From positions 3,634-67,633 of the forward strand of contig CAZPVP010000003.1 of NCBI GenBank assembly GCA_964590345.1: 64,000 nt of DNA. The letters run 5' to 3'. Below the pieces are notes generated by a model, which was given only the letters and a program-made list of their open reading frames with translations, made no database searches and was not told the DNA's origin. This document shows positions 1-64,000 of the stretch, one piece after another; within the stretch, counting starts at the first letter, position 1, and every line of letters starts with the position of its first letter. Source of the DNA: an uncultured Gammaproteobacteria bacterium. GTDB lineage: Bacteria > Patescibacteriota > Patescibacteriia > CAIXNZ01. Both the position numbers and the translations under genes were made by a program.

Positions 1-8
1 TTAGATAT

Positions 9-668
9 GTGTATGTAGCAGAAAAGGATAAAATGAATAAGGCACTAGGAGTAAATGCTGTAATCGGCTCAATAAAACAATGGACAGATATGAATTTAAA
101 TGGGTTAAAGCCCGATTTAAAACCGACAGGCACAAGCTCACCTCAATATATTTTAATTAATTACCGTAGAAATTCCAGAAAAAATAAAATAATGACTGCT
201 TATAAAAAAAGAAGCACAATTGTTGGATCACCAGCAAAACCGATGTGCAATGAAGAATTGGCTTCACTTTGGCATTTTCCAAGCATGTATATAAAAGCGC
301 CGTTGCTTAAAAAGACAGAATTTACTAAAGCAGCAGCGCCAGTTGGTTTGCCAATGAGCGAAGCACCAGTAGAAACAGAAGCTGAAAAGAAAAAAGCCGA
401 AGAAATAGTAGAAGAAGCAGCAGTAAAAGCCCAAGTTGAGCCAACTTTTGATTATGACAGCGATGAATTTGAGAAACAGTTTGCTAAAGATAAAAAATCC
501 TTTAAAGAAAGCCGGTCCGCTCGCGAAAAGCGATTAAAAGAAATAGAAAAAGAAGAAAAGAATAAATTGAAAGAAAAGCAAGAATCAGAAATTTCAGCAG
601 AAGAGCGAGAAGATCAAAAAAAAGAATCAGCTGAAAATATCCCGGGAAATTTGCCATTTATTGATTAA
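9..668 (+). CDS. hypothetical protein with a Lys/Glu-rich low-complexity C-terminus (219 aa as given, possibly N-terminally incomplete or mis-started); contains an ELASLWHFP motif
   Basis: ORF track. It sits directly upstream of and on the same strand as the VirD4-like ATPase. I could recognise no family. Confidence 0.35.
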   Translation: MYVAEKDKMNKALGVNAVIGSIKQWTDMNLNGLKPDLKPTGTSSPQYILINYRRNSRKNKIMTAYKKRSTIVGSPAKPMCNEELASLWHFPSMYIKAPLLKKTEFTKAAAPVGLPMSEAPVETEAEKKKAEEIVEEAAVKAQVEPTFDYDSDEFEKQFAKDKKSFKESRSAREKRLKEIEKEEKNKLKEKQESEISAEEREDQKKESAENIPGNLPFID

Positions 669-736
669 ATATTACGAATTACGAATCGGTACGAATATAC
701 TAATTATCAAGCAGTAAGGTAAATCAATTAAATTAT

Positions 737-2743
737 ATGGAAGAAGAAAAAAAACAAAAACAAGAAATTAAATCAGATGTAACTCCTTTTGCGGTCACTA
801 CTTTTAGAAACAGGGAGCGCGTTTTTGGTATTAAAAAAGACGATCGCAGACGTCACGTTTATATTATAGGTAAGACCGGTATGGGGAAAACGACTTTAAT
901 TGAAAATATGGTTTATTCAGATATAATTTCTGGCAATGGAGTTTGTTATGTTGATCCTCATGGTGATACAGCAGAAAAGATACTTGAATGGATACCATCA
1001 AGTCGTATTAATGATGTGATATATTTTAATCCGGCTGATTTAGAATACCCGATATCTTTTAATGTTTTGGAAAAAGTAGCGCCAAAACATCGCCACTTAA
1101 TCGCTTCTGGTTTAGTGGGTGTTTTTAAAAAATTGTGGGCTGATTCCTGGGGACCAAGATTAGAGTATATTTTAAGAAATGCAATTTTAGCTCTTTTAGA
1201 GTATCCTGACAGTACATTACTCGGCATTAATAGAATGTTAGTTGATAAAGAATATCGTAAAAAAGTAGTCGCAAAAATTTCTGATCCAGTGGTTAAATCA
1301 TTTTGGGTTGACGAATTTCCAAAATGGAATGAACGTGTTTTGCAGGAAGTTGTTTCACCGATTCAAAATAAAGTCGGGCAGTTTTTGTCAACGGCTTTGA
1401 TTCGTAATGTCGTCGGACAAGTAAAATCATCTATTAATTTGCGCAAAGTTATGGATGAAGGCAAAATTTTAATTTTAAATCTTTCTAAGGGCAGGATGGG
1501 AGAAGATGCCTCTGCTTTGCTTGGTTCTATGATGGTGACAAAAATTCAATTGGCGGCGATGAGCCGAGTTGATATATCTGAAGAAGAAAGAAGGGATTTT
1601 TATCTTTATGTAGATGAATTTCAAAATTTTGCCACTGATTCATTTGCTGATATTTTGTCAGAAGCGCGTAAATACCGTTTAAATTTAATTATTGCCCATC
1701 AGTATATTGAACAATTGGGTGAAGTAGTTCAGCCCGCTGTTTTTGGCAACGTGGGTACTTTAATAGTTTTTCGTATTGGCGCGGCAGACGCTGAGTTTTT
1801 AGAAAAAGAATTTGACCCATATTTAACCATGCAGGATTTGGTTAATTTGCCCAAATACCATATTTATTTGAAATTAATGATTGATGGGGTTGCTTCTGAA
1901 CCATTTTCAGCAAAAGGCTTGCCTCCCGTTTATAGTGAATCTTTGGGCAATGAAGAAAAAGTTATTACTGTTTCCAGAGAAAGATATGCTAAGCCAAGAG
2001 ATACTGTTGAAGATAAAATTAAAAGATGGAGTGAAACAAGAGCTGAAGAACCGCCAAGGGGTTTTGAAGAGAGAGCGCCAAAAGGTGTAAGGCCAGGGCA
2101 AAGACCTGCGCCCTCATCTGTTCAGCCCCCAGCAAGTGAAGAGAAAAAAGCTAAGCATCAGAAGACAAAAAAAGGCTTCCCAGCCGTTTGTTATAACTGC
2201 GACAAAGAAATTGAAGTACCTTTTAAACCCGATAATGTTCGGCCAGTTTTTTGCAAAGAGTGTTTAAAAAATGCCCGTCGCGGTGAGATTAAAATTAAAA
2301 AGAAGCAGCCAGCTGAAGAGAAAGCTGAGGCTAAAGTTAAAGATGAAGGTGTTTCATTATCGCAAATAGAAAAAAAGACTTTTGATTTTAAAGGACGTTT
2401 GGTTGAGGCAAAGCCAGCTAAGAAAGAAGAGTCTAAAAAAGAAGAAAAACAAATTAAAAAAACAAAACAAAGAGAAGAGAAACCTATTCAAAAGACAGAG
2501 GAAAAAAAGGAAGAGAAATCCTCTGAAAAAGTAAAAGTTAAGCAAGAAGAAAAAACAGTTCAAAGGCTAGAAGGGGAAAGGGCAGAAAATAAGAGAGAAG
2601 AAGTGCCAGTTAAAAAAAAGGAAGAAATAGAGGAAAAGAGTGGAGTAGCTGAAGAAAAATCAGCTAAAAAACCCTCAGTTGATTTATTAGCCGGACAAGA
2701 TGAGGAAAAAGAAGTTAATGAAGGAGAAGTCATCGAATTATGA
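737..2743 (+). CDS. P-loop NTPase of the VirD4/TraG/TraD (type IV coupling protein) / DUF87-HerA-like clade, soluble (no TM segments), with a C-terminal CxxC..CxxC zinc ribbon and a long K/E-rich tail
   Basis: Walker A GKTGMGKTT, Walker B-like YLYVDEFQNF, and the LIIAHQ motif typical of TraG/VirD4/HerA-like ATPases. Zinc ribbon CYNCDKEIEVPFKPDNVRPVFCKEC. K/E-rich tail from about aa 480. Confidence 0.55.
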   Translation: MEEEKKQKQEIKSDVTPFAVTTFRNRERVFGIKKDDRRRHVYIIGKTGMGKTTLIENMVYSDIISGNGVCYVDPHGDTAEKILEWIPSSRINDVIYFNPADLEYPISFNVLEKVAPKHRHLIASGLVGVFKKLWADSWGPRLEYILRNAILALLEYPDSTLLGINRMLVDKEYRKKVVAKISDPVVKSFWVDEFPKWNERVLQEVVSPIQNKVGQFLSTALIRNVVGQVKSSINLRKVMDEGKILILNLSKGRMGEDASALLGSMMVTKIQLAAMSRVDISEEERRDFYLYVDEFQNFATDSFADILSEARKYRLNLIIAHQYIEQLGEVVQPAVFGNVGTLIVFRIGAADAEFLEKEFDPYLTMQDLVNLPKYHIYLKLMIDGVASEPFSAKGLPPVYSESLGNEEKVITVSRERYAKPRDTVEDKIKRWSETRAEEPPRGFEERAPKGVRPGQRPAPSSVQPPASEEKKAKHQKTKKGFPAVCYNCDKEIEVPFKPDNVRPVFCKECLKNARRGEIKIKKKQPAEEKAEAKVKDEGVSLSQIEKKTFDFKGRLVEAKPAKKEESKKEEKQIKKTKQREEKPIQKTEEKKEEKSSEKVKVKQEEKTVQRLEGERAENKREEVPVKKKEEIEEKSGVAEEKSAKKPSVDLLAGQDEEKEVNEGEVIEL

Positions 2744-2798
2744 AATCTGAATGCTGAAATCGGAGATTTATATTAGGGATAATTAATAATTTAAAATA

Positions 2799-3254
2799 AT
2801 GATTTATTTAGGTGCGGATCACGGCGGGTTTAAATTAAAACAAGCGATTATACAATATTTAGCTAACTTAAATCTGGAATATAAGGATTTAGGCAATTTT
2901 AAATTAGAAAAAGATGATGATTATCCTGATTACGGTTATAAAGTTGCCAAAGCAGTGGCTAAAGATAAAAATTCAAAGGGAATTTTAATTTGTGGTTCCT
3001 CTTTTGGAGTATGTATTGTGGCTAATAAAGTTAAAGGCATAAGAGCGGTTTCTGTTAGCACAGTTAATGATGCTAAATTATCGCGTGAGCATAATCATGC
3101 CAATGTTTTGTGCTTATCTGGTTGGGATACTTCAGTTATAAAAGCCAAAAAAATTGTCAAAGCCTGGTTAAATACCAAATTTTCTAACAAGCCTCGTCAT
3201 CGTCGCAGATTGAATAAAATTAAACAAATTGAAAATAAGGATTTTAAAGACTGA
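2799..3254 (+). CDS. rpiB: ribose-5-phosphate isomerase B (RpiB/LacAB family)
   Basis: N-terminus MIYLGADHGGFKLK and the ILICGSSFGVCIVANK motif characteristic of RpiB. Confidence 0.9.
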   Translation: MIYLGADHGGFKLKQAIIQYLANLNLEYKDLGNFKLEKDDDYPDYGYKVAKAVAKDKNSKGILICGSSFGVCIVANKVKGIRAVSVSTVNDAKLSREHNHANVLCLSGWDTSVIKAKKIVKAWLNTKFSNKPRHRRRLNKIKQIENKDFKD

Positions 3255-3294
3255 AGTCTTAATTTCGGGAGCAGTAACACACTCCCATACATAT

Positions 3295-3948
3295 ATGAAT
3301 ATTCAAATTGTTCCAACACTTTTAACCCATTCTTTAGCTGAATTTAAATCGAAATTAAAAAAACTTGAGCCTTATTTTGCATTAATCCAAATCGACTGTG
3401 CTGATGGGAAATTTGTGAAAAATAAAACTTTTTACGATATCAATAAGATTAAAAAAATCAGAACCAAAGTCAATTACGAGCTGCATTTAATGGTTAAAGA
3501 ACCATTAAAAGAGATTAAAAAATGGGAGAATTTTAAAAAAGTTAAAAAAATTATTTTTCATTATGAAGCATTAAAAAGTGATCAGCAAGTTTTGGAACTA
3601 ATTGAATATTTGAAAAAAATAAAAATTAAAGCTGGTTTGGCTGTTAATCCGGAAACAAAAGTTGAAAAGGTTAAAAAATTTATTCCCAAATTGGATTTGA
3701 TTTTATTTTTAGGTGTCAAACCTGGTTGGGGAGGACAAAAATTTCAGCCCAGAATTTTAAATAAAATTCGCAAAGTTAGAAAATTATATCCAAAACTTGA
3801 TATTGAAGTTGATGGGGGAGTTAATTTAAAAAATGCTAAACAAATTATTAAAGCGGGTGCAAATATTTTGGCGGCTGGCAGTTTATTTATTAAATCAGAA
3901 TATATTAGGCAAACAATTACTCAAATAAAGAATAAATTTAAAAAATAA
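3295..3948 (+). CDS. rpe: ribulose-phosphate 3-epimerase
   Basis: TIM-barrel Rpe pattern (IQIVPTLLTHS, IQIDCADGKFV, LHLMV, DIEVDGGVN). I moved the start to the in-frame ATG at 3295 because the track start at 3229 overlaps rpiB. Confidence 0.8.
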   Translation: MNIQIVPTLLTHSLAEFKSKLKKLEPYFALIQIDCADGKFVKNKTFYDINKIKKIRTKVNYELHLMVKEPLKEIKKWENFKKVKKIIFHYEALKSDQQVLELIEYLKKIKIKAGLAVNPETKVEKVKKFIPKLDLILFLGVKPGWGGQKFQPRILNKIRKVRKLYPKLDIEVDGGVNLKNAKQIIKAGANILAAGSLFIKSEYIRQTITQIKNKFKK

Positions 3949-3958
3949 CTTAAGCTTT

Positions 3959-4171
3959 ATGAAAAATGTAAATTACAATCTGATTAAGATGCTTCATAAC
4001 ACACTCGATGACTTGTGGCGTTTGGAAAATTTTTACATTAAAGATGCCAAAAAAATGAAATGTAAGGGCTGTCAGGCGGTTTATGAGCAAATGCGCGTAG
4101 AGTTGAAGAAGCACATTAATTTACTACGAGATGAGTTAGCTGATCATATCGAAAAAGGTAAATTTAAATAA
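3959..4171 (+). CDS. small hypothetical protein (70 aa) with a single CKGC motif
   Basis: ORF only. Confidence 0.3.
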   Translation: MKNVNYNLIKMLHNTLDDLWRLENFYIKDAKKMKCKGCQAVYEQMRVELKKHINLLRDELADHIEKGKFK

Positions 4172-4180
4172 TTAAATTTT

Positions 4181-4609
4181 ATGATTAATAAAAAAATATA
4201 TCGTTGTTCAGTCTGTGGCTATATTTATCGTGATAAAAATGCTCCGTGTGAGTGTCCTTTTTGCCATAATAAAGGTGTTTTTGAAGAAATACCCGAAGAT
4301 AAAATTAATTTTGAATTTTTTAAAGATGCTTGGACAAAACAGGTTAATTGGATGAACTCAACCAAATATCAGGATGAGATTATGTTAAATCCCGACGAAA
4401 AGATTTTAAAAGATTTAGCTGAGACTATGGGGAAATATTTAAAAGATAACAAACAAGCTTATTGTCCTTGTCGTCTTTTATCGGGGGATAAAGAAGCCGA
4501 TCGCAAAATAATTTGCCCTTGTTATTTGTATATGGGTGAAATTGAGACGCAAGGAAAATGCCATTGTTCGCTTTATTTGGTAAAAAATAAAAAGAAGTCT
4601 GAGATTTGA
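4181..4609 (+). CDS. rubredoxin-like domain fused to a ferredoxin:thioredoxin reductase catalytic-subunit-like (FTR-C) domain
   Basis: N-terminal CSVCG..CECPFC (rubredoxin-type CxxC/CPxC knuckles). C-terminal CPCR...CPC...CHC, the FTR catalytic-subunit signature. Confidence 0.6.
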   Translation: MINKKIYRCSVCGYIYRDKNAPCECPFCHNKGVFEEIPEDKINFEFFKDAWTKQVNWMNSTKYQDEIMLNPDEKILKDLAETMGKYLKDNKQAYCPCRLLSGDKEADRKIICPCYLYMGEIETQGKCHCSLYLVKNKKKSEI

Positions 4610-4619
4610 GATCTGATTT

Positions 4620-5444
4620 ATGAAATATAATTTAAAAAAACTTAAGAAAACAGCTAATTTTTTACGCCAGGACGTGATTAAAATGCTGGCAGAAGCTGGT
4701 TCTGGCCATTCAGCCGGATCCTTGGGCTTGGCTGATATTTTCGCGGCTTTATATTTTAATATTTTAAATCATAAGCCGAAAAAGCCGAATTGGCCAAATC
4801 GTGATCGCTTGATTTTATCCTGTGGCCATATTGCGCCAATTCGTTATGCTGCCATGGCTAGAAGCGGTTACTTTCCAGTTAAAGAACTCAAAACTTTACG
4901 TAAATTAGGTTCACGTTTACAAGGCCATCCTTCAATGGCTGATTTGCCTGGTTTAGAAAATTCCTCTGGGCCTTTGGGACAGGGAGTTTCAGTGGCTGTG
5001 GGCAAGGCTTTAGCAGCGAAAATGAACCGCAAAAAATATTTTGTTTATTGCATAACTAGTGACGGCGAGCAGGATGAGGGCCAGACTTGGGAGGCAGTTA
5101 TGGCAGCGGCCAAATATAAACTTAATAATTTAATTTTTATTTTAGACAGAAATCAAATTCAAATTGATGGTTATACACAAGATATTATGCCATTGGAATT
5201 TTTGAAAACCAAATACGAGGCATTTAATTGGTTTGCAATGGAAACTGACGGCAATGATATTGAAAAAGTAATTAAATCATTGGAAATCGTTAAGCGGGGA
5301 AAGGATCGGCCAAAAATTATAATAGCTAGAACCGTGCCAGGAAAAGGAGTTAGTTTTATGGAAAACCGATGGGAATGGCATGGCCGGACGCCTTCTAAAA
5401 ATGAGGCAGAAAAGGCTTTAGCGGAATTACAAAAGGCGCTTTAA
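4620..5444 (+). CDS. transketolase, N-terminal (thiamine-diphosphate-binding) subunit of a split enzyme
   Basis: GHSAGSLGLADIF, ILSCGH and GDGEQDEG motifs. Followed immediately by the C-terminal subunit gene. Confidence 0.9.
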   Translation: MKYNLKKLKKTANFLRQDVIKMLAEAGSGHSAGSLGLADIFAALYFNILNHKPKKPNWPNRDRLILSCGHIAPIRYAAMARSGYFPVKELKTLRKLGSRLQGHPSMADLPGLENSSGPLGQGVSVAVGKALAAKMNRKKYFVYCITSDGEQDEGQTWEAVMAAAKYKLNNLIFILDRNQIQIDGYTQDIMPLEFLKTKYEAFNWFAMETDGNDIEKVIKSLEIVKRGKDRPKIIIARTVPGKGVSFMENRWEWHGRTPSKNEAEKALAELQKAL

Positions 5445-5445
5445 A

Positions 5446-6429
5446 ATGACAAATAACAAATATCAAATGACAAATATCAAAATTCAAATAAAAAAACAAT
5501 CTCTATTAAAAGCCTGTCGTGACGGTTTTGGCGAGGCGCTTTTAGAATTAGGCAAAAGGAATAAAAATGTGGTTGCTGTTTCTGCTGATTTGGCTGAATC
5601 AACGCGCTGTTTAGATTTTAGTAAAAAATATCCGGAACGTTTTGTTGAAGTCGGTGTAGCTGAACAAAATATGGCCGGGGTAGCAGCTGGATTGGCTTTG
5701 GAAGGCAAAATACCATTCACGTGTTCATTTGCTGTTTTTTCTCCGGGCCGAAATTGGGAACAGATTCGGATTTCAATTTGTTATAATAAAGCTAATGTAA
5801 AAATAGTTAGTTCGCATGCTGGTTTAAATGTGGGGGAAGACGGCGCAACTCATCAGGCCTTGGAAGATATTGCCTTAATGAGAGTTTTACCTAATATGAC
5901 AGTGATTGCGCCTTGTGATTATTTAGAAACTAAAAAAGCGGTTTTGGCAGTTGCTAAGATTAAGGTTCCGGTCTATATCCGTTTCGGCCGGGAAAAAACT
6001 CCTGTTTTTACAGAGCCAAGAAAATCTTTTAAAATCGGCAAGGCTGAAATTTTTAAAGAAGGTCAGGATGTGACAATAATTGCTTGCGGACCAATGGTTT
6101 ATGAGGCATTGTTGGCAGCTAAGGAATTAAAAAAAGAAAAAATAGATGCAGAAGTCATAAATTGCCATACCATTAAGCCTATTGATGCCAAGACAATTAT
6201 TCGTTCGGTTAAAAAAACAAATCGGGTAGTGACAATTGAAGAACACCAGGTTAACGGGGGATTAGGCAGTGCCATAGCAGAAATTTTAGGCCAAAATTAT
6301 CCCGCCCCTATAAAAATAATCGGTATGCCAGATAAATTTGGCGAGTCGGGAAAAGCACAGCAGCTTTTAGATAAATATAATTTAACTGCTGATAATATAG
6401 CTGATCAATGTTATAAATTAATGAAATAA
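5446..6429 (+). CDS. transketolase, C-terminal (pyrimidine-binding plus C-terminal domain) subunit
   Basis: EVGVAEQNMAGVAAGLA and HAGLNVGEDGATHQ motifs. One-base gap after the N-terminal subunit gene. Confidence 0.9.
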   Translation: MTNNKYQMTNIKIQIKKQSLLKACRDGFGEALLELGKRNKNVVAVSADLAESTRCLDFSKKYPERFVEVGVAEQNMAGVAAGLALEGKIPFTCSFAVFSPGRNWEQIRISICYNKANVKIVSSHAGLNVGEDGATHQALEDIALMRVLPNMTVIAPCDYLETKKAVLAVAKIKVPVYIRFGREKTPVFTEPRKSFKIGKAEIFKEGQDVTIIACGPMVYEALLAAKELKKEKIDAEVINCHTIKPIDAKTIIRSVKKTNRVVTIEEHQVNGGLGSAIAEILGQNYPAPIKIIGMPDKFGESGKAQQLLDKYNLTADNIADQCYKLMK

Positions 6430-6431
6430 AT

Positions 6432-7346
6432 ATGGAAAAACCAAAACAACTATACATTTTACCATTTGATCACCGCTCAACTTTCAGGCGCGGTTTATTC
6501 GGCTGGAAAGAACCGATTAATAAATCGCAAGTTCAAAAAATAAAAGATACAAAAAAAATGATTTGGCAGGCCTTTTTAAAGGTTCATCTAAAAAGTCATT
6601 TCAAAGAATATCTCGGTATTTTAATTGACGAGCAGTTTGGGTCGGAGATATTAAGAGAAGCCAAGAAGTTGGGTGTAATCACTATTTTGACTACGGAAAA
6701 AAGCGGAGAAAAAGTTTTTGATTTTGAGTATGGAAAAGATTTTGGCAAGCATATTTTAAAATTTAAGCCGGATTATGCTAAAGTATTGGTTCGTTATAAT
6801 CCAAGCAATAAAAAACACAATTTGGTTCAATTGAAAAGACTTAAAAAGATAAATAATTTTTGCCAGAAAAACAAAATTGGTTTTTTGTTTGAATTATTGG
6901 TGCCGGCAACTGATGAGCAATTGAGAGTTTATAAAGATAAGTTTACTTATGACAAGAAAGCCAGGCCCAATTTAACCAAAACAGCGATTAAGGAAATTCG
7001 CGCATTTGGTATTGAGCCTGACATTTGGAAATTAGAGGCCATGGATAAAAAATTTGATTGGCCAATGATTATTAAGGAAATCAAGAAGAATAATAAAAAA
7101 AATTTTAAAATAATTGTTTTGGGCAGAGCCGCTCCTAAACCGGTCGTTAAATATTGGTTAAAAACCGCTGTTAATTTTGAAGAAATTTTCGGTTTTGCAA
7201 TCGGTAGGACGATATTTTTCGCGCCTTTGAAAAAATATCGCGATAAAAAAATTACAAAAAGAAAAGCAATAGACCTGATTGGCAAGAATTTTCAATTTTT
7301 CATTAAGTTTTGGCAAAAACAAAAGATTGGTAAAAAATATTATTAA
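6432..7346 (+). CDS. DUF2090-like TIM-barrel protein (putative class I aldolase-like), partner of the following PfkB kinase
   Basis: The N-terminal YILPFDHRSTFRR pattern resembles the DUF2090 domain found fused or adjacent to IolC-type sugar kinases. Tentative. Confidence 0.35.
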   Translation: MEKPKQLYILPFDHRSTFRRGLFGWKEPINKSQVQKIKDTKKMIWQAFLKVHLKSHFKEYLGILIDEQFGSEILREAKKLGVITILTTEKSGEKVFDFEYGKDFGKHILKFKPDYAKVLVRYNPSNKKHNLVQLKRLKKINNFCQKNKIGFLFELLVPATDEQLRVYKDKFTYDKKARPNLTKTAIKEIRAFGIEPDIWKLEAMDKKFDWPMIIKEIKKNNKKNFKIIVLGRAAPKPVVKYWLKTAVNFEEIFGFAIGRTIFFAPLKKYRDKKITKRKAIDLIGKNFQFFIKFWQKQKIGKKYY

Positions 7347-7360
7347 TTAAAATATTTAAT

Positions 7361-8335
7361 ATGTATGACATTATTACAATTGGTTCAGCGACAAAAGACG
7401 TGTTTTTGCTTTCTAAAAATTTTAAATTAATTAAATCTGATAAATTTAGGGGAGGTGTCGGTGAATGTTTCGCTTATGGTGCAAAAATTGAATTAGGGGA
7501 TATTTATTTTGATACTGGCGGAGGCGCAACAAATACAGCTTATACATTTTCTAATTTAGGTTTAAATCCATCGATAGTATCCAGAATTGGTAATGATATT
7601 TATGGCATAGAAATTTTGACAGTTTTGGCTGATAAAGGCATTGATATAAGTAATTTAACAGTTGATAAAAAGCACAAGACTGCTTATTCAACAATTTTAA
7701 TTACCCCTGAAGGTGATCGAACAATTTTAGTCTACAGAGGCGCTAGCGCTAATTTTTCAGCTAAGGATTTTAATTTCGCTAAATTGAAAACCAAATGGTT
7801 TTATATATCATCTTTGGCTGGCAATATAGAGTTATTAAAAAAAATTTTTTCTTTTGCCAAAAAAAATAAAATCAAAATTGCCTGGAATCCAGGCAGCGGT
7901 GAATTAAAATTAGGCAAAAGCAAGTTGGCGCCATTAATTAAGCAAACGACAATTTTTAATGTTAATAAAGAAGAAGCCGCTAAATTATCTGGCAGAAAAG
8001 AGATAAAGCAAATTTATAAAGTTTTAGACAATTTGACCCCGAATTATTTGGTTATAACCGATGGAGACAAAGGCGCATATTTGTCTGATGATATGCTGAT
8101 TTACCATGCCAAGGCTCTTGGTTCAAAGCCAGTCAATACAACTGGAGCAGGCGATGCATTTGGTTCGGCTTTTTGCGCTGGTTTGATTTTAAAGAATGAT
8201 TGGGATTTTGCTTTGCGTTTGGCAATTTTAAATTCTGACGGGGTGATTAAGGAAATGGGCGCCAAAAATGGCCTTTTACCAAAAATACCAAAACAAAAAA
8301 AATTAGATAAAGTTAAAATAACTATTTTAAAATGA
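7361..8335 (+). CDS. PfkB-family carbohydrate/nucleoside kinase (ribokinase-like)
   Basis: N-terminal GG motif (DTGGGATNTA) and C-terminal GAGDAFGSAF anion-hole motif. Confidence 0.8.
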   Translation: MYDIITIGSATKDVFLLSKNFKLIKSDKFRGGVGECFAYGAKIELGDIYFDTGGGATNTAYTFSNLGLNPSIVSRIGNDIYGIEILTVLADKGIDISNLTVDKKHKTAYSTILITPEGDRTILVYRGASANFSAKDFNFAKLKTKWFYISSLAGNIELLKKIFSFAKKNKIKIAWNPGSGELKLGKSKLAPLIKQTTIFNVNKEEAAKLSGRKEIKQIYKVLDNLTPNYLVITDGDKGAYLSDDMLIYHAKALGSKPVNTTGAGDAFGSAFCAGLILKNDWDFALRLAILNSDGVIKEMGAKNGLLPKIPKQKKLDKVKITILK

Positions 8336-8784
8336 AAAAACACGTCATCTTTGATTATAATAAAATTACATCCTTAATATATTTGGGAACAAACTCTTGT
8401 TGTCAGACGCATTTTAAACAGGAGTTGTTAAATAAAGGTATCAGAGGTGATATTTCTTTAGAAGGGGAAAGAATTGATCAACCAGAAGGCATTGATTGTT
8501 TTTTATGGTTGCCGGTTAAGGATCATACTGCACCAAGTTTGAAACAGCTTTGGATAGGAGTAAAAACCATAGAAGCTTTGCTTGATCAGAAAGTTAAGAT
8601 TTATTTGCATTGTAAAAACGGCCATGGCAGAGCGCCAACAATGCTGGCCGCTTATTTTATTTATAATGGCATGACAATTAATCAGGCAATTGAAAAGATA
8701 GTTAAGAAAAGGCCAGAAATTCATATAGAAGAAAGTCAGAAAAGACAATTACAAAAATTCAAGAAATATACAAAGAAAACATAA
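8332..8784 (+). CDS. dual-specificity / tyrosine protein phosphatase (CX5R)
   Basis: HCKNGHGRAP P-loop (C-x5-R) typical of DSP/PTP-fold phosphatases. Confidence 0.7.
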   Translation: MKKHVIFDYNKITSLIYLGTNSCCQTHFKQELLNKGIRGDISLEGERIDQPEGIDCFLWLPVKDHTAPSLKQLWIGVKTIEALLDQKVKIYLHCKNGHGRAPTMLAAYFIYNGMTINQAIEKIVKKRPEIHIEESQKRQLQKFKKYTKKT

Positions 8785-8819
8785 TAAACATAAACTTGTG
8801 GAAAAAAGAATTAAAAAAC

Positions 8820-8848
8820 TTGACAGATTTTTGTCAGGTTTTTATAAT
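8820..8848 (+). promoter_or_regulatory. sigma70-like promoter TTGACA-17-TATAAT with a palindrome TGACAgatttttTGTCA overlapping the -35 element
   Basis: Read directly: TTGACA at 8820-8825, a 17-nt spacer, TATAAT at 8843-8848. Confidence 0.5.
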
Positions 8849-8882
8849 CTTGTATATAAAAATAAAAATTAATATCAAAGCC

Positions 8883-8987
8883 ATGTCAGATCCTTGTCCT
8901 GTTTGCGAGCAAGATCCTTGTACTTGCGAGCAAGATTATATATATCATCCTCCGACAACCGCTGATTTAGATGATGATGAAGAATAA
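8883..8987 (+). CDS. putative 34-aa Cys-rich acidic peptide (MSDPCPVCEQDPCTCEQDYIYHPPTTADLDDDEE)
   Basis: In-frame ATG inside track ORF 8796-8987. It lies between a consensus promoter and an intrinsic terminator. There is no clear SD sequence. Confidence 0.3.
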   Translation: MSDPCPVCEQDPCTCEQDYIYHPPTTADLDDDEE

Positions 8988-8991
8988 GCGC

Positions 8992-9018
8992 CCTAAATTT
9001 TGGGCGCTTTTTTATTCG
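8992..9018 (+). terminator. intrinsic terminator GCGCCCtaaattttGGGCGC followed by a T-run
   Basis: GC stem with a T tract immediately after the stop codon. Confidence 0.6.
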
Positions 9019-9070
9019 ACAAAATGAAATTATTTTGCTAAAATTATTGCATAAAAAATATTTTCTTATT

Positions 9071-9655
9071 ATGGATTTAAAACCCGAAATTTTTTATGAA
9101 ATTGAACTTAAATCCGTACTTGATAAAAGCAAATACGAAGAAATTAATAATTTGCTTAATACCGATTCTATATTCAAGCTTTTAAATAAAGAGTCGATTA
9201 CGACCGAATTTTATAAGGCTGATCAGGACAAGACCGATGTCCGATTGCGCTATTCTGATAAAACCATTGAGATTGTTTGCAAAAAGGGACTGGTAACAAA
9301 ATGCTGCCGTAAAGAAATTCGGATACCCTTGAATTCTTTAGAAAAACTCGATCATTTTAGGGAAGTTTTTGATTTGCTGCCATTAATTAAAGAGCCCAAA
9401 ATTCTAAAGCACAAGCAGGAATTCAATTATCATTATAAAGGCTATGATTATATTGTTTGTTTGCAATATATTGAAAATTTTGCTTATTTGGTCGAAGTAG
9501 AATATTTGGCCGAACAAGATGATAGTCAGGTTCATGAACCGAATTTAAAAAATATCTTAGAAGAATTAAATTTAAAAATGATTGACAGCGATAAATTTTT
9601 AAAAAGAGTAGCAGATTATAAAGCCGGCAAAGTAACTATTAATTATCCAATATGA
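9071..9655 (+). CDS. CYTH-domain protein (CyaB/thiamine-triphosphatase-like)
   Basis: N-terminal EIELK motif (the EXEXK CYTH signature) and overall pattern. Start placed at MDLKPEIFYEIELKS. Confidence 0.45.
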   Translation: MDLKPEIFYEIELKSVLDKSKYEEINNLLNTDSIFKLLNKESITTEFYKADQDKTDVRLRYSDKTIEIVCKKGLVTKCCRKEIRIPLNSLEKLDHFREVFDLLPLIKEPKILKHKQEFNYHYKGYDYIVCLQYIENFAYLVEVEYLAEQDDSQVHEPNLKNILEELNLKMIDSDKFLKRVADYKAGKVTINYPI

Positions 9656-10317
9656 AGTTATATATAGTGGCTACGCCAATAGGTAATTTAGAAGATATTA
9701 GTTTGCGGGCCTTGCGGATTTTAAAAGAGGCGGATTTTGTCTTATGTGAGGACACTAGGGTAACAAAAATTTTTTTGGATAAATATGAAATCAAAACTCC
9801 GACTATTTCATATTTTCAGCATTCTAAAATTTCCAAAGTCAATAAAATAATTGATTTATTAAAATCCGGCAAGAATTTAGCTTTGGTTTCTGACGCTGGT
9901 ACGCCAGGTATTTCAGATCCTGGGAATAAACTTATTGAGCAAGTGGTTGGAGTTTTGAAAAATAGGGTAGAGATAATTCCGATTCCCGGAGCTTCAGCTG
10001 TTATTTCTGCTTTATCAATTTCTGGTTTGCCGACTGATAAATTTGTTTTTTACGGTTTTTTGCCTTATAAAAAAGGCAAGGAAAAAATTTTAAAAGAAAT
10101 AATTGGCAATAAATACACTTCGGTTTTTTATGAATCAACCCATCGGATTTTAAAGACATTAAGTAAATTACAGGATTTAGGTTTAAATAAACAAGTGGTT
10201 ATTTGTCGGGAATTAACTAAAAAATTTGAAACAGTTTATCGGGGGAATATTGAGAAAGTGTTGGAGGAACTGGAAAAGGGGATTAAAAAAGGGGAGTTTG
10301 TGGTGGTGGTAGGTTGA
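9652..10317 (+). CDS. rsmI: 16S rRNA (cytidine1402-2'-O)-methyltransferase RsmI
   Basis: LYIVATPIGNLEDISLRALRIL..FVLCEDTRVT, the canonical RsmI N-terminus. Confidence 0.9.
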   Translation: MKLYIVATPIGNLEDISLRALRILKEADFVLCEDTRVTKIFLDKYEIKTPTISYFQHSKISKVNKIIDLLKSGKNLALVSDAGTPGISDPGNKLIEQVVGVLKNRVEIIPIPGASAVISALSISGLPTDKFVFYGFLPYKKGKEKILKEIIGNKYTSVFYESTHRILKTLSKLQDLGLNKQVVICRELTKKFETVYRGNIEKVLEELEKGIKKGEFVVVVG

Positions 10318-10355
10318 ATTCTGAAATCTGAGATCTGAAATATAATATTTATATT

Positions 10356-10397
10356 ATCGACGGCTTTAGCCGTCGTACGGCCGCTAAAGCGGCCGAT
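10356..10397. repeat. two tandem GC-rich hairpins (CGACGGC-TTTA-GCCGTCG and CGGCCGC-TAAA-GCGGCCG) forming a 42-nt near-palindrome
   Basis: Read directly. Strongly GC-rich in an AT-rich spacer between rsmI and the GDSL hydrolase gene. Confidence 0.5.
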
Positions 10398-10423
10398 AAT
10401 GTAATGGGAATAAAATAAATTTT

Positions 10424-11041
10424 ATGGCAAATATATTAATTTTTGGCGGTAGTATAACTTATGGCGCCTGGGATATAGAAAAAGGTGGCTGGGTTCAAAG
10501 ATTACGCAGTTATTTGGAACAAAATTATGAACTACAGCGATATTTTGTTTATAATTTTGGCATATCAGGCGATACTAGTTCTATGATTTTAGATCGTTTT
10601 GAGACCGATATTAAGTATAGAGTTGATGAAGATGAGAGAAATATTATTATTTTTGCGACTGGCACTAATGATTCGGCTTTTTTAGAAAAAGAAAATAAAC
10701 AAAGAACAGAAATTAAAGTATTTAAAAAGAAGTTAGGAAAATTAGTTAAATTGGCTACTAAATATTCAAATAAAGTAATATTTATTGGTTTAACAACAGT
10801 TAATGAGCCAATGGTTTCACCAATACCTTGGAAGCCAAATATTCTTTATAATAATCAAAATATATTGCAGTATAATAATATAATTAAAGATTTTTGTCAG
10901 AAAAAGAATATTTTATTCATTGATCTATATGATGAAATCAGCTGGGATAATTTAGTTGATGGTATTCATCCTAATGAAAAAGGTCATGAAATTATGTTTG
11001 AAATTATTAAAGATGAATTAATAAAAAATAAAATTATATAA
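10424..11041 (+). CDS. SGNH/GDSL-family hydrolase
   Basis: N-terminal block ILIFGGSITYG (GDS(L)-like) and C-terminal DGIHPN (catalytic His block). Confidence 0.7.
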   Translation: MANILIFGGSITYGAWDIEKGGWVQRLRSYLEQNYELQRYFVYNFGISGDTSSMILDRFETDIKYRVDEDERNIIIFATGTNDSAFLEKENKQRTEIKVFKKKLGKLVKLATKYSNKVIFIGLTTVNEPMVSPIPWKPNILYNNQNILQYNNIIKDFCQKKNILFIDLYDEISWDNLVDGIHPNEKGHEIMFEIIKDELIKNKII

Positions 11042-11045
11042 TTTT

Positions 11046-12578
11046 ATGCCGAAAAAACAAAAAACTTTTTATATTACAACAACTTTGCCTTATGTAAATG
11101 CTGATCCGCATATTGGTTTTGCAGCAGAAATTATCAGGGCTGATATTTTTGCCCGCCATCAAAGAATGATAGGTAAGGAAGTTTTTTTTAATACTGGGAC
11201 TGATGAACATGGCTTGAAAATTTATCGCCAAGCGCAAGCGGCTGGTAAAGCTCCGCAAAAATACGTAGATGAATATGCAGCTAAGTTCCAATTTTTGGAT
11301 GACACTTTAGATTTAAGTTTTAACAGCTTTATCCGGACAACCGATCCTCATCATATTAAAGCGGCTCAGGAATTTTGGAAATTATGCCAGGAAAAAGGTG
11401 ATATTTACAAAAAAAATTATCAGGTTAAATATTGCGTGGGCTGTGAAATGGAAAAAAGCGATTCCGAGCTGGAAAATGGCCGCTGTCCGATTCATCCCAA
11501 TCAGGAGTTGGAATTGATTGATGAAGAAAATTACTTTTTCGCCTGGTCAAAATATGAAAAAAAACTTTTAAAATTATACAAGGAGAATCCTGACTTTGTA
11601 GTGCCCCAGCACCGTTTGCACGAAATTAAAAACTTTGTTAAATCAGGCTTACAGGATTTTTCAATTTCTCGTTTGAAAAATAAAATGCCATGGGGTGTTC
11701 CTGTCCCGGGAGATGAGAATCATGTCATATATGTCTGGTTTGATGCCCTTGTTAATTATATTTCCTGTTTGGGCTGGCCTAAAAATAAGAAGAAATTTAA
11801 TAAATTTTGGCCGGGGATCCAGGTAGCTGGCAAAGATAATTTGCGGCAGCAATCTGCTATGTGGCAGGCTATGTTAATGTCAGCTGGTTTAGCTAATTCA
11901 AAACAAGTATTAATTTTTGGTTTTATTAATTCAGGCGGTCAGAAAATGAGTAAAAGTTTAGGCAATGTAATTGACCCTTTTGAAGTTGTTCATAAATATG
12001 GGACTGATGCGATTCGCTATTTTATTGCCGCGGGTTTGGCAGCTTTTGAAGACAGTGATTTCACTTATGAAAGGTTTGAAGAAAAATATAATTCAGATTT
12101 AGCCAATGACCTTGGCAACTTGGTTTCTCGCGTCTTATCAATGACCGAGAAATACCATAACGGTATAGTGCCGAAATATCAGATTGAAAAGGACAAGTTA
12201 TTTGCATTTGACTTGAAAACCGATTGGGATCGATACGATTATTTTATGGATTTGTATCAGCTTGATCAAGCATTGGAAGTTGTTTGGGAAAATATTAGAA
12301 AAGCCAATGCTTATATTGATAAAGAAAAGCCTTGGGAATTAGCAAAAATTCAGCCTAAAGTTTTAGCTGATGTTATGTACAATCTTTTGGAGGTTTTGCG
12401 TCAGACAGCTGTCATGATCAGACCTTTTATGCCCCAAACCAGTGAAAAGATTTTAGAGCAATTGGGTTTTAAATCAGCTAAGGAATTTAAAAAGCCGATT
12501 AAAAAATTGAGAACATGGGCTATTTTGCCTCTTGGTCAGAAAATTAAAAAAGGAGATGTTTTGTTCCCGCGTTTATAA
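11046..12578 (+). CDS. metG: methionyl-tRNA synthetase (short form without C-terminal tRNA-binding domain)
   Basis: HIGFAAEII (HIGH-like), CxxC zinc knuckles (CVGCEME..CPIH), KMSKS (QKMSKSLGNVIDP). Confidence 0.95.
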   Translation: MPKKQKTFYITTTLPYVNADPHIGFAAEIIRADIFARHQRMIGKEVFFNTGTDEHGLKIYRQAQAAGKAPQKYVDEYAAKFQFLDDTLDLSFNSFIRTTDPHHIKAAQEFWKLCQEKGDIYKKNYQVKYCVGCEMEKSDSELENGRCPIHPNQELELIDEENYFFAWSKYEKKLLKLYKENPDFVVPQHRLHEIKNFVKSGLQDFSISRLKNKMPWGVPVPGDENHVIYVWFDALVNYISCLGWPKNKKKFNKFWPGIQVAGKDNLRQQSAMWQAMLMSAGLANSKQVLIFGFINSGGQKMSKSLGNVIDPFEVVHKYGTDAIRYFIAAGLAAFEDSDFTYERFEEKYNSDLANDLGNLVSRVLSMTEKYHNGIVPKYQIEKDKLFAFDLKTDWDRYDYFMDLYQLDQALEVVWENIRKANAYIDKEKPWELAKIQPKVLADVMYNLLEVLRQTAVMIRPFMPQTSEKILEQLGFKSAKEFKKPIKKLRTWAILPLGQKIKKGDVLFPRL

Positions 12579-12626
12579 AATAAAATTTCCAATCCCTAAT
12601 TATCTAATATACTAATTACCAAATTT

Positions 12627-13136
12627 ATGACCATTTTTGACGTAATTTTACTTTTAATTTTATTTGGTTTTATAATGTTTGGTTTATGGTTTGGCTTGAT
12701 TCATACTTTAGGTGCAATCGTCGGTACTTTTGCCGGTGCCTTTTTTGCTGGTTTATGGTATGCTAATTTAGCTATTTGGCTGGAACAAATTTTTGGCAAT
12801 CCAAATTTAATGAAAATTTTTGCGTTTATTTTTATTTTTATTATTGTCAATCGCCTGATTGGTTTTGGTTTTTATGTTTTGGAGAGAATTTTCGGTTTTT
12901 TGAAAACCATACCGTTTTTAAGCACTGTCAGCCGTATCATTGGCGGTATTTTAGGTTTTTTTGATGGCATTTTAGTGATTGGTTTGTCTTTGTTTATTGT
13001 GGCTCGTTTCCCGGTTTCTGATTGGTTTACTCAAGTTTTGCAAGCTTCAAAACTATCGCCCTGGTTTATTAAAGTTTCAGGTGTTTTGCAATTAATGTTG
13101 CCAGAATTATTAAAACAAATTGAATCGGTAATATAA
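12627..13136 (+). CDS. CvpA-family membrane protein
   Basis: Four hydrophobic helices. The N-terminus (MTIFDVILLLILFGFIMFG...LGAIVG) resembles CvpA. Confidence 0.55.
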   Translation: MTIFDVILLLILFGFIMFGLWFGLIHTLGAIVGTFAGAFFAGLWYANLAIWLEQIFGNPNLMKIFAFIFIFIIVNRLIGFGFYVLERIFGFLKTIPFLSTVSRIIGGILGFFDGILVIGLSLFIVARFPVSDWFTQVLQASKLSPWFIKVSGVLQLMLPELLKQIESVI

Positions 13137-13193
13137 TAAAATCTGAAAGCCGAATTTTGAAATTTTATAATTCATAATTAGGCATTTAAATTT

Positions 13194-14057
13194 ATGTTTA
13201 TTGATTCTCATGCTCATATGAATTTTAAAGAATACGAGGGGGAGCTGGAGGATGTAATCCAGCGCTCTTTTAATAATGGGACTTGGATTATTAATATCGG
13301 TTCAAATTATGAAACCAGTAAAAAAGCAATTAAAATCGCTGAAAATTTTGATTTAGGCATTTGGGCTGTTATTGGTTGTCATCCGGTTCATTTAGTTAAA
13401 GATATTACTGAAAAAGCTATTTTTGGAGGAGAAGAACATAGTTTTTTTACGCCTAAGGAAAAATTTAATTATCAAAAATATTCAGAGTTAGCTAAATCAA
13501 GCGATAAAGTCGTTGGTATAGGTGAAACTGGTTTTGATTTTTTTCGTATGGCTGATGCTAAGCATTCAATGGAGGAAATTAAAAAAATTCAAACTGATGT
13601 TTTTAAGCAGTTTATTAAAATAGCTAGAGAGCTAAATTTGCCTTTGGTTTTGCATTGTCGAGGCGAAGAAGATAAGCCTTACGAAGTTTACGATTTAATG
13701 CTGGAAGTACTTAGCTCTGAGCTTAGCCCAAAGCCCAATGGTGTTATCCATTGCTTTGGCGGTAATTTAGAACAAGCCAAAAAATTTATTGACCTGGGTT
13801 TTTATATTGGTTTTACTGGTATTGTGACTTTTAAAAATGCTAAAGAATTGCAAGAAATTGCCAAAGAAATTTCTTTGGATAAAATTTTAGTGGAAACAGA
13901 CGCACCCTTTTTAGCGCCTGATCCTTATCGCGGTGTGAAAAATGAACCAACTTTTGTTCGTTATGTGGCTCAAAAAATAGCTGATTTGAAAGAATTAACT
14001 TTTGAAGAAGTTGAAAAACAAACTTTTGCTAATACGAGTAAACTTTTTAATCTTTAA
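13194..14057 (+). CDS. TatD-family metal-dependent hydrolase/DNase
   Basis: N-terminal FIDSHAHMN, internal GEIGLD-like GIGETGFD, HCRG, ETDAPFL. Confidence 0.85.
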   Translation: MFIDSHAHMNFKEYEGELEDVIQRSFNNGTWIINIGSNYETSKKAIKIAENFDLGIWAVIGCHPVHLVKDITEKAIFGGEEHSFFTPKEKFNYQKYSELAKSSDKVVGIGETGFDFFRMADAKHSMEEIKKIQTDVFKQFIKIARELNLPLVLHCRGEEDKPYEVYDLMLEVLSSELSPKPNGVIHCFGGNLEQAKKFIDLGFYIGFTGIVTFKNAKELQEIAKEISLDKILVETDAPFLAPDPYRGVKNEPTFVRYVAQKIADLKELTFEEVEKQTFANTSKLFNL

Positions 14058-14059
14058 AT

Positions 14060-14683
14060 ATGAAAAAACCTGACTGGAAAATGGAACATGGTTTATGGAA
14101 ACGGAGTTATCAGTTTGTTGCTGGCATTGATGAAGTCGGCAGAGGAGCTTGGGCAGGGCCAATTGTGGCAGCTGGGGTGATTTTTGAAAAGAGAATAAGG
14201 ATTAAAGGATTAAATGATTCTAAGAAGATTTCAGTGCCTAAAAGAATTAAATTAGCTGAGATAATTAAAGAAAAATCTTTAGCTTGGACTATTGAAGTTG
14301 TTGAAAATGAAATAATTGATGAGATTGGAGTGGGTAAAGCTAATGCTTTGGTTATTGATCAGGTGATTAATAGTTTAAATCCCAGGCCCCAATATTTACT
14401 GATTGATAAAGCTAGTGTAGCAAAATATAAAATTAGGATTCCTTGGGAGACAATTATAAAAGGGGATAGTAAGGTTTTCTCTATTGCAGCAGCTTCAATT
14501 TTAGCTAAGGTTTATAGAGATAATTTAATGCTAAAATTAGCCCAAAAACACCCTGATTATAAATTTGAAAAGCATAAGGGTTATGGCACTGCCTTGCATC
14601 AAAAAATGCTGAAAAAATACAATATTTGTCCGATTCATCGTAAATCATATAAACCAATCAGCCAGCCAAAATTAATTGGCTGA
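14060..14683 (+). CDS. rnhB: ribonuclease HII
   Basis: AGIDEVGRGAWAGPIVAAGV and DSK motifs. Confidence 0.9.
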   Translation: MKKPDWKMEHGLWKRSYQFVAGIDEVGRGAWAGPIVAAGVIFEKRIRIKGLNDSKKISVPKRIKLAEIIKEKSLAWTIEVVENEIIDEIGVGKANALVIDQVINSLNPRPQYLLIDKASVAKYKIRIPWETIIKGDSKVFSIAAASILAKVYRDNLMLKLAQKHPDYKFEKHKGYGTALHQKMLKKYNICPIHRKSYKPISQPKLIG

Positions 14684-15461
14684 AAATTTTATGAAAAAGG
14701 AAACAATTAAAAATCGTCATGGTTTAAAAATAGTAATTTTATTAGAAAAAGCTGATCAGCCAAAAGGTTTAGCTGTTGTTTTGCATGGCTTGGGCGGGTT
14801 TAAAGAACAAGATCACATTGAAACTTTTGCCCAGGCTTTTAAAGAGGCAGGTTATACTGTTTTGCGTTATGATTCTACTCATGCCTTTGGTGAAAGTGAA
14901 GGTGCTTATGAATATGCTACAACAACAAATTATTACGAGGATTTAGAAGACGTGATTAAATGGGCGAAGAAACAAGATTGGTATATTGAACCCTTTGTTT
15001 TGGCTGGCCATAGTCAGGGTGGCATTTCAATTATTTTATACGCACAAAAATATCCGGAGAAAGTGAAGGCTTTAGCTCCAATTTCCACAATGATTTCTGG
15101 AGAAATGGGTATTAAGGCTTATAATGATCCAGAGTATCAAGCAAAGTGGCAAAAACAAGGTTATATTGAAAATCCTTCTGCAACGAGGCCAGGTGTAATG
15201 AAAAAATTGAATTGGTCTTATATGGAAGATGCTATGAAATATAATATTTTGCCTCAAGCGAATAAATTAATAATGCCAGTTTTGTTAATTGTAGGTGAAA
15301 AAGATAGAGGCACTCCGCCGAAGCATCAAAAGATTTTGTTTGATAAATTGCCGGGGAAAAAGGAATTGCATATTATAAAGCATTCTCCTCATACTTTTAG
15401 AAAAAAAGAACATTTAGACGAAATTAAACAAATATTTAAAAATTGGATCGAGAAGATTTAA
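14676..15461 (+). CDS. alpha/beta-fold hydrolase (dienelactone hydrolase / S9-like)
   Basis: GHSQGG nucleophile elbow, HGLGG and C-terminal His region. Confidence 0.7.
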   Translation: MAENFMKKETIKNRHGLKIVILLEKADQPKGLAVVLHGLGGFKEQDHIETFAQAFKEAGYTVLRYDSTHAFGESEGAYEYATTTNYYEDLEDVIKWAKKQDWYIEPFVLAGHSQGGISIILYAQKYPEKVKALAPISTMISGEMGIKAYNDPEYQAKWQKQGYIENPSATRPGVMKKLNWSYMEDAMKYNILPQANKLIMPVLLIVGEKDRGTPPKHQKILFDKLPGKKELHIIKHSPHTFRKKEHLDEIKQIFKNWIEKI

Positions 15462-15465
15462 TTTT

Positions 15466-16536
15466 ATGTATAAAAATAAAAAAAGTTTCAAAAAAATAAA
15501 ATTTCCGCAAGATGAGCAAAAGCACGATCATGCAATAGAGTGGTGGTATTTTAATGGTAATTTGTGGACAAAAGACGGACGACAATTTTCTTACATGAAT
15601 ACTCTGTTCGCGGCCAAACCCAAGCAAGTTAAAATTCCGTTTTTGAGCAAAGTTCCTTTAAAAATATTATATTTTTCCCATTATTTGTTGACTGACAATA
15701 AGAATCAGAAATTTTACCATAAAATCAATCCGATTTGCTGGGTAAATCCGGATAGCTTTACAAAACCTTTGCTTTGGGTTCAATACGACAATGCCTGTTT
15801 AATTGAAGAACTTAGCCGATTTAATTACCATATTGTAAATGACTTTATTGATTTGGATCTGTGTTCAACAAAAAAGCCATTATTAATTAATAAAAAAGGT
15901 TATTTGGATTTGAAAGTTAAAGCAACTTATTATTATTCGCTAACTAGTTTAGTAACAAAAGGACTGATTAAAGTCAAAGATAAATGGTTGGAAGTTGAAG
16001 GATTATCTTGGATGGATCATCAGTGGGCAAATGGACCAATGATCAGAGGCGATAAATGGACATGGTTTTCAATTCAGCTTAATAATGAAACTGATTTTGT
16101 TTGTTTTGTTTATGGTGATAAAAAAAAGATATTTCACGCTAGTTTAATTGATAAGAAAGAGAACGTTAAATTTACTGACAACGTAATTTTTAAAATAAAT
16201 GATATTAAATATAAAAGTAAAGCAACAGGCTCCCAATATCAGCTGGGTTATCAAATTTCTATCCCGGATTGGAAAATTGATTTAGAGGTTGAGCCATTTA
16301 ATAAAAAGCAAGAAATAATTTTTGGCGCACTTAGTTATTGGGAAGGCGGCATTAAAGTATCGGGCAAATTGAACAATAAGAAAGTAAAAGGAGTCGGTTT
16401 TATGGAAATAGTCGGCACGCCAATGAAAAAGAACACTTTGAAAGTTTATTTAAATAAATTCAAAAAAGAAATAACAAATAATCCTTGGCAAAAAATAAGC
16501 AAGGAATTTTCTAAAAAATTTAAAGCTTATAAATAA
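15466..16536 (+). CDS. AttH/CrtC-like lipocalin-fold protein
   Basis: HAIEWWYFNGNL motif typical of the AttH/CrtC family. Confidence 0.5.
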   Translation: MYKNKKSFKKIKFPQDEQKHDHAIEWWYFNGNLWTKDGRQFSYMNTLFAAKPKQVKIPFLSKVPLKILYFSHYLLTDNKNQKFYHKINPICWVNPDSFTKPLLWVQYDNACLIEELSRFNYHIVNDFIDLDLCSTKKPLLINKKGYLDLKVKATYYYSLTSLVTKGLIKVKDKWLEVEGLSWMDHQWANGPMIRGDKWTWFSIQLNNETDFVCFVYGDKKKIFHASLIDKKENVKFTDNVIFKINDIKYKSKATGSQYQLGYQISIPDWKIDLEVEPFNKKQEIIFGALSYWEGGIKVSGKLNNKKVKGVGFMEIVGTPMKKNTLKVYLNKFKKEITNNPWQKISKEFSKKFKAYK

Positions 16537-16544
16537 AAAAATAT

Positions 16545-17075
16545 ATGAGAAATTTAAAAACAATTTTTATTCTTGTTCTTTTGACCATTTTATTGTCAGG
16601 CTGTTTTAATTTAGCCACCAATACGAATCAGGCCGATAAAAATACTAATCAGCCGGAAACAATCGACCAGGATGGTGATTTAGAACCAAGCAAGGGGGAT
16701 TTGGATCAATTGGACGATGATTTGAATTTTTATACCTTAGAACTCGGTCGCAGCGATTCTGATATTCAAAGTGTCAGAACTTATGATTTTTATTTGCCAA
16801 AAGATGTTGAATTTGAGGTTATGGGAGTTGACGCGCCAAGCACTATAATTGAATTTAAAAAAGATAATCAAGTAATTTTTAGCTGGCATAATCGGGATTA
16901 TGTTATTGATGAGGATAATCTGGATATTATGTATCCGGATTGGGATAATTACAGTTTTGTGGGAGGGCATACCAATGTTTTGTTTTTTGATGAAGAAGAA
17001 AATGCCAAGTATCAAGATGATTTATATGTTTTTGAAGATAGTTTAAAAATTAATGGGCAATTGGTTTTTGAATAA
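16545..17075 (+). CDS. acidic lipoprotein, function unknown
   Basis: Signal peptide with lipobox LLSGC. Confidence 0.55.
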   Translation: MRNLKTIFILVLLTILLSGCFNLATNTNQADKNTNQPETIDQDGDLEPSKGDLDQLDDDLNFYTLELGRSDSDIQSVRTYDFYLPKDVEFEVMGVDAPSTIIEFKKDNQVIFSWHNRDYVIDEDNLDIMYPDWDNYSFVGGHTNVLFFDEEENAKYQDDLYVFEDSLKINGQLVFE

Positions 17076-17091
17076 AAATAATTTATAAAGA

Positions 17092-17125
17092 AAAGTCGCT
17101 TTATTAAAGCGACTTTTCTTTTATT
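17092..17125 (+). terminator. intrinsic terminator AAAGTCGCTTTAttAAAGCGACTTT followed by a T-run
   Basis: Read directly after the lipoprotein stop codon. Confidence 0.6.
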
Positions 17126-17400
17126 TTCCTTACAGAGAATCCCGCAACAGGAGGAGCGAAAAGCGAATGACGACGCATTGCGGGGGGATGAATGGCTTAG
17201 CACACGATAGTATGCTAAGCTGGGAGCGCAAAAAATTATTTTTCAAGTAGCAACAGATTCTTCGACTATGCTCAGGATAACATTTGAGGAGTTCCAAATT
17301 TTGCAAAATAAATTTTTGCGAGTAGCGGAGCAAAGGAAATCCCAGCGAGCGAAGGAAGTTAGGGAGGACGTCATTTATTTAATAAAAATATATTTGACAT
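17121..17400. ncRNA. GC-rich (about 45%) structured intergenic island, candidate unassigned structured RNA
   Basis: Local stems such as ATCCCGCAA..TTGCGGGGGGAT, GCTTAGCA..TGCTAAGC and GCAAAAtaaatTTTTGC. No ORF. I could not find RNase P, tmRNA or SRP hallmark motifs. Confidence 0.2.
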
Positions 17401-17570
17401 TCTTTGCTAAGTTAAAATAACCTTTTGGGCGGATTGATTTGTTATTACAAAAAAAGCATATTTGGATTTGATAATGGTGTTTAAATTTGTCTCAAATTAT
17501 AGTGTAAAGAGGGGAGTGCATGAAGTGATAAATTTAAGAAACAGCTTGCGGGCAACGCTCGCAATAAAAT

Positions 17571-17606
17571 AAAAGCCACCGTTTATTTTGCCGGTGGCTT
17601 TTTGTT
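17571..17606. terminator. bidirectional intrinsic terminator AAAAGCCACCGtttattttgCCGGTGGCTTTTTG
   Basis: Stem flanked by A-run and T-run, lying between convergent units. Confidence 0.6.
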
Positions 17607-17613
17607 TGCTTAT

Positions 17614-17808
17614 CTATTCAATTTTAATTTGGATTTTGCAATGAGGGCATTTGATTGTTTCGCCCTGTTTGGTGGCGATTATGCCATCATTCTTTAATAA
17701 TTTTTTGTCAGTTTTTGATAAATTTTCGTTTTTACCAAAAACTATTATTTGATAGAGTTTCATGCAGTTTCGACATAGATGTTTTTCCACTATTAGTTTA
17801 TCACTCAT
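17614..17808 (-). CDS. small zinc-ribbon protein (64 aa; CRNC...CPHC)
   Basis: In-frame ATG preceded by a strong SD (AAGGAGGGGG). The longer track ORF 17614-17994 has no SD and overlaps the divergent helicase gene start. Confidence 0.55.
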   Translation of the reverse strand: MSDKLIVEKHLCRNCMKLYQIIVFGKNENLSKTDKKLLKNDGIIATKQGETIKCPHCKIQIKIE

Positions 17809-17958
17809 TTCCCCCTCCTTTATTGAAATCTTGATTAAAGTTAAACAAAATAATTTGTTTTTGTCAAGGTTTGTCTTTACGAATGATTGTGCAAGATTTT
17901 TAAAAATTTTAATTTTAGTATAAAATAAGTTATATAAATGACTAATGACAAATAACAA

Positions 17959-20955
17959 ATGACAAATAATTCGCTTATACTTAATTTTGAACAAAAAAAG
18001 GCAATTACCTTTAGTAAAGGCCCTCTTTTAATTGTGGCAGGGGCTGGTACAGGAAAGACGATGGTAATTACGCAGAGAATTCAGCATTTAATTTTAGATA
18101 AAAATGTTAATACCGATAGGATTTTGGCTCTAACTTTTACTGAAAAAGCAGCAGAAGAAATGGAAGAACGCGTTGATAAACTTTTGCCTTATGGTTATGT
18201 TGATTTATGGATTTCTACTTTTCATTCATTTTGCCAGAAAATTTTAGAGCAGCAGGCAATTGATATTGGTTTGCCTAATGGTTTTAAACTGCTGAATGAA
18301 ACTGCTCAATGGCTTTTAGTGCGCCAAAATTTAGATAAATTTGATTTGGATTATTACAAGCCTTTGGGCAACCCGACTAAATTTATTCAGGCCTTAATCC
18401 GCCATTTTTCCAGAGCTAAAGACGAAGAGGTTTATCCGGAACATTATCTTGAATATGCTCAGACACTTAAGCAAAATGCTGATTCATCTATGAGTGACGA
18501 ACTTTTAGATCAGGAAAGTTTACGTATTAAAGAAATTGCCGAAGCCTATCATGTTTATCAGCAATTGCTTTTAGATAATAATTATTTGGATTTTGGCGAT
18601 TTGATTAATTATACTTTAAAACTTTTTAGAACCAGGCCAAATATTTTAAAAAAATACCAAGAGCAGTTTGAATATATTTTGCTAGATGAGTTTCAGGATA
18701 CAAATTTTGCCCAGTATGATTTAGTTAAGCTTTTAGCTGGTCAAAAGAAAAATTTAACGGTAGTAGGGGATGATGATCAGTCAATTTATAAATTCAGAGG
18801 TGCTTCTGTTTCTAATATATTGCAGTTTAAAAAAGATTTTCCCAAAAGCCAGGAAATTGTTTTAACTATTAATTATCGATCCAATCAAAATATTTTAGAT
18901 TTAGCTTATAATTTTATTCAGTTAAATAATCCTAATCGTTTGGAATATCAATTAAGCAAGCAAAGCAAAATTGATAAAAAAGGTAAATTGAATAAGTTTG
19001 ATAAAAAATTAAAAGCCAATGAGAAAGGCGATGGCCTGATTGAACATATTCATGAAAAGAGCCTTGATTGGGAAGTTGAAGCAATAATTAAAAAGATAGC
19101 GGAATTAAAGAAAAAAGATAAAGAAGCGTCTTGGAGTGATTTTGCTATTTTGGTTAGAGCAAATGATTCTGCTAATCCTTTTATAAATTATTTACGAAGG
19201 ACAGATATTCCTTATCAATTTTTAGCTTTGCGCGGTTTATATAATAAGCCGGTTATCTTGGATATATTTGCTTATTTTAAGCTTTTGGATAATTATCATG
19301 AATCTCCGGCTGTTTTTAGAATTTTATGTTCGCCAGTAGTAGATATTTCTCAAGAAGATATTGTTAAAATTTGTCATCAGGCAAATTGGAAAACCAAATC
19401 AATTTATGAAGTTTTGCAGGAAATTTCAACTTTAAAGGGGATAGCTAAAAAAACTGTTTCTGAAATTAATTTTCTGCTTGGCTTGATTACAAAACACAGT
19501 CAAATGGTTAAGGAAAAAAGTGTGGGAGAAGTTTTAAAAGCTTTTTTAGAAGATTCAGAATATTTGGAAAAATTAGTTAAGCAGGATGAATATGAAAGCA
19601 ATCAGGCCATTTCTTACCTTAATCAGTTTTATAAAAAAATTAAAAAATTTGAAGAATCAGTGGCTGACCCGAATTTAAAAGCTTTTATGCAGGAAATTGA
19701 TTTAGAGCTGGAAGCAGGGGAGCAGGGGCCATTAAGCTTTGATATAGAAGCAGGTCCTGAAATGGTTAAAATCATGACAGTTCATGCAGCCAAAGGGTTA
19801 GAATTTAAATATGTTTTTATACCTAATTTAGTTGATCGCCGTTTTCCCACTAATGAAAGAAAAGAGCCAATTGAATTGCCTGACGAATTAATTAAGGAAA
19901 TTTTGCCTGAGGGGGATATTCATTTGCAAGAGGAGCGCAGGCTTTTTTATGTGGCTATGACTCGGGCTAAGCATGGTTTATTCTTGACCTCAGCAGATGA
20001 TTATGGCGGAGCCAGAAAAAAGAAAATTTCAAGATTTTTAGAGGAATTAGCTGAAACAAATAAAAATTTTAATTTAAGCAAAAAATCATTAAGTTCTGCT
20101 CAATCTCTGGCAGTGTTAAAGGTTGCAGAAAGTGATAAGGGTGTCAAAAATGAAAAGCCTGAATATGAATTACCCAGTCGTTTTTCTTATTCGCAATTGG
20201 CTGCTTTTTCAAAGTGTCCTTATCAGTATAAATTAGGTTTTATTTTACGAGTGCCGGTTTTTGGCAAAGCTGTTTTTTCTTATGGCAAAAGCATGCATAA
20301 AACCCTGGAAGAATTTTTTAAAATGGTTTTAGCAAAAGAGGCCAAGAAACAGGCTGATTTATTTGAAGGCAAAGAAAAAGATAAAAAGAAAATAAAGGAT
20401 TTGGTGAAATTTGATGAATTGATAGAACTTTTAAAAACTCATTGGCTTGATGAATGGTATAAAGATAAAGAACAGCGGGAAAAGTACTATAAACAAGCTC
20501 AAAAAAGTTTAAAAGTTTTTTATGAGCAAGTTAAAGATCAAGTTTGTAAAACCGAAGCAGTTGAAAAGTATTTTAATTTAAAAATAAATGATTTTACAAT
20601 TAAGGGCGTTATAGATAGAATTGACCGTTTGGAAAATAATGCGATTAATATTATTGATTATAAAACTGGTACGCCCAAAGAACAGGATAAATTAAGCTTG
20701 GAAGACAAAATGCAGCTTTTGATTTATCAAATTGCGGCCGAAGAGATTTTGCAGGAGAAAGTCAATAATTTGATTTTTTATTATCTTGATGATAATTCAA
20801 CAGTTGAATTTTTGGGCACTGAAAAAGAAAAAGAAAAAGTTAAGCAAGACATAATTAAAGAAATTGAGGCGATTAATAATTCTAATTTTGCAGCCACGCC
20901 TGGCTGGGTCTGTAAATTTTGCGATTTTAAAAATATTTGCGAATATAAGGTTTAA
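17959..20955 (+). CDS. UvrD/PcrA/AddA-like superfamily 1 helicase fused to a C-terminal Cas4/RecB-like PD-(D/E)XK nuclease carrying a 4-Cys Fe-S cluster
   Basis: Walker A VAGAGTGKT. Nuclease motifs GVIDRIDRL..IIDYKTG. Cys pattern CPYQ...CKFCDFKNIC (1+3 Cys as in Cas4/AddB). Confidence 0.85.
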   Translation: MTNNSLILNFEQKKAITFSKGPLLIVAGAGTGKTMVITQRIQHLILDKNVNTDRILALTFTEKAAEEMEERVDKLLPYGYVDLWISTFHSFCQKILEQQAIDIGLPNGFKLLNETAQWLLVRQNLDKFDLDYYKPLGNPTKFIQALIRHFSRAKDEEVYPEHYLEYAQTLKQNADSSMSDELLDQESLRIKEIAEAYHVYQQLLLDNNYLDFGDLINYTLKLFRTRPNILKKYQEQFEYILLDEFQDTNFAQYDLVKLLAGQKKNLTVVGDDDQSIYKFRGASVSNILQFKKDFPKSQEIVLTINYRSNQNILDLAYNFIQLNNPNRLEYQLSKQSKIDKKGKLNKFDKKLKANEKGDGLIEHIHEKSLDWEVEAIIKKIAELKKKDKEASWSDFAILVRANDSANPFINYLRRTDIPYQFLALRGLYNKPVILDIFAYFKLLDNYHESPAVFRILCSPVVDISQEDIVKICHQANWKTKSIYEVLQEISTLKGIAKKTVSEINFLLGLITKHSQMVKEKSVGEVLKAFLEDSEYLEKLVKQDEYESNQAISYLNQFYKKIKKFEESVADPNLKAFMQEIDLELEAGEQGPLSFDIEAGPEMVKIMTVHAAKGLEFKYVFIPNLVDRRFPTNERKEPIELPDELIKEILPEGDIHLQEERRLFYVAMTRAKHGLFLTSADDYGGARKKKISRFLEELAETNKNFNLSKKSLSSAQSLAVLKVAESDKGVKNEKPEYELPSRFSYSQLAAFSKCPYQYKLGFILRVPVFGKAVFSYGKSMHKTLEEFFKMVLAKEAKKQADLFEGKEKDKKKIKDLVKFDELIELLKTHWLDEWYKDKEQREKYYKQAQKSLKVFYEQVKDQVCKTEAVEKYFNLKINDFTIKGVIDRIDRLENNAINIIDYKTGTPKEQDKLSLEDKMQLLIYQIAAEEILQEKVNNLIFYYLDDNSTVEFLGTEKEKEKVKQDIIKEIEAINNSNFAATPGWVCKFCDFKNICEYKV

Positions 20956-21081
20956 CGATTTAATTTTAGAATAAAGCGAGATAACTATTGTCTTTTTCGC
21001 TTTTTATTTTTAGGAAATTTTTTAATTTTAAGGTATAATATAAATATAAATTTTAAAGTCCAAATAAATTTAAATTAGTAA

Positions 21082-23094
21082 ATGTTCAAACAAAAGAAAA
21101 ATAATAAAATTTGGATAGTTTTTTGTATTTTTTTAACTTTGTTTTTTGTTGGCAGATCAGCAAGCCCGACTTTAGCCAGTTGGGGATATATGGATAATAT
21201 TACCCAAGGCAGCGAAAATATAACAGATAGTGCCAATAATCATGATGATGCTGTTTTAAGAATTTATAATGATAAGCCCAGATTAGCTTGGATTGATGAA
21301 ACAACAGGTGAAGTTTATTATACGCAATGGTCAGGTTCATCTTGGACTTATGCTGATGGCAGCACCAGTGGTTATGAAAATATTTCTAATTTAGGAGCGG
21401 GTAAAAGCTATAATATGAGAATGGAAATTGATTCTAACGGTTATCCAAGAATAGTTTTTGATGAGGCTGTTTCAAATGATTACATTTATTATATCCAATG
21501 GTCAGGTAGCTCATGGACACATGCTGATGGCTCTACTGCTGGTAAAGAAATAATAGTCAGTGATAAAGATGCTAGTAATGCTTTAGCTTTAGCTTTGGAT
21601 GATAATGACAAGCCGCATGTAGCCTGGAGTTATGAAGTAGTTGATTTTGAAATTTATTATACAAAGTGGAATGGTTCTGGTTGGACATATGCTGATAGTA
21701 CAACAAATGGCTATGAGCAGGTTTCTGATTTGCCGGATACAATTGAACAATATCCTACTTTAAAAATATATAACAATAATCCTCGAATAATCAGTGGTGC
21801 TTTTGACAATGGTTATCAAATACAATATATTCAGTGGTCGGGTAGTTCGTGGACACATGCCGATGGCTCTACTGCTGGCTGGGAAAATATAGCTGATCCT
21901 AATTCTGAATCAAACAGTCCCCAGATGGAATTGGCTTCAAATGGCTATCCAAGGGTTATTTGGGTTGACGCGATAAGCCCTAGTGATTTTGATATATATT
22001 ATTCACAATGGTCAGGATCTGCCTGGACATATGCCGATGGCACTACTACTGGTTATGAAAATGTTCATGATAATGATAAGCTTTCATATTTATCACCGCG
22101 TCAGACCGCAATGGAAGGAAGCAATATTGCACTTGATCAAAATGACAGGCCAATGATTGTTTGGCGTAACGATGCTGATGGCAATTTTGATATATATTTT
22201 ACAAAATGGTCGGGTAGTGCTTGGACAAAAGCTGATGGTACAGCTGGTTATGATAATCTTTCTGATTCAACGACCTTTAATTATATTCCCAGAATTGAGT
22301 TGGATTCAGTTGATAATCCCGTAGTTTCTTGGAGCCACAATGCATCTGGCAATAGCGATATATATTATACGCAATGGACACCGGGGGCTGGCGAGACGGT
22401 TTGTGGATCGGGGATAACAGATTGTTGGACAACAGCAGAAGAGACTGTTTCAGGTGTTGATAATGTTTCAAATAATTCAGGAGATTCAATAATTGATGAC
22501 ATGGCTTTAAATTCAGTCAATGCAGCTTATTTTGTCTGGCATGATGATACTGATGGTAATTACGATATATATTTTAGCAGGTGGCTTTATGATCAAGAAG
22601 ATCAGGTAAATATTACTGCCGATGTAGAACCATCATTAACTTTCAATATCTCTTCAGCTATTTGTAATTTGGGAACATTTTCAGCCTCAACAATCAAAAC
22701 TTGCAATTATTATACTGAAGTGGATACTAATGCCAGCGGTGGTTATATCGCTTATATTAAAGAAGATGGTAATTTACGAAATGCGACAAATAGCATTAAT
22801 GACGTGACTGATAATGAAGTAACGGCAGGCAGTGAGGAATATGGAGTTGCAACCAGTGATTCTGATTATGCTTCATTAGATATAAATCAGCAGGTAACAG
22901 ATTGCGCCAGTTTAGATGGAAGTTCAACAGCCTCTGCATCAACTTTAACAACCAGTGATCAGTTATTTGCTATAGCTAATCAGCCTGTTAGCAGCGATAC
23001 TGTTCATCTCTGTTTCTCTGCAGCTATTTCAGGTGATACACCTGCCGGGGCTTATTCTAATACTGTAACAATAACTGTAATTGGCAATTTTTAG
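21082..23094 (+). CDS. secreted protein with eight ~57-aa WSGSxWT repeats (putative beta-propeller) plus a C-terminal chaperone-usher-pilin-like (SCPU/CsuA/B-like) domain
   Basis: Signal peptide. Repeats YYTQWSGSSWTYADGSTSGYENIS x8, one carrying a Cys-loop insertion. C-terminus VEPSLTFNISSAICNLGTF..TCNYYTEV..GYIAYIKEDGNLRN...TPAGAYSNTVTITVIGNF. Confidence 0.6.
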   Translation: MFKQKKNNKIWIVFCIFLTLFFVGRSASPTLASWGYMDNITQGSENITDSANNHDDAVLRIYNDKPRLAWIDETTGEVYYTQWSGSSWTYADGSTSGYENISNLGAGKSYNMRMEIDSNGYPRIVFDEAVSNDYIYYIQWSGSSWTHADGSTAGKEIIVSDKDASNALALALDDNDKPHVAWSYEVVDFEIYYTKWNGSGWTYADSTTNGYEQVSDLPDTIEQYPTLKIYNNNPRIISGAFDNGYQIQYIQWSGSSWTHADGSTAGWENIADPNSESNSPQMELASNGYPRVIWVDAISPSDFDIYYSQWSGSAWTYADGTTTGYENVHDNDKLSYLSPRQTAMEGSNIALDQNDRPMIVWRNDADGNFDIYFTKWSGSAWTKADGTAGYDNLSDSTTFNYIPRIELDSVDNPVVSWSHNASGNSDIYYTQWTPGAGETVCGSGITDCWTTAEETVSGVDNVSNNSGDSIIDDMALNSVNAAYFVWHDDTDGNYDIYFSRWLYDQEDQVNITADVEPSLTFNISSAICNLGTFSASTIKTCNYYTEVDTNASGGYIAYIKEDGNLRNATNSINDVTDNEVTAGSEEYGVATSDSDYASLDINQQVTDCASLDGSSTASASTLTTSDQLFAIANQPVSSDTVHLCFSAAISGDTPAGAYSNTVTITVIGNF

Positions 23095-23114
23095 ATACCA
23101 AATAAAATATCATT

Positions 23115-24434
23115 TTGATTATGCTTGATTTTTTTTTAAAGCCGAGAGGATCTTTTTATATAATTTTTGTTTTTTTAATATTTTTTTTATTGCCGCAAAA
23201 GTCAGTTGCTTCAAGCTTGCATACTTTAAGCGATAAAATGAGCCGCCATGCGCCGTCTACGCCGGCTGACCATGAAATAAAGTTTACTACGCCAAGCGGG
23301 ATTAATAATTCAGGGGAATATCTAAGGATTATTTTTGACAGCGGCTTTGATTTGTCATCAATACAATATACTGATATTGATTTATACCATGGACCGATAA
23401 CTGGTTTTGAAAAGAGTGAAGTTTTGAGACCGACAGCCGTGGAGACTGCCTGGGGAGTTAATGTCTCCGGTAATCAAATTGATTTTACTCATCCGACAAA
23501 TAATGCAAATGGCGATATTTTAGCTAATGATAAAGTAGTAATTAGGATTGGTTTGAATGCTCAAAATGGACAATATCAAATAATAAATCCAAGTACAACC
23601 GGTTCAAAAATTATAACTTTAAGCGGTAATTACGGCGATTCTGGTAAATTAGCCGTGGCCATTTTTGAAGATCAGCTCGTTGTCGGTGGCCAAACAGAAA
23701 ATTCACCCCCCAATCCTGTTACTTTATATTCGCCGTCAAATATTACCGCTAATTCTATGGTTTTGAGCTGGAGCAAAAATATTGATATTGATTTTGATCG
23801 CTACGAACTTTATATGGCTGAAAATACAGGAGTAACTAATGTCAATGGCTCTTTGGTTTGCCTTAATTCGCTTAATTCAGAAACGTCTTGTATTGTAAGT
23901 TCTTTGACTGGTGATAGGGAGTATTTTTTTGTGCTTTATGTTTATGATACAGAAGGGCTTTATTCTGCCTCAAATGAAGTGATGGCAAAAACGTTAAGTG
24001 TCGGAGGCGGTGCGCCACCACAGCCAGCAATGCCAACGCTTGATGAGCGTCTTTGTCCCATATTTTTGTCAAACACTTTATTGTCAGGAACCAAACCATT
24101 AGGAACAATTATTTTTATTAATGGTTCTGCTGAAGGCATAGATTATCCTACTTTAACAAGTTGGAATTCATTAGTTGATTTGAATTTAGGAAATAATTTG
24201 TTTCTAATTTGGGCGCGTGATAATTATGGCCAAAATAGCGAAGTTTTAAATGCTACGGTTACCCGTTGTGAAGTCGGCGATACAGACTGCAACGGTATTG
24301 TAGATGATTTTGATTTATCTGGATTGGCTTATCATTGGAATACCGCTTGGTGTTACGCTGATTTTAATGAAGATAGTATTGTAGATGATTTTGATTTATC
24401 TGGATTGGCCGCACATTGGGATAAAATATATTAA
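23115..24434 (+). CDS. secreted protein with the shared N-terminal domain of this locus (F.SDFDLS..TDID pattern), an FN3-like domain and a C-terminal dockerin-like duplicated Ca-binding repeat
   Basis: Signal peptide. FN3-like PVTLYSPSNITANSMVLSWS..YELYMAEN. Dockerin-like DTDCNGIVDDFDLSGLAYHW / DFNEDSIVDDFDLSGLAAHW. Confidence 0.55.
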   Translation: MIMLDFFLKPRGSFYIIFVFLIFFLLPQKSVASSLHTLSDKMSRHAPSTPADHEIKFTTPSGINNSGEYLRIIFDSGFDLSSIQYTDIDLYHGPITGFEKSEVLRPTAVETAWGVNVSGNQIDFTHPTNNANGDILANDKVVIRIGLNAQNGQYQIINPSTTGSKIITLSGNYGDSGKLAVAIFEDQLVVGGQTENSPPNPVTLYSPSNITANSMVLSWSKNIDIDFDRYELYMAENTGVTNVNGSLVCLNSLNSETSCIVSSLTGDREYFFVLYVYDTEGLYSASNEVMAKTLSVGGGAPPQPAMPTLDERLCPIFLSNTLLSGTKPLGTIIFINGSAEGIDYPTLTSWNSLVDLNLGNNLFLIWARDNYGQNSEVLNATVTRCEVGDTDCNGIVDDFDLSGLAYHWNTAWCYADFNEDSIVDDFDLSGLAAHWDKIY

Positions 24435-24456
24435 GAAATATAAATATAATTTTAAT

Positions 24457-26682
24457 ATGAAATTTTTAATAAAAGTATTTTTAATTATTTTTTCAGGAAG
24501 TTTGATTTCGCCAATTCTACCAATTCAAGCTGCGGGTGACGCAGTTATGACGTTGAGTTCAATAAAGACTGATTATAATGTTGGAGAGACAGTTTATGTT
24601 GATATTGAGGTTGAGCCAAATGGCGCTTATTTAAATACAGTTAGATCCATTATGGATTTTACTGGCGATGATGTTTTGGTAATAGAGGATTTTAATATTG
24701 GCGATGCATTTCCTTATTTAAGTCCTGATTTTGAATTAAATAATGAAACAAATGATATTAATGTCGGCGGTTTTATTTTGGCTGATTCAGTAAATACAGA
24801 TGCATTATTCGGTACTTTAATTTTTAAAGCTAATTCTGTTGGTTCATCAACAATTAATTTTTTAGATGGCTCGCATTTAATTGATGTTAATCAAGTAGAT
24901 CAAATTAATTTAGCCGGCTGTCAGGGGATTACGATTAATGTAATTGGCGAGCCATTACCTGCACCAACTCCTTCACCAGTTAATCAGCCCCCGGTTTTTC
25001 AGCAGGTTGGTAATAAAAATATAAATTTGGGGGAATCAGTAAATTTTGGCGTTTCTGCCAGTGACCCCGAAGGCGATCCAGTTAATTTAACATGGGAAAT
25101 ACCTGCTGGCGCAAGCTTTAGTAATGTTTTAAATAATGCTGCAGAAGTTGGCGGTGATTTTAGCTGGACACCGGATAAAGAGGGAGTTTATAGCGCGACT
25201 TTTACAGCAGTTGATCCCGAGGATAATATTGCAAATTTAACAGTCAGTATCAGCGTTTCTGTAGAACCTTTACCGCCAAATCATGCCCCGGTTTTTGATC
25301 CTGTTTCAGAAAAGACAGTTAATGCTGGCGAAATTTTAACTTTTAATGTTACAGCTACTGATCCCGATGGCGATAATGTGAGTTTGAAATTAGCTGAATT
25401 AGAAAATGCTGCTTTTAATATAATAACCAGCGGACCGACTTCAACCGGGCGTTTTTCCTGGCAGCCGAAAACTTATGGCATTTATTATGCCTTGTTTGAA
25501 GCAACCGATGATCATCCAGAAAATCCTTTGACTAAAAATTTGCCGGTTAGGATTACTGTTTTTGGCGGTGAATGCCCGCCTTGCGGAGGAGGTGATTGTC
25601 CGATCTGCCAGTGTGAAAAGGAAACCGAAGAATTGCCTGTAATTACAGAGAAAGAACCACCAGTTATAAGTTCACCCAGCCATTCTAATCAAGATAAATG
25701 GTATGCGAAAAATAAGCCGCAATTTAGCTGGCAGGTTGATGATCCTGGCTTGGGTTACCATTTCAATTTGGATGAAAAGCCTTTTACCGATCCGGATTAT
25801 GCCTATTTTTACAGCCAGGAAAACTTTTTTTCATTTACTGAGGTAGCAGACGGCTTTTGGTATTTTCATTTGAAAGTTAAATATGCTGATGGCTGGGGGC
25901 CGGTTTCTCATTATCAGGTGAAAATTGATACTACACCGCCCGAATTTTTTAGGCCGAGTATTGAGCAAAATCAGTTATATTTTTCCAGTTTGGACAAGCA
26001 TTCGGGCGTGGCTTATTATGAAATGAAAATAGGGGAAAATCCTTGGCAAAAAGTCATTAGTCCTTTAAATTTAGATGAATTACCTGAATATAGCTCCCAA
26101 TTAATTTTACGTGCTGTTGATAAAGCCGGTAATGCTATAGAAAGTTATATTGATTTGGATAAAAAAGAAGTTGTGGTAGAAAAAGAGCAAAAAAAATATA
26201 TTGTGGAAGAATTTGCTGAGATAATTGAGCCGCCGGTTATTGAAAACGTTAGCTTTGAACGGCTTCGCGATAAATTAATAGTAGAAGATTATTTGATTGT
26301 TTCTGGACGGGCCATACCAAATTCGTTGGTAACAGTTCATTTATCTACAAAACCCGAAACAGTTTTTTATGCCCAAGCCGATAAAAATGGTAATTGGCAG
26401 GCTAAGCTTAAAAAAGAATTAGCAGCTAAAAAATATAATTTGTATGCTACAGCGACAATTGATGATCTGATTTCTTTGCCGTCGGAAAAAGTTTATTTTT
26501 CATTAGTGGAAAAATTTATGCCAAAAGAAGAAGTTAAATTACCCTTTTGGCTTATTGGTTTAATTGCAATTTTAATTATTTTGGTGATTATTTTGTTGAT
26601 GAAAAATATTTCATTGAGAAAGAAATTGGGCAAATTTCAGTCTATGCTGAAAAAATCAAAAGATAAATTATGGAAAAAATAA
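24457..26682 (+). CDS. membrane-anchored surface protein with an N-terminal cohesin-like domain, tandem cadherin/He_PIG-like Ig repeats, a Cys-rich linker, an Ig-like domain and a C-terminal TM anchor
   Basis: Signal peptide MKFLIKVFLIIFSGSLISPILPIQA (start moved to 24457). Cohesin-like AAGDAVMTLSSIKTDYNVGETVYVDIEV...LFGTLIFKANSVGSSTINF. Ig repeats NQPPVFQQVGNKNINLGE..ASDPEGDPVNLTW and NHAPVFDPVSEKTVNAGE..ATDPDGDNVSL. CPPCGGGDCPICQC. TM anchor FWLIGLIAILIILVIILLM. Confidence 0.55.
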   Translation: MKFLIKVFLIIFSGSLISPILPIQAAGDAVMTLSSIKTDYNVGETVYVDIEVEPNGAYLNTVRSIMDFTGDDVLVIEDFNIGDAFPYLSPDFELNNETNDINVGGFILADSVNTDALFGTLIFKANSVGSSTINFLDGSHLIDVNQVDQINLAGCQGITINVIGEPLPAPTPSPVNQPPVFQQVGNKNINLGESVNFGVSASDPEGDPVNLTWEIPAGASFSNVLNNAAEVGGDFSWTPDKEGVYSATFTAVDPEDNIANLTVSISVSVEPLPPNHAPVFDPVSEKTVNAGEILTFNVTATDPDGDNVSLKLAELENAAFNIITSGPTSTGRFSWQPKTYGIYYALFEATDDHPENPLTKNLPVRITVFGGECPPCGGGDCPICQCEKETEELPVITEKEPPVISSPSHSNQDKWYAKNKPQFSWQVDDPGLGYHFNLDEKPFTDPDYAYFYSQENFFSFTEVADGFWYFHLKVKYADGWGPVSHYQVKIDTTPPEFFRPSIEQNQLYFSSLDKHSGVAYYEMKIGENPWQKVISPLNLDELPEYSSQLILRAVDKAGNAIESYIDLDKKEVVVEKEQKKYIVEEFAEIIEPPVIENVSFERLRDKLIVEDYLIVSGRAIPNSLVTVHLSTKPETVFYAQADKNGNWQAKLKKELAAKKYNLYATATIDDLISLPSEKVYFSLVEKFMPKEEVKLPFWLIGLIAILIILVIILLMKNISLRKKLGKFQSMLKKSKDKLWKK

Positions 26683-27371
26683 TTAAAATTATTTTATTGG
26701 CAGCTATTTTAGCAGTCGCCAAAGAGGCTTTTGCCAGCATGACTAGTGATAATTATAATGTTTGGATTGATAATTTGAGCGCTGGTGGCGGGCGAGTAGA
26801 ATCAACTACTTATAAAATAGATTCCAATTTTAGCAGCCAGACAGGTGATGTGGGGCAAAGTACTAATTTTCAGGAAAAAATTGGTTTTTCCCCTATTGAA
26901 GATGAGCCGACGGTTGGTTTTAATATTGCTTCAGTTACTTTGAATTTTGGAGAGCTTTCCTCAAATTCAACAGCTTATTCAAGTCATACTTTTGCTGCTT
27001 ATACAAATTCCAATGCCGGTTATAGCATTAAGGTTTATGGGCAACCGTTAAATACGGATGATTATACCTTAACAGCAATTGGTAGCACTCCCCAAAGTTC
27101 TGAGGTGGGCACTGAACAATTTGGCATGAATTTAGTTGCTAATACCTTGCCTTTGGTTGGTCAAGATCCTTCTGGCGGTGTTGGTCAAGCAGCAAGCAAT
27201 TATGATTCAGAAAACCAATTTGCTTACAATGAGGGCGATGTGGTTGCCGAAGCCGACAGTTTTTCTTATCAGACAGATTATACTGCTTCAATCATTGTTA
27301 ATATATCTGGCGAGACTCCGTCCGGAGTTTATGATACGATATTAACTTATGAATTTATTCCGGTTTTTTGA
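26670..27371 (+). CDS. small secreted pilin-like subunit with a divergent SCPU/CsuA/B-like C-terminal module
   Basis: Signal peptide. C-terminus LNFGEL...YSIKVYG...TPSGVYDTILTYEFIPVF (an alternating hydrophobic terminal strand like its paralogues). Confidence 0.45.
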   Translation: MEKIIKIILLAAILAVAKEAFASMTSDNYNVWIDNLSAGGGRVESTTYKIDSNFSSQTGDVGQSTNFQEKIGFSPIEDEPTVGFNIASVTLNFGELSSNSTAYSSHTFAAYTNSNAGYSIKVYGQPLNTDDYTLTAIGSTPQSSEVGTEQFGMNLVANTLPLVGQDPSGGVGQAASNYDSENQFAYNEGDVVAEADSFSYQTDYTASIIVNISGETPSGVYDTILTYEFIPVF

Positions 27372-27574
27372 GTTATCCACAGATTTTCATATTCATCATT
27401 TTAAAATTATTTATTTTGTGTTATAATATATTTAAGTCATAAAATTTATTAATAATTATTTTTTGCAAAATCATGGATTTTGTTAAATATTTTATAATAA
27501 GTAATTCATATATATATATATTTAGAAATACTAATTTTTAGTATTTTTATTTTTTTAATAAATATTTAAATTAA

Positions 27575-28615
27575 ATGCCTATGAAAAAAAGATTAAAGCT
27601 TTTTTCAACTGCGGGGATAATTTTATTGGTTGTTTCTTTCGCATTAGTCGCATTAAATTCAGCATTGGCAACAGGTATGAGCAATGTTTCTGTTACGCAG
27701 ACAACTTATGCTGCAAGCACTGCAGTAGCAACTACCACCATTGTTTTTGATCCAGAAACCGAGGTCAATTCCAATGATGGTATTTTAATTACTTTTGAAT
27801 CTGATTATGACATTTCCAGTGTGGTTGATGATGATGTCGCAGTCTCACAGACTAATAGTGGTGTAGATATTACAAAAGGAACAGCAGCTGTGAGTGGTCA
27901 GGATTTGCAAATTCCGATTACTACAGAAGGTGATACTCCCGCGGGACAAATTACTGTGACTATTTCAAATAGTCATATTACTAACCCGACTTCCAGTGGC
28001 ACTTATACTGTCACTATCAAAACTTATGATTTAGGTGATGACAATGCTTTTGGCGGTGCTGATGCTAATGCTGATACTTTGGAAGATACTGGTGCAGCAG
28101 CTGTAATTATTGGCACAAATCAAGTGACAATTTCAGGTACAGTTGATCCGAGCTTAAGTTTGTCTTTGTCAGGTACAAGTTGTGCTTTGGGGACATTAAG
28201 TTCTGCAAACATTCAAACTTGCCAGTATGATTCAACAGTTAGTACAAATGCCAGTTCAGGTTATACAGCCTATATTAAAGAAGATGGCAATTTAAGGAAT
28301 GCAAGTAATGATATCGATGATGTGGCTGATAGTACTACTGATGCTGGTTCAGAAGAATACGGCCTAAGTACAAGTGAATCTGATACAGTTGATATAACAG
28401 CGACCAATTCTTCTGCGACTTGTACTACAAATGATGACGGTACAACACCTACAAATGCCCAGGCATTAACTACTAGTGACCAATCATTTGCAACACAATC
28501 TGCGCCTGTGGATTCTGATGTGGTAACTTTATGCCATTCAGCTTCAATTTCCGGCACAACACCGGCTGGCGCTTATTCTCATACAGTGACAGTTACTGTT
28601 GTTGGTAACTTTTAA
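27575..28615 (+). CDS. secreted two-domain protein: shared N-terminal domain plus SCPU/CsuA/B-like C-terminal module
   Basis: Signal peptide. C-terminus VDPSLSLSLSGTSCALGTL..TCQYDSTVSTNASSGYTAYIKEDGNLRN...TPAGAYSHTVTVTVVGNF. Confidence 0.6.
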   Translation: MPMKKRLKLFSTAGIILLVVSFALVALNSALATGMSNVSVTQTTYAASTAVATTTIVFDPETEVNSNDGILITFESDYDISSVVDDDVAVSQTNSGVDITKGTAAVSGQDLQIPITTEGDTPAGQITVTISNSHITNPTSSGTYTVTIKTYDLGDDNAFGGADANADTLEDTGAAAVIIGTNQVTISGTVDPSLSLSLSGTSCALGTLSSANIQTCQYDSTVSTNASSGYTAYIKEDGNLRNASNDIDDVADSTTDAGSEEYGLSTSESDTVDITATNSSATCTTNDDGTTPTNAQALTTSDQSFATQSAPVDSDVVTLCHSASISGTTPAGAYSHTVTVTVVGNF

Positions 28616-28657
28616 TTAAAATAAATATAAATTTAAAAATTAAGAAAGGGGAAAAAT

Positions 28658-29641
28658 ATGAAAACAAAAAAAATATTTGTACTCTTTACAGCTTTACTGC
28701 TAGGCGCATTATTATTGCCTTTAGCTGGTAATGCTGTAACAGTATCGCCTCCAATTATTGAATTAGACGCAGCAAAAGGCGATGTGATTAATCAGTCCTT
28801 AAAAGTGAGGAATGAATCCAATACTTCTGTCACTTATTACCTTACTGCCGAGAGATTTGTGGCTGGTGGCGAAGCTGGAGCGCCTGAATTTGTTGGAGAA
28901 GATATTGGTTTGTCAACCTGGATAAAGTTTCCTTATGAGAATATAAGCATCCCGGCCGGTGAGACAATAGAAGTCCCTTTTAGCATTGTAGTGCCGAATT
29001 ATGCTGCTCCAGGTGGTCATTATGCAGCAATATTTTTAAGCACAACGCCACCAGAAGCTCAAACCGGTGGTTCACAGGTGGCAATTGCCAGCAGAATCGG
29101 AACTTTAGTTTTAGTAAGAATTCAAGGGGAAATAAAGGAAAGCGCTAATTTGGCTGAGTTTAATACAGCGGCTGATAATTACGCTTCATTGCCAGTTGAT
29201 TTTAATGTCAGAGTTGAAAATACAGGCAATGTTCATTTAAAGCCAAGAGGTACGGTTTTAATCAAAAATATGTTTGGTTCAGTAGCAGGTTCTGTAGCAG
29301 TTAATGAAATAGGCGGCAATGTTTTGCCGGAACAAATTAGAAAATTTGAAGCCTCTTGGGTTAAAAATCCAAATGAAGTCGGTGCAACTTCATTTTGGGG
29401 GAAATACAGACAGCAGAAAGAAAATTATGCTTTTGGTCGCTATAAAGCTGAATTAACTTTAAATTATGGCACAGCAGGTAAAATTTTGACAGCAACTACT
29501 AGTTTTTGGGTAATTCCTTGGCATATTATATTTGTAAATTTAGTAATACTTGTAATTATTGTTATTATCCTATATTACTTGATTAAGCGATATAATGCTT
29601 GGTTGATTGAAAAATATGCAAAAGGCAAGAAAAAGAAATAA
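28658..29641 (+). CDS. PapD-like/DUF916-like beta-sandwich protein with a C-terminal TM anchor, a candidate membrane-tethered pilus chaperone
   Basis: Signal peptide. N-terminal strand pattern AVTVSPPIIELDAAKGDVINQSLKVRNESNTSVTYYL resembles the periplasmic-chaperone N-domain pattern. C-terminal TM IIFVNLVILVIIVIILYYLIKR plus a basic tail. Confidence 0.4.
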   Translation: MKTKKIFVLFTALLLGALLLPLAGNAVTVSPPIIELDAAKGDVINQSLKVRNESNTSVTYYLTAERFVAGGEAGAPEFVGEDIGLSTWIKFPYENISIPAGETIEVPFSIVVPNYAAPGGHYAAIFLSTTPPEAQTGGSQVAIASRIGTLVLVRIQGEIKESANLAEFNTAADNYASLPVDFNVRVENTGNVHLKPRGTVLIKNMFGSVAGSVAVNEIGGNVLPEQIRKFEASWVKNPNEVGATSFWGKYRQQKENYAFGRYKAELTLNYGTAGKILTATTSFWVIPWHIIFVNLVILVIIVIILYYLIKRYNAWLIEKYAKGKKKK

Positions 29642-29687
29642 TAAGGCAATAAACTTATTTAATGTTTTAATTTAAACACAGGACTTT

Positions 29688-29725
29688 TAAAAAAGGGGCT
29701 TTTTACTTGATAAAAAGCCCCTTTG
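29688..29725 (+). terminator. hairpin AAAAGGGGCTTTTTacttgatAAAAAGCCCCTTT (possible attenuating terminator inside the operon)
   Basis: Read directly. It overlaps the annotated 5' end of the next track ORF, so that gene probably starts at 29737. Confidence 0.45.
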
Positions 29726-29736
29726 GCGTATTAAAG

Positions 29737-30138
29737 ATGACAAAGTCAATAATTAAAGGGAAAGAAAGATTATTAATAGTAATAATTTTAATTATTGCTC
29801 TTAATTTTATTTTATTATCTATTGGTTATGGTCAAACAAACGTCAATATACGGGCTTATGTTCCTGAGACAGAAGAAAATAAGAGATTTTCCAATAATCA
29901 AATTAAACAAGAAAAACCGACTACTAAGGAAAATAAATACCAGTATTTTTTTGAAAAATTTTGGCTGACCCAAACTGATAAAGAAACTAATGCAATAGAG
30001 CAAGAAGAAGTGCAGACAATCCACGACAAGATAGTTAGCCATTTTTTTATGTGGTTAATTTTGTTTGTTATTGCCATAATCAGCTTTTTTGTCTTGCGAA
30101 TAATTGATCATTATATAATAAGCATTTTTCGGTCATGA
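29737..30138 (+). CDS. small membrane protein with two TM helices, translationally coupled (ATGA overlap) to the next pilin-like gene
   Basis: Hydrophobic segments LLIVIILIIALNFILL and FFMWLILFVIAIISFFVL. Confidence 0.45.
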   Translation: MTKSIIKGKERLLIVIILIIALNFILLSIGYGQTNVNIRAYVPETEENKRFSNNQIKQEKPTTKENKYQYFFEKFWLTQTDKETNAIEQEEVQTIHDKIVSHFFMWLILFVIAIISFFVLRIIDHYIISIFRS

Positions 30139-31169
30139 AAAAAGCGTTATCATATTTAATTATTATTTTATTGCTGGCAATTTTAGTTTATTTTTTGATT
30201 CATACTGTCAGAGCCGGCTTGGTAAGTAATTTTAGTGATGAATTAAGCAGTCAGGTTATTGCTTCAGCAGCTAATCACACAATTTTATTTACAACAGCTT
30301 CTAATTTTGGGCCAGATGAAACGATAGAATTGTTCTTTGAATCAGATTTTGATTTGAGCTTAATTGATTATACTGATATTGATTTTAAAGATGATGATGT
30401 TGATTTAAATTTAGGTGACAGCCCAGGAACTGGTAGTGGCAGTAATATTGGAGTTAGTGTTAGTGGACAGACAATAATTTTTACTCAGAATGATGCTGAT
30501 ACTGTTTTGGCTGGTTCAGAGATTACGATTGCTATTGGCTTAAATACTGATTATCAAACTCAAGGCGATCAGCAAATTTATAATCCAAGTATTGCTGATA
30601 CTTATAAAATAAGTTTGTCAGGCTCTTTTGGGGACATGGGCACAATTTCAGTGGTTATTTTGGAAAGCGATTCAGTTTCTTTACAGGCAGAAGTTAATCC
30701 AGAATTAAGCTTTGCCATTAGAAATAGCGATGATACTGATTATGCTAATAATTGTAACTTGGGTACAATTACTGATTTTGCTGTTAGCCATTGTTCATAT
30801 CGTTTAGCGGCTGAAACCAATGCTTATAATGGTTTTCAGGTTTATATTCAGGCTGATGGCAATTTCCGTAATCAATCTGGTTTTATATCTAATATTAGCG
30901 AAAACAGCCAGGTAGAGCAAGGGGAAGAAGGTTATGGTCTTGCTGTTGCTGCTGGTGATAATATTATTGAAGAAGGGGATTTTAATGATGATGATACGCC
31001 GATTCCAACAGAAGATACACTTTTAATTAAGTCAAATTCAGTGTATAATTATATAGAAGGGGATTTGTCCACTTCTTCATTAATAACCCACAAAGCTTGT
31101 GTTTCATCAACAACAAAAGCAGGGGTTTATAGTCAGCAAATAACTTATTCAATTTTGGCTAATTATTAA
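30135..31169 (+). CDS. secreted two-domain protein: shared N-terminal domain plus a divergent SCPU/CsuA/B-like C-terminal module
   Basis: N-terminus FFESDFDLSLIDYTDID. C-terminus NPELSFAIRN..NCNLGTI..HCSYRLAAETNAYNGFQVYIQADGNFRN...TKAGVYSQQITYSILANY. Confidence 0.55.
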   Translation: MKKALSYLIIILLLAILVYFLIHTVRAGLVSNFSDELSSQVIASAANHTILFTTASNFGPDETIELFFESDFDLSLIDYTDIDFKDDDVDLNLGDSPGTGSGSNIGVSVSGQTIIFTQNDADTVLAGSEITIAIGLNTDYQTQGDQQIYNPSIADTYKISLSGSFGDMGTISVVILESDSVSLQAEVNPELSFAIRNSDDTDYANNCNLGTITDFAVSHCSYRLAAETNAYNGFQVYIQADGNFRNQSGFISNISENSQVEQGEEGYGLAVAAGDNIIEEGDFNDDDTPIPTEDTLLIKSNSVYNYIEGDLSTSSLITHKACVSSTTKAGVYSQQITYSILANY

Positions 31170-31196
31170 TAATAATTAATAAATATAGAAAATTTT

Positions 31197-32285
31197 ATGA
31201 AAAAACAAAAAATAATATTTGTTTTTACATCAATAATAGTGTTAACTTTGATGTTGGCAATATTATTGAATCCCAGCATTTCTAAAGCTGGAAACTGGCT
31301 TTTTGATCCTGAACCGGCTCCTGCCAGTTCAAGTATTACTTTGTGTATTGGCGCTAAAGCCCCTAATGACGGTTGGAGCGCTGATGATTATCTTGATATG
31401 GTTTTTCCTTCAGAATTTGATTTAACAGGCCTTACGATTAGTGATACCAGCGGCAGTTCAGAAATAGAACTTTATTCAAATGCAAATGACTGTACTGGGA
31501 CAGCCAGAATTGCTGAAGCGACAGCTACAGCTGATAATGATCGTGACTATATGGAAATTTCAGGCCAACAGCATAGAATTATTTTGGAAGATGCAATAGC
31601 AGCAGATACGCCTTTTAGCGTAAAATATGTAGCTAAATCCGGCGATTCAATTGTTACGCCAAGCGCTGGTAAATATTTGCTTAAAGCTGATTGGGGGCCA
31701 AGTAGCACTTTTATTCCTGTTAAAAATGATGCTGATTTTATTTATGTAGGCGATTCAATGCCTGATCAGGTAGAGATATCAGCCAGCGTGGATCCCAGCT
31801 TAACTTTAAGCGTATCTTCAAGTTCATGTAATTTGGGAACATTTTCTGCAACTAATATCCAGACGTGCAATTATTATACTGAAGTAAGCACTAATGCCAG
31901 TTCAGGCTATACAGCTTATATAAAAGACGACGGGGATTTGTCAAGCGGAAGTGATACTATAGCTGATGTGACTGGCGGATCAGTTTCTTACGGCACGGCT
32001 GCTTATGGTATTTCTACGACAGAAGATGAAAGCGTTGATATTTTACAGATCCAGGATGCTGATTCTGATCTAGATTATGACGGAGATGATTGTAGCACTT
32101 TAGATGATGGTACTACATCAGCAAATGCTTCGGCTGTAACAACCAGTGATCAGTCATTTGCCACTTCAACTGGAGCTATTAGTGCTGATAGTATTTATTT
32201 GTGCCATGCCGCAGCTATATCAGGCTCAACACCTGCCGGCGCTTATTCAAACACAATAACCATTACGGCAGTCGGTAATTTTTAA
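31197..32285 (+). CDS. secreted two-domain protein: shared N-terminal domain plus SCPU/CsuA/B-like C-terminal module
   Basis: C-terminus VDPSLTLSVSSSSCNLGTF..TCNYYTEVSTNASSGYTAYIKDDGDL...TPAGAYSNTITITAVGNF. Confidence 0.6.
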   Translation: MKKQKIIFVFTSIIVLTLMLAILLNPSISKAGNWLFDPEPAPASSSITLCIGAKAPNDGWSADDYLDMVFPSEFDLTGLTISDTSGSSEIELYSNANDCTGTARIAEATATADNDRDYMEISGQQHRIILEDAIAADTPFSVKYVAKSGDSIVTPSAGKYLLKADWGPSSTFIPVKNDADFIYVGDSMPDQVEISASVDPSLTLSVSSSSCNLGTFSATNIQTCNYYTEVSTNASSGYTAYIKDDGDLSSGSDTIADVTGGSVSYGTAAYGISTTEDESVDILQIQDADSDLDYDGDDCSTLDDGTTSANASAVTTSDQSFATSTGAISADSIYLCHAAAISGSTPAGAYSNTITITAVGNF

Positions 32286-32377
32286 TTAAGTTATATAATA
32301 TAGAGAAAGAGATATAAACTGTAAATACGAAAAAAAAATAATTTTTGGTAATATTTTTTGTATTTGTTTTTAATTGA

Positions 32378-34423
32378 TTGGTAATTTTAATATTCAATTT
32401 AATGAAGATATATTCTTTTAAAAAATTTTTTTATAAAAAAATAATTTTTAGTATTGTTGTCCTTTTTTTTATTTTTGCTTTTGCTGGTACAGTTTATGCT
32501 TTTTGGGGGCATATGGATACAAAAGATACTGGCTATGAGATTTTACACAATAATAGTGTTGATGAGCTGAAAATTAAGGTTGAAATTTATGATGACAAGC
32601 CCAAGTTGGTTTGGCAGACTGATCTGGGAGCGCAGTATTGGGGCGATATTTATTATACTCAATGGTCAGGTACTGAGTGGACAAAGGCTGACGGCACGTC
32701 CGGCTATGATAATTTGACGGTTTCATCCGGAGGAAATCATGACGAGCCATATATTGAGCTTGATTCAGCTGGTAATCCGAAAATTATATTTAGAGATAAA
32801 AACTTGGGGAAAATTATTTATACACAATGGTCGCCAAATGCTTGCGGCGGAAGCGGCTGCTGGACAAAGGCGGACGGCACAACTTCATCGCCAAGCTATG
32901 ATACTATTGGCGTTTCTGATGCTGTTTTGGATTTTGCTCTGGATAGCAATGATAACCCCCATATTATTTGGCGTTATAATGACGGAGGAGGAATGGATGT
33001 CTATTATACCAAATGGAATGGTTCCAACTGGACTTATGCTGACGGCACAACTCTTGGTGAAGAAAAGATTGATTTGAATGGCGGAGCGATTATTTGCCAT
33101 ATTGAAATTTATAATGACAAGCCGATAATTATTACTGATGACAGTATTACTGGCAATTCTGAAATTCAATATATACAATGGTCAGGTTCAGCTTGGACAA
33201 ATGCTGATGGGATAACGGTTGGTTGGGAGAATATATCTAATACTGCCACTAATTCAGCCAGATCAAGATTTAAAATTGACAGCTTGGGCAATATAAAAGT
33301 GGTTTGGACAGAGGAAACCGCTAGTGATAATGAAATTTATTACACGCAATGGACAGTGAGTCATAATGACTGGACCAAAGCAGACGGGATAACCTCAGGC
33401 TGGGAAAATGTTTCTGATAATTCCGGTGATTCAAGTATTTACGGTATAAATACAATTATGCTTGATAATAATGATAATCCGGGATTGGTTTGGTTGGATG
33501 ACACAAGCGGCAATAGCAATCTCTATTATTCGCAATACGTTTCAGGTACAGGCTGGACAAAAGCGGATGGTTCAACATTAGGCTGTGATAATGTTTCAGA
33601 TAGTTCGGGGGATAAGAAACTTGTTAGGATGGCTTTTGATTCTACTAATAATCCTAATATTGTTTGGGGTGATGATTTTAGCGGTAATTATGAGGTATAT
33701 TTTAGTCAATATGTAGATTCGGTCGGCTGGACAGAAGCTGACAAAACAACAGTAGGTAAGGAAAATATATCAAATACTTCAGGTACATCTTCGGTTCAGA
33801 GTATATTATTAAATTCAATTAATGAGCCCCATGTCTTTTGGTATGATGATACGGATGGCGATGATGATGTTTATTTTTCACGCTGGACAGAAACCAATAT
33901 TGGACAGGTAAATATAACCGCTGATGTTGAGCCTTCATTGAGTTTGACTTTACCAGGTGGTCAGACAGCTAATTTAGGATATTTTTCCTCCCAAAGTTTG
34001 CAAACGGCTGTTTATCAAAGTGTTATTAGCACAAACGGTTCTTTGGGCTATACTGCTTATATTAAAGATGACGGCGATTTGAGAAATGAAACCAATTCCG
34101 TTAGCGATACCAGCGGTACAATCAGTTATGGCGATGAATCTTATGGTGTTGTGACAACAGAAGGAGATACAGTTGATATAACTAAAATTATTGATACAAA
34201 TAACGATGAACAATATAATTCAACAGACTGCACTTTATTGGATGGTGAGGCGACCTCACTTAGCGCAACAGCGCTGACCAGTGGTTTGCAGTCATTTGCC
34301 AAATCAAATGGTCCTGTCAGCGATGACAATGTCTATTTATGTTTTATAGTGGCAATCTCTGGCTCAACCCCTGCCGGTGCTTATTCAAGCACTGCAACAA
34401 TTACTGTGGTTGGTAATTTTTAA
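32378..34423 (+). CDS. secreted protein with eight WSGSxWT-type repeats plus an SCPU/CsuA/B-like C-terminal module (first Cys pair lost), paralogue of the 21082 gene
   Basis: Repeats IYYTQWSGTEWTKADGTSGYDN..., one with a CGGSGCWT insertion. C-terminus VEPSLSLTLPGG..GYTAYIKDDGDLRN...TPAGAYSSTATITVVGNF. Confidence 0.6.
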   Translation: MVILIFNLMKIYSFKKFFYKKIIFSIVVLFFIFAFAGTVYAFWGHMDTKDTGYEILHNNSVDELKIKVEIYDDKPKLVWQTDLGAQYWGDIYYTQWSGTEWTKADGTSGYDNLTVSSGGNHDEPYIELDSAGNPKIIFRDKNLGKIIYTQWSPNACGGSGCWTKADGTTSSPSYDTIGVSDAVLDFALDSNDNPHIIWRYNDGGGMDVYYTKWNGSNWTYADGTTLGEEKIDLNGGAIICHIEIYNDKPIIITDDSITGNSEIQYIQWSGSAWTNADGITVGWENISNTATNSARSRFKIDSLGNIKVVWTEETASDNEIYYTQWTVSHNDWTKADGITSGWENVSDNSGDSSIYGINTIMLDNNDNPGLVWLDDTSGNSNLYYSQYVSGTGWTKADGSTLGCDNVSDSSGDKKLVRMAFDSTNNPNIVWGDDFSGNYEVYFSQYVDSVGWTEADKTTVGKENISNTSGTSSVQSILLNSINEPHVFWYDDTDGDDDVYFSRWTETNIGQVNITADVEPSLSLTLPGGQTANLGYFSSQSLQTAVYQSVISTNGSLGYTAYIKDDGDLRNETNSVSDTSGTISYGDESYGVVTTEGDTVDITKIIDTNNDEQYNSTDCTLLDGEATSLSATALTSGLQSFAKSNGPVSDDNVYLCFIVAISGSTPAGAYSSTATITVVGNF

Positions 34424-34429
34424 TAAGTT

Positions 34430-37400
34430 ATGTTTTTTAAATTTAAAAAATTAAAAAAATTAATAAAGTTTTATTATTCAAAGCTTGGCAAGCCGCTGAA
34501 GATTTTTTTAGTGGCTTTAGTAATTGGTATTCAATTGGCTTTATTGATTAGTTATTGCTATTCAATTTATAAAAACAAGATATTTGCCGGTGAGGGGATT
34601 AGGGATACTTTAACTTACCAAGGTAAAATTACTAATGCTGATGGCGTGCCGCCGCCTGATGGTCAGTATAATATGCGTTTTAAAATTTATGACCAGGCCA
34701 CTAACGGTACATTGTTGTGGACAGAAATTTGGGATAGCACAAATCAGGGAGTAGCTGGTAGCAAAGTAACTGTGACCGAAGGCGTTTTTAATGTTGAATT
34801 AAATTCCTTATGCGGCAATTGGGTAGGTGACTGCGCTTCAAATGGCGGCGTTACTTTTGCCCAAGACAGCTTTTATTTACAAGTTGAATTGGATTATGAC
34901 GGCAATGGCACTTATGAGGAAATTTTTACTCCCAGAAAAAGATTTACTGCCACGCCTTATTCAATGAATACTGATAAGCTTGATGGTTATGATTCAGGTG
35001 ATTTTGTTTTAAAATCAGGCAGTGAAATGACTGGTTCGCTGACTGCGCCTCAATTTATTGACAGTTCGCTTTTGGCTTATTATCAGTTTAATGGTGATGC
35101 TGATGATAGCAGTGCTAATACTTTAGACGGGATATTACAAAATAGCGCTGATGTGAGCAATGATGTTTTAGAACTGGACGGTGTAGACCAGTATGTTTCC
35201 GTTAGTGACGATGATTTGTTAAGTTTTGGCAATGGCACGGTTGATTCGGCTTTTACTGTTTCGGGCTGGATTAAGATGACTGACGCGACTAATTTTAATA
35301 TTATTTCCAAAGGTATATATAATACTGATGGCGAATATTTATTTTATATTGATAATACTGATAAAATTAGGATCCGTCTTAATGATGAAAGCGTGACGGA
35401 TTGCTACATCGGCCGTTTGTATGACACGGCTTTAACTGATTATGAAGGCAGCTGGATTAATTTGGCGGCAACTTATGACGGCAGTGGCGCGTCTTCAGGC
35501 TTGAAAATCTATTTAAACGGTAACCAAGTTGATAATGCTAATAATGAAAGCAATTATAGTTCTTATGTGGCTATGGAAAATTTGACTAGTAATTTATATA
35601 TAGGCAAATATGCCAGCACTTACAGTAAAGGCAAAATTGATGATTTAAAATTATATAATCGTGAATTAAGCGCCGATGAAATTAAAAGGCTGTTTGAAAG
35701 TGAAGCAAGGAGTCAGCTACACTCTAATAAAATTACAACTAAAGATGTTTATTTTGAAAAAAACGAAGAAGGTGAAACAGAAGGCGGTTATTTAACTTGG
35801 GATAATATTAATAATCGCTTCAAATTTAGCTCCGAGTTATATTCGCCAAATAGCCTGCCTTATTTTAATAACAGTATTGGCGATCGTGATTATGCTTATT
35901 TGGCTGATGATAATAAAGTTTTAGCTTATGATTTTCATGAGTCAGTTGGCGCAACCGTGTCAGATTTGGAAGGTAATTCTAACGGCACATTAAACGGTGA
36001 TGCTGACTGGACGAATCTTGGCTATATAGGCTATGGCTTAAAATTTGATGATGATTCTGATTATATTTCTTTTGCCGATCCCGGCTTATCTTCAACTCAA
36101 GGAACAGTAGAAATGTGGGTTAAATTAAATGATGTAACAACCTCTGATACAAATTATTTATTAAGAATGTGGTCAGGAGCTTCCAATGAAATTGCTATAT
36201 ATAAGCAAAATGCCGCTGATTTATATGTGGAAGCAGGGGATAGCAGCGCTATTGATACGGGCTGGGATTTCCCTGATACCAGCTGGCATCACATTGTTTT
36301 GAGCTGGGATTCAACAGCTATTGACGTTTATGTTGACAGTGTTGATTTGAGTTTAACCGATACTTATACAAGTCTAGACGTTAGTTTGTTCTCCAATTTT
36401 TATTTGGGTTCTGATTCAGCAGCCAGTACAGCCTTAAATGGCATTATGGACAGCGTGGCGCTTTATGACGATGTTTTGACTGCGACTGAAATAGCCAATC
36501 ATTATAATGCCGCTTTTAACAATCTTTATCTTATTAATAATTTAAACGACGGCAATATCAGCGCAACTTTGGCAGATTTTTACAGCTTTTCAGCTACGGT
36601 TAACGGACGGCGGGAGAAAAAAGATCCTGTTTATTATAATGACGATACCCGGACTTTGGCCCTTGGTTTTTCAGAAGGTTATGGCTCAAGCACCGCCAGT
36701 CAAGTTAATTCATTGAGTGCCGGTATTAATGGTGCCAGCTGGACTAGGCAGGGTTATTATGGTTATGGCCTGGAGTTTGACGGCAGTGATGATTATTTGT
36801 TAGTAGAAGATAATGATTATATTGATATTGACACTGAAGATTTTTCAATTGAGTTTTGGGTTAAAGGCGATGATAACATTAGCCAATCTGGCAACAGAAT
36901 TTTGGAAAAAGTTAGCGGTTCAACCGGATTTAGAGTTTATTATACTACTGATGACAGAATAACTTTTGCTATTGGCGATGGCACTAATTCGGTTGCTGGC
37001 TCGCCAAGCTCAGGTGGAGACATGTCAAAGGGCCAATGGGAGCATATGATTTTGACTTTTGACAGAGATGGTGATGCTACGATTTATAATGATGGCAATG
37101 AAGTTTACTCTGTAGATATTTCAAGCGTTACTGGCAGTTTGAGCAATGACTCTGATTTATATATTGGCAAAGATGCCAGCGGTAATTTATTTAAAGGAAA
37201 ATTAGACAGCATTATTATTTATAAAAATCAATTGTTAAATTCTTTTGACGGTTACAGTCGATCAACTAATAGTCAGGAATTTTTTATTAATAATACGAGA
37301 ACAGCCTCAACTGGCCAAGCTGCACTTGGAGGTATAAATCAAAGTTCTGGGGGCTGGGGCGGTGTTTTTTATATTGCTAATACTGATAATACAAGCGGTT

Positions 37401-37906
37401 ATCCTTTAAGCGTATGGAATGAGGCTTCTTATACTTCTGGCTCTGATACCGTTTATAACTTAATAAGTTTTATGTATCAGGCTGGTCAGTCATCATTTGG
37501 CAATTTAATCTGGGACAGTACAAATTCGCAGTTTGTTTTTGACCAAAGCATAAAAACCAATGGAGATTTAACTGCTGATTATATAAAAACAGTGGGGAGT
37601 GATACAAGCGATAATGAATTTTTAGCCCATGATGTTATCAGGCATACGCTTACTTCAACCGATATAACTAACAGGTATTTTACAGAAGCCTGGAGCAAGG
37701 CAACCACCAAAAAAGTTGTTAATATTCATACAGTTACTGTTGACGAAAGTGATGCCAATGATAAGCTGACTACAGATGATTGGACAAATTCTGGCGCAAC
37801 TGACAATGGTTCGGCTTATGACGGAACTAATATTACAATTACGGATCAAAACAATGCCTGGGAAGAAAACGATATTGTTACTATTTATATTGTTTATGAA
37901 AAATAA
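34430..37906 (+). CDS. 1158-aa N-terminally membrane-anchored protein with three LamG/concanavalin-A-like lectin domains
   Basis: N-terminal TM FLVALVIGIQLALLISYCYSIY. Three repeats of the LamG pattern (DGxDQYVSV..FTVSGWIK..YIGK..GKIDDLKLYNRELSADEI, with similar blocks at about aa 500-690 and 750-930). Confidence 0.6.
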   Translation: MFFKFKKLKKLIKFYYSKLGKPLKIFLVALVIGIQLALLISYCYSIYKNKIFAGEGIRDTLTYQGKITNADGVPPPDGQYNMRFKIYDQATNGTLLWTEIWDSTNQGVAGSKVTVTEGVFNVELNSLCGNWVGDCASNGGVTFAQDSFYLQVELDYDGNGTYEEIFTPRKRFTATPYSMNTDKLDGYDSGDFVLKSGSEMTGSLTAPQFIDSSLLAYYQFNGDADDSSANTLDGILQNSADVSNDVLELDGVDQYVSVSDDDLLSFGNGTVDSAFTVSGWIKMTDATNFNIISKGIYNTDGEYLFYIDNTDKIRIRLNDESVTDCYIGRLYDTALTDYEGSWINLAATYDGSGASSGLKIYLNGNQVDNANNESNYSSYVAMENLTSNLYIGKYASTYSKGKIDDLKLYNRELSADEIKRLFESEARSQLHSNKITTKDVYFEKNEEGETEGGYLTWDNINNRFKFSSELYSPNSLPYFNNSIGDRDYAYLADDNKVLAYDFHESVGATVSDLEGNSNGTLNGDADWTNLGYIGYGLKFDDDSDYISFADPGLSSTQGTVEMWVKLNDVTTSDTNYLLRMWSGASNEIAIYKQNAADLYVEAGDSSAIDTGWDFPDTSWHHIVLSWDSTAIDVYVDSVDLSLTDTYTSLDVSLFSNFYLGSDSAASTALNGIMDSVALYDDVLTATEIANHYNAAFNNLYLINNLNDGNISATLADFYSFSATVNGRREKKDPVYYNDDTRTLALGFSEGYGSSTASQVNSLSAGINGASWTRQGYYGYGLEFDGSDDYLLVEDNDYIDIDTEDFSIEFWVKGDDNISQSGNRILEKVSGSTGFRVYYTTDDRITFAIGDGTNSVAGSPSSGGDMSKGQWEHMILTFDRDGDATIYNDGNEVYSVDISSVTGSLSNDSDLYIGKDASGNLFKGKLDSIIIYKNQLLNSFDGYSRSTNSQEFFINNTRTASTGQAALGGINQSSGGWGGVFYIANTDNTSGYPLSVWNEASYTSGSDTVYNLISFMYQAGQSSFGNLIWDSTNSQFVFDQSIKTNGDLTADYIKTVGSDTSDNEFLAHDVIRHTLTSTDITNRYFTEAWSKATTKKVVNIHTVTVDESDANDKLTTDDWTNSGATDNGSAYDGTNITITDQNNAWEENDIVTIYIVYEK

Positions 37907-38020
37907 TGCTCTACGAATTACTAATATACACTGATATACGAATATTTAATAATTCCGAAAGCCGAATGCCGAAATATTTTATTTCAGCTTTCAGCGTTCA
38001 GACTTCATAATTCAAATATT

Positions 38021-38254
38021 ATGCGTAAAAAAGATAAACCGCAAATCAGCTGGCTGCAGGTAATTATCATTTTTATCCTGGGGATTTTAATTGCCACAAA
38101 TATTTTTTTGTATTTAAATTTGCAATCAGAAAAAGAGCAAATCAATAAATTGAGTTCTGAAATTGAAAAATTAAAGGCAGATGATTTGGCTATTGCTCAG
38201 GTAATAAACAACCTGATTACCCAGTTAAAATTAAATGTCAATAAATTGCCATAG
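38021..38254 (+). CDS. small single-pass membrane protein with coiled coil (FtsB/FtsL/DivIC-like?)
   Basis: N-terminal TM followed by a heptad-like Leu-rich segment. Tentative. Confidence 0.35.
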   Translation: MRKKDKPQISWLQVIIIFILGILIATNIFLYLNLQSEKEQINKLSSEIEKLKADDLAIAQVINNLITQLKLNVNKLP

Positions 38255-38267
38255 TTAAATTTGAATC

Positions 38268-38576
38268 TTGAGCCTTAATTTATTTATGCAGCATATAAAA
38301 TCAATTTTAAATAAATATATACAAAAATCAGGGCTGTCAAAAGATATTGAGACAGCTCTTGTTATTAAAGAGTTTGAAAAATTGCTTGAAAAAGAATTTG
38401 GCACTAATATTGGCAAAAAAGCCAAGCCGCTTTATATTAAAAATAAAATTTTAACAGTCGCCTGCTTAAGTTCGGTAATGGTTCAGGAAATAAATTTTAA
38501 AAAAGATACATTAATTAATAAAATTAATCAAAATTTAAAAAAAGAAGCGCTTAAAGACATTAAATTTACGCTTTGA
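38268..38576 (+). CDS. DUF721/DciA-like protein
   Basis: Pattern LVIKEFEKLLEKEFG...LYIKNKILTVACLSSVMVQEINFKK resembles DUF721 (DciA) family proteins. Confidence 0.4.
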   Translation: MSLNLFMQHIKSILNKYIQKSGLSKDIETALVIKEFEKLLEKEFGTNIGKKAKPLYIKNKILTVACLSSVMVQEINFKKDTLINKINQNLKKEALKDIKFTL

Positions 38577-38736
38577 ATCAAGTTTGCCAAAATCAAATAA
38601 ATTTGCTAAAATTAAGTATAATACGAAATACGAATCTATACGAATATACGAATATCTTTAAAGTTTGAAGATCCTAGGCTAAGATTGCTAAGGTCAATAT
38701 TTAATATCTAATATCTAATATCTAATCTCTAATCCT

Positions 38737-39129
38737 ATGTCTTTACGCAGCTATATTTTTTTAATGCTTTTGTCAACTACTGCCTGTTATTTGGCTTTTT
38801 TCGCGGTCATTTATTTTTTTGATCCTTTTACGGGCGGATTTTGGGCTTTAGTATTTTTTGATATAAGTTTATTTTTATCATTAATGGGCACTTTCTCTAT
38901 TTTGGGATTATTGTTTCGATTATTGCTGGCCAAAGACAAATTGGTTTTTAAGCAGGTAATAACTTCTTTTCGCCAGGCCGTTTGGTTTGCTTTGTTAATA
39001 ATCATAAGTTTACACTTGAAAAACCTTGATTTACTGGCCTGGAAAAATATTATTTTATTAATTTTTGCTTTTGCTTTATTGGAGTTTTTTTTCATGAGTT
39101 ATAGAGCTAAGCCAAATTTAAAAATATGA
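38737..39129 (+). CDS. integral membrane protein (4 TM), function unknown
   Basis: Hydrophobicity pattern only. Confidence 0.45.
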   Translation: MSLRSYIFLMLLSTTACYLAFFAVIYFFDPFTGGFWALVFFDISLFLSLMGTFSILGLLFRLLLAKDKLVFKQVITSFRQAVWFALLIIISLHLKNLDLLAWKNIILLIFAFALLEFFFMSYRAKPNLKI

Positions 39130-40385
39130 GACAATCATTTTTATTTACAAAAACCAGGCGAAAAGTCGGCGCAAAAGAAAAGAGCTTAAATGCTTCTTTA
39201 TTAATTAAGGCTGGATTTATTGACAAATTATCAGCCGGAGTATATACTTATTTGCCTTTGGGGTTGCGGGTTTTAAGAAAAATTGAAGACATTGTCAGGC
39301 AGGAAATGAATAATATCGGAGGCCAGGAAATTTTAATGCCGGCTATGACCTCAAAAGAGAATTGGGAATTGACCAAGCGCTGGGAAGGTTTTGATGCTTT
39401 GTTTAAATTTAAGGGATACGATGAGAAAGAATATGCTTTAGGAGCAACTCACGAAGAGGTGGTTACGCCTTTGCTTAAAAAATTTGTTTTTTCATATAAA
39501 GATTTGCCAAAGTATGTTTACCAAATCCAAACCAAATTTAGAAATGAGCCAAGAGCTAAAGCCGGTTTATTGCGAGGTCGCGAATTTTCAATGAAAGATT
39601 TGTATTCATTCCATGCCGATGAAAAAGATTTAGCCGACTATTACGAAAAAGTAATTGCCGCTTATTTTAAAATATTTGAAAGATTTGGCTTGAAAAAAAA
39701 CACATATTTAACTTATGCTTCAGGCGGAGCATTTTCAAAATATTCTCATGAATTCCAAACTTTATCTGAAAATGGCGAAGATGTTATTTATCTTTGTCCG
39801 GAATGCAATTTGGCTTATAATAAAGAAATTATTAATGAAATTAAAGAATGTCAGGAATGCCAAACGCCTAAAGCCAAATTTAAGGAAGTCAAAGCAATTG
39901 AAACCGGTAATATTTTTAAGCTTGGCAATCGTTTTTCAGCTGATTTTGACTTCAAATATATTGATGAAAAAGGACGGGAAAAAGACGTTATTATGGGTTG
40001 TTATGGCATTGGTCCCAGCCGGATTATGGGTACAATTGTTGAAGTTTATAATGATAAAAAAGGAATAATTTGGCCTTTTTCCGTTGCTCCTTATCAGCTT
40101 CACTTGGTATTTTTGGGACAGCATGAGCAACTTGCAAAAAAAGCCGACTTGTTATACAATGATTTAATCAAAGCTGGTTACGAGGTTTTGTATGATGATA
40201 GAAATGAATCAGCCGGCGTAAAGTTGAATGACGCTGATTTGATTGGTTTGCCATTTAGGATAGTTTTAAGCGAGAAAACATCAAAACAAGATAGTGTGGA
40301 GGTAAAAGCAAGAGATTTTGAAAAACCGGAATTAGTAAAAACTAAAAATTTAAATAATTATTTAAGTACAAATCTGAAATTATAG
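39126..40385 (+). CDS. proS: prolyl-tRNA synthetase (short form with a Zn-binding CxxC..CxxC insertion)
   Basis: N-terminus closely parallels ProRS (LLIKAGFIDKLSAGVYTYLPLGLRVLRKIEDIVRQEMNNIGGQEILMPAM). Class II motifs. CPECN..CQEC. Confidence 0.85.
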   Translation: MRQSFLFTKTRRKVGAKEKSLNASLLIKAGFIDKLSAGVYTYLPLGLRVLRKIEDIVRQEMNNIGGQEILMPAMTSKENWELTKRWEGFDALFKFKGYDEKEYALGATHEEVVTPLLKKFVFSYKDLPKYVYQIQTKFRNEPRAKAGLLRGREFSMKDLYSFHADEKDLADYYEKVIAAYFKIFERFGLKKNTYLTYASGGAFSKYSHEFQTLSENGEDVIYLCPECNLAYNKEIINEIKECQECQTPKAKFKEVKAIETGNIFKLGNRFSADFDFKYIDEKGREKDVIMGCYGIGPSRIMGTIVEVYNDKKGIIWPFSVAPYQLHLVFLGQHEQLAKKADLLYNDLIKAGYEVLYDDRNESAGVKLNDADLIGLPFRIVLSEKTSKQDSVEVKARDFEKPELVKTKNLNNYLSTNLKL

Positions 40386-40443
40386 AATTGTGAAAATAGC
40401 GGATTTGTATTAGCATTTAAATTTCTAAATTAGCATTACCACA

Positions 40444-41496
40444 ATGATTTTTGACCGAATATTAGGCAGATTTTCCAAAGATATTGGCATTGACCTGGGC
40501 ACTGCCAATACTTTAGTTTATGTTAAAGATAGAGGCATTGTTATAAATGACCCCTCTGTTGTGGCTATTAATACTAAAACTGATCAAATTTTGGCGGTTG
40601 GCGCTGATGCCAGAAAAATGGTAGGAAAAACGCCGGGCCACATTACAGCGATCAGGCCATTGGTTGATGGTGTGATTTCTGATTTTGAAGTGACAGAGAA
40701 AATGCTGAAATATTTTATTGATAAGATACATAAAGATGGTTTTAATCTTTTACCGCGGCCGCGTGTAGTAATCGGCATACCTTTGGATGTGACAGAAGTA
40801 GAAAGAAAAGCTGTTGAGGACGCTGCTTTGTCAGCTGGAGCCAGAGAAGTCTATTTAGTGGAAGAGTCAATGGCAGCAGCAATCGGCTGCCGTTTGCCAA
40901 TTGAGGAAGCAGTTGGTAATATGGTCGTGGACATTGGTGGCGGTACAAGTGAAATTTCGGTTATCTCTTTGGGGGGTATTGTTACTTGGAAAACCATTAA
41001 AGTAGCTGGTGATGAGATGAACAAAAATATTATTCAATATGCCCGAGCTAAATTTAATTTGCTTTTAGGCGAAAAAGTGGCAGAGGAAATTAAAATAAAA
41101 ATCGGTTCAGCAACTGAATTAAAGCAGCCATTGGAAGCTCAGATGCGGGGACGTGATTTGGTAACAGGCTTGCCCAAAGAGATAATTGTTAATGACGAGC
41201 AGATCAGAGAAGCATTGACTAAATCAGTCAGGGGCATAGTTGATAATATTAAGGCGACCTTGGAAGTAACGCCACCAGAGTTAGTTGCTGACATTTATGA
41301 AAGAGGCATCCTGTTGACCGGGGGCGGTGCGCTGTTAAAAGGACTGGATAAGGCTATCTCTCGCGCTACTCAGATACCAATTGCTGTTGCTGATGATCCG
41401 CTTACAGCAGTTGTTAGAGGCACCGGTTATTTATTGGATGATCTCGATTTATTGAAAAAAATCACTTCATCAACTCAGTCTGAAGAAAGTTTATAA
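40444..41496 (+). CDS. mreB: rod-shape-determining protein MreB
   Basis: DIGIDLGTANTLVYV, actin-fold phosphate motifs (DIGGGTSE). Confidence 0.95.
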   Translation: MIFDRILGRFSKDIGIDLGTANTLVYVKDRGIVINDPSVVAINTKTDQILAVGADARKMVGKTPGHITAIRPLVDGVISDFEVTEKMLKYFIDKIHKDGFNLLPRPRVVIGIPLDVTEVERKAVEDAALSAGAREVYLVEESMAAAIGCRLPIEEAVGNMVVDIGGGTSEISVISLGGIVTWKTIKVAGDEMNKNIIQYARAKFNLLLGEKVAEEIKIKIGSATELKQPLEAQMRGRDLVTGLPKEIIVNDEQIREALTKSVRGIVDNIKATLEVTPPELVADIYERGILLTGGGALLKGLDKAISRATQIPIAVADDPLTAVVRGTGYLLDDLDLLKKITSSTQSEESL

Positions 41497-41498
41497 TT

Positions 41499-42317
41499 AT
41501 GATAGAAAAAAAGAAAAGTCGCATAACTAGATTTGTTATTTTAGCAGTTATTACACTGCTTATTTTTTTCTATTACTTAGGCTTTTTAGCAAAGGCTGAA
41601 GATAGTTTTTTGAATAGCCTTTCTTTTGTTCAAAACAAAGTTTACACTTTTTTGACTAAATTAAAATATTCTTTTGTTAATTATCAGGAAGCCCAGGCTT
41701 TAAAAAAGGAAAACATTGAGTTGGAGCACCAGCTTAACCAGTTGCTTTATGAACGCAGTGAATTGATTTCATATAAAGATGAAAATGAAAAATTAAGAAA
41801 ACTTTTAAATTTTTTTAAAGAAAAGGACTTTGATTATGTTTTAGCAAAAGTTGTCGGTAGGGATTTAAATAGACCGAATACTTTAATTATTAATAAAGGT
41901 AAGCGAGACGGGGTTAAAGAAGGCTATGCCGTAGTTGTTGACGAGGGTGTTATTATTGGTAAAGTAATTGAAGCAAAAGATAATATTTCTACGATTTTAT
42001 TTTTGACTGATCAATTAAGTCAGCTAGCAGTAAGTACACTTGAGACGCACACGACAACTGGTTTAGCTCAAGGAGAATTTGGTTTAAGTATTAAGGTTGA
42101 ATTAATTCCTCAGGATATTGAAATTAAGCAAAATGATTTAATTGTTACTTCCGGTTTGGAGCAAGATATCCCCAGAGGTTTTATTATTGGCAAGGTTAAT
42201 CGAATTACTAGCCATGAAAATGATTTATTTAAGTCAGTTACTATCAATCCGTTGGTTGATTATGATGAAATAACCGTGTTAAGTATTATAAAACCTAAAG
42301 ATTATAACAATGATTAA
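41499..42317 (+). CDS. mreC: rod-shape-determining protein MreC
   Basis: Position after mreB, N-terminal TM, coiled coil, and an MreC-type beta-barrel region (VVDEGVIIGKVIE). Confidence 0.8.
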   Translation: MIEKKKSRITRFVILAVITLLIFFYYLGFLAKAEDSFLNSLSFVQNKVYTFLTKLKYSFVNYQEAQALKKENIELEHQLNQLLYERSELISYKDENEKLRKLLNFFKEKDFDYVLAKVVGRDLNRPNTLIINKGKRDGVKEGYAVVVDEGVIIGKVIEAKDNISTILFLTDQLSQLAVSTLETHTTTGLAQGEFGLSIKVELIPQDIEIKQNDLIVTSGLEQDIPRGFIIGKVNRITSHENDLFKSVTINPLVDYDEITVLSIIKPKDYNND

Positions 42318-42834
42318 ATATTTTTATTATTTATTAATTTCTTTGGTTTTAGTTTTGTTTCAGCAAAGCGTTTTAGGCTCATTTGGCGCTTTGGTTAATC
42401 TTAATTTTTTATTGGTTTTTTTTGTTTTTTTAACTATAGTTTTTGGTTTTAATTTAGGATTCGCTTTTGCTGTTTTTATCGGTTTTTTCTTGGACATTTA
42501 TTTTTATTTGCCTTTTGGCACATTTATTATTATTTATTTATTAATTTTGACGGTTGTTAATGCTTTATATAAGCATGTACTGATTAATTTTTCTTTATAT
42601 ACTAATTTAATTTTAATTAGTCTAGCGACCATATTATACGGCTTATTGCTTGTTTTATTTAATTTTGTATTTTATTTGTTGGGTTTGGTTAAAATTTACA
42701 TTGTTTTTGATTTAATTTATATATTTAATTTAATTTGGCAGATATTTTTCAATTCAATTTTGATGATTTTATTTTATTTTGTTGCCAAAGTTACTATTAA
42801 AAAATTAAATTTAGTCTTTTTGTTTAAAAAATGA
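42310..42834 (+). CDS. mreD: MreD-like polytopic membrane protein
   Basis: Position between mreC and the pbp2 gene. Highly hydrophobic. Confidence 0.6.
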   Translation: MIKYFYYLLISLVLVLFQQSVLGSFGALVNLNFLLVFFVFLTIVFGFNLGFAFAVFIGFFLDIYFYLPFGTFIIIYLLILTVVNALYKHVLINFSLYTNLILISLATILYGLLLVLFNFVFYLLGLVKIYIVFDLIYIFNLIWQIFFNSILMILFYFVAKVTIKKLNLVFLFKK

Positions 42835-44762
42835 AACTGCTTCAAATTAAAAGAAATTATAAAAAAGCACAAGAAATTGATGAGGATTTTTTTTGTGAAG
42901 ATAACTTCAATGGTACAGATACCGATTGTCTAGATGAAAATAAATTTTTAGGCAAACATTTATCAGAAAAAAAAATAAATGTTTTTCTTTTTTTAATTTT
43001 AGCAGGGCTTTTAATTTTGTTAGGCCGCTCTTTTTATTTGCAGATAGTTAAGGGTGAATATTATAGCCAATTAGCTGAAATAAACCGAACTAGAGAAAAG
43101 CCAATTATTGCTCCGCGAGGTTTAATTTATGATAAAAATAATCAGCCTTTGGTTAAAAATGTTCCTATTTTTGATGCTTTTATCATGCCTCGAGATTTGT
43201 CTTTAGACAAGCAAAAAAGAGAGAAGCAACTCAAATCAATTGCTGAAATTATTAATAAGTCTGAAAATGAGATTAAAAATATTTTGGAAAAATATCCCGA
43301 TAACTTTAAATACTTTTTGGCTGTCAGGGAAAAAATACCTTATGATGAAGCTGTTTTATTAAAAATCGAGGCTAAACAAATACCAGGTTTGTATATTGAA
43401 ACTAGAAATCAGCGGGAGTATCTTTATCCTTTTGAATTTTCTCATCTTTTAGGTTATTTAGGGAAAATTACCGAAAAGGAATTAGCTAAAAAAAAAGATT
43501 CAGACTACTTGTTAAACGATTATATTGGTAAAATTGGTTTGGAATTAACTTATGAAAGCGAGTTGCGAGGCAAGTATGGCAAAGAAAGGTTAGAGGTGGA
43601 TGTTAGAGGTCAGGAAAAGCAAGTAATTTATTATGAAGAAGCAAAAAGCGGGAAAAATTTAACCTTGACTATTGATAAAGATGTTCAGCGGCAGGTTAAA
43701 CAAATTCTAGAGAAAAATTTAGAAAAATATAATAAAAGCCGAGCCAGTGTGGTGATGATAAATCCGCAGAATGGTGAAATTATTGCCTTGGTTAGCTTGC
43801 CGGATTTTAATAATAATTTATTTGCTAAGGGAATCGCCAGTCGAGATTATCAGCAGTTAATTGAAAATGAAGATAATCCTTTATTTAACCGCACCATTAA
43901 AGGTGAGTATCCGTCTGGTTCAGTAATTAAGCCAGTTGTGGCAGCTGGTGCACTAGAAGAGGATATTATTACTGATAAAACGACTTTTTTAAGTAAAGGT
44001 GGTTTATGGCTTTATGACCGGTGGTTTTTCCCTGATTGGGCTGCTGGTGGCCATGGTTTGACCAATGTTTATAAGGCAATTGCTTGGTCAGTCAATACTT
44101 ATTTTTATATTATTGGCGGGGGATATGAAGATTTTGAAGGCCTAGGCATTGATGGTTTGAAAAAATACATGAAACTTTTTGGCTTAGGCAAAAAGACTGC
44201 TATTGATTTGCCTAGTGAGGCAGATGGTTTAGTACCTGATCCGGCTTGGAAAATGAAAAACAAAAATGAAGAATGGTATATTGGTGATACTTATCATTTG
44301 GCAATCGGACAGGGCGATATCCTGGTAACGCCTTTGCAAGTGGCAAATTATACAACGGTTTTTGCCAATAGCGGTAAGCTTTATCAGCCCCATTTGGTTA
44401 AGGAAGTTTTTACCAATCAAGGAGAAAGAGAATCGGTTAACCCCGAAATGATTAGGGATAATTTTATTGACATGGAAAATATCAATATTGTTAAGAAAGC
44501 AATGAGGCAGACGGTTACTTCGGGCAGTGCTCAGTATTTAAATAATTTAAATGTGTCAGTAAGCGGCAAAACCGGAACAGCGCAATGGCGTAAAGATAAA
44601 GATAATCACGCTTGGTTTACTGGTTTTGCGCCTTATGATAATCCGCAAGTTGTTATCACAGTTTTGGTTGAAGAAGGGGGAGAGGGGAGTCAGGTCAGTG
44701 TGCCAATTACTTATGATATTTTAAATTGGTATTTTAATGAATACTCACGAAATTACGAATAA
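42831..44762 (+). CDS. mrdA: penicillin-binding protein 2 (class B transpeptidase)
   Basis: SGSVIKP (SxxK), SVN, KTGTA motifs. N-terminal TM. Operon context. Confidence 0.9.
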   Translation: MKLLQIKRNYKKAQEIDEDFFCEDNFNGTDTDCLDENKFLGKHLSEKKINVFLFLILAGLLILLGRSFYLQIVKGEYYSQLAEINRTREKPIIAPRGLIYDKNNQPLVKNVPIFDAFIMPRDLSLDKQKREKQLKSIAEIINKSENEIKNILEKYPDNFKYFLAVREKIPYDEAVLLKIEAKQIPGLYIETRNQREYLYPFEFSHLLGYLGKITEKELAKKKDSDYLLNDYIGKIGLELTYESELRGKYGKERLEVDVRGQEKQVIYYEEAKSGKNLTLTIDKDVQRQVKQILEKNLEKYNKSRASVVMINPQNGEIIALVSLPDFNNNLFAKGIASRDYQQLIENEDNPLFNRTIKGEYPSGSVIKPVVAAGALEEDIITDKTTFLSKGGLWLYDRWFFPDWAAGGHGLTNVYKAIAWSVNTYFYIIGGGYEDFEGLGIDGLKKYMKLFGLGKKTAIDLPSEADGLVPDPAWKMKNKNEEWYIGDTYHLAIGQGDILVTPLQVANYTTVFANSGKLYQPHLVKEVFTNQGERESVNPEMIRDNFIDMENINIVKKAMRQTVTSGSAQYLNNLNVSVSGKTGTAQWRKDKDNHAWFTGFAPYDNPQVVITVLVEEGGEGSQVSVPITYDILNWYFNEYSRNYE

Positions 44763-44928
44763 GGTACGAATATACGAATTGTTGCGATATTTTAATATTT
44801 TTATATTAGTATAAGATTTGTATTTCGTAGTATGTGGATAAAGACTTGACGAGATTTTTAAGCTTTGTTATTTTATATATTATATATGTTAAAATAATAA
44901 AATTTAAACAAGTATTAACATATAATTT

Positions 44929-45393
44929 ATGAGTGATGAAAAATATTTAACTAAAGAAGGTTTAGAAAAAATAAAGCAAGAATTAGAATATTTAAAAAAT
45001 GTTAAAAGAAAAGAAATTAGTCATAGGATCGAAGAAGCAATAAAATTAGGCGATTTATCTGAAAATGCTGAATACCACGAAGCCAAAGATGATCAGGGTC
45101 TGAATGAAGCCCGAATAAGAGAATTGGAAGAGATTATCAATAAGGCTGTTATTATCAAAAATGATAAAAGCAACAAAAAATGCGTTGAAGTTGGCGGTAC
45201 GATTGAAGTAAAATTTAATGGCAATAAAAAGGAATTTACTATTGTCGGACCTTCTGAAGCAGAGCCAAGCCATGGCCTTATTTCTAATGAATCACCGATT
45301 GGCAAAGCTTTTATTGGCAAAAAGCCTGGTGATGAAGTTGATGTAGAAACACCGGCTGGGGTTGTTAAATATAAAATTTTAAAGATATCGTAA
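44929..45393 (+). CDS. greA: transcription elongation factor GreA
   Basis: N-terminal coiled coil YLTKEGLEKIKQELEYL and C-terminal FKBP-like domain, typical GreA. Confidence 0.9.
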   Translation: MSDEKYLTKEGLEKIKQELEYLKNVKRKEISHRIEEAIKLGDLSENAEYHEAKDDQGLNEARIRELEEIINKAVIIKNDKSNKKCVEVGGTIEVKFNGNKKEFTIVGPSEAEPSHGLISNESPIGKAFIGKKPGDEVDVETPAGVVKYKILKIS

Positions 45394-45409
45394 TTTTTGC
45401 AACAGTTTT

Positions 45410-45442
45410 AAAAGTCCGTGTTTTGTAAACACGGGCTTTTGA
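45410..45442 (+). terminator. intrinsic terminator CCGTGTTTtgtAAACACGG followed by a T-run, with a TTGACT-17-TAAAAT promoter for lysS after it
   Basis: Read directly. Confidence 0.6.
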
Positions 45443-45546
45443 CTTATTGGCCTAATTTAGGTAAAATATAATAAAAGGCATTAGTAATTGGGCATTGGCC
45501 ATTCATTTTAAATTTTATTTTTAATAATATTTAATTTTTTTATAAC

Positions 45547-46986
45547 ATGCCAACTGATGAGAAAAAAAATCGTTTAGCTAAGTTAGAAAAAATCAAAGAA
45601 GAGGGTATAAATCCTTATCCGCCAAAATTTGATAAAAAAAATTTACTTAAGCAAGCTCTTGAAGCAAAAACAGGCACAAAAGTAAAAACAGCCGGCCGTT
45701 TAATGACCAAGAGGGAAATGGGTAAGATTTGTTTTGCCCATTTAATGGATGAATCGGCAAAAATGCAGATTGTTTTGCAGCAAGACAAGATAGGAAAAGA
45801 AGAATTTAAATTTTTTTCTAAAAATATTGATATAGGCGATTTTATTGGACTTGAAGGGGATGTTTTTAAAACTAAAAAAGGTGAAATATCAATTTTAGTT
45901 AAAAAATATAAACTGTTGGCCAAAGCGCTTTTGCCTTTGCCGGAAAAATGGCATGGTTTGGCTGATGAAGAATTAAGATTAAGAAAAAGATATTTGGATT
46001 TTATAACCCATCCAAAATTAAAAGAAATGTTTTATCGCAAGGCTACGTTTTGGCAGTCAACCAGAAATTTTTTGAAAAAAGCCGGATTTTTAGAAGTGGA
46101 AACTCCTGTTTTGGAAACGACTACTGGCGGTGCTGATGCTCAGCCTTTTGTAACTCATCATAATGCCTTGGATATTGATTTATATTTAAGAATTTCTATG
46201 GGGGAACTATGGCAAAAAAGATTAATGGTGGCTGGTTTTGAAAAGACTTTTGAGATTGGCCGGCAGTTTAGGAATGAAGGTTTAAGCAGAGAACACTTGC
46301 AAGATTATTCACAGATGGAATGTTATTGGGCTTATGCCGATTACAATGAAATGATGAGTTTTGTAGAAAAAATGTATAAATATATTATTAAGGAAACTTA
46401 TGGCAAATTAAGATTTAAAATCGGCGGGTTTGCTGTTGATCTTACAAAAAAATGGCAAAAGATTGATTATGTGGAAATAATTAAAAAAGAACTTAAAATT
46501 GATGTCACAGTAGCTTCTAAAGAAGAAATAATTAAAAAATTAAACGCACTTAAAGCTGATTTTGATTCAAAAGCAGTTAAAGCTCGCTTAATTGATATTT
46601 TATGGAAACAATTAAGAAAAAAGATTGCCGGACCCGCGTTTTTAATAAATCATCCGGTTGAAGTTTCGCCTTTAGCCAAGAGAGATCCGGATGATCCGGA
46701 CAAAGTTCAGCGTTTTCAAATTATTTTAGCTGGTTCGGAAATGGGCAATGGCTATTCTGAATTGAATGATCCGATTGATCAGGAAAAAAGATTTAAAGAG
46801 CAAGCAAAAATGCGCGACGCAGGCGATTTGGAGGCGCAAATGTATGATAAGGAATTTATTGAGGCTTTAGAGTACGGTATGCCGCCCACAGCTGGTTTTG
46901 GCTTCTCAGAACGCTTGTTTTCGTTTTTAGAAAATAAAACCATGCGCGAATGCCAATTTTTTCCTTTAATGAGGCCAGAGAAATAA
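45547..46986 (+). CDS. lysS: lysyl-tRNA synthetase (class II)
   Basis: FLEVETPVL, class II motifs 2 and 3 (FRNEG, GLGIDR-like region), OB-fold N-terminus. Confidence 0.95.
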   Translation: MPTDEKKNRLAKLEKIKEEGINPYPPKFDKKNLLKQALEAKTGTKVKTAGRLMTKREMGKICFAHLMDESAKMQIVLQQDKIGKEEFKFFSKNIDIGDFIGLEGDVFKTKKGEISILVKKYKLLAKALLPLPEKWHGLADEELRLRKRYLDFITHPKLKEMFYRKATFWQSTRNFLKKAGFLEVETPVLETTTGGADAQPFVTHHNALDIDLYLRISMGELWQKRLMVAGFEKTFEIGRQFRNEGLSREHLQDYSQMECYWAYADYNEMMSFVEKMYKYIIKETYGKLRFKIGGFAVDLTKKWQKIDYVEIIKKELKIDVTVASKEEIIKKLNALKADFDSKAVKARLIDILWKQLRKKIAGPAFLINHPVEVSPLAKRDPDDPDKVQRFQIILAGSEMGNGYSELNDPIDQEKRFKEQAKMRDAGDLEAQMYDKEFIEALEYGMPPTAGFGFSERLFSFLENKTMRECQFFPLMRPEK

Positions 46987-46990
46987 ATTT

Positions 46991-47929
46991 ATGAGAGAAA
47001 AATTATCTTACGAAAAACCAAAAGTTGAAAAAATTGAAAAAAAAGATTATGTTTTTGATGAATTTCACAAAGCAGATTTTAAAATTGAAGAATTCCCGGA
47101 AATTTTTGAGCGAGCTGTAGAGCTTGCCAATATGCCTGATTCGCACTTTGATGACGGTGTAAAAATGTCTCAAATTATTGAGACTTTATGGCAAGATATT
47201 AAAAAGGAAGGAGAAATTAATTTTACGATTGAGGAATTAAAATTAGCTTGTTTATTTCATGATATTGGCAAATCTGGCCCTCCTGAAGCAAGCAGAGGAG
47301 AAAGATTTACGATGGAACAGATTTTTAACCCGGTTTATTTTAATGTCAATCGGCCGGAATTTAAAGGCAAAAATCCTAAAGAGTTATCAATTTCCGAAGC
47401 TTTGGATATTGAGGATTTTCCCAACAAAGAAACAATTGAAGAATATTTGAAAACTTTAACTTTGCACGTTTTTGATGAAAAGAATAAAAAAATCAAAGAA
47501 GAAAAATTAGATTTAGAAAAGCATTCAATGATTGATCTTTGGCGGGAACATGATTATTGGACTTATCAATTGTTGCAAAAATATGGCGATGATAAAATTT
47601 CTCGCGATTTAATAGTTGTTTCAAGTTCTCATCATACTTTGGAAGGCCATGACCCGGCCATGATTGACGGCGAAATACCTAATGAGGCAGTAACTTTAGA
47701 AATTTTGGATAAATATTTAATTTTGACTTTGGTTGATAAATATCAGGCGTTTACAGACCGGACTGGCAAAGATCATGAGGAAACCATAAAAATTTTAGAA
47801 AATATGATAAATGCAAGCAAAAAAGAGGGGATTATTAATCATGATGATACTGTTTTTAATCAGTTTATAAAATATTTAAAAATTTTAGAAAAACATCCGG
47901 AAATGGCAGAGATTATTAAAAAGAAATAA
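46991..47929 (+). CDS. HD-domain phosphohydrolase
   Basis: LFHDIGK motif (the H..HD..K HD-domain signature). Confidence 0.6.
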   Translation: MREKLSYEKPKVEKIEKKDYVFDEFHKADFKIEEFPEIFERAVELANMPDSHFDDGVKMSQIIETLWQDIKKEGEINFTIEELKLACLFHDIGKSGPPEASRGERFTMEQIFNPVYFNVNRPEFKGKNPKELSISEALDIEDFPNKETIEEYLKTLTLHVFDEKNKKIKEEKLDLEKHSMIDLWREHDYWTYQLLQKYGDDKISRDLIVVSSSHHTLEGHDPAMIDGEIPNEAVTLEILDKYLILTLVDKYQAFTDRTGKDHEETIKILENMINASKKEGIINHDDTVFNQFIKYLKILEKHPEMAEIIKKK

Positions 47930-47944
47930 GTTTTTAAAAATAGA

Positions 47945-47971
47945 AAAAGAGGGGAGTAAGCCCCTCTTTTT
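47945..47971. terminator. bidirectional terminator AAAAAGAGGGGagtaagCCCCTCTTTTT between convergent genes
   Basis: Read directly. Confidence 0.6.
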
Positions 47972-47987
47972 ATGGTTGCTTAAAAAG

Positions 47988-49436
47988 CTACATTTGACCC
48001 GTCCAGCAATAAGTGCAGACCCTTTCTGGCGGCAGGCCAATAGCTTTAATATTATGAGCAGTTGTCAGGTAAATTATCCTTTTGACAACTTCCCAGTCAG
48101 ATTCCTTATTGACATCGCGCCTTATCCATTCAATCATTGCTTTGAATTTTTCTGTTCTTGGATCAAGATAAGGGGTAATGTCAATTTCTTCAATTTTTTT
48201 GCCTTCAATCCCTACCATAGCTTTTCTGGCTGCTAATTCTTCCAATCTTCTAGTTGATTCTTCAAATGGGCAGATTTCAATTAAAGGCGCACAAGCTAAA
48301 GCCAGGGTTAGGTCTGATGGACGGCAACGTCCGATTTTTTTTATTAGCCAAAATAGTTGAGTATTTCGTACCAGAGAATCGTCAATGAGCAGAATTTTTT
48401 TGCCGGCTATAACTGCTCTGATAGTGTTGATTTTGTGAAAAGCCGCGTAGTTTCGTTGACGCTGACTTCCATACATGAAACTACGAATACTGCGTTTTTT
48501 TCTTAGAGGTCTTTTTAAAGGTAAGCCTGAAGCACAAGCTGCCCCATGAGCATGGCCTAATCCTGAATCTGGAACCCCGGCGATAAAGTCAATTTCCAAA
48601 CCCATGGGTTCAAAGATGTCCCAAATGGCAGCACCGCTTCTGTCACGGGTATCTTCAACGCAGATATTTTCAATAATTGCTTCAGGATAAGCAGTATATA
48701 CGTATAAAAAACCGCATATTTTGCTATTATCATGCCCCGGTACAAGCGTTTTTGGCCCGTTACCGTCAATGAAAACAATTTCGCCGGCTTTGAGTTCTCT
48801 TTCTCTTTCATATTCAAGATTATCTAGGCCTGTTGTTTCAGTAACAACTGCATAGGTACTATTTTTTTGACTAATTGATAAGCTGAACGTTCCGCGTGGA
48901 TCTCTGGCTGCAAAAATACCATCAGCGGTTAAGAGTAGCATATTAAGTGAGCCATGCCCCTTAATTTTCTCCCAAACTGCTTTTATGCCATCCACCAGAT
49001 CTTTGCCTGTGCTGATTATTTCACCTGCGATTTCGGCTTTGTTATAGTGCCAGTTTTCTTTTTTTTCATCCCATGTTTTTTCCTGAAAATTATGGCCTTG
49101 ATCTTTTAATTCGTCACCAATTTGCTGTAAATTAAAAAAATTTCCTTGAACAGCAATACTGAAGCTGCCAATTCTGGTGTCAAATTTTAAAGGCTGAACA
49201 TCGGCGGAACTGGCAACTCCAATTCCGATATTGCCGGGAAGTCTGTCTAATTCCTTGGCAAATCTTGGCAAAAAAGGAATTTCACTTATGGCGTGAATTT
49301 CTTTATAGAGGCCATTGCCCTGACGAGTGAAAATTCCGCCAATAGCTTGTCCTAGATGTTCATGATCGCTTAATAGATTGTAGAGATCTTCTATGCAAGG
49401 TTCTTTTACTGAAAAGACTCCTGACAAACCGCTCAT
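47988..49436 (-). CDS. amidophosphoribosyltransferase (PurF)-like protein with Ntn glutaminase domain and PRT domain; catalytic Cys1 replaced by Ser (MSGLSG)
   Basis: N-terminus MSGLSGVFS parallels PurF MCGIVGI. GNIGIG. PRT motif ILLIDDSLVRNT. C-terminal Cys cluster CTYCW. Good SD (GGAGGG) 6 nt before the ATG. Codon 2 is AGC (Ser). Confidence 0.75.
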   Translation of the reverse strand: MSGLSGVFSVKEPCIEDLYNLLSDHEHLGQAIGGIFTRQGNGLYKEIHAISEIPFLPRFAKELDRLPGNIGIGVASSADVQPLKFDTRIGSFSIAVQGNFFNLQQIGDELKDQGHNFQEKTWDEKKENWHYNKAEIAGEIISTGKDLVDGIKAVWEKIKGHGSLNMLLLTADGIFAARDPRGTFSLSISQKNSTYAVVTETTGLDNLEYERERELKAGEIVFIDGNGPKTLVPGHDNSKICGFLYVYTAYPEAIIENICVEDTRDRSGAAIWDIFEPMGLEIDFIAGVPDSGLGHAHGAACASGLPLKRPLRKKRSIRSFMYGSQRQRNYAAFHKINTIRAVIAGKKILLIDDSLVRNTQLFWLIKKIGRCRPSDLTLALACAPLIEICPFEESTRRLEELAARKAMVGIEGKKIEEIDITPYLDPRTEKFKAMIEWIRRDVNKESDWEVVKRIIYLTTAHNIKAIGLPPERVCTYCWTGQM

Positions 49437-49626
49437 TTTTTCCCTCCTCTGTTTTTAGAATTTTTAATGAACCAATTTAATATTTTCAGCTTACAAAATC
49501 TTGGCAAAATTGTCAATTTTTGCTAAACTTTATTTATAGATTTAAGAGGTAAGATTTAAGATGTAAGTAAAAATGAGTTAAAAATAGCTTAAATCTTAGT
49601 CCTTAAACCTTAAATTTATTAAAAAT

Positions 49627-50931
49627 ATGCTAGACATAAATTTTATTAAAGAAAATTTAAAAGAGTTAAAAAAAGTGACCAAAGATAAAGGCATAGAGCT
49701 TGATTATGATAAATTGCTAAAATTAGATGAAAAACGTCGTAATTTAATTCAGCAAACAGACAAAATACGGCAACAAAGAAATGAGAATGCAGATTTGCTT
49801 AAAGATCCAAAAAAGCGCACTGATAAATTAATAAAAGAGGGGAAAGTATTAAAAGATAAGTTAGTTGCTTTAGAAAGTGATTATAATAAAGTTAAAGCTG
49901 AATATGATTTGCTTATGTTAAAAGTGCCTAATCTTATTTCTGAAGATACGCCCATAGGCAAAGATGAAAAAGATAATAAGGTTATAGACAAATGGGGTAA
50001 AATACCCAAATTTAATTTTAAGATCAAAGATCATATAGAATTAGGCAAGGATTTGGATTTAATAGACATTGATAGGGGAGTTAAGGTTTCTGGTTTTCGC
50101 GGTTATTTTTTGAAAAATGAAGGTGCCCAGATACAACTGGCGATTTTGATGCATGTTTTTAATAAATTAATCGCTAAAGGCTTTATACCCTTTATTCCGC
50201 CGACTTTGGTTCGAGAAGCGGCCTTAATTGGCAGCGGCCATTTTCCTGAAGGTAAAGAAGAGATTTATCAGATTGCTAATCCTGGCAAATTAGAAAGCGG
50301 GGAAATAAGAAAGGAGCCATTATTTTTAGCTGGCACGTCAGAACCTTCTTTATTGGCCTATCATGCCAATGAAACATTGTCTGAAGAGGATTTACCTTTA
50401 AAATTTTGCGGTTTTTCACCATGTTATCGCAGTGAAATTGGCAGTTACGGCAAAGATACTAAGGGCTTATATCGAGTTCATGAATTTATGAAAGTTGAGC
50501 AAGTTATTGTTTGTCAAGCTGATCTTAAAGAAGGTTTAAAATGGTTTGAAGAATTAAGAAAAATTTCAGAAGAAATTTTACAGGAATTAAAATTACCTTA
50601 TCAAGTTTCATTAATGTGTACCGGTGATATGGGTGCTGGCAAATATAAAATGTATGATTTTGAAACCTGGATGCCCAGCAGAAATAATTATTGTGAAACT
50701 CATTCCAACTCAATTTTAACTGACTGGCAGTCCAGAAGATTAAATTTAAAATATAAGGATAAAAAGGGTGTAACAAAATATGTTTATACTTTAAACAATA
50801 CGGCCATTGCTTTGCCAAGAATTTTAATAGCTTTGTGGGAGAATTGTCAAAATAAAGACGGTTCAATTACTATTCCGGAAGTTTTGCGGCTTTATTTAGG
50901 CAATCAAGATAAAATTATTGCTAAAAAATAA
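49627..50931 (+). CDS. serS: seryl-tRNA synthetase
   Basis: N-terminal coiled-coil arm MLDINFIKENL, class II motifs (FRGYFL, GSGHFPEG..., TLNNTAIALPR). Confidence 0.95.
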   Translation: MLDINFIKENLKELKKVTKDKGIELDYDKLLKLDEKRRNLIQQTDKIRQQRNENADLLKDPKKRTDKLIKEGKVLKDKLVALESDYNKVKAEYDLLMLKVPNLISEDTPIGKDEKDNKVIDKWGKIPKFNFKIKDHIELGKDLDLIDIDRGVKVSGFRGYFLKNEGAQIQLAILMHVFNKLIAKGFIPFIPPTLVREAALIGSGHFPEGKEEIYQIANPGKLESGEIRKEPLFLAGTSEPSLLAYHANETLSEEDLPLKFCGFSPCYRSEIGSYGKDTKGLYRVHEFMKVEQVIVCQADLKEGLKWFEELRKISEEILQELKLPYQVSLMCTGDMGAGKYKMYDFETWMPSRNNYCETHSNSILTDWQSRRLNLKYKDKKGVTKYVYTLNNTAIALPRILIALWENCQNKDGSITIPEVLRLYLGNQDKIIAKK

Positions 50932-50958
50932 GATGGAGCAGGGGAGAGCGAGTAAATT

Positions 50959-51900
50959 TTGTATTCATATAAAAAATTCTTTAAAATGTTTTTTAAGAAA
51001 AAAAGAAAAGCTATTTTGGGCTCTAAAAAATACAAAATAGAGCGCCAAGCTGTTCGTTATCGTAATCCTTTGCGTTTAAAGAAGGGTTTATTTCAATTTA
51101 AACTTTTTCGCATTATAAATTTAATTTTATTTATAGGTATTTTTGCTTGCCTATATTTTTTTATTTTTTCTGATTTTTATAATATTACTAATATTGAAGT
51201 TTTTGGCAATCAAATAATTTCCAGCGATGATATTTTAGATATCACTAATGATTATTTGGCCAAAAATAAATTATTGGTTTTTAAAAATAAAAACATTTTT
51301 TTGTTTGATCGTAATGATTTGAAGGAAAAGATAAATGAAGTTATAATTTTACAGGATCTAAAGGTTGAAAAAATCTTGCCTAATACAATAAGAATAACAC
51401 TTAAAGAAAAAGATTCGGCCTTGAAATGGCTAACCAGTAATCAAGAATATTTAGTTGACAAAGAAGGTTTAATTATAAAAAGATATTATAAATTTATCAC
51501 GCCTAAAATTTTTAGTTTAATTGAAATTGAAAAAGCAAGCGCAAAAAAAAGCGATTCTAATCTTTTGCAGATTATAAATTTGGCTAATCAGGAAATTAAT
51601 TTGGGTGACAGGGTTTTGAATCCAGAAGATGTTGAATTTATTTTAAATTTGATACCAAAATTAAAAGAAAAAGATTACTCAAAAATAAAAACTGTTTCAG
51701 TGCCTAATAATTTTCCTCAATATTTGATCGTTGAATTTGAGCCTGGCTGGCTGATACATTTTAATTTGGCTGATTCAATTGAAAGTCAGTTGAATCGCTT
51801 GGATGCTTTGATTAATCAAAAGATTGAAAAAAGCAATTTGCCATATCTTGATTATATTGATTTAAGATTAGGGGAGAGTGTTTATTATAAAATGAAATAA
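50959..51900 (+). CDS. FtsQ/DivIB-like cell division protein (TM plus POTRA)
   Basis: N-terminal TM, POTRA-like NITNIEVFGNQIISSDDIL...VEKILPNTIRITLKEK. Confidence 0.55.
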   Translation: MYSYKKFFKMFFKKKRKAILGSKKYKIERQAVRYRNPLRLKKGLFQFKLFRIINLILFIGIFACLYFFIFSDFYNITNIEVFGNQIISSDDILDITNDYLAKNKLLVFKNKNIFLFDRNDLKEKINEVIILQDLKVEKILPNTIRITLKEKDSALKWLTSNQEYLVDKEGLIIKRYYKFITPKIFSLIEIEKASAKKSDSNLLQIINLANQEINLGDRVLNPEDVEFILNLIPKLKEKDYSKIKTVSVPNNFPQYLIVEFEPGWLIHFNLADSIESQLNRLDALINQKIEKSNLPYLDYIDLRLGESVYYKMK

Positions 51901-51949
51901 ATTTAGCTGCTTGTGAGCGATTGAATAAAAAAAAGACCCTCAACTATAA

Positions 51950-52090
51950 TTAGTAGGTTGAGGGGATTTTTAAAAATCTTATTAACCTGGCGGTATAATC
52001 CCAGGTTTTGCATATGGGACATTGAACTTTTTTATCATTTTCAATGTAGTTCATTTTTTTGCCACACATTGGGCATTTGATTGTAGGCAT
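51950..52090 (-). CDS. small zinc-ribbon protein (46 aa; CPMCG...CPIC), not in the ORF track
   Basis: ATG preceded by a GGAGG SD. Two CxxC pairs. The 3' end runs into a bidirectional terminator hairpin (CCCTCAAC...GTTGAGGG). Confidence 0.4.
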   Translation of the reverse strand: MPTIKCPMCGKKMNYIENDKKVQCPICKTWDYTARLIRFLKIPSTY

Positions 52091-52363
52091 TATAACTAAC
52101 CTCCTTTTTTAATATTATAGTATATCATATTATTTTAATTTTGTCAAGTATTTGAGTATAAAAGTAATAAAAATTAGCTAATTTTAGCCATTTTTTGCAG
52201 TTTATGTGTTATTTTTAGCAAAAGCGAGTAAAAATAAATGATTAAGTAAAGAGGATATTGAGCATTTTAAGATATAAATTAAAATAAAAGAGTATTTTTT
52301 TTAAAAAAAAATATTTGTAAATAAAGATAATTAGAAATTTTTTAAATTGGGGATAAATATATT

Positions 52364-52392
52364 GACACAAAGATCAGCACGGGGTATCATAT
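52364..52392 (+). promoter_or_regulatory. sigma70-like promoter TTGACA-17-TATCAT upstream of the recombinase gene
   Basis: Read directly. Confidence 0.4.
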
Positions 52393-52449
52393 ACATAACT
52401 TCGCATAATATACCTTAAACGAATTAATGTACTGATAATATATAAATAT

Positions 52450-53424
52450 ATGAAAAAAACAACAATACCTTTAAATGCTTATATTTCTGAATATTTAGAA
52501 TATTTAGAAATTGAAAAAGGTTTAGCTCAATTAAGTGTAAAAAATTATGATCGTTTTTTAAATAAATTTAAAAATTGGCTTAATTCTAATTATAAAGATA
52601 TAAAACCCTATCAATTGACTGCTGATATGGTTTCAAAATACAGGCTTTATTTAGCTTATTCAAAAGCTAATGCTAAGACTCAGGAAAATCTTAAAAAAAA
52701 TACGCAAAATTATTATTTAATAGCTTTAAGAAGTTTTTTGGGATTTTTAATTGAAAAAGACATAGAAACATTGCCGCCTGATAAAATAAAACTTGCTAAG
52801 TCAAGTGAAAAAGATAGAGTCGTAAAATTTTTAAAATTACAGGAGTTAGAACGACTTTTTTTAAGCCCAAATATTAAAAAATTGCCGGGCTTACGAGATC
52901 GGGCTATTATGGAGACCCTTTACAGCACTGGCCTTCGTATTGCTGAATTAGTTGCTTTAAATCGCGAGCAGTTTAATTTGAGCTTAATTAAAAATTTGGA
53001 TTCTTATGAATTAACAATTATCGGTAAAGGTAATCATCCTCGAACTGTTTATTTTTCCAAAAGATGTTTAGATTGGATAACCAGGTATTTAGAAAAACGT
53101 AAAGATATGGAAGCGCCATTATTTGTGAATCATCGTAAAATTAAAGACACAAAGGCAGAGAGAAGATTGACTCCCCGTTCAATTCAAAATATTTTAAAAA
53201 AATACAGCAAAATTGCTGGTTTACCGATAATGGCTACTCCTCATACTTTAAGGCATACTTATGCTACTGACCTTTTAAATCAGGGTGTTGACTTAAGGAC
53301 AGTCCAGGAGTTTTTAGGCCATAAGAATATTGCTACCACTCAAATATATACCCATGTAACTAATAAACGATTGAAAGATATTCATAAAAAATTTCATAGT
53401 GGTTCTAATCTTAAAAATGAATAA
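52450..53424 (+). CDS. tyrosine site-specific recombinase, XerC/XerD family
   Basis: C-terminal catalytic region TPHTLRHTYATDLL...LGHKNIATTQIYTHV (R..H..R..Y). Confidence 0.85.
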   Translation: MKKTTIPLNAYISEYLEYLEIEKGLAQLSVKNYDRFLNKFKNWLNSNYKDIKPYQLTADMVSKYRLYLAYSKANAKTQENLKKNTQNYYLIALRSFLGFLIEKDIETLPPDKIKLAKSSEKDRVVKFLKLQELERLFLSPNIKKLPGLRDRAIMETLYSTGLRIAELVALNREQFNLSLIKNLDSYELTIIGKGNHPRTVYFSKRCLDWITRYLEKRKDMEAPLFVNHRKIKDTKAERRLTPRSIQNILKKYSKIAGLPIMATPHTLRHTYATDLLNQGVDLRTVQEFLGHKNIATTQIYTHVTNKRLKDIHKKFHSGSNLKNE

Positions 53425-53427
53425 TCC

Positions 53428-53673
53428 ATGCTTCGAAATTTAATTGATATTTTTTACTCAAATTTTCGTCTTAGCAATCGTTACCCTGACATTACTTCTG
53501 ATGATGAGCAAATAATTATTGAATGCGGAGATACTGATCCTAATAAAATTATTGAGCATTTTGATTTAGGTGTCGCAAAAATTTTAATATTACCCTGTCC
53601 CAATATTGAATCTAAAAATTTTAGAGATAATCATTATAAAGAAAAAATTAAAAAAATAATAAAAAAGAGGTAG
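53428..53673 (+). CDS. hypothetical small protein (81 aa)
   Basis: ORF followed by terminator hairpin AAAAAAGAGGtagaaatacCCTCTTTTTT (53661-53689). Confidence 0.35.
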   Translation: MLRNLIDIFYSNFRLSNRYPDITSDDEQIIIECGDTDPNKIIEHFDLGVAKILILPCPNIESKNFRDNHYKEKIKKIIKKR

Positions 53674-53701
53674 AAATACCCTCTTTTTTGCATATTATTG
53701 A

Positions 53702-54109
53702 TTATTGCCTAAAATACTCCCCTAATTCCTTGTCTTTTTTAAATTTGGCTATATTTTTATTAACTCGCTTATAAAAGGCCGGATAATGGCTTCTGATGAT
53801 CCAGCGGCCTTTATAACGCTGTTTATATGGCTTTTTTTGATGATGGGCTACTTCATGGGCTAAAATGCGCAAAATTGAGTTAATGCTCTTTGGCTGCCTT
53901 CTTTTAGGCGTAAAAATATCAAGCGCAATTACCTTTGTTTTTAAATTTGTATAACCTACTGAATAATTTTTAGCAGTATTTATTGGTGCCTGCCTGTTCA
54001 TAACTTTAAAACTAAAGCCTGTAATTTTTAAACATTTACAGGCCTTGGCAAATATATTTTCAATTTTTTTTTGATGTAAATTGCTCATGTGTCGTAAAAT
54101 AAATAGCAA
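53702..54109 (-). CDS. YgjP/DUF45-like HExxH zinc metallohydrolase (short)
   Basis: ILAHEVAHH motif followed by SHYPAFYKRV, resembling the DUF45/WLM-type metal-binding region. Confidence 0.4.
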   Translation of the reverse strand: MLFILRHMSNLHQKKIENIFAKACKCLKITGFSFKVMNRQAPINTAKNYSVGYTNLKTKVIALDIFTPKRRQPKSINSILRILAHEVAHHQKKPYKQRYKGRWIIRSHYPAFYKRVNKNIAKFKKDKELGEYFRQ

Positions 54110-54124
54110 AGTGTGTTTTTCTGT

Positions 54125-55258
54125 TTATTGTATTCTTCTTATGCATTTAGGCTTACCACTAGCTGTCCAATTATGTCCAGAAAAATTAGTTACTCTTATA
54201 GCATTCCCCGGTGACCTACCAGAATGACCGCCATGACTTTCAAAAAGTTTCCCCCCACCAGCATAAATGTAAACATGTCCTATGCCATGTCCACAGCCAG
54301 TTGGGTAACCAACAACATCGCCTGCTTTTAATCCAATACCATTAACAGAGGTTGCTCCAAAATTCTCAATTCTTTCGCTATTACTGCAATTACAACCAAA
54401 AATACTAGTGGTACCACCGCCATAAGAGCTTATACCGGCGCATCTTAAAACAAAATTAATATAACCCGAACAATCTAAGCAAACAGTTCCGCTTGGGCAG
54501 AAATTATTATATTGCATATATTGTGATCTTATTTCGCTATATGGAGGTGGGCCGCCTTTGCCGCCGAATCTATAAGTGACTTTTCCGACGGTAGCTCTTG
54601 TAATTTGTTCCATAACGGAAGCCCCTCCATTTTTAGGGCAAAAGATAGCGCCAGGGACATATCTTTCCCAATTACCAAAAAGAGGTGCATCTATATCTGG
54701 TGATTCAATCTCCTCAACATAAGCAACTTGAGGCGTTTCTAATTGAGTCAAGCCAATAAAAGATAATATTATATAACTAAGCACACCAATAATTAGACCA
54801 ATGAAAGCAGAAGAAATGTATTTTTTGGCGGTTTTAATTTGGGCTACATTACCGCCAGCTAAAATCCATTTAACTCCTCCAAAAATAACCATTACGATTG
54901 CAATTGGCACTAATATATATAAGGCGTATTTATAAATATTTTTAATATAGTCCGCAATATTAACAGCCTTTTCGTATTTAAAAATTGGCACTTGTAGGTC
55001 AAGATCGATTTGGGCGCCGTATTTATGGCAGCATTTGCCAACATCACAAACTGCTTCAGAATCTAAAAATTCGCCTTCAGGGCATTCTTCAGTTTCAACA
55101 CAATGGCCATCATCAGGATATTTGTCTTCGCAGCTTAGTTGCTCTATTACATCATCGGTCGCATTGGCAAGATTAACTAAAAGAAAAGAAAGACTTATAA
55201 ATAACAGAATTAAGCTTAATTTAATTAAAAAGTTGAAGGTTATTTTTTTGTCTTTCAT
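54125..55258 (-). CDS. NlpC/P60-family cell-wall hydrolase with an N-terminal signal peptide, a Cys-rich module and a VirB2/TrbC-like two-helix hydrophobic hairpin
   Basis: Catalytic Cys context LDCSGYINFVL and His GHVYIYAGGGKLFESHGG. Cys-rich CEDKYPDDGHCVETEECPEGEF..CDVGKCC. Hydrophobic hairpin ALYILVPIAIVMVIFGGVKWILAGGNVAQIKTAKKYISSAFIGLIIGVLSYIIL. Confidence 0.6.
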   Translation of the reverse strand: MKDKKITFNFLIKLSLILLFISLSFLLVNLANATDDVIEQLSCEDKYPDDGHCVETEECPEGEFLDSEAVCDVGKCCHKYGAQIDLDLQVPIFKYEKAVNIADYIKNIYKYALYILVPIAIVMVIFGGVKWILAGGNVAQIKTAKKYISSAFIGLIIGVLSYIILSFIGLTQLETPQVAYVEEIESPDIDAPLFGNWERYVPGAIFCPKNGGASVMEQITRATVGKVTYRFGGKGGPPPYSEIRSQYMQYNNFCPSGTVCLDCSGYINFVLRCAGISSYGGGTTSIFGCNCSNSERIENFGATSVNGIGLKAGDVVGYPTGCGHGIGHVYIYAGGGKLFESHGGHSGRSPGNAIRVTNFSGHNWTASGKPKCIRRIQ

Positions 55259-55683
55259 TTTCGAATTTTATTGTGAAAAATATTTTTTAAAACATTAGCC
55301 AAGAAAAAGAAAATAAGGGCTTGGAGCAAATCATAAACGTTAATCCCTTTTGCACTTATAAAACCAATGATTAAAATAAAAATTGTGCCTAAATAAATAA
55401 CCGTGTCAATTAAATAAAATTCAAATCCTGTAACAATTATTTCATATTGAGTGATGCCTTGTTCTTTATCTTTTTTAAATCTAAATTTGTGTTTGGTTAA
55501 AGTTAGAATTAAGGCAAAAATTAAAATAATTACGGGGCCCCAGAAAATTAAAATTTTTCCCAATGTTTCAGTCAGGTCAGGGAAAAACCACCACATAATT
55601 ACAACTCCAATAATAATTAGCCAAACTATATACTTAGAAAAAAGATTTAAAATTATTGCTTTAAATTTTTCTAAACTAGTCAT
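55255..55683 (-). CDS. integral membrane protein (4 TM), unknown function
   Basis: Hydrophobicity. Operonic with the flanking hydrolase genes. Confidence 0.45.
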   Translation of the reverse strand: MTSLEKFKAIILNLFSKYIVWLIIIGVVIMWWFFPDLTETLGKILIFWGPVIILIFALILTLTKHKFRFKKDKEQGITQYEIIVTGFEFYLIDTVIYLGTIFILIIGFISAKGINVYDLLQALIFFFLANVLKNIFHNKIRK

Positions 55684-55716
55684 ATTTTTTTAGTATAAGT
55701 GTAAGATGAATATTTT

Positions 55717-56952
55717 TTATGGCAGATACTCTAAAGGGTTAACAGGAATACCATTTAATCTAACTTCAAAGTGCAAATGCGGACCAGTGGATAATCTGCC
55801 TGCGCCTAAAGTCCCGGGCATGCCTCCTGTTAAGCCGATAACATCGCCTGCTTTTACATAAGTATCAGGTTTAACATAAATGGCGCTAACATGGCCATAA
55901 ACCGTGGAAATGCCATTATCATGGATTAAAATAATGTAACTATAGCCATAACCGGCATCTTTGGCTCTGGCAACATAACCATTAGCTGGTGCTTTGATTT
56001 GACTTCCCTGCTGGGCCCTGAGATCAATAGCTGGATGTTCAAAAATATAGCGATAAGGATAATCAGGGTCATGAAAATAAGCAGTAATTATATGCGGTGG
56101 TGGTGATGGCCAGGAAACTAAAGTAGTTTTTGGTGAAGAAGAGCCGCTTCTAATTCGGGCAACTTTATTTTTAAGCTGTTCTTGTAAATTTAAGACATCA
56201 CTGTCAATTTCATTTTGCCTTTGCTTTGCTTCTACTAAAAGTTTTTGGAATTGGATTTCAGATGATTTGGTCTCTAAAAGCAGGACTTCTTTGGCTTTTT
56301 GTTCATCTTTAAGTTTGGCTTCTTGGGCTTCTAAGGTTAATTGTAATTGCTCTAATTCTTGTTTTTGCCTTTCTTTGTCAACTTTTTGAACTTCGATAGC
56401 TTCTTTTAAAAGTTTTAGACGATCAACAGTATTTTTAATATTAGCTTGTATTTCTTCCAAATAGCTAAGTTGGCTAAAAAAATCAGCAAAAGAATCATTT
56501 AAAATTAAAATTTCTAAATAAGATTTTTGATCATTTTGATGAATTAATTTAATGTATTCCATTAAATTTTCTTTTTGTCGGTCAATTTCATTTTTTTCTT
56601 TAGCAATCTGATAATCCATAGATTCAAGCTCTAACTTTGTTTTATCAACTTGTAGTTGAGTTGTTTTAATATCTAATTCTATTTTTAAAATTTGATTATC
56701 CAGAAGTCCTATTTGGTTTTTCAAAGTAGCTGATTTGGCTTTATATTCTTCAACTTTTTGGGCATATTCTTCAGCAGCTTTTTTTAAATTCTCAATTTTA
56801 TTTTTGCTATCCTCTATTTGTTCGTTAATATCCTGGATTTCAGGGGTATTAGCGTATAAATTATAATCATTTTTTTGAGCAATAACAAAACTGGAGCTTA
56901 AAATCAATAAACTCAAAATTACAAGAAAAGCTAATTTATTTTTCTTTTTCAT
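55717..56952 (-). CDS. M23-family metallopeptidase with long N-terminal coiled coil (EnvC-like)
   Basis: Signal peptide, heptad-rich region, and M23 motifs HPAIDLRA...GYGYSYIILIHDNGISTVYGH...GPHLHFEV. Confidence 0.85.
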   Translation of the reverse strand: MKKKNKLAFLVILSLLILSSSFVIAQKNDYNLYANTPEIQDINEQIEDSKNKIENLKKAAEEYAQKVEEYKAKSATLKNQIGLLDNQILKIELDIKTTQLQVDKTKLELESMDYQIAKEKNEIDRQKENLMEYIKLIHQNDQKSYLEILILNDSFADFFSQLSYLEEIQANIKNTVDRLKLLKEAIEVQKVDKERQKQELEQLQLTLEAQEAKLKDEQKAKEVLLLETKSSEIQFQKLLVEAKQRQNEIDSDVLNLQEQLKNKVARIRSGSSSPKTTLVSWPSPPPHIITAYFHDPDYPYRYIFEHPAIDLRAQQGSQIKAPANGYVARAKDAGYGYSYIILIHDNGISTVYGHVSAIYVKPDTYVKAGDVIGLTGGMPGTLGAGRLSTGPHLHFEVRLNGIPVNPLEYLP

Positions 56953-57013
56953 TTATTTATATTATAGCAGATTTTGAGCGATTTAGAAATAAAAAAATCA
57001 GCATTGTTGAACC

Positions 57014-57041
57014 GTAGAGACACGCCATGGCGTGTCTCTAC
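57014..57041. promoter_or_regulatory. perfect 28-bp GC-rich palindrome GTAGAGACACGCCATGGCGTGTCTCTAC downstream of gltX (terminator-like hairpin or protein-binding site)
   Basis: Read directly. On the minus strand, the U-tract lies 16 nt beyond the stem. Confidence 0.4.
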
Positions 57042-57086
57042 TCTACAAATATATAATTTTGTATTTACGCAACAATGCAGATTTTT

Positions 57087-58580
57087 TTATTTAAGTTTAT
57101 TCTGCGCTTGATTAATTCGTTCAATTGCTTTCTTTTTACCCAAAACCCAGGCAATTTCAAATGGTGAAGGAGAATTTTGCTGGCCTGACAATGCTACGCG
57201 CATTGGCCAGAGCATGTCCCCTACTCCATGATTATTTTTTTTGATCCAGTTGGTGATTTTTTTTTCCAAGGTTTCAATTTTATTAAAATCACCATCAGAT
57301 AAAGTAATTAAAAAGTCCTCTAATTTAACCAAATTTTCCAAAGTCGTTGCCCTATTTGATTTTTTCCAAATTAATAATTCTGGCTGGTATTTAATATCTT
57401 TATAGAAAAATTCTGTGTTTTGGCTAATATCAGACAATTTTTTAAGTCGTTCCTGCTCAATTTCAACAATTTTTTCAAGAATTTTTTTATCTTTAATTTT
57501 AGGCAAATACGGCTGGCAAAGTTTGATCAATTTCGGCAATTTCATCTGTCGGATATACCAACCGTTTATCCAGTCCAGTTTTTCCAGGTCAAAAACAGCT
57601 CCTGATTTGTTAATATTATCCAAAGAAAATGCCTCAATTAAATTTTTTACTTCGCCGTTTTTTAATTCAAAATCATCAAGTAATTTTGGCAGATTAAAAA
57701 GCTCATCAGTACTCCCTTGGCCCGGATTCCAGCCTAATAAAGCGACAAAATTAAGCAAAGCAGCCGGTAAATAGCCTTTTGCCAAATATTCGCCGACAGC
57801 CACATCACTTTGCCGTTTACTAAGTTTTGATTTGTCTGGATTTAAAAGTAATGGTAAGTGGGCAAATTTTGGCAAGTCCCAGCCTAAAGCTTTATATAAT
57901 TTTATATGCTTAATAGTACTGGAAAGGAATTCTTCACCCCGAATAACATGGCTGATTTTCATTTCGTGGTCGTCAATTACATTGGCAAAATTATAAGTAG
58001 GATAACCGTCGCTTTTGATCATTACAAAATCATCTTGATATTCCATGTCTACTGCGATATTGCCATGTATTTCGTCGCGCCAATGTTCGTGCTCTTTTGT
58101 GGGAACATTGTTGTCAGGTAGCATTTTAAACCTAATAACATATTTTTCATTATTGGCGATTTTTTCTTTAATTTGTTTTACAGTTAATTGATTGCATTGG
58201 CGATAAGGCCCCCAATAACCGGGCGGTTTTTTGTCTTGCTTTTGCTTCTCACGGATCTTATCCAATTCTTCTTTGCTGCAAAAACAATAATAAGCTTTTC
58301 CTTCTTTTAATAATTTTTTTGCATAATCTTGGTAGATTTTTAGTCGTTTTGACTGATAAATAACTTTTTTATTATGCCTTTTTAATTCAAACAGGTCTAA
58401 AAGCTCAATTATTTTTTTATCAGAGCCCTTGACTAATCTTGCTTGGTCAGTATCTTCTATTCGCAATAGAAATTTTCCCTTATGCTTTTTAGCAAATAAA
58501 AAATTATATAAAGCCGTTCTTAGGCTGCCTACGTGTAAATAGCCGGTCGGGCTCGGCGGAAATCTGGTGATTATGTTCAT
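57087..58580 (-). CDS. gltX: glutamyl-tRNA synthetase
   Basis: PSPTGYLHVGSLRTAL (HIGH region), KLSKRQ (KMSKS-like), class I catalytic-core pattern. Confidence 0.95.
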   Translation of the reverse strand: MNIITRFPPSPTGYLHVGSLRTALYNFLFAKKHKGKFLLRIEDTDQARLVKGSDKKIIELLDLFELKRHNKKVIYQSKRLKIYQDYAKKLLKEGKAYYCFCSKEELDKIREKQKQDKKPPGYWGPYRQCNQLTVKQIKEKIANNEKYVIRFKMLPDNNVPTKEHEHWRDEIHGNIAVDMEYQDDFVMIKSDGYPTYNFANVIDDHEMKISHVIRGEEFLSSTIKHIKLYKALGWDLPKFAHLPLLLNPDKSKLSKRQSDVAVGEYLAKGYLPAALLNFVALLGWNPGQGSTDELFNLPKLLDDFELKNGEVKNLIEAFSLDNINKSGAVFDLEKLDWINGWYIRQMKLPKLIKLCQPYLPKIKDKKILEKIVEIEQERLKKLSDISQNTEFFYKDIKYQPELLIWKKSNRATTLENLVKLEDFLITLSDGDFNKIETLEKKITNWIKKNNHGVGDMLWPMRVALSGQQNSPSPFEIAWVLGKKKAIERINQAQNKLK

Positions 58581-58582
58581 AA

Positions 58583-58933
58583 TTAATGATTTATTTTTTG
58601 TTTAAAATTTTTGATTAAGTTAACCCGTTTTAAAATCTCGTTTTTATTGTCTTTGTCAGCCAAAGCTTCTGATATTTGATCTTCAGATAAATCACTCAAT
58701 GCTATTATACTGATAAATTCTTTAAATCGTTTTTGAATCTCTGCTGGATAATTTTTTAGTTTATTCATTAATTCTACAGTGCTATGCCCTTGAATATATT
58801 TTTGTTTAGCTAATTCTAATATCAGTTCTTTTTCTGAAAGTTGTTTTTGCGAATCAGCTTCAGCAATTTTTTCTAGATTTTTAAAATGAGGTTGATCTTC
58901 TTTTTTAGGTTGTAATTTTTCTAAATTTGGCAT
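58583..58933 (-). CDS. hypothetical helical protein (116 aa)
   Basis: ORF, 2 nt downstream of gltX on the same strand. Confidence 0.4.
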   Translation of the reverse strand: MPNLEKLQPKKEDQPHFKNLEKIAEADSQKQLSEKELILELAKQKYIQGHSTVELMNKLKNYPAEIQKRFKEFISIIALSDLSEDQISEALADKDNKNEILKRVNLIKNFKQKINH

Positions 58934-58935
58934 AT

Positions 58936-60117
58936 TTATAAGTATTTTTTAAATCCATCTAAGCCAATCTTTATAAGCGGTTTTTTAAAATCCGGAACTT
59001 TATCTAAAATTTTATCTTTGTTTATCCATTGCCATTCAATGAATTCATTGGGATCCAATTTTATCTCATCGTCATTGCCTTGGAATTTCAGCAGAAAAAG
59101 CGATTGGATTTGTCCTTTGAAACGATCCCAGCCTTGATCGGGTTTTGTCCAAGTATATTTGTGGCAATTGGGCAGCCAATCTAAAATTTTTACATTATCG
59201 GTGCCGATTTCTTGCCTTAATTCCCTTAGTATATCCTTTTCATATTCCTGCTTTGTTTTTGCATTTTTAGCACCGCCTTGAGGTAGCTGCCAATAATTTC
59301 TGGTCGCATGTTTGGCGATTAAAATTTTTTTATCCTGATTAATAATAAAACCCGCTACATTTTTTCTGTAAAAAAACGAATTGCCAATACGAAATTTGAT
59401 GCAGACTAATGGAAATATTATAACAGCATTAAAAATTCTTTTCCAACGTTTTGGCTCTTGCAATAAACGCCAAAGCCATTCTATGCCTAATTCCCGCCAA
59501 AATTCCGGCGCTCTTTTTAGCCGGCCGGCAATAAAATCCAAGCTTCCGCCAATGCCTAACATCAATTTTGTCTCTAATTTGTCAATATTATTATTAATAA
59601 AATATTCTTGCTTCGGACAACCAAAATTGACTAATATGATATTGGGCTGAAATTCGTTTATTTGTGAAATTAAATTTTGGTTTTCAAAATTTCCCTTGTT
59701 ATCAACTTTGCCGGGATCAAGGTAGTTTATTTTTAATTCAGGATGTTTTTGCCCGATCATTTTTAGCGCACGTTCCCCTATTTTGGGTTGACCTTCAAAA
59801 AATAATATTGAGTAATTATTTTGTTCAGCCAATATAAGCAGTTGCCAGCAAAGATCAACGCCTGTTGTTAAGTTATGTAATTTTTTGCCAAAAAATAATG
59901 CTCCGATTTTTAAACCAAAACCGTCAGGGATTGAGATAAAAGATTTTTTTATGATTCTTCTAAGAAATTTGTCTTTATAGGCTTTTAAGCAAATTTCAGG
60001 ATTTGGTGTGACAATAAATCCTTTGTTTTGGCTTTTTAATAAATTTTGGATTTCTTGAATAGTTTCATCAAGCGAGATATCATTAATTTTTGTTCCTAAA
60101 ATAAATAATTTGCGCAT
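58936..60117 (-). CDS. fusion of a WecB/TagA/CpsF-family (GT26) glycosyltransferase and a C-terminal NUDIX hydrolase
   Basis: GT26 pattern (VTPNPE...FISIPDGFGL...ILVNFGCPKQE...GIGGSLDFIAG). Nudix box GGAKNAKTKQEYEKDILRELRQEIG. Confidence 0.7.
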   Translation of the reverse strand: MRKLFILGTKINDISLDETIQEIQNLLKSQNKGFIVTPNPEICLKAYKDKFLRRIIKKSFISIPDGFGLKIGALFFGKKLHNLTTGVDLCWQLLILAEQNNYSILFFEGQPKIGERALKMIGQKHPELKINYLDPGKVDNKGNFENQNLISQINEFQPNIILVNFGCPKQEYFINNNIDKLETKLMLGIGGSLDFIAGRLKRAPEFWRELGIEWLWRLLQEPKRWKRIFNAVIIFPLVCIKFRIGNSFFYRKNVAGFIINQDKKILIAKHATRNYWQLPQGGAKNAKTKQEYEKDILRELRQEIGTDNVKILDWLPNCHKYTWTKPDQGWDRFKGQIQSLFLLKFQGNDDEIKLDPNEFIEWQWINKDKILDKVPDFKKPLIKIGLDGFKKYL

Positions 60118-61538
60118 TATTTTGAATAATAAATATTTACAGGCGTGCCAATATCAGCCCAATCATAAAGCCATTTGGCATCAGGAATTTTAAGATTAAC
60201 ACAGCCATGGCTGACGCGCCAGCCAAAACTCCAATGCCAATAAGCCCCATGAATTAAATGATTTTTATAAAAAAGCAAATTCCAGGGCACATTAGGTAAA
60301 TCATAATTATCAGGATGATTTGGGCCATAATCTCCAGACATATGTGTCTTTGGTATTTTGTCTAAAATTTTAAAATTGCCTAAAGGCGTTGGATATTTCC
60401 AAGTTCCTGTTGATACCCAAAATTCTTTTTCTAAACGACCTTTATAGTAAGCATAAAGTTTTTGTTTTCTGATATCAACTTCAATAATTTTATATGATTG
60501 ATATTTGTTAATGGTTGAAATTGATTGTGTGGCAGCTAAAATTTCTGTTTGACCATCATTATCTATATCACCATCAGCGATAGAAATTCCTCCTTTAAAA
60601 TCCTGCCAAATAAAAAGATTTGGGTTAACCTTTTCTTGTCCCAGGCCGTTAAAAATTTTTAAATGAGCAGCACCGCTAAATCCAGGGCCGGTCAAAATAT
60701 CCAAATAACCATCCTGGTCAACATCGCTAGTAGCTAGGTTAACCCCGCCCCAAAAATTAGGATCATAAGCTAAAAATTGATTAAGTAAATTACCATTATA
60801 ATCAAAAATTTTAATTTTTGGCTCGTGGCTTAAAACTGGTGCAGTTATTATTTCGGCTTTTTTATCATTATCTAAATCAGCTGCCAAGACATTAACTCCG
60901 CCTAAAAAATCATCTTTGTAAGCATAAAAACCTTTTATAAAATTACTATAGGGATCAAAAATTTTAACTACTGGTTCCATGCCATGGCCAGCACTAACTA
61001 AGATTTCTTGCTGATTATCTCTATTAACATCACCAACTGAGACATTGGCTCCGCCTCTTAAATTTTTCTCAAAAGCAAAAAAATCAAAATAAAGATGGCC
61101 TAAATTATTAAAAATTCTAATATGCGGTCCCCCGCCTTCATTAGGCGCAGTAATGATTTCAGGGATGCCATCATTGTATAAATCTGCTACTGCTACTTTT
61201 AATCCTCTATTAAAAGTTGGCGCATAAGCAAGGAATTCATATTGAAATTCGCCTTGATGATTGAATATTTTGACTAAAGGTTTTTCATTGCGGCCAGCAG
61301 CGACAATTATTTCTTTATCGCCATCAGCATCTAAATCAGCTGTAGTTATGTGCGCGCCCTCAACTTGCGAATTTTCGGAAAAAGGAAAAAGCTCTTTTTC
61401 TAATTGAAAATTATCAGTGTTTAAAATACGCACAGTAGGTCTGGTTATTTCTGGTTCTTTTATTTTTTCCGCCTCTTGAGCTATGGTCGAAAGTGGCAAA
61501 ATTAAACAAAAAATTGTCAGAAGAATTATTTTTTTCAT
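60117..61538 (-). CDS. secreted FG-GAP/VCBS-repeat beta-propeller fused to a C-terminal L,D-transpeptidase (YkuD) domain
   Basis: Repeated ADLDADGDKEIIVAAG / DLYNDGIPEIITAP / DVNRDNQQEILVSAG blocks. YkuD catalytic motif SHGCVNL. Confidence 0.7.
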   Translation of the reverse strand: MKKIILLTIFCLILPLSTIAQEAEKIKEPEITRPTVRILNTDNFQLEKELFPFSENSQVEGAHITTADLDADGDKEIIVAAGRNEKPLVKIFNHQGEFQYEFLAYAPTFNRGLKVAVADLYNDGIPEIITAPNEGGGPHIRIFNNLGHLYFDFFAFEKNLRGGANVSVGDVNRDNQQEILVSAGHGMEPVVKIFDPYSNFIKGFYAYKDDFLGGVNVLAADLDNDKKAEIITAPVLSHEPKIKIFDYNGNLLNQFLAYDPNFWGGVNLATSDVDQDGYLDILTGPGFSGAAHLKIFNGLGQEKVNPNLFIWQDFKGGISIADGDIDNDGQTEILAATQSISTINKYQSYKIIEVDIRKQKLYAYYKGRLEKEFWVSTGTWKYPTPLGNFKILDKIPKTHMSGDYGPNHPDNYDLPNVPWNLLFYKNHLIHGAYWHWSFGWRVSHGCVNLKIPDAKWLYDWADIGTPVNIYYSK

Positions 61539-61700
61539 GTTTTAATTATACTATTTTCTTTAAACTTAGGCAAAATTATTATTGCCGCCAAAATATAGAA
61601 AGCCGCCAGGATTTTAAATGGAAATTTGGGAGGTTTCCATGACCAAAGCATAAATTGCTTTTTTCCTGGCGGCTTATTCCATATTATTTTATTTTGCTAA

Positions 61701-62321
61701 TTATGTCAATTTATATTGCTTAACAATAGAATAAATTGGGCCTTGGGAGGTTAAATTGCTTTCCATGAGGTCTATTGTTTGAATGCTGAATTCTGAGAGC
61801 TGAAAGCTGAATTTTGGAATTTGGACGGAGGTTTTAAATTTTACGCGGCCTAAAGTTAAATGCAAGCGAAAGGGGCGTTTATCTATTTTAAAACCCAGCC
61901 ATTCCAATGCTTTCCCTGTTTTTCTTTGCAATTCAATGGTTTGGCCATTATTTAATTCTTTCATTTCTAAAAAAATTACTTTGGGATTATTTAAATCGGG
62001 GAAAGCATCAATAGCGTTTGAAAGTCGGAATTTTAAAGTTGAAAATTCGGCGATTATTGGTTTTAAAGCTTGATTTATTGCTTCAATATTCTCTTCAGGT
62101 ATGGGTCCGAGGAAATGCAGCGTTAAGTGAAAATTATCTTTAGCTACCCATTTAATTGGCTTATTTTTATTAGCTTTTTGTAATTTTAAAACTAGATTGA
62201 AGAGCTCGTCTTTAATCTCTATAGGCAAATTTATAGCTAAGAATAAACGTTTTGTCATGCTTTTAGTATAACTATTAAAAATTTCCTTGCCAAGTCGTTC
62301 GCGAACAAATTGGCTTGACAA
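61701..62321 (-). CDS. thpR: RNA 2',3'-cyclic phosphodiesterase / 2'-5' RNA ligase (2H family)
   Basis: Two H-x-T-x motifs (FHLTLHFLG, LHLTLGRV). The track start is a TTG. The in-frame ATG at 62258 (MTKRLFLAINLP) is a likelier start. Confidence 0.8.
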   Translation of the reverse strand: MSSQFVRERLGKEIFNSYTKSMTKRLFLAINLPIEIKDELFNLVLKLQKANKNKPIKWVAKDNFHLTLHFLGPIPEENIEAINQALKPIIAEFSTLKFRLSNAIDAFPDLNNPKVIFLEMKELNNGQTIELQRKTGKALEWLGFKIDKRPFRLHLTLGRVKFKTSVQIPKFSFQLSEFSIQTIDLMESNLTSQGPIYSIVKQYKLT

Positions 62322-62461
62322 TGGAAATAAGGGTTTTATAATTAAAATATGAAGTGTTCTTGTAGATCTATTGGCCCGATCTGCTATTGTCTACACTCCT
62401 TTTCCCTCTCCAAGCGAGAGGTTTTGGACCCATGGGGACTTAACCAGTCCCCTCTTTTTTT
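62315..62461 (+). ncRNA. autonomous promoter-to-terminator unit: TTGACA-16-TATAAT, a ~110-nt transcript, and terminator GGGGACTtaaccAGTCCCC plus T9; candidate sRNA (or leaderless Cys-rich micro-ORF MKCSCRSIGPICYCL...)
   Basis: Near-consensus promoter at 62315-62342 and a strong intrinsic terminator at 62434-62461. Internal stems (CCTCTCcaagcGAGAGG). No upstream same-strand gene. Confidence 0.4.
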
Positions 62462-62645
62462 TATTATAACTTAAATCGTTAGTTTTATTAACTTTTTTTC
62501 TTATGTTATACTTGAATTATGAAACTAACGCAATTTTGGATTAATACTAATTTTTGGTTACATATTTACAAATATTTACTTTTTTTTTACTGATTTGTAA
62601 ATTAGGAACAGATTTGTATGTTCGTATCATGAAATTTGTATTCAT

Positions 62646-63671
62646 ATGAAATTAGCTAAATTCTGGATCAAAAAGCCAGACAACAAAATCCAATGCCAAT
62701 TATGCAATCATTATTGCTTAATTGCTGAAAATAAAACCGGAGTTTGCGGGGTGCGGAAAAATATTAAAGGCAAGCTCTATTCTTTGGTTTATGGTAAAGT
62801 GATTGCTGAAAATATTGATCCCATTGAGAAAAAGCCGCTTTTTCATTTTTTGCCAGGTAGCATAAGTTATTCAATTGCCACTGTTGGCTGTAATTTTAAA
62901 TGTTTGCATTGCCAGAATGCTGATATTTCACAATACCCTATTGATGAGCAATTAAAAGATGAGAAACTTGTACCTGGGAAACAAATAACAACGGAAGAAG
63001 TTGTCAGAAGAGCTGTAAGAGCTAAATGTGAGTCAATTGCTTACACTTATACTGAGCCAACGATTTATGCTGAATTTGCTCTTGATTGTATGAAATTAGC
63101 GAAAAAATCTGGCTTAAAAAATGTCTGGGTGTCTAATGGCTACACTGCCAAGGAAGCCTGGCCCAAAATACTCCCCTATTTGGATGCTATTAATGTTGAT
63201 TTGAAATTTTTTAAGAATGAAACTTATTTAAAAATTTGCGGTGCGAACTTACAGCCCATTTTAGATAATCTAAAATTATTAAATCGCAAAAAAATTTGGC
63301 TGGAAGTGACTACATTGATCATCCCAGGTTTAAATGATTCTCCAGAAGAATTAACTGAAATTACTAAATTTATTAAAAATTATTTGGGCAAAGAAACACC
63401 TTGGCATATTTCCCGTTTTTTCCCTCAATATAAAATGAAGGACAAAGATTCAACCCAAGAGCAATTAATTTATAATGCTTATAAAATCGGCAAACAAGCT
63501 GGCTTAAAATATATTTATGGCGGCAATATTGTTTCTGATATTCATGAAAATACTTACTGCCCCAAATGCAATGAATTGATTCTTCGGCGAACCGGTTATG
63601 ATACTGATAGGTTTGATAAAAATGGACAATGTCCCAAATGCGGTGAAAAAATTGATTTAATTTTAGATTAA
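62646..63671 (+). CDS. radical SAM enzyme of the AmmeMemoRadiSam (AmrS) / PFL-activase-like family
   Basis: N-terminal CQLCNHYC...GVCGVR cluster, radical SAM CNFKCLHCQN, C-terminal CPKCN...CPKCG. Confidence 0.75.
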   Translation: MKLAKFWIKKPDNKIQCQLCNHYCLIAENKTGVCGVRKNIKGKLYSLVYGKVIAENIDPIEKKPLFHFLPGSISYSIATVGCNFKCLHCQNADISQYPIDEQLKDEKLVPGKQITTEEVVRRAVRAKCESIAYTYTEPTIYAEFALDCMKLAKKSGLKNVWVSNGYTAKEAWPKILPYLDAINVDLKFFKNETYLKICGANLQPILDNLKLLNRKKIWLEVTTLIIPGLNDSPEELTEITKFIKNYLGKETPWHISRFFPQYKMKDKDSTQEQLIYNAYKIGKQAGLKYIYGGNIVSDIHENTYCPKCNELILRRTGYDTDRFDKNGQCPKCGEKIDLILD

Positions 63672-63728
63672 TTGCTGAATTCGAAATCCAATCCCCAATT
63701 AGGAATTGGATTCCGAGTAAAGCTGATC

Positions 63729-63758
63729 TCCCTATTGACAGGGCTTTTTTTATTTAAT
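63729..63758 (+). terminator. intrinsic terminator CCCTattgacAGGG followed by a T-run after the radical SAM gene
   Basis: Read directly. Confidence 0.5.
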
Positions 63759-63763
63759 ATACT
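63735..63763 (+). promoter_or_regulatory. sigma70-like promoter TTGACA-17-TATACT for clpB
   Basis: Read directly. It overlaps the preceding terminator. Confidence 0.45.
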
Positions 63764-63767
63764 AAAA

Positions 63768-63794
63768 TTAGCACTCTCTTACTTGGAGTGCTAA
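63768..63794 (+). promoter_or_regulatory. CIRCE element (HrcA operator) TTAGCACTC-N9-GAGTGCTAA
   Basis: Perfect match to the CIRCE consensus inverted repeat with a 9-nt spacer, placed between the promoter and clpB. Confidence 0.8.
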
Positions 63795-63874
63795 TAAAGT
63801 AACAATTATATATACCCCCACTTTAGTGGGCTAAAATTATCCTGCTAAAGCAGGGTATAAATAATATTCAATTA

Positions 63875-64000
63875 TGTTTAATATAAATAAATTCACAACC
63901 AAATCTCAGGAAGCTTTGCGGCATGCTCAGGAAATTGCCGCTGATAATCAGAATCAGCAGGTTGATGCTTTACATTTGTTCGCCTCTCTGCTTTTGCAGG
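63875..64000 (+). CDS. clpB: ClpB/ClpA-family AAA+ chaperone, N-terminal fragment (runs off the window)
   Basis: Clp_N repeat MFNINKFTTKSQEALRHAQEIAADNQNQQVDALHLFASLL. Confidence 0.7.

Follow-up and report, generated by a model that had tools for sequence, protein, structure and literature searches.

The 64,000-nucleotide window analysed here carries a 17-kb gene cluster that is a divergent copy of the already described Pam system and, in that sense, a rediscovery. In this CPR bacterium of the Parcubacteria group, the cluster probably specifies a Pam-type pilus, with an assembly by strand exchange that is deduced from homologues. Pam pili are known from Candidatus Mycosynbacter amalyticus (Saccharimonadia), for which cryo-EM of PamA and PamB filaments showed the inter-domain linker as a donated strand, inserted into a C-terminal domain (CTD) that carries paired cysteines (Troman et al., bioRxiv 10.64898/2026.03.03.709456, 2026 preprint). 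According to the same preprint (10.64898/2026.03.03.709456), the system has no usher; its parts include a PamT tip, chaperones of PapD/FimC-like type that carry a membrane helix, and the terminator PamR, an RbmA-like double FnIII protein whose donor strand is N-terminal and whose membrane helix is C-terminal. The preprint also mentions a 'tail fibre-like' gene near the Pam locus. A preliminary description of our DNA had allowed that its protein family might prove to be already described; it is, because the Pam system is known and NCBIfam holds models for it (NF058579 and NF058581).

Like the Pam loci, the cluster encodes two-domain pilins, in which an Ig-like N-terminal domain (NTD) is joined by a linker to an Ig-like, probably truncated CTD that has paired cysteines, a single-domain PamT-like protein (26670; proteins are named by their first position in Table 1), a PapD-like chaperone anchored by a C-terminal helix, and a large lectin-like or tail-fibre-like neighbour. 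Signal peptides on all components, the lack of an usher and the CPR host are shared as well. The locus differs in its lineage, which is neither Saccharimonadia nor Microgenomatia, in having one chaperone gene instead of PamC plus PamD, and in its terminator, which combines an NTD and linker with fn3 and a dockerin-like module in place of the two FnIII domains and helix of PamR. Eight-repeat propeller-like domains replace the Ig-like NTD in two subunits, 21082 and 32378. The window has no ATP synthase genes near the locus, and only the PamT-like 26670 passes an NCBIfam cut-off. The likeness to Pam was drawn from the NCBIfam models and the preprint's descriptions, with no Pam entry among the matches of PDB sequence and fold searches.

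Gene cluster and its conservation

The + strand carries all 11 ORFs of the locus, at the coordinates given in the preliminary description (Table 1); among them are six genes that share a C-terminal module, and the chaperone candidate 28658. The whole gene order is preserved in the related loci L001, L003 and L005-L008. Contig ends cut 13 of the 78 related loci, leaving 65 evaluable, and in 59 of these (59/78 overall) the chaperone gene is directly preceded by a pilin gene, scored as a gene with a pilin CTD ending <1.5 kb upstream. All relatives are labelled as CPR or other monoderm-type lineages, the closest as Buchanan-, Falkow- and Uhrbacteria. A CPR-type, single-membrane host, as previously suspected from the window, is supported and agrees with what the preprint reports for homologous Pam proteins, and the absence of an usher was confirmed by a Pfam search in which no Usher family matched any of the eleven locus proteins.

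Table 1. Features of the locus, with positions in the window and profile matches (CTD and NTD denote our family HMMs)
Feature	Positions	Strand	Length (aa)	Composition and remarks	Profile matches (E)
Donor-plus-acceptor subunit	21082..23094	+	670	Signal peptide, eight ~57-aa repeats, linker, Pam-type CTD	CTD 5e-57; NF058581 3.7e-11 (43.3 bits)
Donor-only subunit	23115..24434	+	439	Pilin NTD, linker-like strand, fn3, type-I dockerin-like pair	NTD 1e-29; fn3 8.3e-8
Membrane-anchored multi-Ig protein	24457..26682	+		ORF opens at 24385; likely start is internal Met 24457
PamT-like acceptor-only subunit	26670..27371	+	233	CTD without canonical linker	NF058579 1.6e-47; NF058581 1.1e-39
Two-domain pilin	27575..28615	+	346	Ig-like NTD, linker, CTD with two Cys pairs	NF058581 3.8e-13
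Candidate donor (linker) strand of 27575	28118..28144	+		Residues 182-190, QVTISGTVD
Membrane-anchored PapD-like/WxLIP-like chaperone	28658..29641	+	327	Signal peptide, two Ig-like domains, C-terminal helix
Candidate complementing strand of chaperone	29042..29122	+		Residues 129-155
Small protein with two hydrophobic segments	29737..30138	+		ORF opens at 29707
Divergent two-domain pilin	30135..31169	+	344		NTD 1e-32; CTD 5e-38; NF058581 1.8e-6
Two-domain pilin	31197..32285	+	362		NTD 2e-34; CTD 2e-60; NF058581 6.7e-11
Second donor-plus-acceptor subunit	32378..34423	+	681	Eight-repeat propeller-like N-domain; likely start Met 32402	CTD 7e-46; NF058581 9.6e-6
Large LamG protein	34430..37906	+	1158	N-terminal hydrophobic segment, three LamG/concanavalin-like domains, no Pam CTD	Laminin_G_3 3.4e-63, three stretches

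Shared module and subunit classes

The module that had been noticed at the C-terminus of six proteins was recovered by a family HMM in exactly those six window ORFs (E 5e-14 to 2e-71), at the extreme C-terminus in every case. In an alignment of the six copies, which spans about 160 columns, 14 positions are invariant. The CTDs of 21082, 27575, 31197 and 32378 share 52-57% mutual identity; identity with that of 21082 is 26-29% for the CTDs of 26670 and 30135. The 'C.LGT...TC.Y' cysteine pair, first taken as common to the module, occurs in four of the six proteins and is missing from 26670 and 32378; a second pair is also found in four. Likewise, the terminal strand, T..G.Y....T.....[FY]-end, proved conserved but not invariant in the six-module alignment. 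At E<=1e-3, the family of the module comprises 1365 representatives out of 1.84 billion proteins, so that it is not a chance pattern; its members range from 150 to 3217 aa and have very diverse N-terminal parts, with the module always at the C-terminal end.

All six modules match NF058581, 'Pam pilus system pilin subunit' (CPR_Pam_pilin_C), with E-values of 1.1e-39 to 9.6e-6. At 135.9 bits, 26670 alone clears the curated cut-off of 55; the other five fall below it at 49.8, 43.3, 42.5, 28.1 and 25.8 bits (E 3.8e-13 to 9.6e-6). The earlier assignment to spore-coat-protein-U/CsuA/B pilins found no counterpart, as neither SCPU (PF05229) nor a Fimbrial family matched. An N-terminal domain shared by four proteins, as described, is present in 23115, 27575, 30135 and 31197 (NTD HMM E 1e-29 to 2e-67), but these do not all bear the module: 23115 stands outside the six because it has the NTD and lacks the CTD.

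The AF2 model of the 27575 pilin (pLDDT 93.5) comprises two β domains with an unpaired linker between them. The NTD strands end at residue 179 and those of the CTD begin at 194, leaving residues 180-193 unpaired; within this stretch, residues 182-190 form a coil between NTD strand 168-179 and CTD strand 194-198, with a dip in pLDDT in the monomer model. Three linker residues, V184, V190 and P192, rank with the best-conserved columns when the family is aligned. By analogy with the Pam filaments, this linker would be the donated strand, and 27575, with cysteines at 203/216 and 283/320, is a candidate major subunit. In 21082, the HMM alignment places the linker at 'QVNITADV', between the CTD (residues 509-670) and a β-propeller-like set of repeats, the starts of which lie at residues 79-497 and are spaced 56-69 residues apart; the N-domain of 32378 is 41% identical to that of 21082.

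Residues 7-233 of 26670 align end-to-end with 9-241 of the 241 positions of the PamT model NF058579, at 162 bits against an equivalog cut-off of 240. Neither 26670 nor 13 homologues align to the seven linker positions of the CTD HMM, and 26670 is predicted from its sequence to be a tip or initiator. The reverse arrangement is seen in 23115, in which the CTD HMM found no CTD; its linker-like strand, 'DQLVVGG', is kept in homologues, and no membrane helix occurs beyond residue 100. HMM alignments thus split the subunits into an acceptor-only protein (26670), five donor-plus-acceptor proteins and a donor-only protein (23115), and by this reading of the sequences the locus encodes all three classes that a polar strand-exchange polymer needs.

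At its C-terminus, 23115 resembles the dockerins of cellulosomes in ending with a duplicated Ca-loop module. A profile of 10 such tails matches PDB dockerins 4fl4_A (3.7e-6), 2vn6_B (4e-6) and 1daq_A (1.6e-5), and Pfam Dockerin_1 (PF00404) matches 10/10 tails, the best at 2.2e-4 and the window tail at 0.018, under the gathering score. The resemblance ends where no cohesin was identified and where the role would be pilus anchoring instead of enzyme assembly. Donor-only homologues of other lineages carry either dockerin-like tails or membrane helices. No PamR-type protein (RbmA-like double FnIII, N-terminal donor strand, C-terminal helix) is present in the locus, and 23115 is predicted to act as chain terminator and anchoring adaptor, an analogue of PamR by function and not a homologue by architecture.

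The putative membrane-anchored chaperone

The 28658 protein comprises an N-terminal signal-like helix and two β-sandwich domains and ends with a membrane helix (residues 288-321), which supports the PapD-like fold and membrane anchor first ascribed to it and agrees with the PapD/FimC-like, membrane-anchored chaperones PamC/PamD. The fold is PapD-like, in a protein that is anchored and not soluble; the expected PapD_N match was not obtained, with neither PF00345 nor PF02753 matching any of 75 chaperone-family members. Curated models, NCBIfam among those searched, gave no match to 28658. By hhalign, the chaperone reached 8% against FimC/YadV and 2.4% against EcpB, in a test of low power whose positive control, FimC/YadV against EcpB, also failed.

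The likeness to DUF916/WxL clusters noted in the preliminary description was correct: homology of the chaperone to WxLIP/DUF916 is well supported by profile comparison, and WxLIP is both its best structural match and its closest sequence relative. The protein corresponds to the WxLIP type, defined by a DUF916 N-domain (PF06030), DUF3324 and a membrane helix, with DUF3324 not detected by sequence. In the chaperone model, pLDDT falls below 50 only at residues 136-143, and these are followed by strand 146-155 with alternating hydrophobics. WxLIP has a loop without structure in the monomer model that would, by prediction, turn into a strand and complete the WxL sandwich; by this analogy, residues 129-155 are a candidate complementing strand.

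Proposed assembly and alternative readings

All components would be exported by Sec, for which we see N-terminal hydrophobic signal-like segments. Once exported, a subunit would be held by chaperone 28658 through a strand inserted into the incomplete Ig-like CTD. Polymerisation would then proceed at the membrane by donor-strand exchange, the 'QVTISGTV'-type linker of the incoming subunit displacing the chaperone strand in the CTD of the previous one, as in the homologues resolved by cryo-EM. The fibre would start with the PamT-like acceptor-only 26670, which would become the tip; 27575, probably with 30135 and 31197, would form the shaft, and 21082 and 32378 would be shaft-compatible subunits displaying propeller-like domains that are likely binding modules. 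Growth would end with 23115, because it could plug the last CTD and yet offers none itself. Through the dockerin-like end of 23115, the fibre would be attached to a partner on the cell, for which the adjacent 24457-26682 protein is the candidate. No usher would be needed because there is no outer membrane. In this scheme, we infer the identity of the donor strand, the subunit order and strand insertion. The subunit classes are read cleanly from the sequence, and the polarity model is therefore testable.

In the WxL/Csc clusters of Firmicutes, WxLIP (DUF916-DUF3324-TM) is encoded together with WxL proteins of small and large size (Hassan et al. 2023, PMC10599100; PDB 9i1y and 9i25). They share with our locus the two Ig-like domains and C-terminal membrane helix of the homologous chaperone and the gene order: directly upstream of the WxLIP-type gene lies one for a small protein that consists of the module alone, and large proteins carry the module at their extreme C-terminus. 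On this layout, and on the predicted completion of the WxL sandwich by a WxLIP strand, each module protein could be held singly and non-covalently at the cell surface by strand complementation from the WxLIP-like anchor, with Ig-like or propeller N-domains as payload and no polymer. The WxLIP authors proposed a stable partner of WxL proteins and not an assembly chaperone, which would count against a chaperone role of 28658. WxL proteins are, in addition, thought to be singly displayed on peptidoglycan and not polymerised. We regard such a display as unlikely here, given that the modules match a Pam pilin model whose founding members form filaments and that the conserved linker and the donor-only and acceptor-only classes suit a polymer and not one-to-one display. 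As previously noted, WxL motifs are absent: the C-terminal WxL domain PF13731, with its two W-x-L motifs, had no Pfam match, and hhalign of the CTD against 12 WxL domains gave 0.4-0.8% with only the last strand aligned. An LPXTG protein, too, is absent here.

That the cluster instead encodes unrelated, paralogous secreted adhesins with an envelope-binding module, 28658 being an independent Ig-like membrane protein without strand exchange, is very unlikely: diverse N-terminal parts ahead of a strictly C-terminal module would suit such proteins, and generic fold searches mostly return Ig-like adhesins, but pilin and chaperone genes are tightly adjacent across CPR, 28658 has a chaperone-type fold and the modules match the Pam model.

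The chaperone-usher-like logic of the subunits that was first proposed is supported, as it is by the preprint for homologous proteins: Ig-like subunits would have an incomplete fold, with tip, shaft and terminator and growth from the base. The differences from the chaperone-usher pili of Gram-negative bacteria, which comprise Fim/Pap and the archaic Csu/CupE with SCPU subunits, lie in the missing usher and outer membrane, the anchored chaperone and the extra N-terminal domain of the subunits. In chaperone-usher subunits, the donor strand is an N-terminal extension; the candidate here is an internal, inter-domain linker. Membership in the SCPU family is largely refuted and that in the PapD family finds no sequence support: neither the window proteins nor 62 and 75 family members gave a Pfam match to SCPU, PapD_N, PapD_C or Usher. 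An archaic chaperone-usher (Csu/SCPU) system with its usher lost or encoded elsewhere can be all but dismissed, since beyond a similar-looking C-terminal 'G.Y..T.T....F' strand it is opposed by these searches, by the chaperone's anchor, by the internal donor candidate, by the monoderm-type labels of all relatives and by non-significant hhalign comparisons, of low power, with Fim/Yad pilins, FimC, YadV and EcpB.

Within the favoured reading as a Pam-type pilus, the locus extends the Pam system to the Parcubacteria group and shows its modularity, with a single chaperone, subunits bearing large propeller-like domains and a terminator helix exchanged for a dockerin. CPR bacteria depend on host-cell contact, and Pam pili are among the few molecularly known CPR surface filaments beside type IV pili. 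Homology to WxLIP ties this newly described CPR organelle to WxL clusters found in enterococci, listeriae and lactobacilli, for which WxL papers leave the mechanism open, and suggests experiments in tractable organisms. We speculate, tentatively, that Pam pili and WxL/Csc are two branches of one ancient system of single-membrane bacteria. The shared system may be usher-free, with a WxLIP/PamC-type anchor that completes incomplete C-terminal Ig-like modules and hands them over. Strand exchange may then also serve assembly in WxL clusters, the WxL domain being a divergent acceptor module, or, alternatively, the Pam 'chaperones' may double as permanent anchors. In the present lineage, moreover, the pilus base would be tethered by a dockerin-cohesin-type contact and not by a membrane helix.

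Other proteins of the locus

The 24457-26682 protein comprises an N-terminal, β-rich conserved domain of ~140 aa followed by Big_9/PKD, OmpL47-type and Big_13 domains (Pfam, NCBIfam); at its C-terminus, residues 715-737 of the long ORF form a membrane helix. The protein is kept at the equivalent place in L001, L003 and L005-L008 and is a candidate receptor for the 23115 dockerin; cohesin tests of its N-domain were negative or uninformative. The small 29737 protein, with hydrophobic segments at residues 18-36 and 107-125 of its long ORF, adjoins the chaperone downstream in L001-L008 as well. Lastly, 34430 is a conserved last gene: it closes the locus in L002, L003, L007 and L008, with weaker conservation in loci of the Saccharimonadia type. 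Its product is a probable surface adhesin and may correspond to the 'tail fibre-like' neighbour of the preprint.

Locus layout and probable identity as a Pam system

The 21082-37906 locus contains 11 co-directional ORFs (named here by their start positions), in which neighbours overlap by up to 13 bp or are separated by up to 203 bp; G+C content is 36% vs 33.5% for the window. Each product starts with a hydrophobic segment resembling a signal peptide, and those of 28658 and of the 24385 ORF carry a C-terminal membrane helix. Antisense ORFs at 28270-28557, 32885-33178 and 32739-33077 were taken as spurious. A scan for promoters and terminators gave counts close to the shuffled expectation; at 27400-27427, shortly upstream of 27575, the gene for the candidate major pilin, the cluster's single long intergenic gap (203 bp) contains a sigma-70-like site whose -10 is of the extended type (TTTAAA, 16 nt, TG, TATAAT).

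The C-terminal domains (CTDs, ~160 residues) of 21082, 26670, 27575, 30135, 31197 and 32378 are alignable, with 14 invariant columns; four are mutually 52-57% identical, and those of 26670 and 30135 share 26-29% identity with that of 21082. An HMM for which 62 relatives supplied their C-terminal parts matched exactly these six among the window ORFs (E 5e-14 to 2e-71), with the module always reaching the stop codon, which bears out the six-gene module of the preliminary description. Its details fared less evenly. The Cys pair given as a feature of the module is present in four of the six proteins and absent from two, with a second pair likewise in four, and the terminal strand called invariant is, in the six-module alignment, conserved but not invariant. 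The shared N-terminal 'F.SDFDLS' domain does occur in four proteins (23115, 27575, 30135, 31197), of which 23115 is without the C-module. Among 1.84 billion proteins, the module profile matched 1365 representatives, 464 of them at E<=1e-10; in nearly all of the best 150 of the 1365 matches, the module sits at the C-terminal end, in proteins of 115 to 3217 aa. Sortase-type pili were ruled out, as the modules form the very C-terminus ('...GNF') and have neither an LPXTG motif nor a membrane helix.

By searches against NCBIfam release 20, we found homology to two relevant models. NF058581, 'Pam pilus system pilin subunit', matches all six modules, 26670 at 135.9 bits against a cut-off of 55 and the other five at 26-50 bits, under the cut-off (E 3.8e-13 to 9.6e-6). 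In addition, 26670 gives an end-to-end match to NF058579 ('CPR-type pilus protein PamT') at E 1.6e-47, with 162 bits falling below the equivalog cut-off of 240. NCBIfam matched no Pam chaperone model in the chaperone family or in Saccharimonadia-type chaperones and pilins. The source of both models is a preprint (bioRxiv 10.64898/2026.03.03.709456) on Pam, a system without an usher, whose pilins PamA and PamB were identified in filaments of Ca. Mycosynbacter amalyticus, a parasite belonging to the Saccharimonadia, by cryo-EM. In that work, the pilin C-terminal domain is the acceptor for a linker contributed by the adjacent subunit. The operon additionally encodes PamE and a single-domain tip protein without a linker, PamT; PamC and PamD are PapD/FimC-like with a C-terminal membrane helix, and PamR, which combines an N-terminal strand with two FnIII domains and a membrane helix, is the proposed terminator and anchor.

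Given the match to these models and their preprint, the preliminary description, which proposed SCPU/CsuA/B-like pilins and a PapD-like chaperone, had rediscovered the Pam system from sequence alone. The kind of system is already known (preprint March to June 2026, NCBIfam models June 2026), and the locus is a divergent Pam member from a CPR group other than the described one. It differs from Pam in that PamT-like 26670 alone among its proteins passes a curated threshold, and its terminator architecture differs from PamR. By Pfam, no SCPU, Fimbrial, PapD, Usher or WxL family was found in the locus proteins, the 62 pilin relatives or 75 chaperone relatives; this speaks against the proposed SCPU membership and agrees with the proposed absence of an usher. 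Nothing relevant came up when PDB sequences were searched with 27575, with 28658 or with the pilin profile.

Chaperone, subunit classes and terminator

The AlphaFold2 model of 28658 (75 homologues, pLDDT 88.7) comprises a signal helix, two β-sandwich domains and a helix at 288-321, the sole disordered stretch being residues 136-143, followed by a strand with alternating hydrophobic residues. Its structural matches (scores in brackets) include EcpB (12.2), CsuC (12.2), CfaA (12.1), FimC (11.6), SafB (11.5), YadV (11.1), CupB2 (10.8) and PapD (9.9), each alignment spanning 148-184 residues and hence covering both chaperone domains, in agreement with the PapD-like strand pattern initially recognized; the helix at 288-321 corresponds to the membrane anchor noted with it. 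Profile alignments by hhalign of the chaperone with FimC, YadV and EcpB, and of the CTD with Fim and Yad pilins, were not significant, a weak test, as the positive control failed too. Some chaperone relatives, ~545 aa long, carry LytR_C (PF13399), a chaperone-like ectodomain fused to a cell-envelope module.

The model of 27575 (62 homologues, pLDDT 93.5) has two β domains, between which residues 180-193 (NQVTISGTVDPS) are unpaired, with a dip in confidence. Residues V184, V190 and P192 rank among the best-conserved columns of the family, which agrees with the highly conserved donated linker of Pam pilins (10.64898/2026.03.03.709456). Foldseek comparison of the pilin model with the PDB gave generic two-Ig matches only (TM ~0.2).

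HMM alignments separate three subunit classes. In the acceptor-only class (26670 and 13 homologues), the C-domain alignment starts at 'EPTVGF...' and seven linker positions are absent. Donor-plus-acceptor subunits comprise 27575, 30135 and 31197, with an Ig-like N-domain, and 21082 and 32378, in which eight ~57-aa repeats (regions 41% identical between the two) replace the N-domain and lead into the linker 'QVNITADV', after which comes the C-domain. The donor-only class, 23115 with its homologues, retains the N-domain and a linker-like 'DQ[VI]xVxG', followed by fn3 (E 8.3e-8 in 23115) and no C-domain. We infer that the chaperone would complement subunits with a strand, that strands would be exchanged between subunits, and that these would be ordered from tip through shaft to terminator; the propeller-like and LamG domains would have a binding role.

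23115 ends in a dockerin-like pair, DTDCNGIVDDFDL / DFNEDSIVDDFDL. Combined into a profile, ten donor-only tails matched solved dockerins in the PDB at 3.7e-6, 4e-6 and 1.6e-5, and Pfam Dockerin_1 was found in 10 of 10 tails (best 2.2e-4; 0.018 for 23115 itself). Among related loci in other genomes, the module is kept in L001, L003 and L005-L008; the donor-only protein has a different dockerin-like tail in L013, L017 and L018 and is 1200 aa long with a membrane helix in L021, L025 and L028. Classes and tails together form the pattern required by a polymer that is polar, built by strand exchange and tethered at its base. The gene next to 23115, at 24457-26682, has a multi-Ig product whose N-terminal domain is conserved and which carries a membrane helix at its C-terminus. 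We speculate that this domain is a cohesin that might pair with the dockerin, a reading that gained no support from a PDB profile search, from Pfam or from hhalign comparison with CipA cohesins. A homologue search for the domain returned no matches.

Features of the locus and its products
Feature	Coordinates	Strand	Remarks
Dockerin-like duplicated Ca-loop module (type I)	24279-24431	+	C-terminus of the donor-only 23115 product
Conserved ~140-aa β-rich domain	24526-24951	+	N-terminal domain (tip) of the membrane-anchored 24457-26682 product; cohesin-like by eye
Small protein with two hydrophobic segments	29737-30138	+	Directly downstream of the chaperone gene; conserved in the eight closest loci

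Homology of the chaperone to WxL-interacting proteins

By five lines of evidence, the chaperone family is homologous to the WxL-interacting protein (WxLIP) of Firmicutes, in line with the likeness to WxL/DUF916 clusters noted at the outset. Pfam PF06030 (WxLIP_PGBD, formerly DUF916) is found in 41 of 75 family members (best E 2.2e-7). EfmWxLIP1 is both the best structural match of the 28658 model and the top, marginal match of the family profile among PDB sequences (E 0.037). With eight Firmicute WxL clusters taken from plasmids as the comparison set, hhalign aligned the CPR chaperone family with WxLIP at 98.3% (E 2e-14, 267 columns), at 96.8% (E 2.2e-10) after trimming of the signal peptide and membrane helix, and at 96.6% for domain 1 alone; column-shuffled, reversed and unrelated Ig-like controls reached <=0.5%.

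Gene order is also common to Pam-type and WxL clusters: a small module-only protein lies directly upstream of the WxLIP gene, and large proteins with a C-terminal module adjoin it. The subunit CTD and the WxL domain, in contrast, are alike only in the last strand ('AG.Y..T.T' vs 'a..Y..TLTW'); hhalign was not significant in local or global mode, whether the profiles were thin or enlarged, nor for a PamT-like subset. An AlphaFold prediction has an unstructured WxLIP loop become a strand that completes the WxL sandwich (Hassan et al. 2023, PMC10599100). That paper makes no mention of chaperones or PapD, and the Pam preprint (10.64898/2026.03.03.709456) makes none of WxL or DUF916 in main text or supplement; neither contains the chaperone-WxLIP homology or a dockerin-bearing terminator.

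Distribution, synteny and other genes of the window

In a 5.8-billion-protein set, we found 229 chaperone relatives, the closest 65-84% identical; among the closest, the named ones come from Buchanan-, Uhr- and Parcubacteria, and the NCBI taxonomy puts Buchananbacteria within the Parcubacteria group of Patescibacteria. Pilin relatives extend the range to Falkow- and Woykebacteria. Scanning GTDB with one genome for each species yielded 78 loci, including Uhr-, Falkow-, Buchanan-, Kerfeld-, Parcubacteria and Moranii-, Shapiro-, Levyi- and Roizmanbacteria, Saccharibacteria at 22-33% identity, and some MAGs implausibly labelled 'Gammaproteobacteria' or 'Bdellovibrionales'. The first chaperone gene is preceded by a C-domain ORF ending <1.5 kb away in 59 of 65 evaluable loci (13 being interrupted by a contig end), and the number of chaperone paralogues per locus is one in 35, two in 32 and three in 11. 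Gene order is kept throughout in the six closest, in which the small membrane protein with two segments again follows the chaperone and the LamG protein comes last. The former showed a weak T7SS EssA match (E 0.002), which is probably compositional.

The pilin-chaperone pair was also found on contigs labelled Ca. Humimicrobiaceae (Actinomycetota) and Limnocylindrales (Chloroflexota). Pam-like systems may not be exclusive to CPR, or these contigs may be mis-binned. The Humimicrobiaceae-labelled contigs are 47-359 kb long; in the loci concerned (L080/L081, 5633-8927; L054, 2-2759), C-module ORFs lie directly upstream of the Pam-like chaperone gene.

Elsewhere in the window, the product of 737-2743 is a type IV coupling protein resembling TrwB/VirD4; it has a treble-clef zinc finger and is possibly part of a Patescibacteria conjugation-type T4SS. 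FG-GAP repeats and a YkuD L,D-transpeptidase domain are joined in one protein at 60117-61538 (- strand), near an M23 peptidase gene at 55717-56952. Lastly, 15466-16536 encodes a CrtC-like lipocalin protein (CrtC N-terminal domain and Lipocalin_9), unusual for a reduced CPR genome.

Follow-up and report, generated by a model that had tools for sequence, protein, structure and literature searches.

Gene content of the locus

The window analysed here, the whole stretch of 64,000 nucleotides, contains a pilus gene cluster in which two genes, referred to below as P1 and P2, encode proteins with an array of repeats at the N-terminus and a pilin-type domain at the C-terminus (Table 1). The organism that carries the cluster is an ultrasmall CPR/Patescibacteria bacterium. 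P1 is identical in sequence to database protein P0001 and P2 is database protein P0005; the two are 43% identical and collinear blade for blade. An in-frame TTG lies upstream of the P2 ATG, at 32378. The signal peptide of P1, recognised by eye from the sequence, has a basic N-region followed by a hydrophobic core and small residues at −3 and −1. AlphaFold2 predicts a helix at residues 8–24 of it, and A32 in the cleavage region is nearly invariant in homologues. An Rfam search of the whole window gave no match, and no promoter or terminator signals near P1 were above chance.

Table 1. Positions in the window of the two propeller-headed pilin genes, their parts and the neighbouring genes (AF2, AlphaFold2).
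Feature	Position	Strand	Evidence
P1, propeller-headed Pam pilin gene, 670 aa	21082..23094	+	Open reading frame; 8 repeats and Pam C-terminal domain
P1 Sec-type signal peptide, aa 1–32, ending ...SPTLA, followed by SW	21082..21177	+	Read from sequence
P1 predicted eight-bladed beta-propeller, aa 33–501, including N-terminal velcro strand SWG (aa 33–35)	21178..22584	+	Repeat alignment; AF2; Foldseek
P1 Cys-loop insertion TPGAGETVCGSGITDCWT (C441, C448), C-D hairpin of blade 7	22378..22431	+	
P1 inter-domain linker DQVNITADVE, candidate donor strand	22600..22629	+	Motif common to operon pilins
P1 Pam pilin C-terminal domain, aa 517–670	22630..23091	+	NF058581; 56% identity to 346-aa pilin
439-aa protein lacking a C-terminal pilin domain; N-terminal domain of pilin type, beginning of a linker, fn3, dockerin-like loops	23115..24434	+	
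765-aa Ig-domain-rich protein, C-terminal transmembrane helix	24385..26682	+	Big_9, Big_13, He_PIG, OmpL47-barrel
PamT-like single-domain tip pilin, 233 aa	26670..27371	+	NF058579, NF058581
Canonical two-domain Pam pilin, 346 aa	27575..28615	+	NF058581 E 3.8e-13
Chaperone-like protein, 327 aa, with a signal peptide, a pair of beta domains and a transmembrane helix at the C-terminus	28658..29641	+	
Pam pilin, 344 aa	30135..31169	+	NF058581 E 1.8e-6; linker and C-terminal domain alignment
Pam pilin, 362 aa	31197..32285	+	NF058581 E 6.7e-11; linker motif
P2, second propeller-headed Pam pilin gene, 673 aa from ATG	32402..34423	+	Open reading frame; 8 repeats; NF058581
P2 predicted eight-bladed propeller, including N-terminal FWGHMD velcro segment	32501..33886	+	Repeats; collinearity with P1
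P2 Cys-loop insertion SPNACGGSGCWT (C149/C154), blade 2	32831..32866	+	
P2 linker GQVNITADVE and Pam C-terminal domain	33902..34420	+	
Fibre-like protein with three LamG domains, 1158 aa, last of cluster	34430..37906	+	Laminin_G_3 E 3.4e-63

Both genes reside inside a complete operon of the Pam type, a CPR pilus system described in 2026 and published with its architecture and an assembly model (Troman et al., bioRxiv 10.64898/2026.03.03.709456). A pam operon is characterised by a PamT cap, one or more membrane-anchored PapD-like chaperones and a terminator. This one includes a PamT-like protein, three canonical pilins, a chaperone-like protein and a terminator candidate. The PamT-like protein matches NF058579 (CPR_pilus_PamT) with E 1.6e-47 and 162 bits (cut-off 240), and its 136 bits against NF058581 exceed the cut-off of 55. 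AlphaFold2 predicts two beta-sandwich domains for the 346-aa pilin (pLDDT 91.6), and the Foldseek matches of this model are Ig-type adhesins and chaperone-usher parts, including PapG-containing chains. The 327-aa protein has a weak match to fn3_5 and none in NCBIfam; its putative role as a chaperone is drawn from its sequence features and the description of PamC and PamD.

The 439-aa protein next to P1 is 34% identical to the N-terminal domain of the pilin encoded at 30135 (E 2e-17). It also matches fn3 (E 8e-8), with Dockerin_1 at just E 0.028, and is a candidate chain terminator or anchor. The PamR model has no match in the window. Pfam gave no support for a cohesin at the start of the adjacent Ig-rich protein that would pair with the dockerin-like loops. 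The 1158-aa LamG protein also matches Bdello_MAT_N (E 3.2e-9), and keeps the same position in two related loci, L001 and L002.

The pilin module

The NF058581 model (CPR_Pam_pilin_C) aligns with both P1 and P2 over profile positions 3–148 of 148, with E-values of 3.7e-11 and 9.4e-6 and scores (43 and 26 bits) below its cut-off of 55. The last ~165 aa of P1 comprise the linker and the C-terminal domain, and share 56% identity with the corresponding part of the canonical 346-aa pilin nearby (E 1e-53). A pilin-like module at this end had been proposed in an earlier note made from the sequence, and these matches bear it out.

The linker QVNITADVEPSL is retained in both proteins, with an identical core. 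The motif [DQ][QS]V.[IL].[AG].V, then [EDN]P[SE]L, occurs in the three canonical pilins as well as in P1 and P2, and is absent from the PamT-like protein. In PamA and PamB, a single inter-domain linker is the donor strand (bioRxiv 10.64898/2026.03.03.709456), and by analogy the linker of P1 and P2 is a candidate donor strand. In the monomer AlphaFold2 model of P1 it is unstructured, with pLDDT below 50 at aa 506–514.

P1 and P2 can be assigned to the Pam pilins on the strength of the C-terminal domain homology, the linker and the syntenic Pam operon. The earlier expectation of a tip adhesin is not supported in the chaperone-usher sense: the propeller is in the N-terminal-domain slot of an ordinary two-domain Pam pilin, the linker is kept, and a separate PamT-like cap is encoded. 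Because the donor linker is kept, P1 and P2 would be polymerisable subunits rather than obligate tip caps. Having a linker as well as a C-terminal domain, they could donate a strand and accept one.

Repeats, probable ring closure and Cys loops

Each protein has eight (I/V)YYTQW cores – at aa 78, 135, 191, 247, 305, 371, 427 and 496 in P1 (nt 21313–22584), and at aa 84, 139, 201, 256, 313, 375, 433 and 491 in P2 (numbered from nt 32399; nt 32648–33886). The period is 55–69 aa for a unit of ~57 aa, and the consensus from 14 units is IYYTQWSGSxWTxADGxTxGxENIS...LDSNxNPxIxWxDxxxG. Pairwise local alignments between units (BLOSUM62) had mean scores of 104 in P1 and 91 in P2, against 26 ± 5.4 for shuffled units, and the repeat HMM, run locally with hmmsearch, found exactly eight units in each protein. 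The eight blades share a nearly identical pattern. At the DNA level a ~171-bp tandem repeat is undetectable, which indicates that the repeats are old and diverged and not an assembly artefact.

These results confirm much of what the earlier note had described, namely eight WSGSxWT repeats in both paralogues, at agreeing coordinates and with a consensus that agrees with its motif, and a duplication of the propeller in the second paralogue. Its picture of eight tandem copies is right in the count but not in the last unit, which is truncated: the eighth unit stops after YFSRW, without the 'SxWTxADGxTxGYENIS' part. The mature N-terminus of P1, SWGYMDNITQGSENIT, aligns to this missing part with a score of 49 (shuffled maximum 40), and W34 and M37 are invariant across 11 homologues. 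The sequences thus suggest that the mature N-terminus provides the last strand of blade 8, giving a velcro-closed ring and not eight plain tandem copies.

One blade of each protein has an inserted Cys loop of the C-G-S-G type, as reported before, and both loops are probably of the disulfide type. In the closest orthologue, P0002, the loop is in the same blade as in P1, and elsewhere among the homologues it is in other blades; it is enriched among propeller pilins. Sequence variation and insertions in propeller pilins cluster in the D-A and C-D loops, with blade faces assigned from standard propeller topology, and the conserved repeat positions look structural.

Predicted fold and structural neighbours

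The AlphaFold2 model of P1 (me6c169ba3508) has a mean pLDDT of 83 and a pTM of 0.72, with residues 40–500 mostly above 90. It contains eight A-B-C(-D) strand sets and an N-terminal strand at 33–35. The N-terminal region of P1 is predicted with high confidence to be an eight-bladed beta-propeller, the fold that had been thought probable before a structure prediction was run.

The best Foldseek matches of the model in the PDB are the seven-bladed Photorhabdus lectins PLL/PHL (E ~1e-10, probability 1.0), with TM scores of 0.61–0.65 normalised to the lectin and 10–13% identity. Next are GH145, PL42, PL24/25, the RSL lectin and the NanB sialidase. Lectins with solved structures share only 10–14% identity with P1, and they are seven-bladed. 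With propeller lectins as the best matches of the predicted fold, the earlier expectation of a lectin or adhesin domain appears consistent with the model. Searches of PDB sequences with family profiles found no true relative of either the propeller pilins (best E 0.14) or the canonical pilins (best E 0.19); Pam structures are absent from the PDB copy searched or too divergent for the profile.

Relation to named propeller families

The repeat profile recovers 7,524 cluster representatives (50% identity), among which the counts of repeat stretches peak at 7 and 8. Two named models are common in this group: BNR_4 (PF15892) is matched by 41 of 60 sampled representatives, and TIGR04275 by 17 of the 60 and by 18 of 38 homologues (best about 2e-18). 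The partner domains are surface-display modules such as T9SS tails, S-layer, CWB2, PKD and the PDIAV lipoprotein model. By its profile matches, the repeat of P1 and P2 belongs, as a divergent member, to a very large superfamily of surface-protein propellers, and is not an unnamed family as was first supposed. Current Pfam models cover this family of 7,524 representatives only partly.

P1 and P2 are below all Pfam thresholds. Neither has a BNR_4 match even at E ≤ 10; the homologues P0003, P0004, P0006 and P0015 score 35–56 bits (gathering threshold 27.3), repeatedly over one blade-like segment (profile positions ~212–267) and not the whole enzyme. The relation to BNR_4 is at the superfamily level only. 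The characterised members of BNR_4, the nearest Pfam family, are enzymes and not lectins. The TIGR04275 model (beta_prop_Msarc) gives P1 14.7 bits (E 0.019, cut-off 85) and does not match P2.

An identity as an Asp-box sialidase was rejected, with no match to BNR/Asp-box PF02012 at E ≤ 10 and none to the regular expression S.D.G..W. An identity as a PQQ-repeat protein was also rejected, PQQ families being absent from the Pfam output at E ≤ 10. The repeat thus still has no firm counterpart among well-described families with a known function, the kind of match that the earlier note had named as refuting its novelty, and the superfamily is poorly characterised functionally.

Distribution and modularity

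The same gene order with one to three propeller pilins is found at three other loci: L001 and L002 (Ca. Falkowbacteria) and L003 (Ca. Parcubacteria). Diverged paralogues number two to four per operon, and the named relatives are Buchananbacteria, Falkowbacteria, Parcubacteria and Uhrbacteria. The repeats and the Pam C-terminal domain are combined in 23 cluster representatives, nearly all with 8 repeats and 620–714 aa in length. The search for related loci (11-sequence alignment, C-terminal-domain motif) returned just 2 GTDB loci, a count that under-samples the distribution at the genome level, and a word-index search with the linker and C-terminal domain returned only 4 short proteins, missed the query's own and says nothing about distribution. 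The main lineages in the Pam paper are Saccharimonadia and Microgenomatia (bioRxiv 10.64898/2026.03.03.709456), and the present loci extend the system to lineages of the Buchananbacteria/Falkowbacteria type.

In other proteins (P0233) a LamG N-terminal domain is joined to the Pam C-terminal domain. This suggests that the N-terminal domain of a Pam pilin is an exchangeable functional head, in which a propeller or LamG can replace the sandwich.

Proposed role of the propeller pilins

How Pam pilins contact the host is stated to be unknown in the paper describing the system, and no propeller, lectin or adhesin is mentioned there (bioRxiv 10.64898/2026.03.03.709456). P1 and P2 are most likely Pam pilins in which a propeller replaces the beta-sandwich N-terminal domain and which serve as glycan-binding adhesin subunits, a reading that we put at a probability of roughly 0.6. 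Their incorporation in the filament, their position in it and the binding of a ligand are what we infer from the evidence above.

Under this adhesin reading, P1 and P2 would be secreted as subunits of a Pam-type pilus, with the ~170-aa beta-sandwich swapped for a propeller of ~470 aa. One ~57-aa repeat would make one four-stranded blade, and the first residues of the mature protein would form the outermost strand of blade 8 and close the ring. After strand C of blade 8 the chain would leave the propeller and run through the linker (QVNITADV) to the Pam C-terminal Ig-like domain. If P1 and P2 follow PamA and PamB, the linker would enter the C-terminal domain of the subunit before it, on the distal side, and the subunit's own C-terminal domain would take up the linker of the next. 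Strand exchange at the linker and C-terminal domain would hold the propeller out from the filament, where it could bind components of the bacterial host's envelope, such as glycans. P1 and P2 would then be host-recognition subunits, possibly of different specificities as two diverged paralogues. As adhesin subunits, they are the best candidates for the host-gripping part of the Pam pilus, and the recurrent class of Pam pilins with a lectin-like propeller, 23 cluster representatives in all, is a concrete candidate for its adhesive subunit.

The propeller might instead be catalytic – a glycoside hydrolase or polysaccharide lyase that cuts host capsule, exopolysaccharide or cell-wall glycans. Relatives of P1 and P2 match BNR_4, known from the GH145 rhamnosidase BT3686 and the PL42 lyase FoRham1 and near the PL24/PL25 ulvan lyases; these enzymes are among the Foldseek matches (E 1e-9 to 1e-7), and one superfamily representative matches NF052497, the BT3686-type rhamnosidase model. 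Such an activity is nevertheless improbable in P1 and P2, given that neither matches BNR_4, that the matches of the homologues cover a single blade-like segment, that the blades are near-identical in pattern and eight in number where the enzymes have seven, and that lectins are the best structural matches. Uniform blades are typical of lectin-like or scaffold propellers, and the blades of enzymes tend to be differentiated. Identity is 11–14%, low for placing the catalytic residues of these enzymes (His48 in GH145, a His/Arg/Tyr set in PL42 and PL24).

A mainly architectural propeller, one that has no specific ligand and makes part of the filament thicker, stiffer or more widely spaced, would fit the structural look of the conserved repeat positions and the retained linker and C-terminal domain, with which polymerisation is possible. 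The N-terminal domain of PamA and PamB also gives a large share of the inter-subunit interface (bioRxiv 10.64898/2026.03.03.709456). We consider this a shade less plausible again than catalysis, as exchanging a 170-aa sandwich for a 470-aa propeller is costly in a reduced genome, two to four diverged paralogues per operon and the alternation with LamG fit a diversity of ligands better, and the occurrence of the superfamily propeller on many unrelated surface anchors is expected of a binding module. That the same propeller is found with many other anchors, and that the NF058581 scores are under the cut-off, could also mean that P1 and P2 are not pilus subunits at all, the Pam-like C-terminal domain being a surface-anchoring or chaperone-recognition tag on a free surface lectin. 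This is very improbable: the C-terminal domain and linker are shared at 56% identity with a bona fide two-domain pilin next door, the linker motif is conserved, and the genes are inside the operon and not beside it, a position conserved at the three other loci.

The adhesin reading can be taken further, although the extension is speculative and probably goes too far. In it, host recognition by the Pam pili of this CPR branch is determined by the propeller pilins, which, since donor and acceptor elements are both kept, may polymerise into a filament segment with one propeller per ~5 nm, a multivalent 'lectin brush'. If this is true, the architecture is one unseen in chaperone-usher, sortase and type IV systems; host range would be encoded by the diverged paralogues, the exchangeable heads (propeller/LamG) and the mobile Cys-loop variant of a blade; and the host specificity of uncultured episymbionts could be read from sequence. 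The bulk of the propeller might clash with the ~51 Å rise of PamA/PamB filaments in a homopolymer.

Comparison with known systems

PLL/PHL (PDB 5c9o, 5mxg, 6rg2, 8q83) resemble P1 and P2 by fold, with highly regular Trp-rich blades in both. They are soluble secreted lectins of seven blades with sugar sites between the blades, whereas P1 and P2 are predicted pilus subunits with eight. The BNR_4 propellers (GH145 rhamnosidase BT3686 and PL42 lyase FoRham1, with PL24/PL25 structurally related) likewise share the beta-propeller fold, but the characterised members are single-domain enzymes whose seven blades are differentiated and which have SxDxGxTW, in contrast to the eight uniform blades without an Asp-box found here. 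The TIGR04275 and SBBP (PF06739) repeats of archaeal and bacterial surface proteins have, like the repeats of P1 and P2, a short blade repeat with a D..GN.YV.G/W core.

In FimH and PapG of the chaperone-usher pili, which assemble by donor-strand exchange, a receptor domain likewise precedes an incomplete Ig-like pilin domain, an arrangement for which P1 and P2 are candidates. The lectin domain of FimH and PapG has a beta-barrel or jelly-roll fold instead of a propeller. These adhesins lack a donor strand and are found at the tip only; P1 and P2 keep the linker, and their operon has its own PamT-like cap. An identity as tip adhesins of the FimH/PapG type was rejected on the retained linker/donor motif and the separate cap protein. 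The operon also differs from chaperone-usher systems in having no usher and no outer membrane.

A further comparison is with the pilins PamA, PamB and PamE of Ca. Mycosynbacter amalyticus, which share with P1 and P2 the paired cysteines in the C-terminal domain. The terminators differ – PamR has a transmembrane helix, and the candidate here has dockerin-like loops instead. The N-terminal domain is a nine-strand beta-sandwich in PamA and PamB, and a predicted eight-bladed propeller of ~470 aa in P1 and P2.

Repeats and predicted fold of P1 and P2

The P1 and P2 genes lie in a window with a G+C content of ca. 33%, and each encodes a Sec-type signal peptide followed by tandem ~57-aa repeats. P1 has seven full units, with cores at aa 78, 135, 191, 247, 305, 371 and 427, and a truncated eighth at 496; the cores of the P2 units are at aa 84, 139, 201, 256, 313, 375, 433 and 491. 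The consensus of the 14 full units of the two proteins, IYYTQWSGSxWTxADGxTxGxENIS...LDSNxNPxIxWxDxxxG, in which W11, T12 and A14 are invariant, is the motif recognised in the earlier note. A repeat HMM found exactly eight units per protein, as had been counted there. Mean unit-vs-unit local alignment scores were 104 (P1) and 91 (P2), versus 26 +/- 5.4 for shuffled units. No periodicity was visible in the repeat region at the DNA level; the repeats are therefore of ancient origin and are neither a recent duplication nor an artefact. The two proteins are 43% identical and collinear blade for blade, so the whole gene was duplicated, and P2 is indeed the second paralogue it was thought to be. The P2 gene also contains two ORFs that are probably spurious, of 112 aa in a different frame and of 97 aa on the opposite strand.

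Features of the window at and around the two propeller-pilin genes
Feature	Position	Strand	Size	Description
Helicase-nuclease ORF	17959-20955	+	998 aa	UvrD/PcrA-type helicase fused to PD-(D/E)XK (Cas4/AddB-like) nuclease
Tandem repeat	21020-21076		25 bp	2.3 copies
P1	21082-23094	+	670 aa	Propeller-headed pilin
439-aa protein	23115-24434	+	439 aa	Pilin-type N-terminal domain, no C-terminal pilin domain
Ig-rich protein	24385-26682	+	765 aa	Big_9, Big_13, He_PIG, OmpL47-type barrel; C-terminal transmembrane helix
PamT-like protein	26670-27371			Single domain; E 1.6e-47
Two-domain pilin	start 27575		346 aa	
Two-domain pilin	start 30135		344 aa	
Two-domain pilin	start 31197		362 aa	
P2	32402-34423	+	673 aa (from its ATG)	Paralogue of P1
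ORF inside P2	32739-33077	+	112 aa	
ORF inside P2	32885-33178	-	97 aa	
Fibre-like protein	34430-37906	+	1158 aa	Three LamG/pentraxin-like domains
327-aa protein			327 aa	Signal peptide, two beta domains, C-terminal transmembrane helix

Modelling of P1 with AlphaFold2, based on 38 homologues, gave a mean pLDDT of 83.3 and a pTM of 0.72, and the pLDDT of most of residues 40-500 is above 90. DSSP assigned eight successive sets of three long strands with a short fourth at the WT motif, which means that P1 is modelled as eight four-stranded blades – the eight-bladed propeller proposed from the sequence – with blade geometry taken from the secondary-structure string only. The eighth set has no fourth strand. 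Immediately behind the signal peptide, the model has a strand, residues 33-35 (SWG), that is positioned to fill this gap; in sequence, the mature N-terminus SWGYMDNITQGSENIT reproduces the SSWTYADGSTSGYENIS segment (score 49 vs a shuffled maximum of 40); and W34 and M37 are invariant in 11 full-length homologues. For these reasons, the ring is predicted to be closed by a 3+1 "velcro".

From standard propeller topology, the chain would leave after strand C of blade 8, on the face carrying the A-B and C-D loops, so that the opposite face, with the D-A and B-C loops, would be the one turned from the C-terminal domain. In a set of 128 blades from 16 propeller pilins, the most variable positions were 7, 9-10 (C-D loop), 27-35 (distal D-A loop) and 49-53 (B-C loop), and insertions cluster in two loops, C-D (up to 12 aa; this is the Cys loop) and D-A (up to 13 aa).

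The repeat family

Neither P1 nor P2 had a Pfam match, even at E <= 10, and TIGR04275 scored only 14.7 bits against P1. The Asp-box is absent and the Pfam search gave no PQQ repeat match; a clear match to a well-described family of known function, which the note named as refuting its reading, was not found. A 57-position profile of the 14 units matched 7,524 representatives of clusters built at 50% identity, at E <= 1e-3, with 1,856 at E <= 1e-10 and 212 at E <= 1e-30. Repeat counts peak at 7 and 8, and a second group of ~12-14 suggests double propellers. Close homologues of P1 exceed the gathering score of BNR_4 (PF15892), at 35-56 bits, with several matches each, all to one blade-sized part of the model. 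Among 60 sampled representatives, BNR_4 matched 41 (best E 3.7e-23), TIGR04275 17, the PDIAV lipoprotein model 15 and PorZ 8; T9SS tails, CWB2/S-layer, PKD and DUF11 modules were also found. Given the 7,524 representatives and the BNR_4 and TIGR04275 matches in relatives, with no Pfam match in P1 or P2, the repeat belongs, as a divergent branch, to a very large superfamily of surface propellers, most of which is uncharacterised. That the earlier note did not recognise it as a named family fits P1 and P2 themselves, but not their relatives. Those BNR_4 members that have been characterised (GH145, PL42) are enzymes with seven blades (PMC8377490), and in a survey of fibrillar adhesins one cluster that overlaps BNR_4 is described as of "ambiguous" and possibly adhesive function (PMC9210967).

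The repeat and the Pam C-terminal domain occur together in 23 cluster representatives, nearly all with eight repeats and 620-714 aa long. A Cys loop interrupts one blade of each paralogue, as described in the earlier note: blade 7 in P1 (TPGAGETVCGSGITDCWT) and blade 2 in P2 (SPNACGGSGCWT). The insertion site is always between the W..G turn and the WT strand, which is the C-D hairpin; by length, the insertions fall into two classes, ACxGSGCWT and GAGxxVCGxxxxDCWT. The blade differs among proteins (1, 2, 5 and 6 in the homologue P0003, 1 and 7 in P0009); P0002, the closest orthologue of P1, has the loop in the same blade 7. Eighteen of 195 family proteins examined carry the variant, and because 13 of these belong to the 23 with the Pam domain, the loop is enriched in propeller pilins. 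Paired cysteines are also used by PamA/PamB (bioRxiv 10.64898/2026.03.03.709456).

The C-terminal pilin domain

The pilin-like module suspected at the C-terminus is well supported. The last ~150 aa of both proteins match the full length of NF058581 (NCBIfam, "Pam pilus system pilin subunit"), with E-values of 3.7e-11 (P1) and 9.4e-6 (P2), both under the curated cut-off, and P1 aa 507-670 are 56% identical (E 1e-53) to the linker and C-terminal domain of the adjacent 346-aa pilin.

In PamA/PamB, the C-terminal domain of a subunit receives the strand that links the two domains of its neighbour; PamT is without this strand and is modelled as a distal cap (bioRxiv 10.64898/2026.03.03.709456). In an alignment of the six window proteins with the domain, a linker motif (QVNITADV, QVTISGTV, SVSLQAEV, QVEISASV) lies just before it in P1, P2 and the three canonical pilins, and is absent from the PamT-like protein. 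In the monomer model of P1, this linker segment (aa 506-514) is the only internal stretch of at least 9 residues with pLDDT < 50 outside the C-terminal domain. With linker motif and Pam C-terminal domain both present, as in PamA/PamB, P1 and P2 appear to be fully equipped, like shaft pilins, both to donate and to accept a strand. The two share one linker sequence that none of the other pilins has, which suggests that P1 and P2 may compete for one acceptor and sit in equivalent positions.

The surrounding operon

P1 and P2 are surrounded by the genes of a Pam operon of the kind that Troman et al. described (bioRxiv 10.64898/2026.03.03.709456), and the features of the 327-aa protein are those given there for PamC/PamD. 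The 346-aa pilin was modelled as two beta-sandwich domains (pLDDT 91.6), with structural matches to Ig-type adhesins, chaperone-usher components and RbmA. Neither the sequence nor the fold searches of the PDB entries covered gave a Pam structure. Residues 22-189 of the 439-aa protein are homologous to the N-terminal domain and linker start of the pilin at 30135 (34% identity, E 2e-17), and are followed by an fn3 domain and two dockerin-like calcium loops, DTDCNGIVDDFDLSGL and DFNEDSIVDDFDLSGL (Dockerin_1 at only E 0.028). The protein has neither a Pam C-terminal domain nor a transmembrane helix. It looks like a chain terminator or anchor of another kind than the published PamR. The frame of the Ig-rich protein overlaps the end of this gene by 50 nt; a cohesin-like N-terminus that would receive its neighbour's dockerin-like loops was unsupported by Pfam.

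At its N-terminus, the 1158-aa protein matches NF053851 (E 3e-9), the fibre domain of the Bdellovibrio "mosaic adhesive trimer". Troman et al. mention a "tail fibre-like" neighbour of pam operons (bioRxiv 10.64898/2026.03.03.709456), which this protein probably represents; its counterparts in two related loci (L001 16240-19707, L002 7626-10994) directly follow the last propeller pilin. The same gene order was found in three further loci: L001, an ENA metagenome contig with three tandem propeller pilins; L002, from Ca. Falkowbacteria; and L003, from Ca. Parcubacteria. Named homologues of the canonical pilin are from Buchananbacteria (66% identity), Falkowbacteria, Parcubacteria, Uhrbacteria and Woykebacteria, so the window comes from a CPR bacterium close to these lineages.

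The 126-nt gap upstream of the P1 start codon contains an AT-rich 25-bp tandem repeat, TTTAAATTTTAAAGTACAATATAAA, which could be a regulatory or promoter element. The helicase-nuclease ORF is directly upstream of P1, and an unannotated ORF of similar size (1001 aa) is in the equivalent position in L003 (1424-4429).

Function and comparison with known systems

Most likely, with a probability of about 0.6, the propeller serves as an adhesin head that the Pam pilus displays and that binds glycans or the envelope. The best fold matches of P1 are lectins, the blades are uniform, the same propeller is joined to many unrelated surface anchors, and there are several diverged paralogues per operon. In addition, a LamG head replaces the propeller in other proteins with the Pam C-terminal domain. 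P0233 (597 aa) and P0283 carry LamG/Toxin_R_bind_N matches instead, which suggests that the head can be swapped like a cassette across CPR lineages; P0202 (509 aa) and P0239 (438 aa) have longer N-terminal regions in which no Pfam domain was found. Three of 60 sampled propeller-repeat proteins matched NF058578 (PamR, RbmA-like pilus terminator), and the propeller has therefore been fused to more than one Pam component.

The enzymatic activity of the BNR_4 relatives would also fit a pilus-borne enzyme that cleaves glycans, which is unlikely beside the lectin matches and uniform blades; a purely architectural head is, if anything, a shade less probable. That P1 and P2 are surface proteins outside any pilus is very improbable, considering the C-terminal domain and linker.

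Propellers, lectins and adhesins go unmentioned in the Pam paper, whose authors count host contact among the open questions (bioRxiv 10.64898/2026.03.03.709456). P1 and P2 join a known pilus system to a known propeller superfamily in a combination that is undescribed and functionally suggestive; it is not a categorically new element. The expectation of an adhesin or lectin N-terminal to the pilin module agrees with the fold matches, but not in the form of an obligate tip adhesin of the FimH/PapG type, which the retained linker speaks against: unlike FimH and PapG, P1 and P2 would carry both the donor and the acceptor parts of shaft pilins.

What the first reader, a model, noticed from the sequence alone, without database searches (positions are those of the whole stretch)
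23115..26682. Adjacent dockerin-bearing and cohesin-bearing genes: a minimal cohesin-dockerin anchoring pair
Gene 23115 ends with a duplicated Ca-binding-loop segment (DTDCNGIVDDFDLSGLAYHW / DFNEDSIVDDFDLSGLAAHW) matching the type I dockerin repeat pattern. The next gene (24457) starts with a domain matching the cohesin pattern (GDAVMTLSS.KTDYNVGETVYVDIEV...LFGTLIFKANSVGSSTINF). It continues with cadherin/He_PIG-like Ig repeats and a Cys-rich CPPCGGGDCPICQC linker, and ends with a TM anchor. This suggests that the FN3 protein docks onto a membrane-anchored scaffold.
Basis: partly seen in the sequence, partly recalled or inferred. Interest (0 to 1): 0.6.

Follow-up and report, generated by a model that had tools for sequence, protein, structure and literature searches.

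The report
Cohesin–dockerin pair inside a CPR pilus operon
Two adjacent genes in a Patescibacteria (CPR) pilus operon encode a pilin-like protein ending in a dockerin and a membrane-anchored protein starting with a cohesin, so this "cellulosome" snap-fastener most likely tethers the base of the pilus to the cell.

Summary
Gene 23115-24434 ends in a duplicated Ca-loop/helix module. Gene 24457-26682 begins with a ~140-aa β-module, followed by Ig repeats, a CPPC…C linker and a C-terminal TM helix.

- **Dockerin.** The window copy is below the Pfam cutoff (16 bits vs 22.9). However, 25 of 26 orthologs have Dockerin_1 as top hit, two relatives pass the cutoff, and AF2 gives two loop-helix units.
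- **Cohesin.** The window copy has no Pfam hit. Its model (pLDDT 94.5) matches only cohesins among the top 50 PDB hits. 87 of 113 distant relatives hit Pfam Cohesin.
- **Context.** The dockerin protein is a Pam pilin that keeps the N-terminal domain and the donor "linker" strand. It has FN3-X-dockerin where the strand-accepting C-terminal domain should be.
- **Conservation.** The pair is adjacent in 8 of 8 related genomes and in one distant locus whose cohesins Pfam recognises.

Best reading (inferred, about 0.5): this protein terminates the pilus, and cohesin-dockerin binding anchors it to the membrane stalk, as a two-protein analogue of PamR. Binding was not tested.

The parts
23115..24434 (+). 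Gene for the dockerin-bearing, pilin-derived protein (signal peptide, Pam pilin NTD, donor linker, FN3, X, dockerin). 439 aa from the TTG at 23115; 437 aa from the ATG at 23121 (= P0001).
   Evidence: ORF. 100% match to P0001 and about 40 orthologs in Patescibacteria. AF2 model with pLDDT 86.5.
23217..23663 (+). Pam-pilin-type N-terminal β-sandwich domain (P0001 residues 33-181).
   Evidence: BLASTP E 1e-27 to 1e-51 against the N-terminal halves of ~355-370-aa proteins. 8 of 9 of those carry the NCBIfam Pam pilin C-domain. pLDDT above 90.
23664..23711 (+). Linker / putative donor strand (FEDQLVVGGQTENSPP, residues 182-197). It aligns with the pilin linker strand that inserts into the neighbouring pilin's CTD.
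   Evidence: MAFFT alignment with bona fide pilins; homology ends exactly where the pilin CTD starts. Second most conserved segment, 67.6% mean pairwise identity. Unstructured in the monomer model, pLDDT below 50 at 185-191.
23718..23996 (+). Fibronectin type III spacer domain (residues 200-292). Absent in the ~332-aa ortholog variants.
   Evidence: Pfam fn3, E 8.3e-8. FN3-less variants P0032-P0036.
24054..24266 (+). X module: a β-domain immediately preceding the dockerin (residues 312-382), giving an X-Doc-like dyad with conserved or covarying cysteines.
   Evidence: β-strands 318-382 in the AF2 model. Cys covariation: C/C in 23 orthologs, non-C/non-C in 16, never mixed. A second Cys pair is present in 38-39 of 40.
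24273..24431 (+). Dockerin module (residues 385-437): two 12-residue Ca-loop + helix units, 27 residues apart.
   Evidence: Dockerin_1 is top hit in 25 of 26 orthologs. The window copy scores 16.2 bits, below the 22.9 cutoff. The PDB profile search is topped by dockerins 2jnk/2ozn and 2vn6_B. AF2 helices at 396-404 and 423-431 follow the loops. It is the most conserved domain of the protein, 70.7%.
24457..26682 (+). Gene for the cohesin-bearing, membrane-anchored stalk protein (741 aa = P0059).
   Evidence: ORF. Orthologs. Immediately downstream of the dockerin gene in 8 of 8 related genomes.
24532..24951 (+). Cohesin module (residues 26-165), directly after the signal peptide.
   Evidence: AF2 pLDDT 94.5, pTM 0.88. 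Foldseek top 50 PDB hits are all cohesins. 2 of 23 orthologs and 87 of 113 distant relatives hit Pfam Cohesin. The profile matches the L011 cohesins, which score 57 bits in Pfam. It is the most conserved domain of the protein, 67.4%.
24982..25551 (+). Two Ig-like (Big_9 / He_PIG / PKD-type) repeats (residues 176-267 and 275-365).
   Evidence: Pfam Big_9 E 4.4e-11 (2 stretches), PKD_4 E 2.1e-7, He_PIG E 3.8e-7.
25573..25614 (+). Cys-rich CPPCGGGDCPICQC linker (residues 373-386).
   Evidence: Read directly from the sequence. The CPPC…C motif is kept in 32 of 33 orthologs and in the L011 cohesin protein.
25615..26544 (+). Further stalk domains (residues 387-696), including an OmpL47-type β-barrel-like domain and a Big_13 Ig domain.
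   Evidence: NCBIfam barrel_OmpL47 E 1.8e-8 at 503-560. Pfam Big_13 E 2.9e-8 at 615-667.
26545..26679 (+). C-terminal transmembrane helix (residues 697-715) plus a Lys/Arg-rich cytoplasmic tail (716-741).
   Evidence: Best 19-aa Kyte-Doolittle window scores 3.35, and the tail holds 11 K/R. A similar TM helix and tail occur in about 27 of 33 orthologs.
26670..27371 (+). PamT-like tip pilin (CTD only). Its start overlaps the end of the cohesin gene by 13 nt.
   Evidence: NCBIfam CPR_Pam_pilin_C 135.9 bits (cutoff 55); CPR_pilus_PamT 162 bits (cutoff 240).
27575..28615 (+). Pam-type pilin (NTD + linker + CTD).
   Evidence: CPR_Pam_pilin_C 49.8 bits over the full model length, just below the cutoff of 55. 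Alignment.
28658..29641 (+). Putative PamC/D-like chaperone with a C-terminal TM helix.
   Evidence: Weak fn3_5 / WxLIP_PGBD hits and a C-terminal hydrophobic helix. Conserved position in 6 of 8 loci; the other two contigs end before it. The role is assigned by analogy with the Pam paper.
30135..34423 (+). Three more genes with a Pam pilin CTD: two pilins (30135-31169 and 31197-32285) and a 681-aa repeat-rich 'adhesin + CTD' protein (32378-34423).
   Evidence: CPR_Pam_pilin_C 28.1, 42.5 and 25.8 bits, all below the cutoff but covering the full model length.
21082..23094 (+). 670-aa protein with a repeat-rich (propeller-like) N-terminal region, linker and Pam pilin CTD. A candidate adhesin-pilin directly upstream of the dockerin gene.
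   Evidence: CPR_Pam_pilin_C 43.3 bits at residues 525-670. 0-3 paralogs occupy this position in related loci.

Best explanation
The two genes are components of a Pam-type (donor-strand-exchange) pilus operon of a Patescibacteria bacterium.

The gene 23115 product is a pilin derivative. It keeps the pilin N-terminal domain and the conserved linker strand that Pam pilins donate into the C-terminal domain (CTD) of the preceding subunit. It has no acceptor CTD of its own. In its place it carries FN3, an X module and a dockerin.

Once it donates its strand to the last pilin, no further subunit can be added, so it would terminate the filament at the cell-proximal end.

Its X-dockerin would then bind, in a Ca-dependent way, the N-terminal cohesin of the gene 24457 product. 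That protein is a ~700-residue multi-Ig stalk held in the membrane by a C-terminal TM helix. The pilus base would thereby be fastened to the cell.

Functionally this is a two-polypeptide analogue of PamR, the proposed terminator/anchor of Ca. Mycosynbacter amalyticus (N-terminal strand + 2 FnIII + TM helix), with a non-covalent cohesin-dockerin joint inserted.

- **Shown:** module identities, domain order, absence of a CTD, operon context, conserved adjacency and the conservation pattern.
- **Inferred:** strand donation into a pilin CTD, cohesin-dockerin binding, and the terminating and anchoring role.
For: **Operon context**
- PamT and Pam pilin C-domain hits in the neighbouring genes.
- The Pam system as described in bioRxiv 10.64898/2026.03.03.709456.

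**Pilin origin of gene 23115**
- Its NTD is homologous (E 1e-27 to 1e-51) to the N-terminal halves of pilin-sized proteins.
- 8 of 9 of those proteins carry the Pam pilin C-domain.
- The alignment shows that the linker GDSGKLAVAI..DQ.VVGG is shared with pilins. Homology stops where the pilin CTD (DPSLS…) begins.
- The CTD profile finds no CTD in this protein. It does find one in all the pilins of L009 and L010.

**Linker behaviour**
- It is the second most conserved segment of the protein, at 67.6%.
- It is disordered in the monomer model, as expected for a strand that folds in a partner's groove.

**Module identities**
- Dockerin.
- Cohesin.

**Pairing**
- The Doc gene is immediately followed by the Coh gene, then PamT, pilin and chaperone, in 8 of 8 species-level genomes.
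- A distant relative (L011) repeats the logic. It has divergent sequences and Pfam-significant cohesins, with two unrelated genes inserted between the pair.
- The window holds exactly one Coh and one Doc.
- Doc (70.7%) and Coh (67.4%) are the most conserved domains of their proteins.

**Anchor**
- A TM helix with a K/R tail is conserved in the cohesin protein.
- No PamR-like protein (strand + FnIII + TM in one chain) was seen in the cluster.
Against: - No binding or complex prediction could be run.
- The window's own modules fall below the Pfam thresholds.
- The dockerin is unusually compact, with repeats 27 residues apart.
- Strand donation by the linker is argued only from alignment and disorder. 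It is not modelled in a pilin CTD.
- Several longer cohesin-protein orthologs (about 960-1170 aa) show no TM helix in their last 80 residues, so membrane anchoring is not universal in that form.
- The PamR terminator role in the reference system is itself only an AlphaFold-based proposal.
- CPR lineages with closely related pilins (L009, L010) have no Doc/Coh pair nearby. The pair is therefore not a general requirement of Pam pili.
Confidence: 0.5

Rival explanations
1. The cohesin-dockerin pair is real and the two proteins bind, but the dockerin protein is not built into the pilus. It would be a pilin-derived surface protein displayed on the membrane stalk. It might act as an adhesin or spacer. 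Alternatively it might be a membrane-proximal platform that recruits or primes pilins through NTD-NTD contacts, and the linker would not act as a donor strand.
For: - Module identities and conserved adjacency.
- In Pam filaments the NTD contributes subunit-subunit contacts, so an NTD alone could mediate lateral association.
- Strand donation is not demonstrated here.
Against: - The linker is more conserved than the NTD, FN3 or X (67.6% against 50-59%).
- It aligns residue for residue with the pilin donor strand.
- It is disordered in the monomer model. That is hard to explain if it were only a spacer.
- Its fixed position inside the pilus operon.
Confidence: 0.22
2. The dockerin and the cohesin do not bind each other. 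Each would have other partners, for example dockerin-bearing or cohesin-bearing proteins elsewhere in the genome. Or the dockerin would act as a Ca-dependent glycan or host-surface binder, as was speculated for an essential dockerin-domain protein of the saccharibacterium Southlakia.
For: - Only 64 kb of the genome was visible, so other partners cannot be excluded.
- The cohesin-like module family is large. It has 800 representatives, mostly in ~400-aa proteins with other architectures.
- PMC10633639 speculates on glycan targeting for SEML1_0315.
Against: - Strict adjacency, 1:1 stoichiometry and joint conservation in 8 of 8 genomes.
- The pair co-occurs again in a distant locus with diverged sequences.
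- Every protein recovered with this dockerin subtype has the same pilin-NTD architecture.
- Known dockerins bind cohesins, not glycans (established knowledge of the family).
Confidence: 0.13
3. The resemblance is superficial. On this view there is a generic EF-hand-like acidic repeat and a generic Ig-like β-sandwich, with no cohesin-dockerin relationship.
For: - The window copies fall below the Pfam thresholds.
- The profile-versus-PDB sequence search for the cohesin module returned only noise.
Against: - The top 50 fold matches are exclusively cohesins.
- 87 of 113 relatives hit Pfam Cohesin.
- 25 of 26 orthologs have Dockerin_1 as their top hit, and two relatives pass the cutoff.
- The dockerin profile's best PDB hits are dockerins aligned across both repeats.
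Confidence: 0.03

Closest known systems
Cell-surface anchoring X-dockerin:cohesin complexes of cellulosomes (type II/III; for example C. thermocellum CipA XDocII-SdbA CohII and R. flavefaciens CttA XDoc-ScaE Coh). Comparison from my own knowledge of the family, plus the PDB hits.
   Same: - A C-terminal dockerin is preceded directly by a β 'X' module.
- It pairs with a single cohesin on a cell-anchored protein.
- It has two Ca-loop/helix repeats.
- It has the cohesin jelly-roll fold (TM about 0.7 to type I, II and III cohesins).
- The inferred role is to hold an extracellular assembly on the cell.
   Different: - The cargo is a pilin derivative, not a scaffoldin or enzyme.
- There are no glycoside hydrolases or multi-cohesin scaffoldins in the window.
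- The anchor is a C-terminal TM helix rather than SLH domains or a sortase signal.
- The dockerin is compact, with 27-residue spacing, and is stapled by covarying cysteines.
- Both modules are too divergent for the Pfam thresholds.
- The host is a CPR bacterium.
PamR, the proposed terminator/anchor of the Pam pilus of Ca. Mycosynbacter amalyticus (bioRxiv 10.64898/2026.03.03.709456).
   Same: - It sits in a pam operon.
- It provides a β-strand to the last pilin's CTD but offers no acceptor groove.
- It contains FnIII-type domains.
- It ends in a membrane anchor.
- The Doc protein plus the Coh protein together reproduce this topology: strand, FnIII/Ig stalk, TM helix.
   Different: - PamR is one polypeptide (N-terminal strand + 2 FnIII + TM). 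Here the function would be split over two proteins joined non-covalently.
- The strand donor here retains a complete pilin NTD.
- No cohesin or dockerin is mentioned in that paper.
- No sequence comparison with PamR could be made here.
PapH-type terminators of chaperone-usher pili and basal pilins of sortase pili (established knowledge).
   Same: A dedicated last subunit joins the filament by the normal subunit-subunit mechanism but cannot accept another subunit. It thereby fixes pilus length and marks the anchoring end.
   Different: - PapH keeps a pilin fold with a non-exchangeable groove and is retained at an outer-membrane usher.
- Sortase basal pilins are linked covalently to peptidoglycan.
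- Here the acceptor domain is deleted outright, and anchoring would go through a cohesin-dockerin joint to a membrane protein.
Non-cellulosomal cohesin-dockerin pairs (C. perfringens GH84/GH33 toxin complexes, PDB 2ozn, 2jh2, 2w1n, 2vo8; Archaeoglobus fulgidus cohesin 2xdh).
   Same: - Cohesin and dockerin are used outside cellulose degradation as a general protein-protein connector.
- These entries are among the best sequence and fold matches.
   Different: Those pairs link enzymes or are of unknown role. None is associated with a pilus operon or a pilin domain.

Membership tests
Dockerin (Pfam PF00404 Dockerin_1) | Two tandem repeats, each a 12-residue EF-hand-like Ca-binding loop (Asp/Asn at positions 1, 3, 5, 9, 12) followed by an α-helix. 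| tested here: met
   The loops are DTDCNGIVDDFD and DFNEDSIVDDFD. AF2 helices at 396-404 and 423-431 start at loop positions 10-12, with pLDDT about 86-88.
Dockerin (Pfam PF00404 Dockerin_1) | Score at or above the Pfam gathering threshold (22.9 bits). | tested here: not met
   The window copy scores 16.1-16.2 bits, E 0.013. At family level, Dockerin_1 is the top hit in 25 of 26 orthologs, best E 1.4e-5. Relatives P0039 (28.2 bits) and P0179 (26.9 bits) pass. The profile's best PDB hits are dockerins. This makes it a divergent member rather than a non-member.
Dockerin (Pfam PF00404 Dockerin_1) | Ca2+-dependent binding to a cohesin. | not testable with these tools
There is only indirect support from adjacency and conservation.
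Cohesin (Pfam PF00963) | A ~140-residue nine-stranded β-sandwich (jelly-roll) cohesin fold. | tested here: met
   AF2 pLDDT 94.5, pTM 0.88, all-β. The Foldseek PDB top 50 are all cohesins, best 6kgc_A at E 3.8e-9 with TM 0.63-0.76; 125 hits have E<=1e-3.
Cohesin (Pfam PF00963) | Score at or above the Pfam gathering threshold (24.1 bits). | tested here: not met
   The window copy gives no hit at E<=10. 2 of 23 orthologs hit, best E 2.9e-4. 87 of 113 distant relatives found with the module profile hit Cohesin, best E 1e-11. The profile matches the L011 cohesins (45 bits), and those score 57.4 bits in Pfam. The link is therefore transitive.
Cellulosome | A scaffoldin with multiple cohesins, plus several dockerin-bearing carbohydrate-active enzymes. 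| tested here: not met
   The 64-kb window holds one cohesin and one dockerin. The dockerin protein has no catalytic domain. All recovered proteins with this dockerin subtype share the pilin-NTD architecture. Only 64 kb of the genome was seen.
Pam pilus system (NCBIfam NF058579 / NF058581; bioRxiv 10.64898/2026.03.03.709456) | An operon with a PamT-like tip pilin and pilins that carry the Pam C-terminal truncated-Ig domain. | tested here: met
   Gene 26670 scores 135.9 bits against CPR_Pam_pilin_C (cutoff 55) and 162 bits against PamT (cutoff 240, so not an equivalog). Five further genes score 25.8-49.8 bits over the full model length.
Pam pilus system (NCBIfam NF058579 / NF058581; bioRxiv 10.64898/2026.03.03.709456) | PapD/FimC-like chaperone(s) with a C-terminal TM helix. 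| tested here: inconclusive
   Gene 28658 has a signal peptide, weak Ig-like hits (fn3_5 E 0.0011, WxLIP_PGBD E 0.018) and a C-terminal TM helix. Its fold was not predicted. Its position is conserved.
Pam pilin (PamA/B/E type) | NTD β-sandwich + linker donor strand + C-terminal acceptor domain. | tested here: not met
   The gene 23115 product has the NTD and the linker but no CTD. FN3-X-Doc follows instead. It is a pilin derivative, not a pilin.
PamR (terminator/anchor) | A single polypeptide with an N-terminal donor strand, two FnIII domains and a C-terminal TM helix. | tested here: not met
   No single protein in the cluster has this layout. The layout appears only when the Doc and Coh proteins are combined.

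The most novel reading that the evidence does not exclude
A cohesin-dockerin joint, so far known as the connector of cellulosomes and a few enzyme complexes, has been recruited in one Patescibacteria clade (Uhr-, Falkow- and Buchananbacteria-like) as the anchoring device of a donor-strand-exchange pilus. A CTD-less pilin terminates the filament and snaps its X-dockerin onto a membrane-anchored cohesin stalk. This would be a third way of anchoring a pilus, alongside usher retention and sortase ligation. It would also show how a wall-spanning, mechanically loaded filament is held by a cell that lacks both an outer membrane and a sortase-type pilus pathway.
Probability: 0.45. Interest if true: 0.72.

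Novelty: new variant of a known kind. Interest (0 to 1): 0.6.

Why it matters
Pam pili were described only in 2026. They are thought to mediate host capture by episymbiotic CPR bacteria. How they are terminated and tethered rests on one AlphaFold-based proposal (PamR), and the authors note that the pili detach easily.

This locus offers a concrete, testable alternative anchoring solution. There are two defined modules of about 55 and 140 residues that can be expressed and assayed for Ca-dependent binding, and a defined donor strand that can be tested against pilin CTDs.

If confirmed, it would:
- extend cohesin-dockerin biology to filament anchoring;
- extend Pam pili to a further CPR clade;
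- give annotation rules for about 40 and about 33 'hypothetical' protein families and for a much larger set (800 representatives) of signal-peptide-proximal cohesin modules.

X-dockerin:cohesin bonds are among the strongest non-covalent protein bonds measured (my own knowledge). That would suit a load-bearing pilus base.

Tried and rejected
1. **Whole-protein Pfam and NCBIfam scans.** No cohesin or dockerin hit. Isolated modules gave only a sub-threshold dockerin and no cohesin.
2. **phmmer/hmmsearch of the cohesin module against PDB sequences.** Nothing, or noise such as endonuclease IV and ribosomal uL4. Sequence alone does not reach solved cohesins.
3. **BLASTP of the dockerin protein against the window pilin 27575.** Only a marginal 24-residue match, E 0.049. 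The pilin relationship became clear only through database relatives.
5. **Foldseek of the full-length dockerin-protein model.** Dominated by tandem FnIII arrays and uninformative for the NTD or dockerin.
6. **The search for homologous proteins with the 62-aa dockerin profile.** Only one fragment was returned and the known orthologs were missed. The question of whether other architectures carry this dockerin is therefore answered only indirectly.
7. **ATP-synthase neighbourhood reported for pam operons.** Not present next to this cluster.
8. **A second dockerin-like match at 53425-53670.** A single loop-like string in a non-coding stretch, judged to be chance.
9. **Other CPR pilin loci (L009, L010).** No Doc/Coh pair within ±10 kb.
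10. **Cellulosome reading.** Rejected: one cohesin, one dockerin, no enzymes.

Full report
**Observation.**
The two ORFs are as described. Gene 1 runs 23115-24434 on the + strand. It is 439 aa from a TTG start; the identical database protein P0001 starts at the ATG at 23121 and is 437 aa. Gene 2 runs 24457-26682 on the + strand and is 741 aa (= P0059).

All the quoted peptide strings are present. Pfam confirms fn3 in gene 1 (residues 206-289, E 8.3e-8). It also confirms Big_9/He_PIG/PKD Ig repeats (176-267) and Big_13 (615-667) in gene 2. The CPPCGGGDCPICQC string sits at residues 373-386. A strongly hydrophobic 19-residue stretch (697-715), followed by a tail with 11 Lys/Arg, ends the protein.

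**Is it a dockerin?**
On its own, the window's C-terminal segment scores below threshold: Dockerin_1 16.1 bits, E 0.013, against a cutoff of 22.9. All six weak phmmer hits in the PDB are nonetheless dockerins.

The evidence from orthologs and structure is much stronger:
- About 40 orthologs keep the double repeat almost unchanged.
- In a 26-sequence alignment (A2), 25 members have Dockerin_1 as their top Pfam hit, best E 1.4e-5.
- The profile's best PDB matches are the C. perfringens and C. cellulolyticum dockerins, aligned across both repeats (E 0.005-0.007).
- Two relatives pass the Pfam cutoff: P0039 at 28.2 bits and P0179 at 26.9 bits.
- Both loops have Asp/Asn at positions 1, 3, 5, 9 and 12.
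- The AF2 model of the full protein (pLDDT 86.5) places a helix right after each loop, at 396-404 and 423-431.

The module is compact, with repeats 27 residues apart. It is preceded without a spacer by a β 'X' domain (318-382). A Cys at the end of X and a Cys at loop position 4 covary perfectly: C/C in 23 orthologs, neither in 16, never one alone. A second Cys pair is near-invariant. This suggests a disulfide-stapled X-Doc unit (inference).

**Is it a cohesin?**
Sequence methods fail on the window copy. There is no Pfam hit even at E<=10, and nothing but noise against PDB sequences, even with a 23-sequence profile.

Other evidence is clear:
- The AF2 model of residues 26-170 is confident (pLDDT 94.5, pTM 0.88, all-β).
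- Its 50 best Foldseek matches in the PDB are all cohesins of types I, II and III, plus C. perfringens and archaeal ones. E goes down to 3.8e-9, TM is 0.63-0.76, and 125 hits have E<=1e-3.
- 2 of 23 orthologs hit Pfam Cohesin, and it is the only family hit more than once.
- A full HMMER scan of 1.84 billion representatives with the module profile found 800 relatives (141 at E<=1e-10), nearly always directly after a signal peptide.
- 87 of 113 of those relatives are recognised by Pfam as Cohesin, best E 1e-11.

Both modules are therefore divergent but genuine members of their families.

NCBIfam (release of June 2026) labels the next gene (26670-27371) as PamT-like. It scores 135.9 bits against CPR_Pam_pilin_C, cutoff 55. 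The same pilin C-domain is found, below threshold but over its full length, in 21082-23094, 27575-28615, 30135-31169, 31197-32285 and 32378-34423.

A 2026 preprint (bioRxiv 10.64898/2026.03.03.709456) describes this 'Pam' pilus of CPR bacteria:
- Pilins consist of an N-terminal β-sandwich, a linker strand that is donated into the truncated-Ig C-terminal domain of the neighbouring subunit, and that C-terminal domain.
- PamT, which has only the CTD, is the proposed tip.
- PamC and PamD are membrane-anchored chaperones.
- PamR (N-terminal strand, two FnIII domains, TM helix) is proposed, from AlphaFold models, to terminate and anchor the filament.

Gene 28658-29641 has the expected signal peptide and C-terminal TM helix of such a chaperone. 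The paper does not mention cohesin or dockerin.

**The dockerin protein is a pilin derivative.**
Its residues ~6-190 match, at BLASTP E 1e-27 to 1e-51, the N-terminal halves of ~355-370-aa proteins. 8 of 9 of those carry the Pam pilin C-domain.

A multiple alignment shows that the similarity includes the linker: GDSGKLAVAIfeDQlvVGG against GDtGxiAivIvdDDQfxvT. The similarity ends exactly where the pilin CTD (DPSLSFSL…) begins. The dockerin family continues with PPxP and FN3 instead.

A CTD profile detects CTDs in all pilins of two other loci. In the window protein only FN3, X and the dockerin follow the linker.

In the monomer model the linker is unstructured, with pLDDT below 50 at 185-191. 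Yet it is the second most conserved segment of the protein:

| Protein | Segment | Mean pairwise identity |
|---|---|---|
| Dockerin protein | Dockerin | 70.7% |
| Dockerin protein | Linker | 67.6% |
| Dockerin protein | NTD | 59% |
| Dockerin protein | FN3 | 51% |
| Dockerin protein | X | 50% |
| Cohesin protein | Cohesin (its most conserved domain) | 67.4% |

Some orthologs lack FN3 altogether while keeping the NTD, linker, X and Doc. FN3 therefore behaves as an optional spacer.

**Conservation of the pair.**
A scan of one genome per species with the X-Doc profile found 8 loci: 3 Parcubacteria, 1 Uhrbacteria, 3 Falkowbacteria and 1 Buchananbacteria.

In 8 of 8, the Doc gene is immediately followed by the Coh-Ig-TM gene. 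PamT, a pilin, the chaperone, a small TM protein and another pilin come next wherever the contig continues. Upstream there are 0-3 'adhesin + CTD' genes and a helicase.

A more distant locus (L011) repeats the logic with diverged sequences:
- It has a PamT-like/pilin gene, a pilin and two TM chaperones.
- These are followed by P0055, which has the layout NTD-linker-FN3-X-Doc.
- Two small, unrelated inserted genes come next.
- A 997-aa secreted protein follows, with two Pfam-significant cohesins (57.4 bits), Ig domains and the same ECPPCPPC motif.

In the window's six-frame translation there is exactly one match to each module profile. Two other CPR loci with closely related pilins have no such pair within ±10 kb. 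The pair is therefore a lineage-specific variant, not a universal Pam component.

**Mechanism.**
- **Shown:** the domain orders, the missing acceptor domain, the operon context, the conserved adjacency and the conservation pattern.
- **Inferred:**
  1. The linker of the dockerin protein inserts into the CTD groove of the last-added pilin, as pilin linkers do.
  2. Because the protein has no CTD, elongation stops. This is the logic of PapH-type terminators and of the proposed PamR.
  3. The X-dockerin binds the cohesin at the distal end of the ~700-residue stalk protein. Its C-terminal TM helix fixes the filament to the membrane, and the stalk could span the envelope.

I put this at about 0.5.

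The main rivals are:
- The pair binds, but the protein is displayed independently of the filament (0.22).
- The two modules have other partners or ligands (0.13). A glycan role was speculated for a dockerin protein of Southlakia in PMC10633639.
- The resemblance is superficial (0.03).

**Comparison and novelty.**
In how it works, the pair most resembles X-dockerin:cohesin complexes that anchor cellulosomes to cells. In role, it most resembles PamR or PapH-type terminators.

It is not a cellulosome: there is one cohesin, one dockerin and no enzymes. The dockerin protein is not a complete Pam pilin, because it has no CTD, and it is not a PamR, because the layout is split over two chains.

Full-text searches found no paper linking cohesin-dockerin to pili or to Pam operons. 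I classify it as a new variant of known kinds: a cohesin-dockerin joint recruited into a donor-strand-exchange pilus system.

**Limits.**
- No complex prediction or binding test was possible.
- Only 64 kb of the genome was visible.
- Several pilin and chaperone assignments in the cluster are below curated thresholds.
- The reference model for Pam termination is itself computational.

Noticed in passing
window 21082-23094 and 32378-34423: Two large proteins (670 and 681 aa) have a repeat-rich, propeller-like N-terminal region with recurring 'YYTQWSGSSWTxADGT' units. This region is fused to a linker ('QVNITADVEPSL') and a Pam pilin C-domain. They look like adhesin-pilins. Related loci carry 0-3 copies upstream of the dockerin gene.
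   Followed up: partly
window 34430-37906: A 1158-aa protein at the end of the cluster weakly matches the N-terminal domain of Bdellovibrio 'mosaic adhesive trimer' fibre proteins (36.8 bits, cutoff 60). The Pam paper notes a conserved 'tail fibre-like' gene next to pam operons.
   Followed up: no
window 26670-26682: The PamT-like gene starts 13 nt before the stop codon of the cohesin gene. Only 22 nt separate the dockerin and cohesin genes. This suggests tight co-translation of the three genes.
   Followed up: no
window 17959-20955: A 998-aa PcrA/UvrD-type helicase with a C-terminal Cas4/AddB-like nuclease domain lies directly upstream of the pilus cluster. It occupies the same position in 6 of the 8 related loci. 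The ATP-synthase neighbourhood reported for pam operons is not seen here.
   Followed up: partly
L011 7080-7617: In the distant locus, two small genes sit between the dockerin and cohesin genes. One is a Lys-rich 61-aa ORF and the other is a 119-aa '23S rRNA intervening sequence protein' family member. This shows that the pair tolerates separation.
   Followed up: no
P0039 (521 aa; ortholog on a 5.6-kb contig): This ortholog carries the family's divergent dockerin and a second, canonical type-I dockerin at its C-terminus (Dockerin_1 28.2 bits). Its neighbour P0090 is a 961-aa cohesin protein with CarboxypepD_reg domains and no terminal TM helix.
   Followed up: partly
search result, (P0181-P0323): The cohesin-like module belongs to a large family of 800 representatives. 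Most are ~250-450-aa proteins with the module right after the signal peptide, often together with Big_13. Their roles and partners are unknown. They may mark many more cohesin-based surface attachments in uncultivated bacteria.
   Followed up: partly
window 53425-53670 (+): A single dockerin-loop-like string (ECGDTDPNKIIEHFDL) lies in a stop-to-stop stretch with no evident gene. The local E-value against the dockerin profile is 0.004. I judged it to be chance.
   Followed up: yes
window 29707-30138: A 143-aa protein with N- and C-terminal hydrophobic helices weakly resembles the type VII secretion protein EssA (18 bits). It is conserved between the chaperone and the next pilin in 6 of 8 loci. 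It has no counterpart named in the Pam paper.
   Followed up: no
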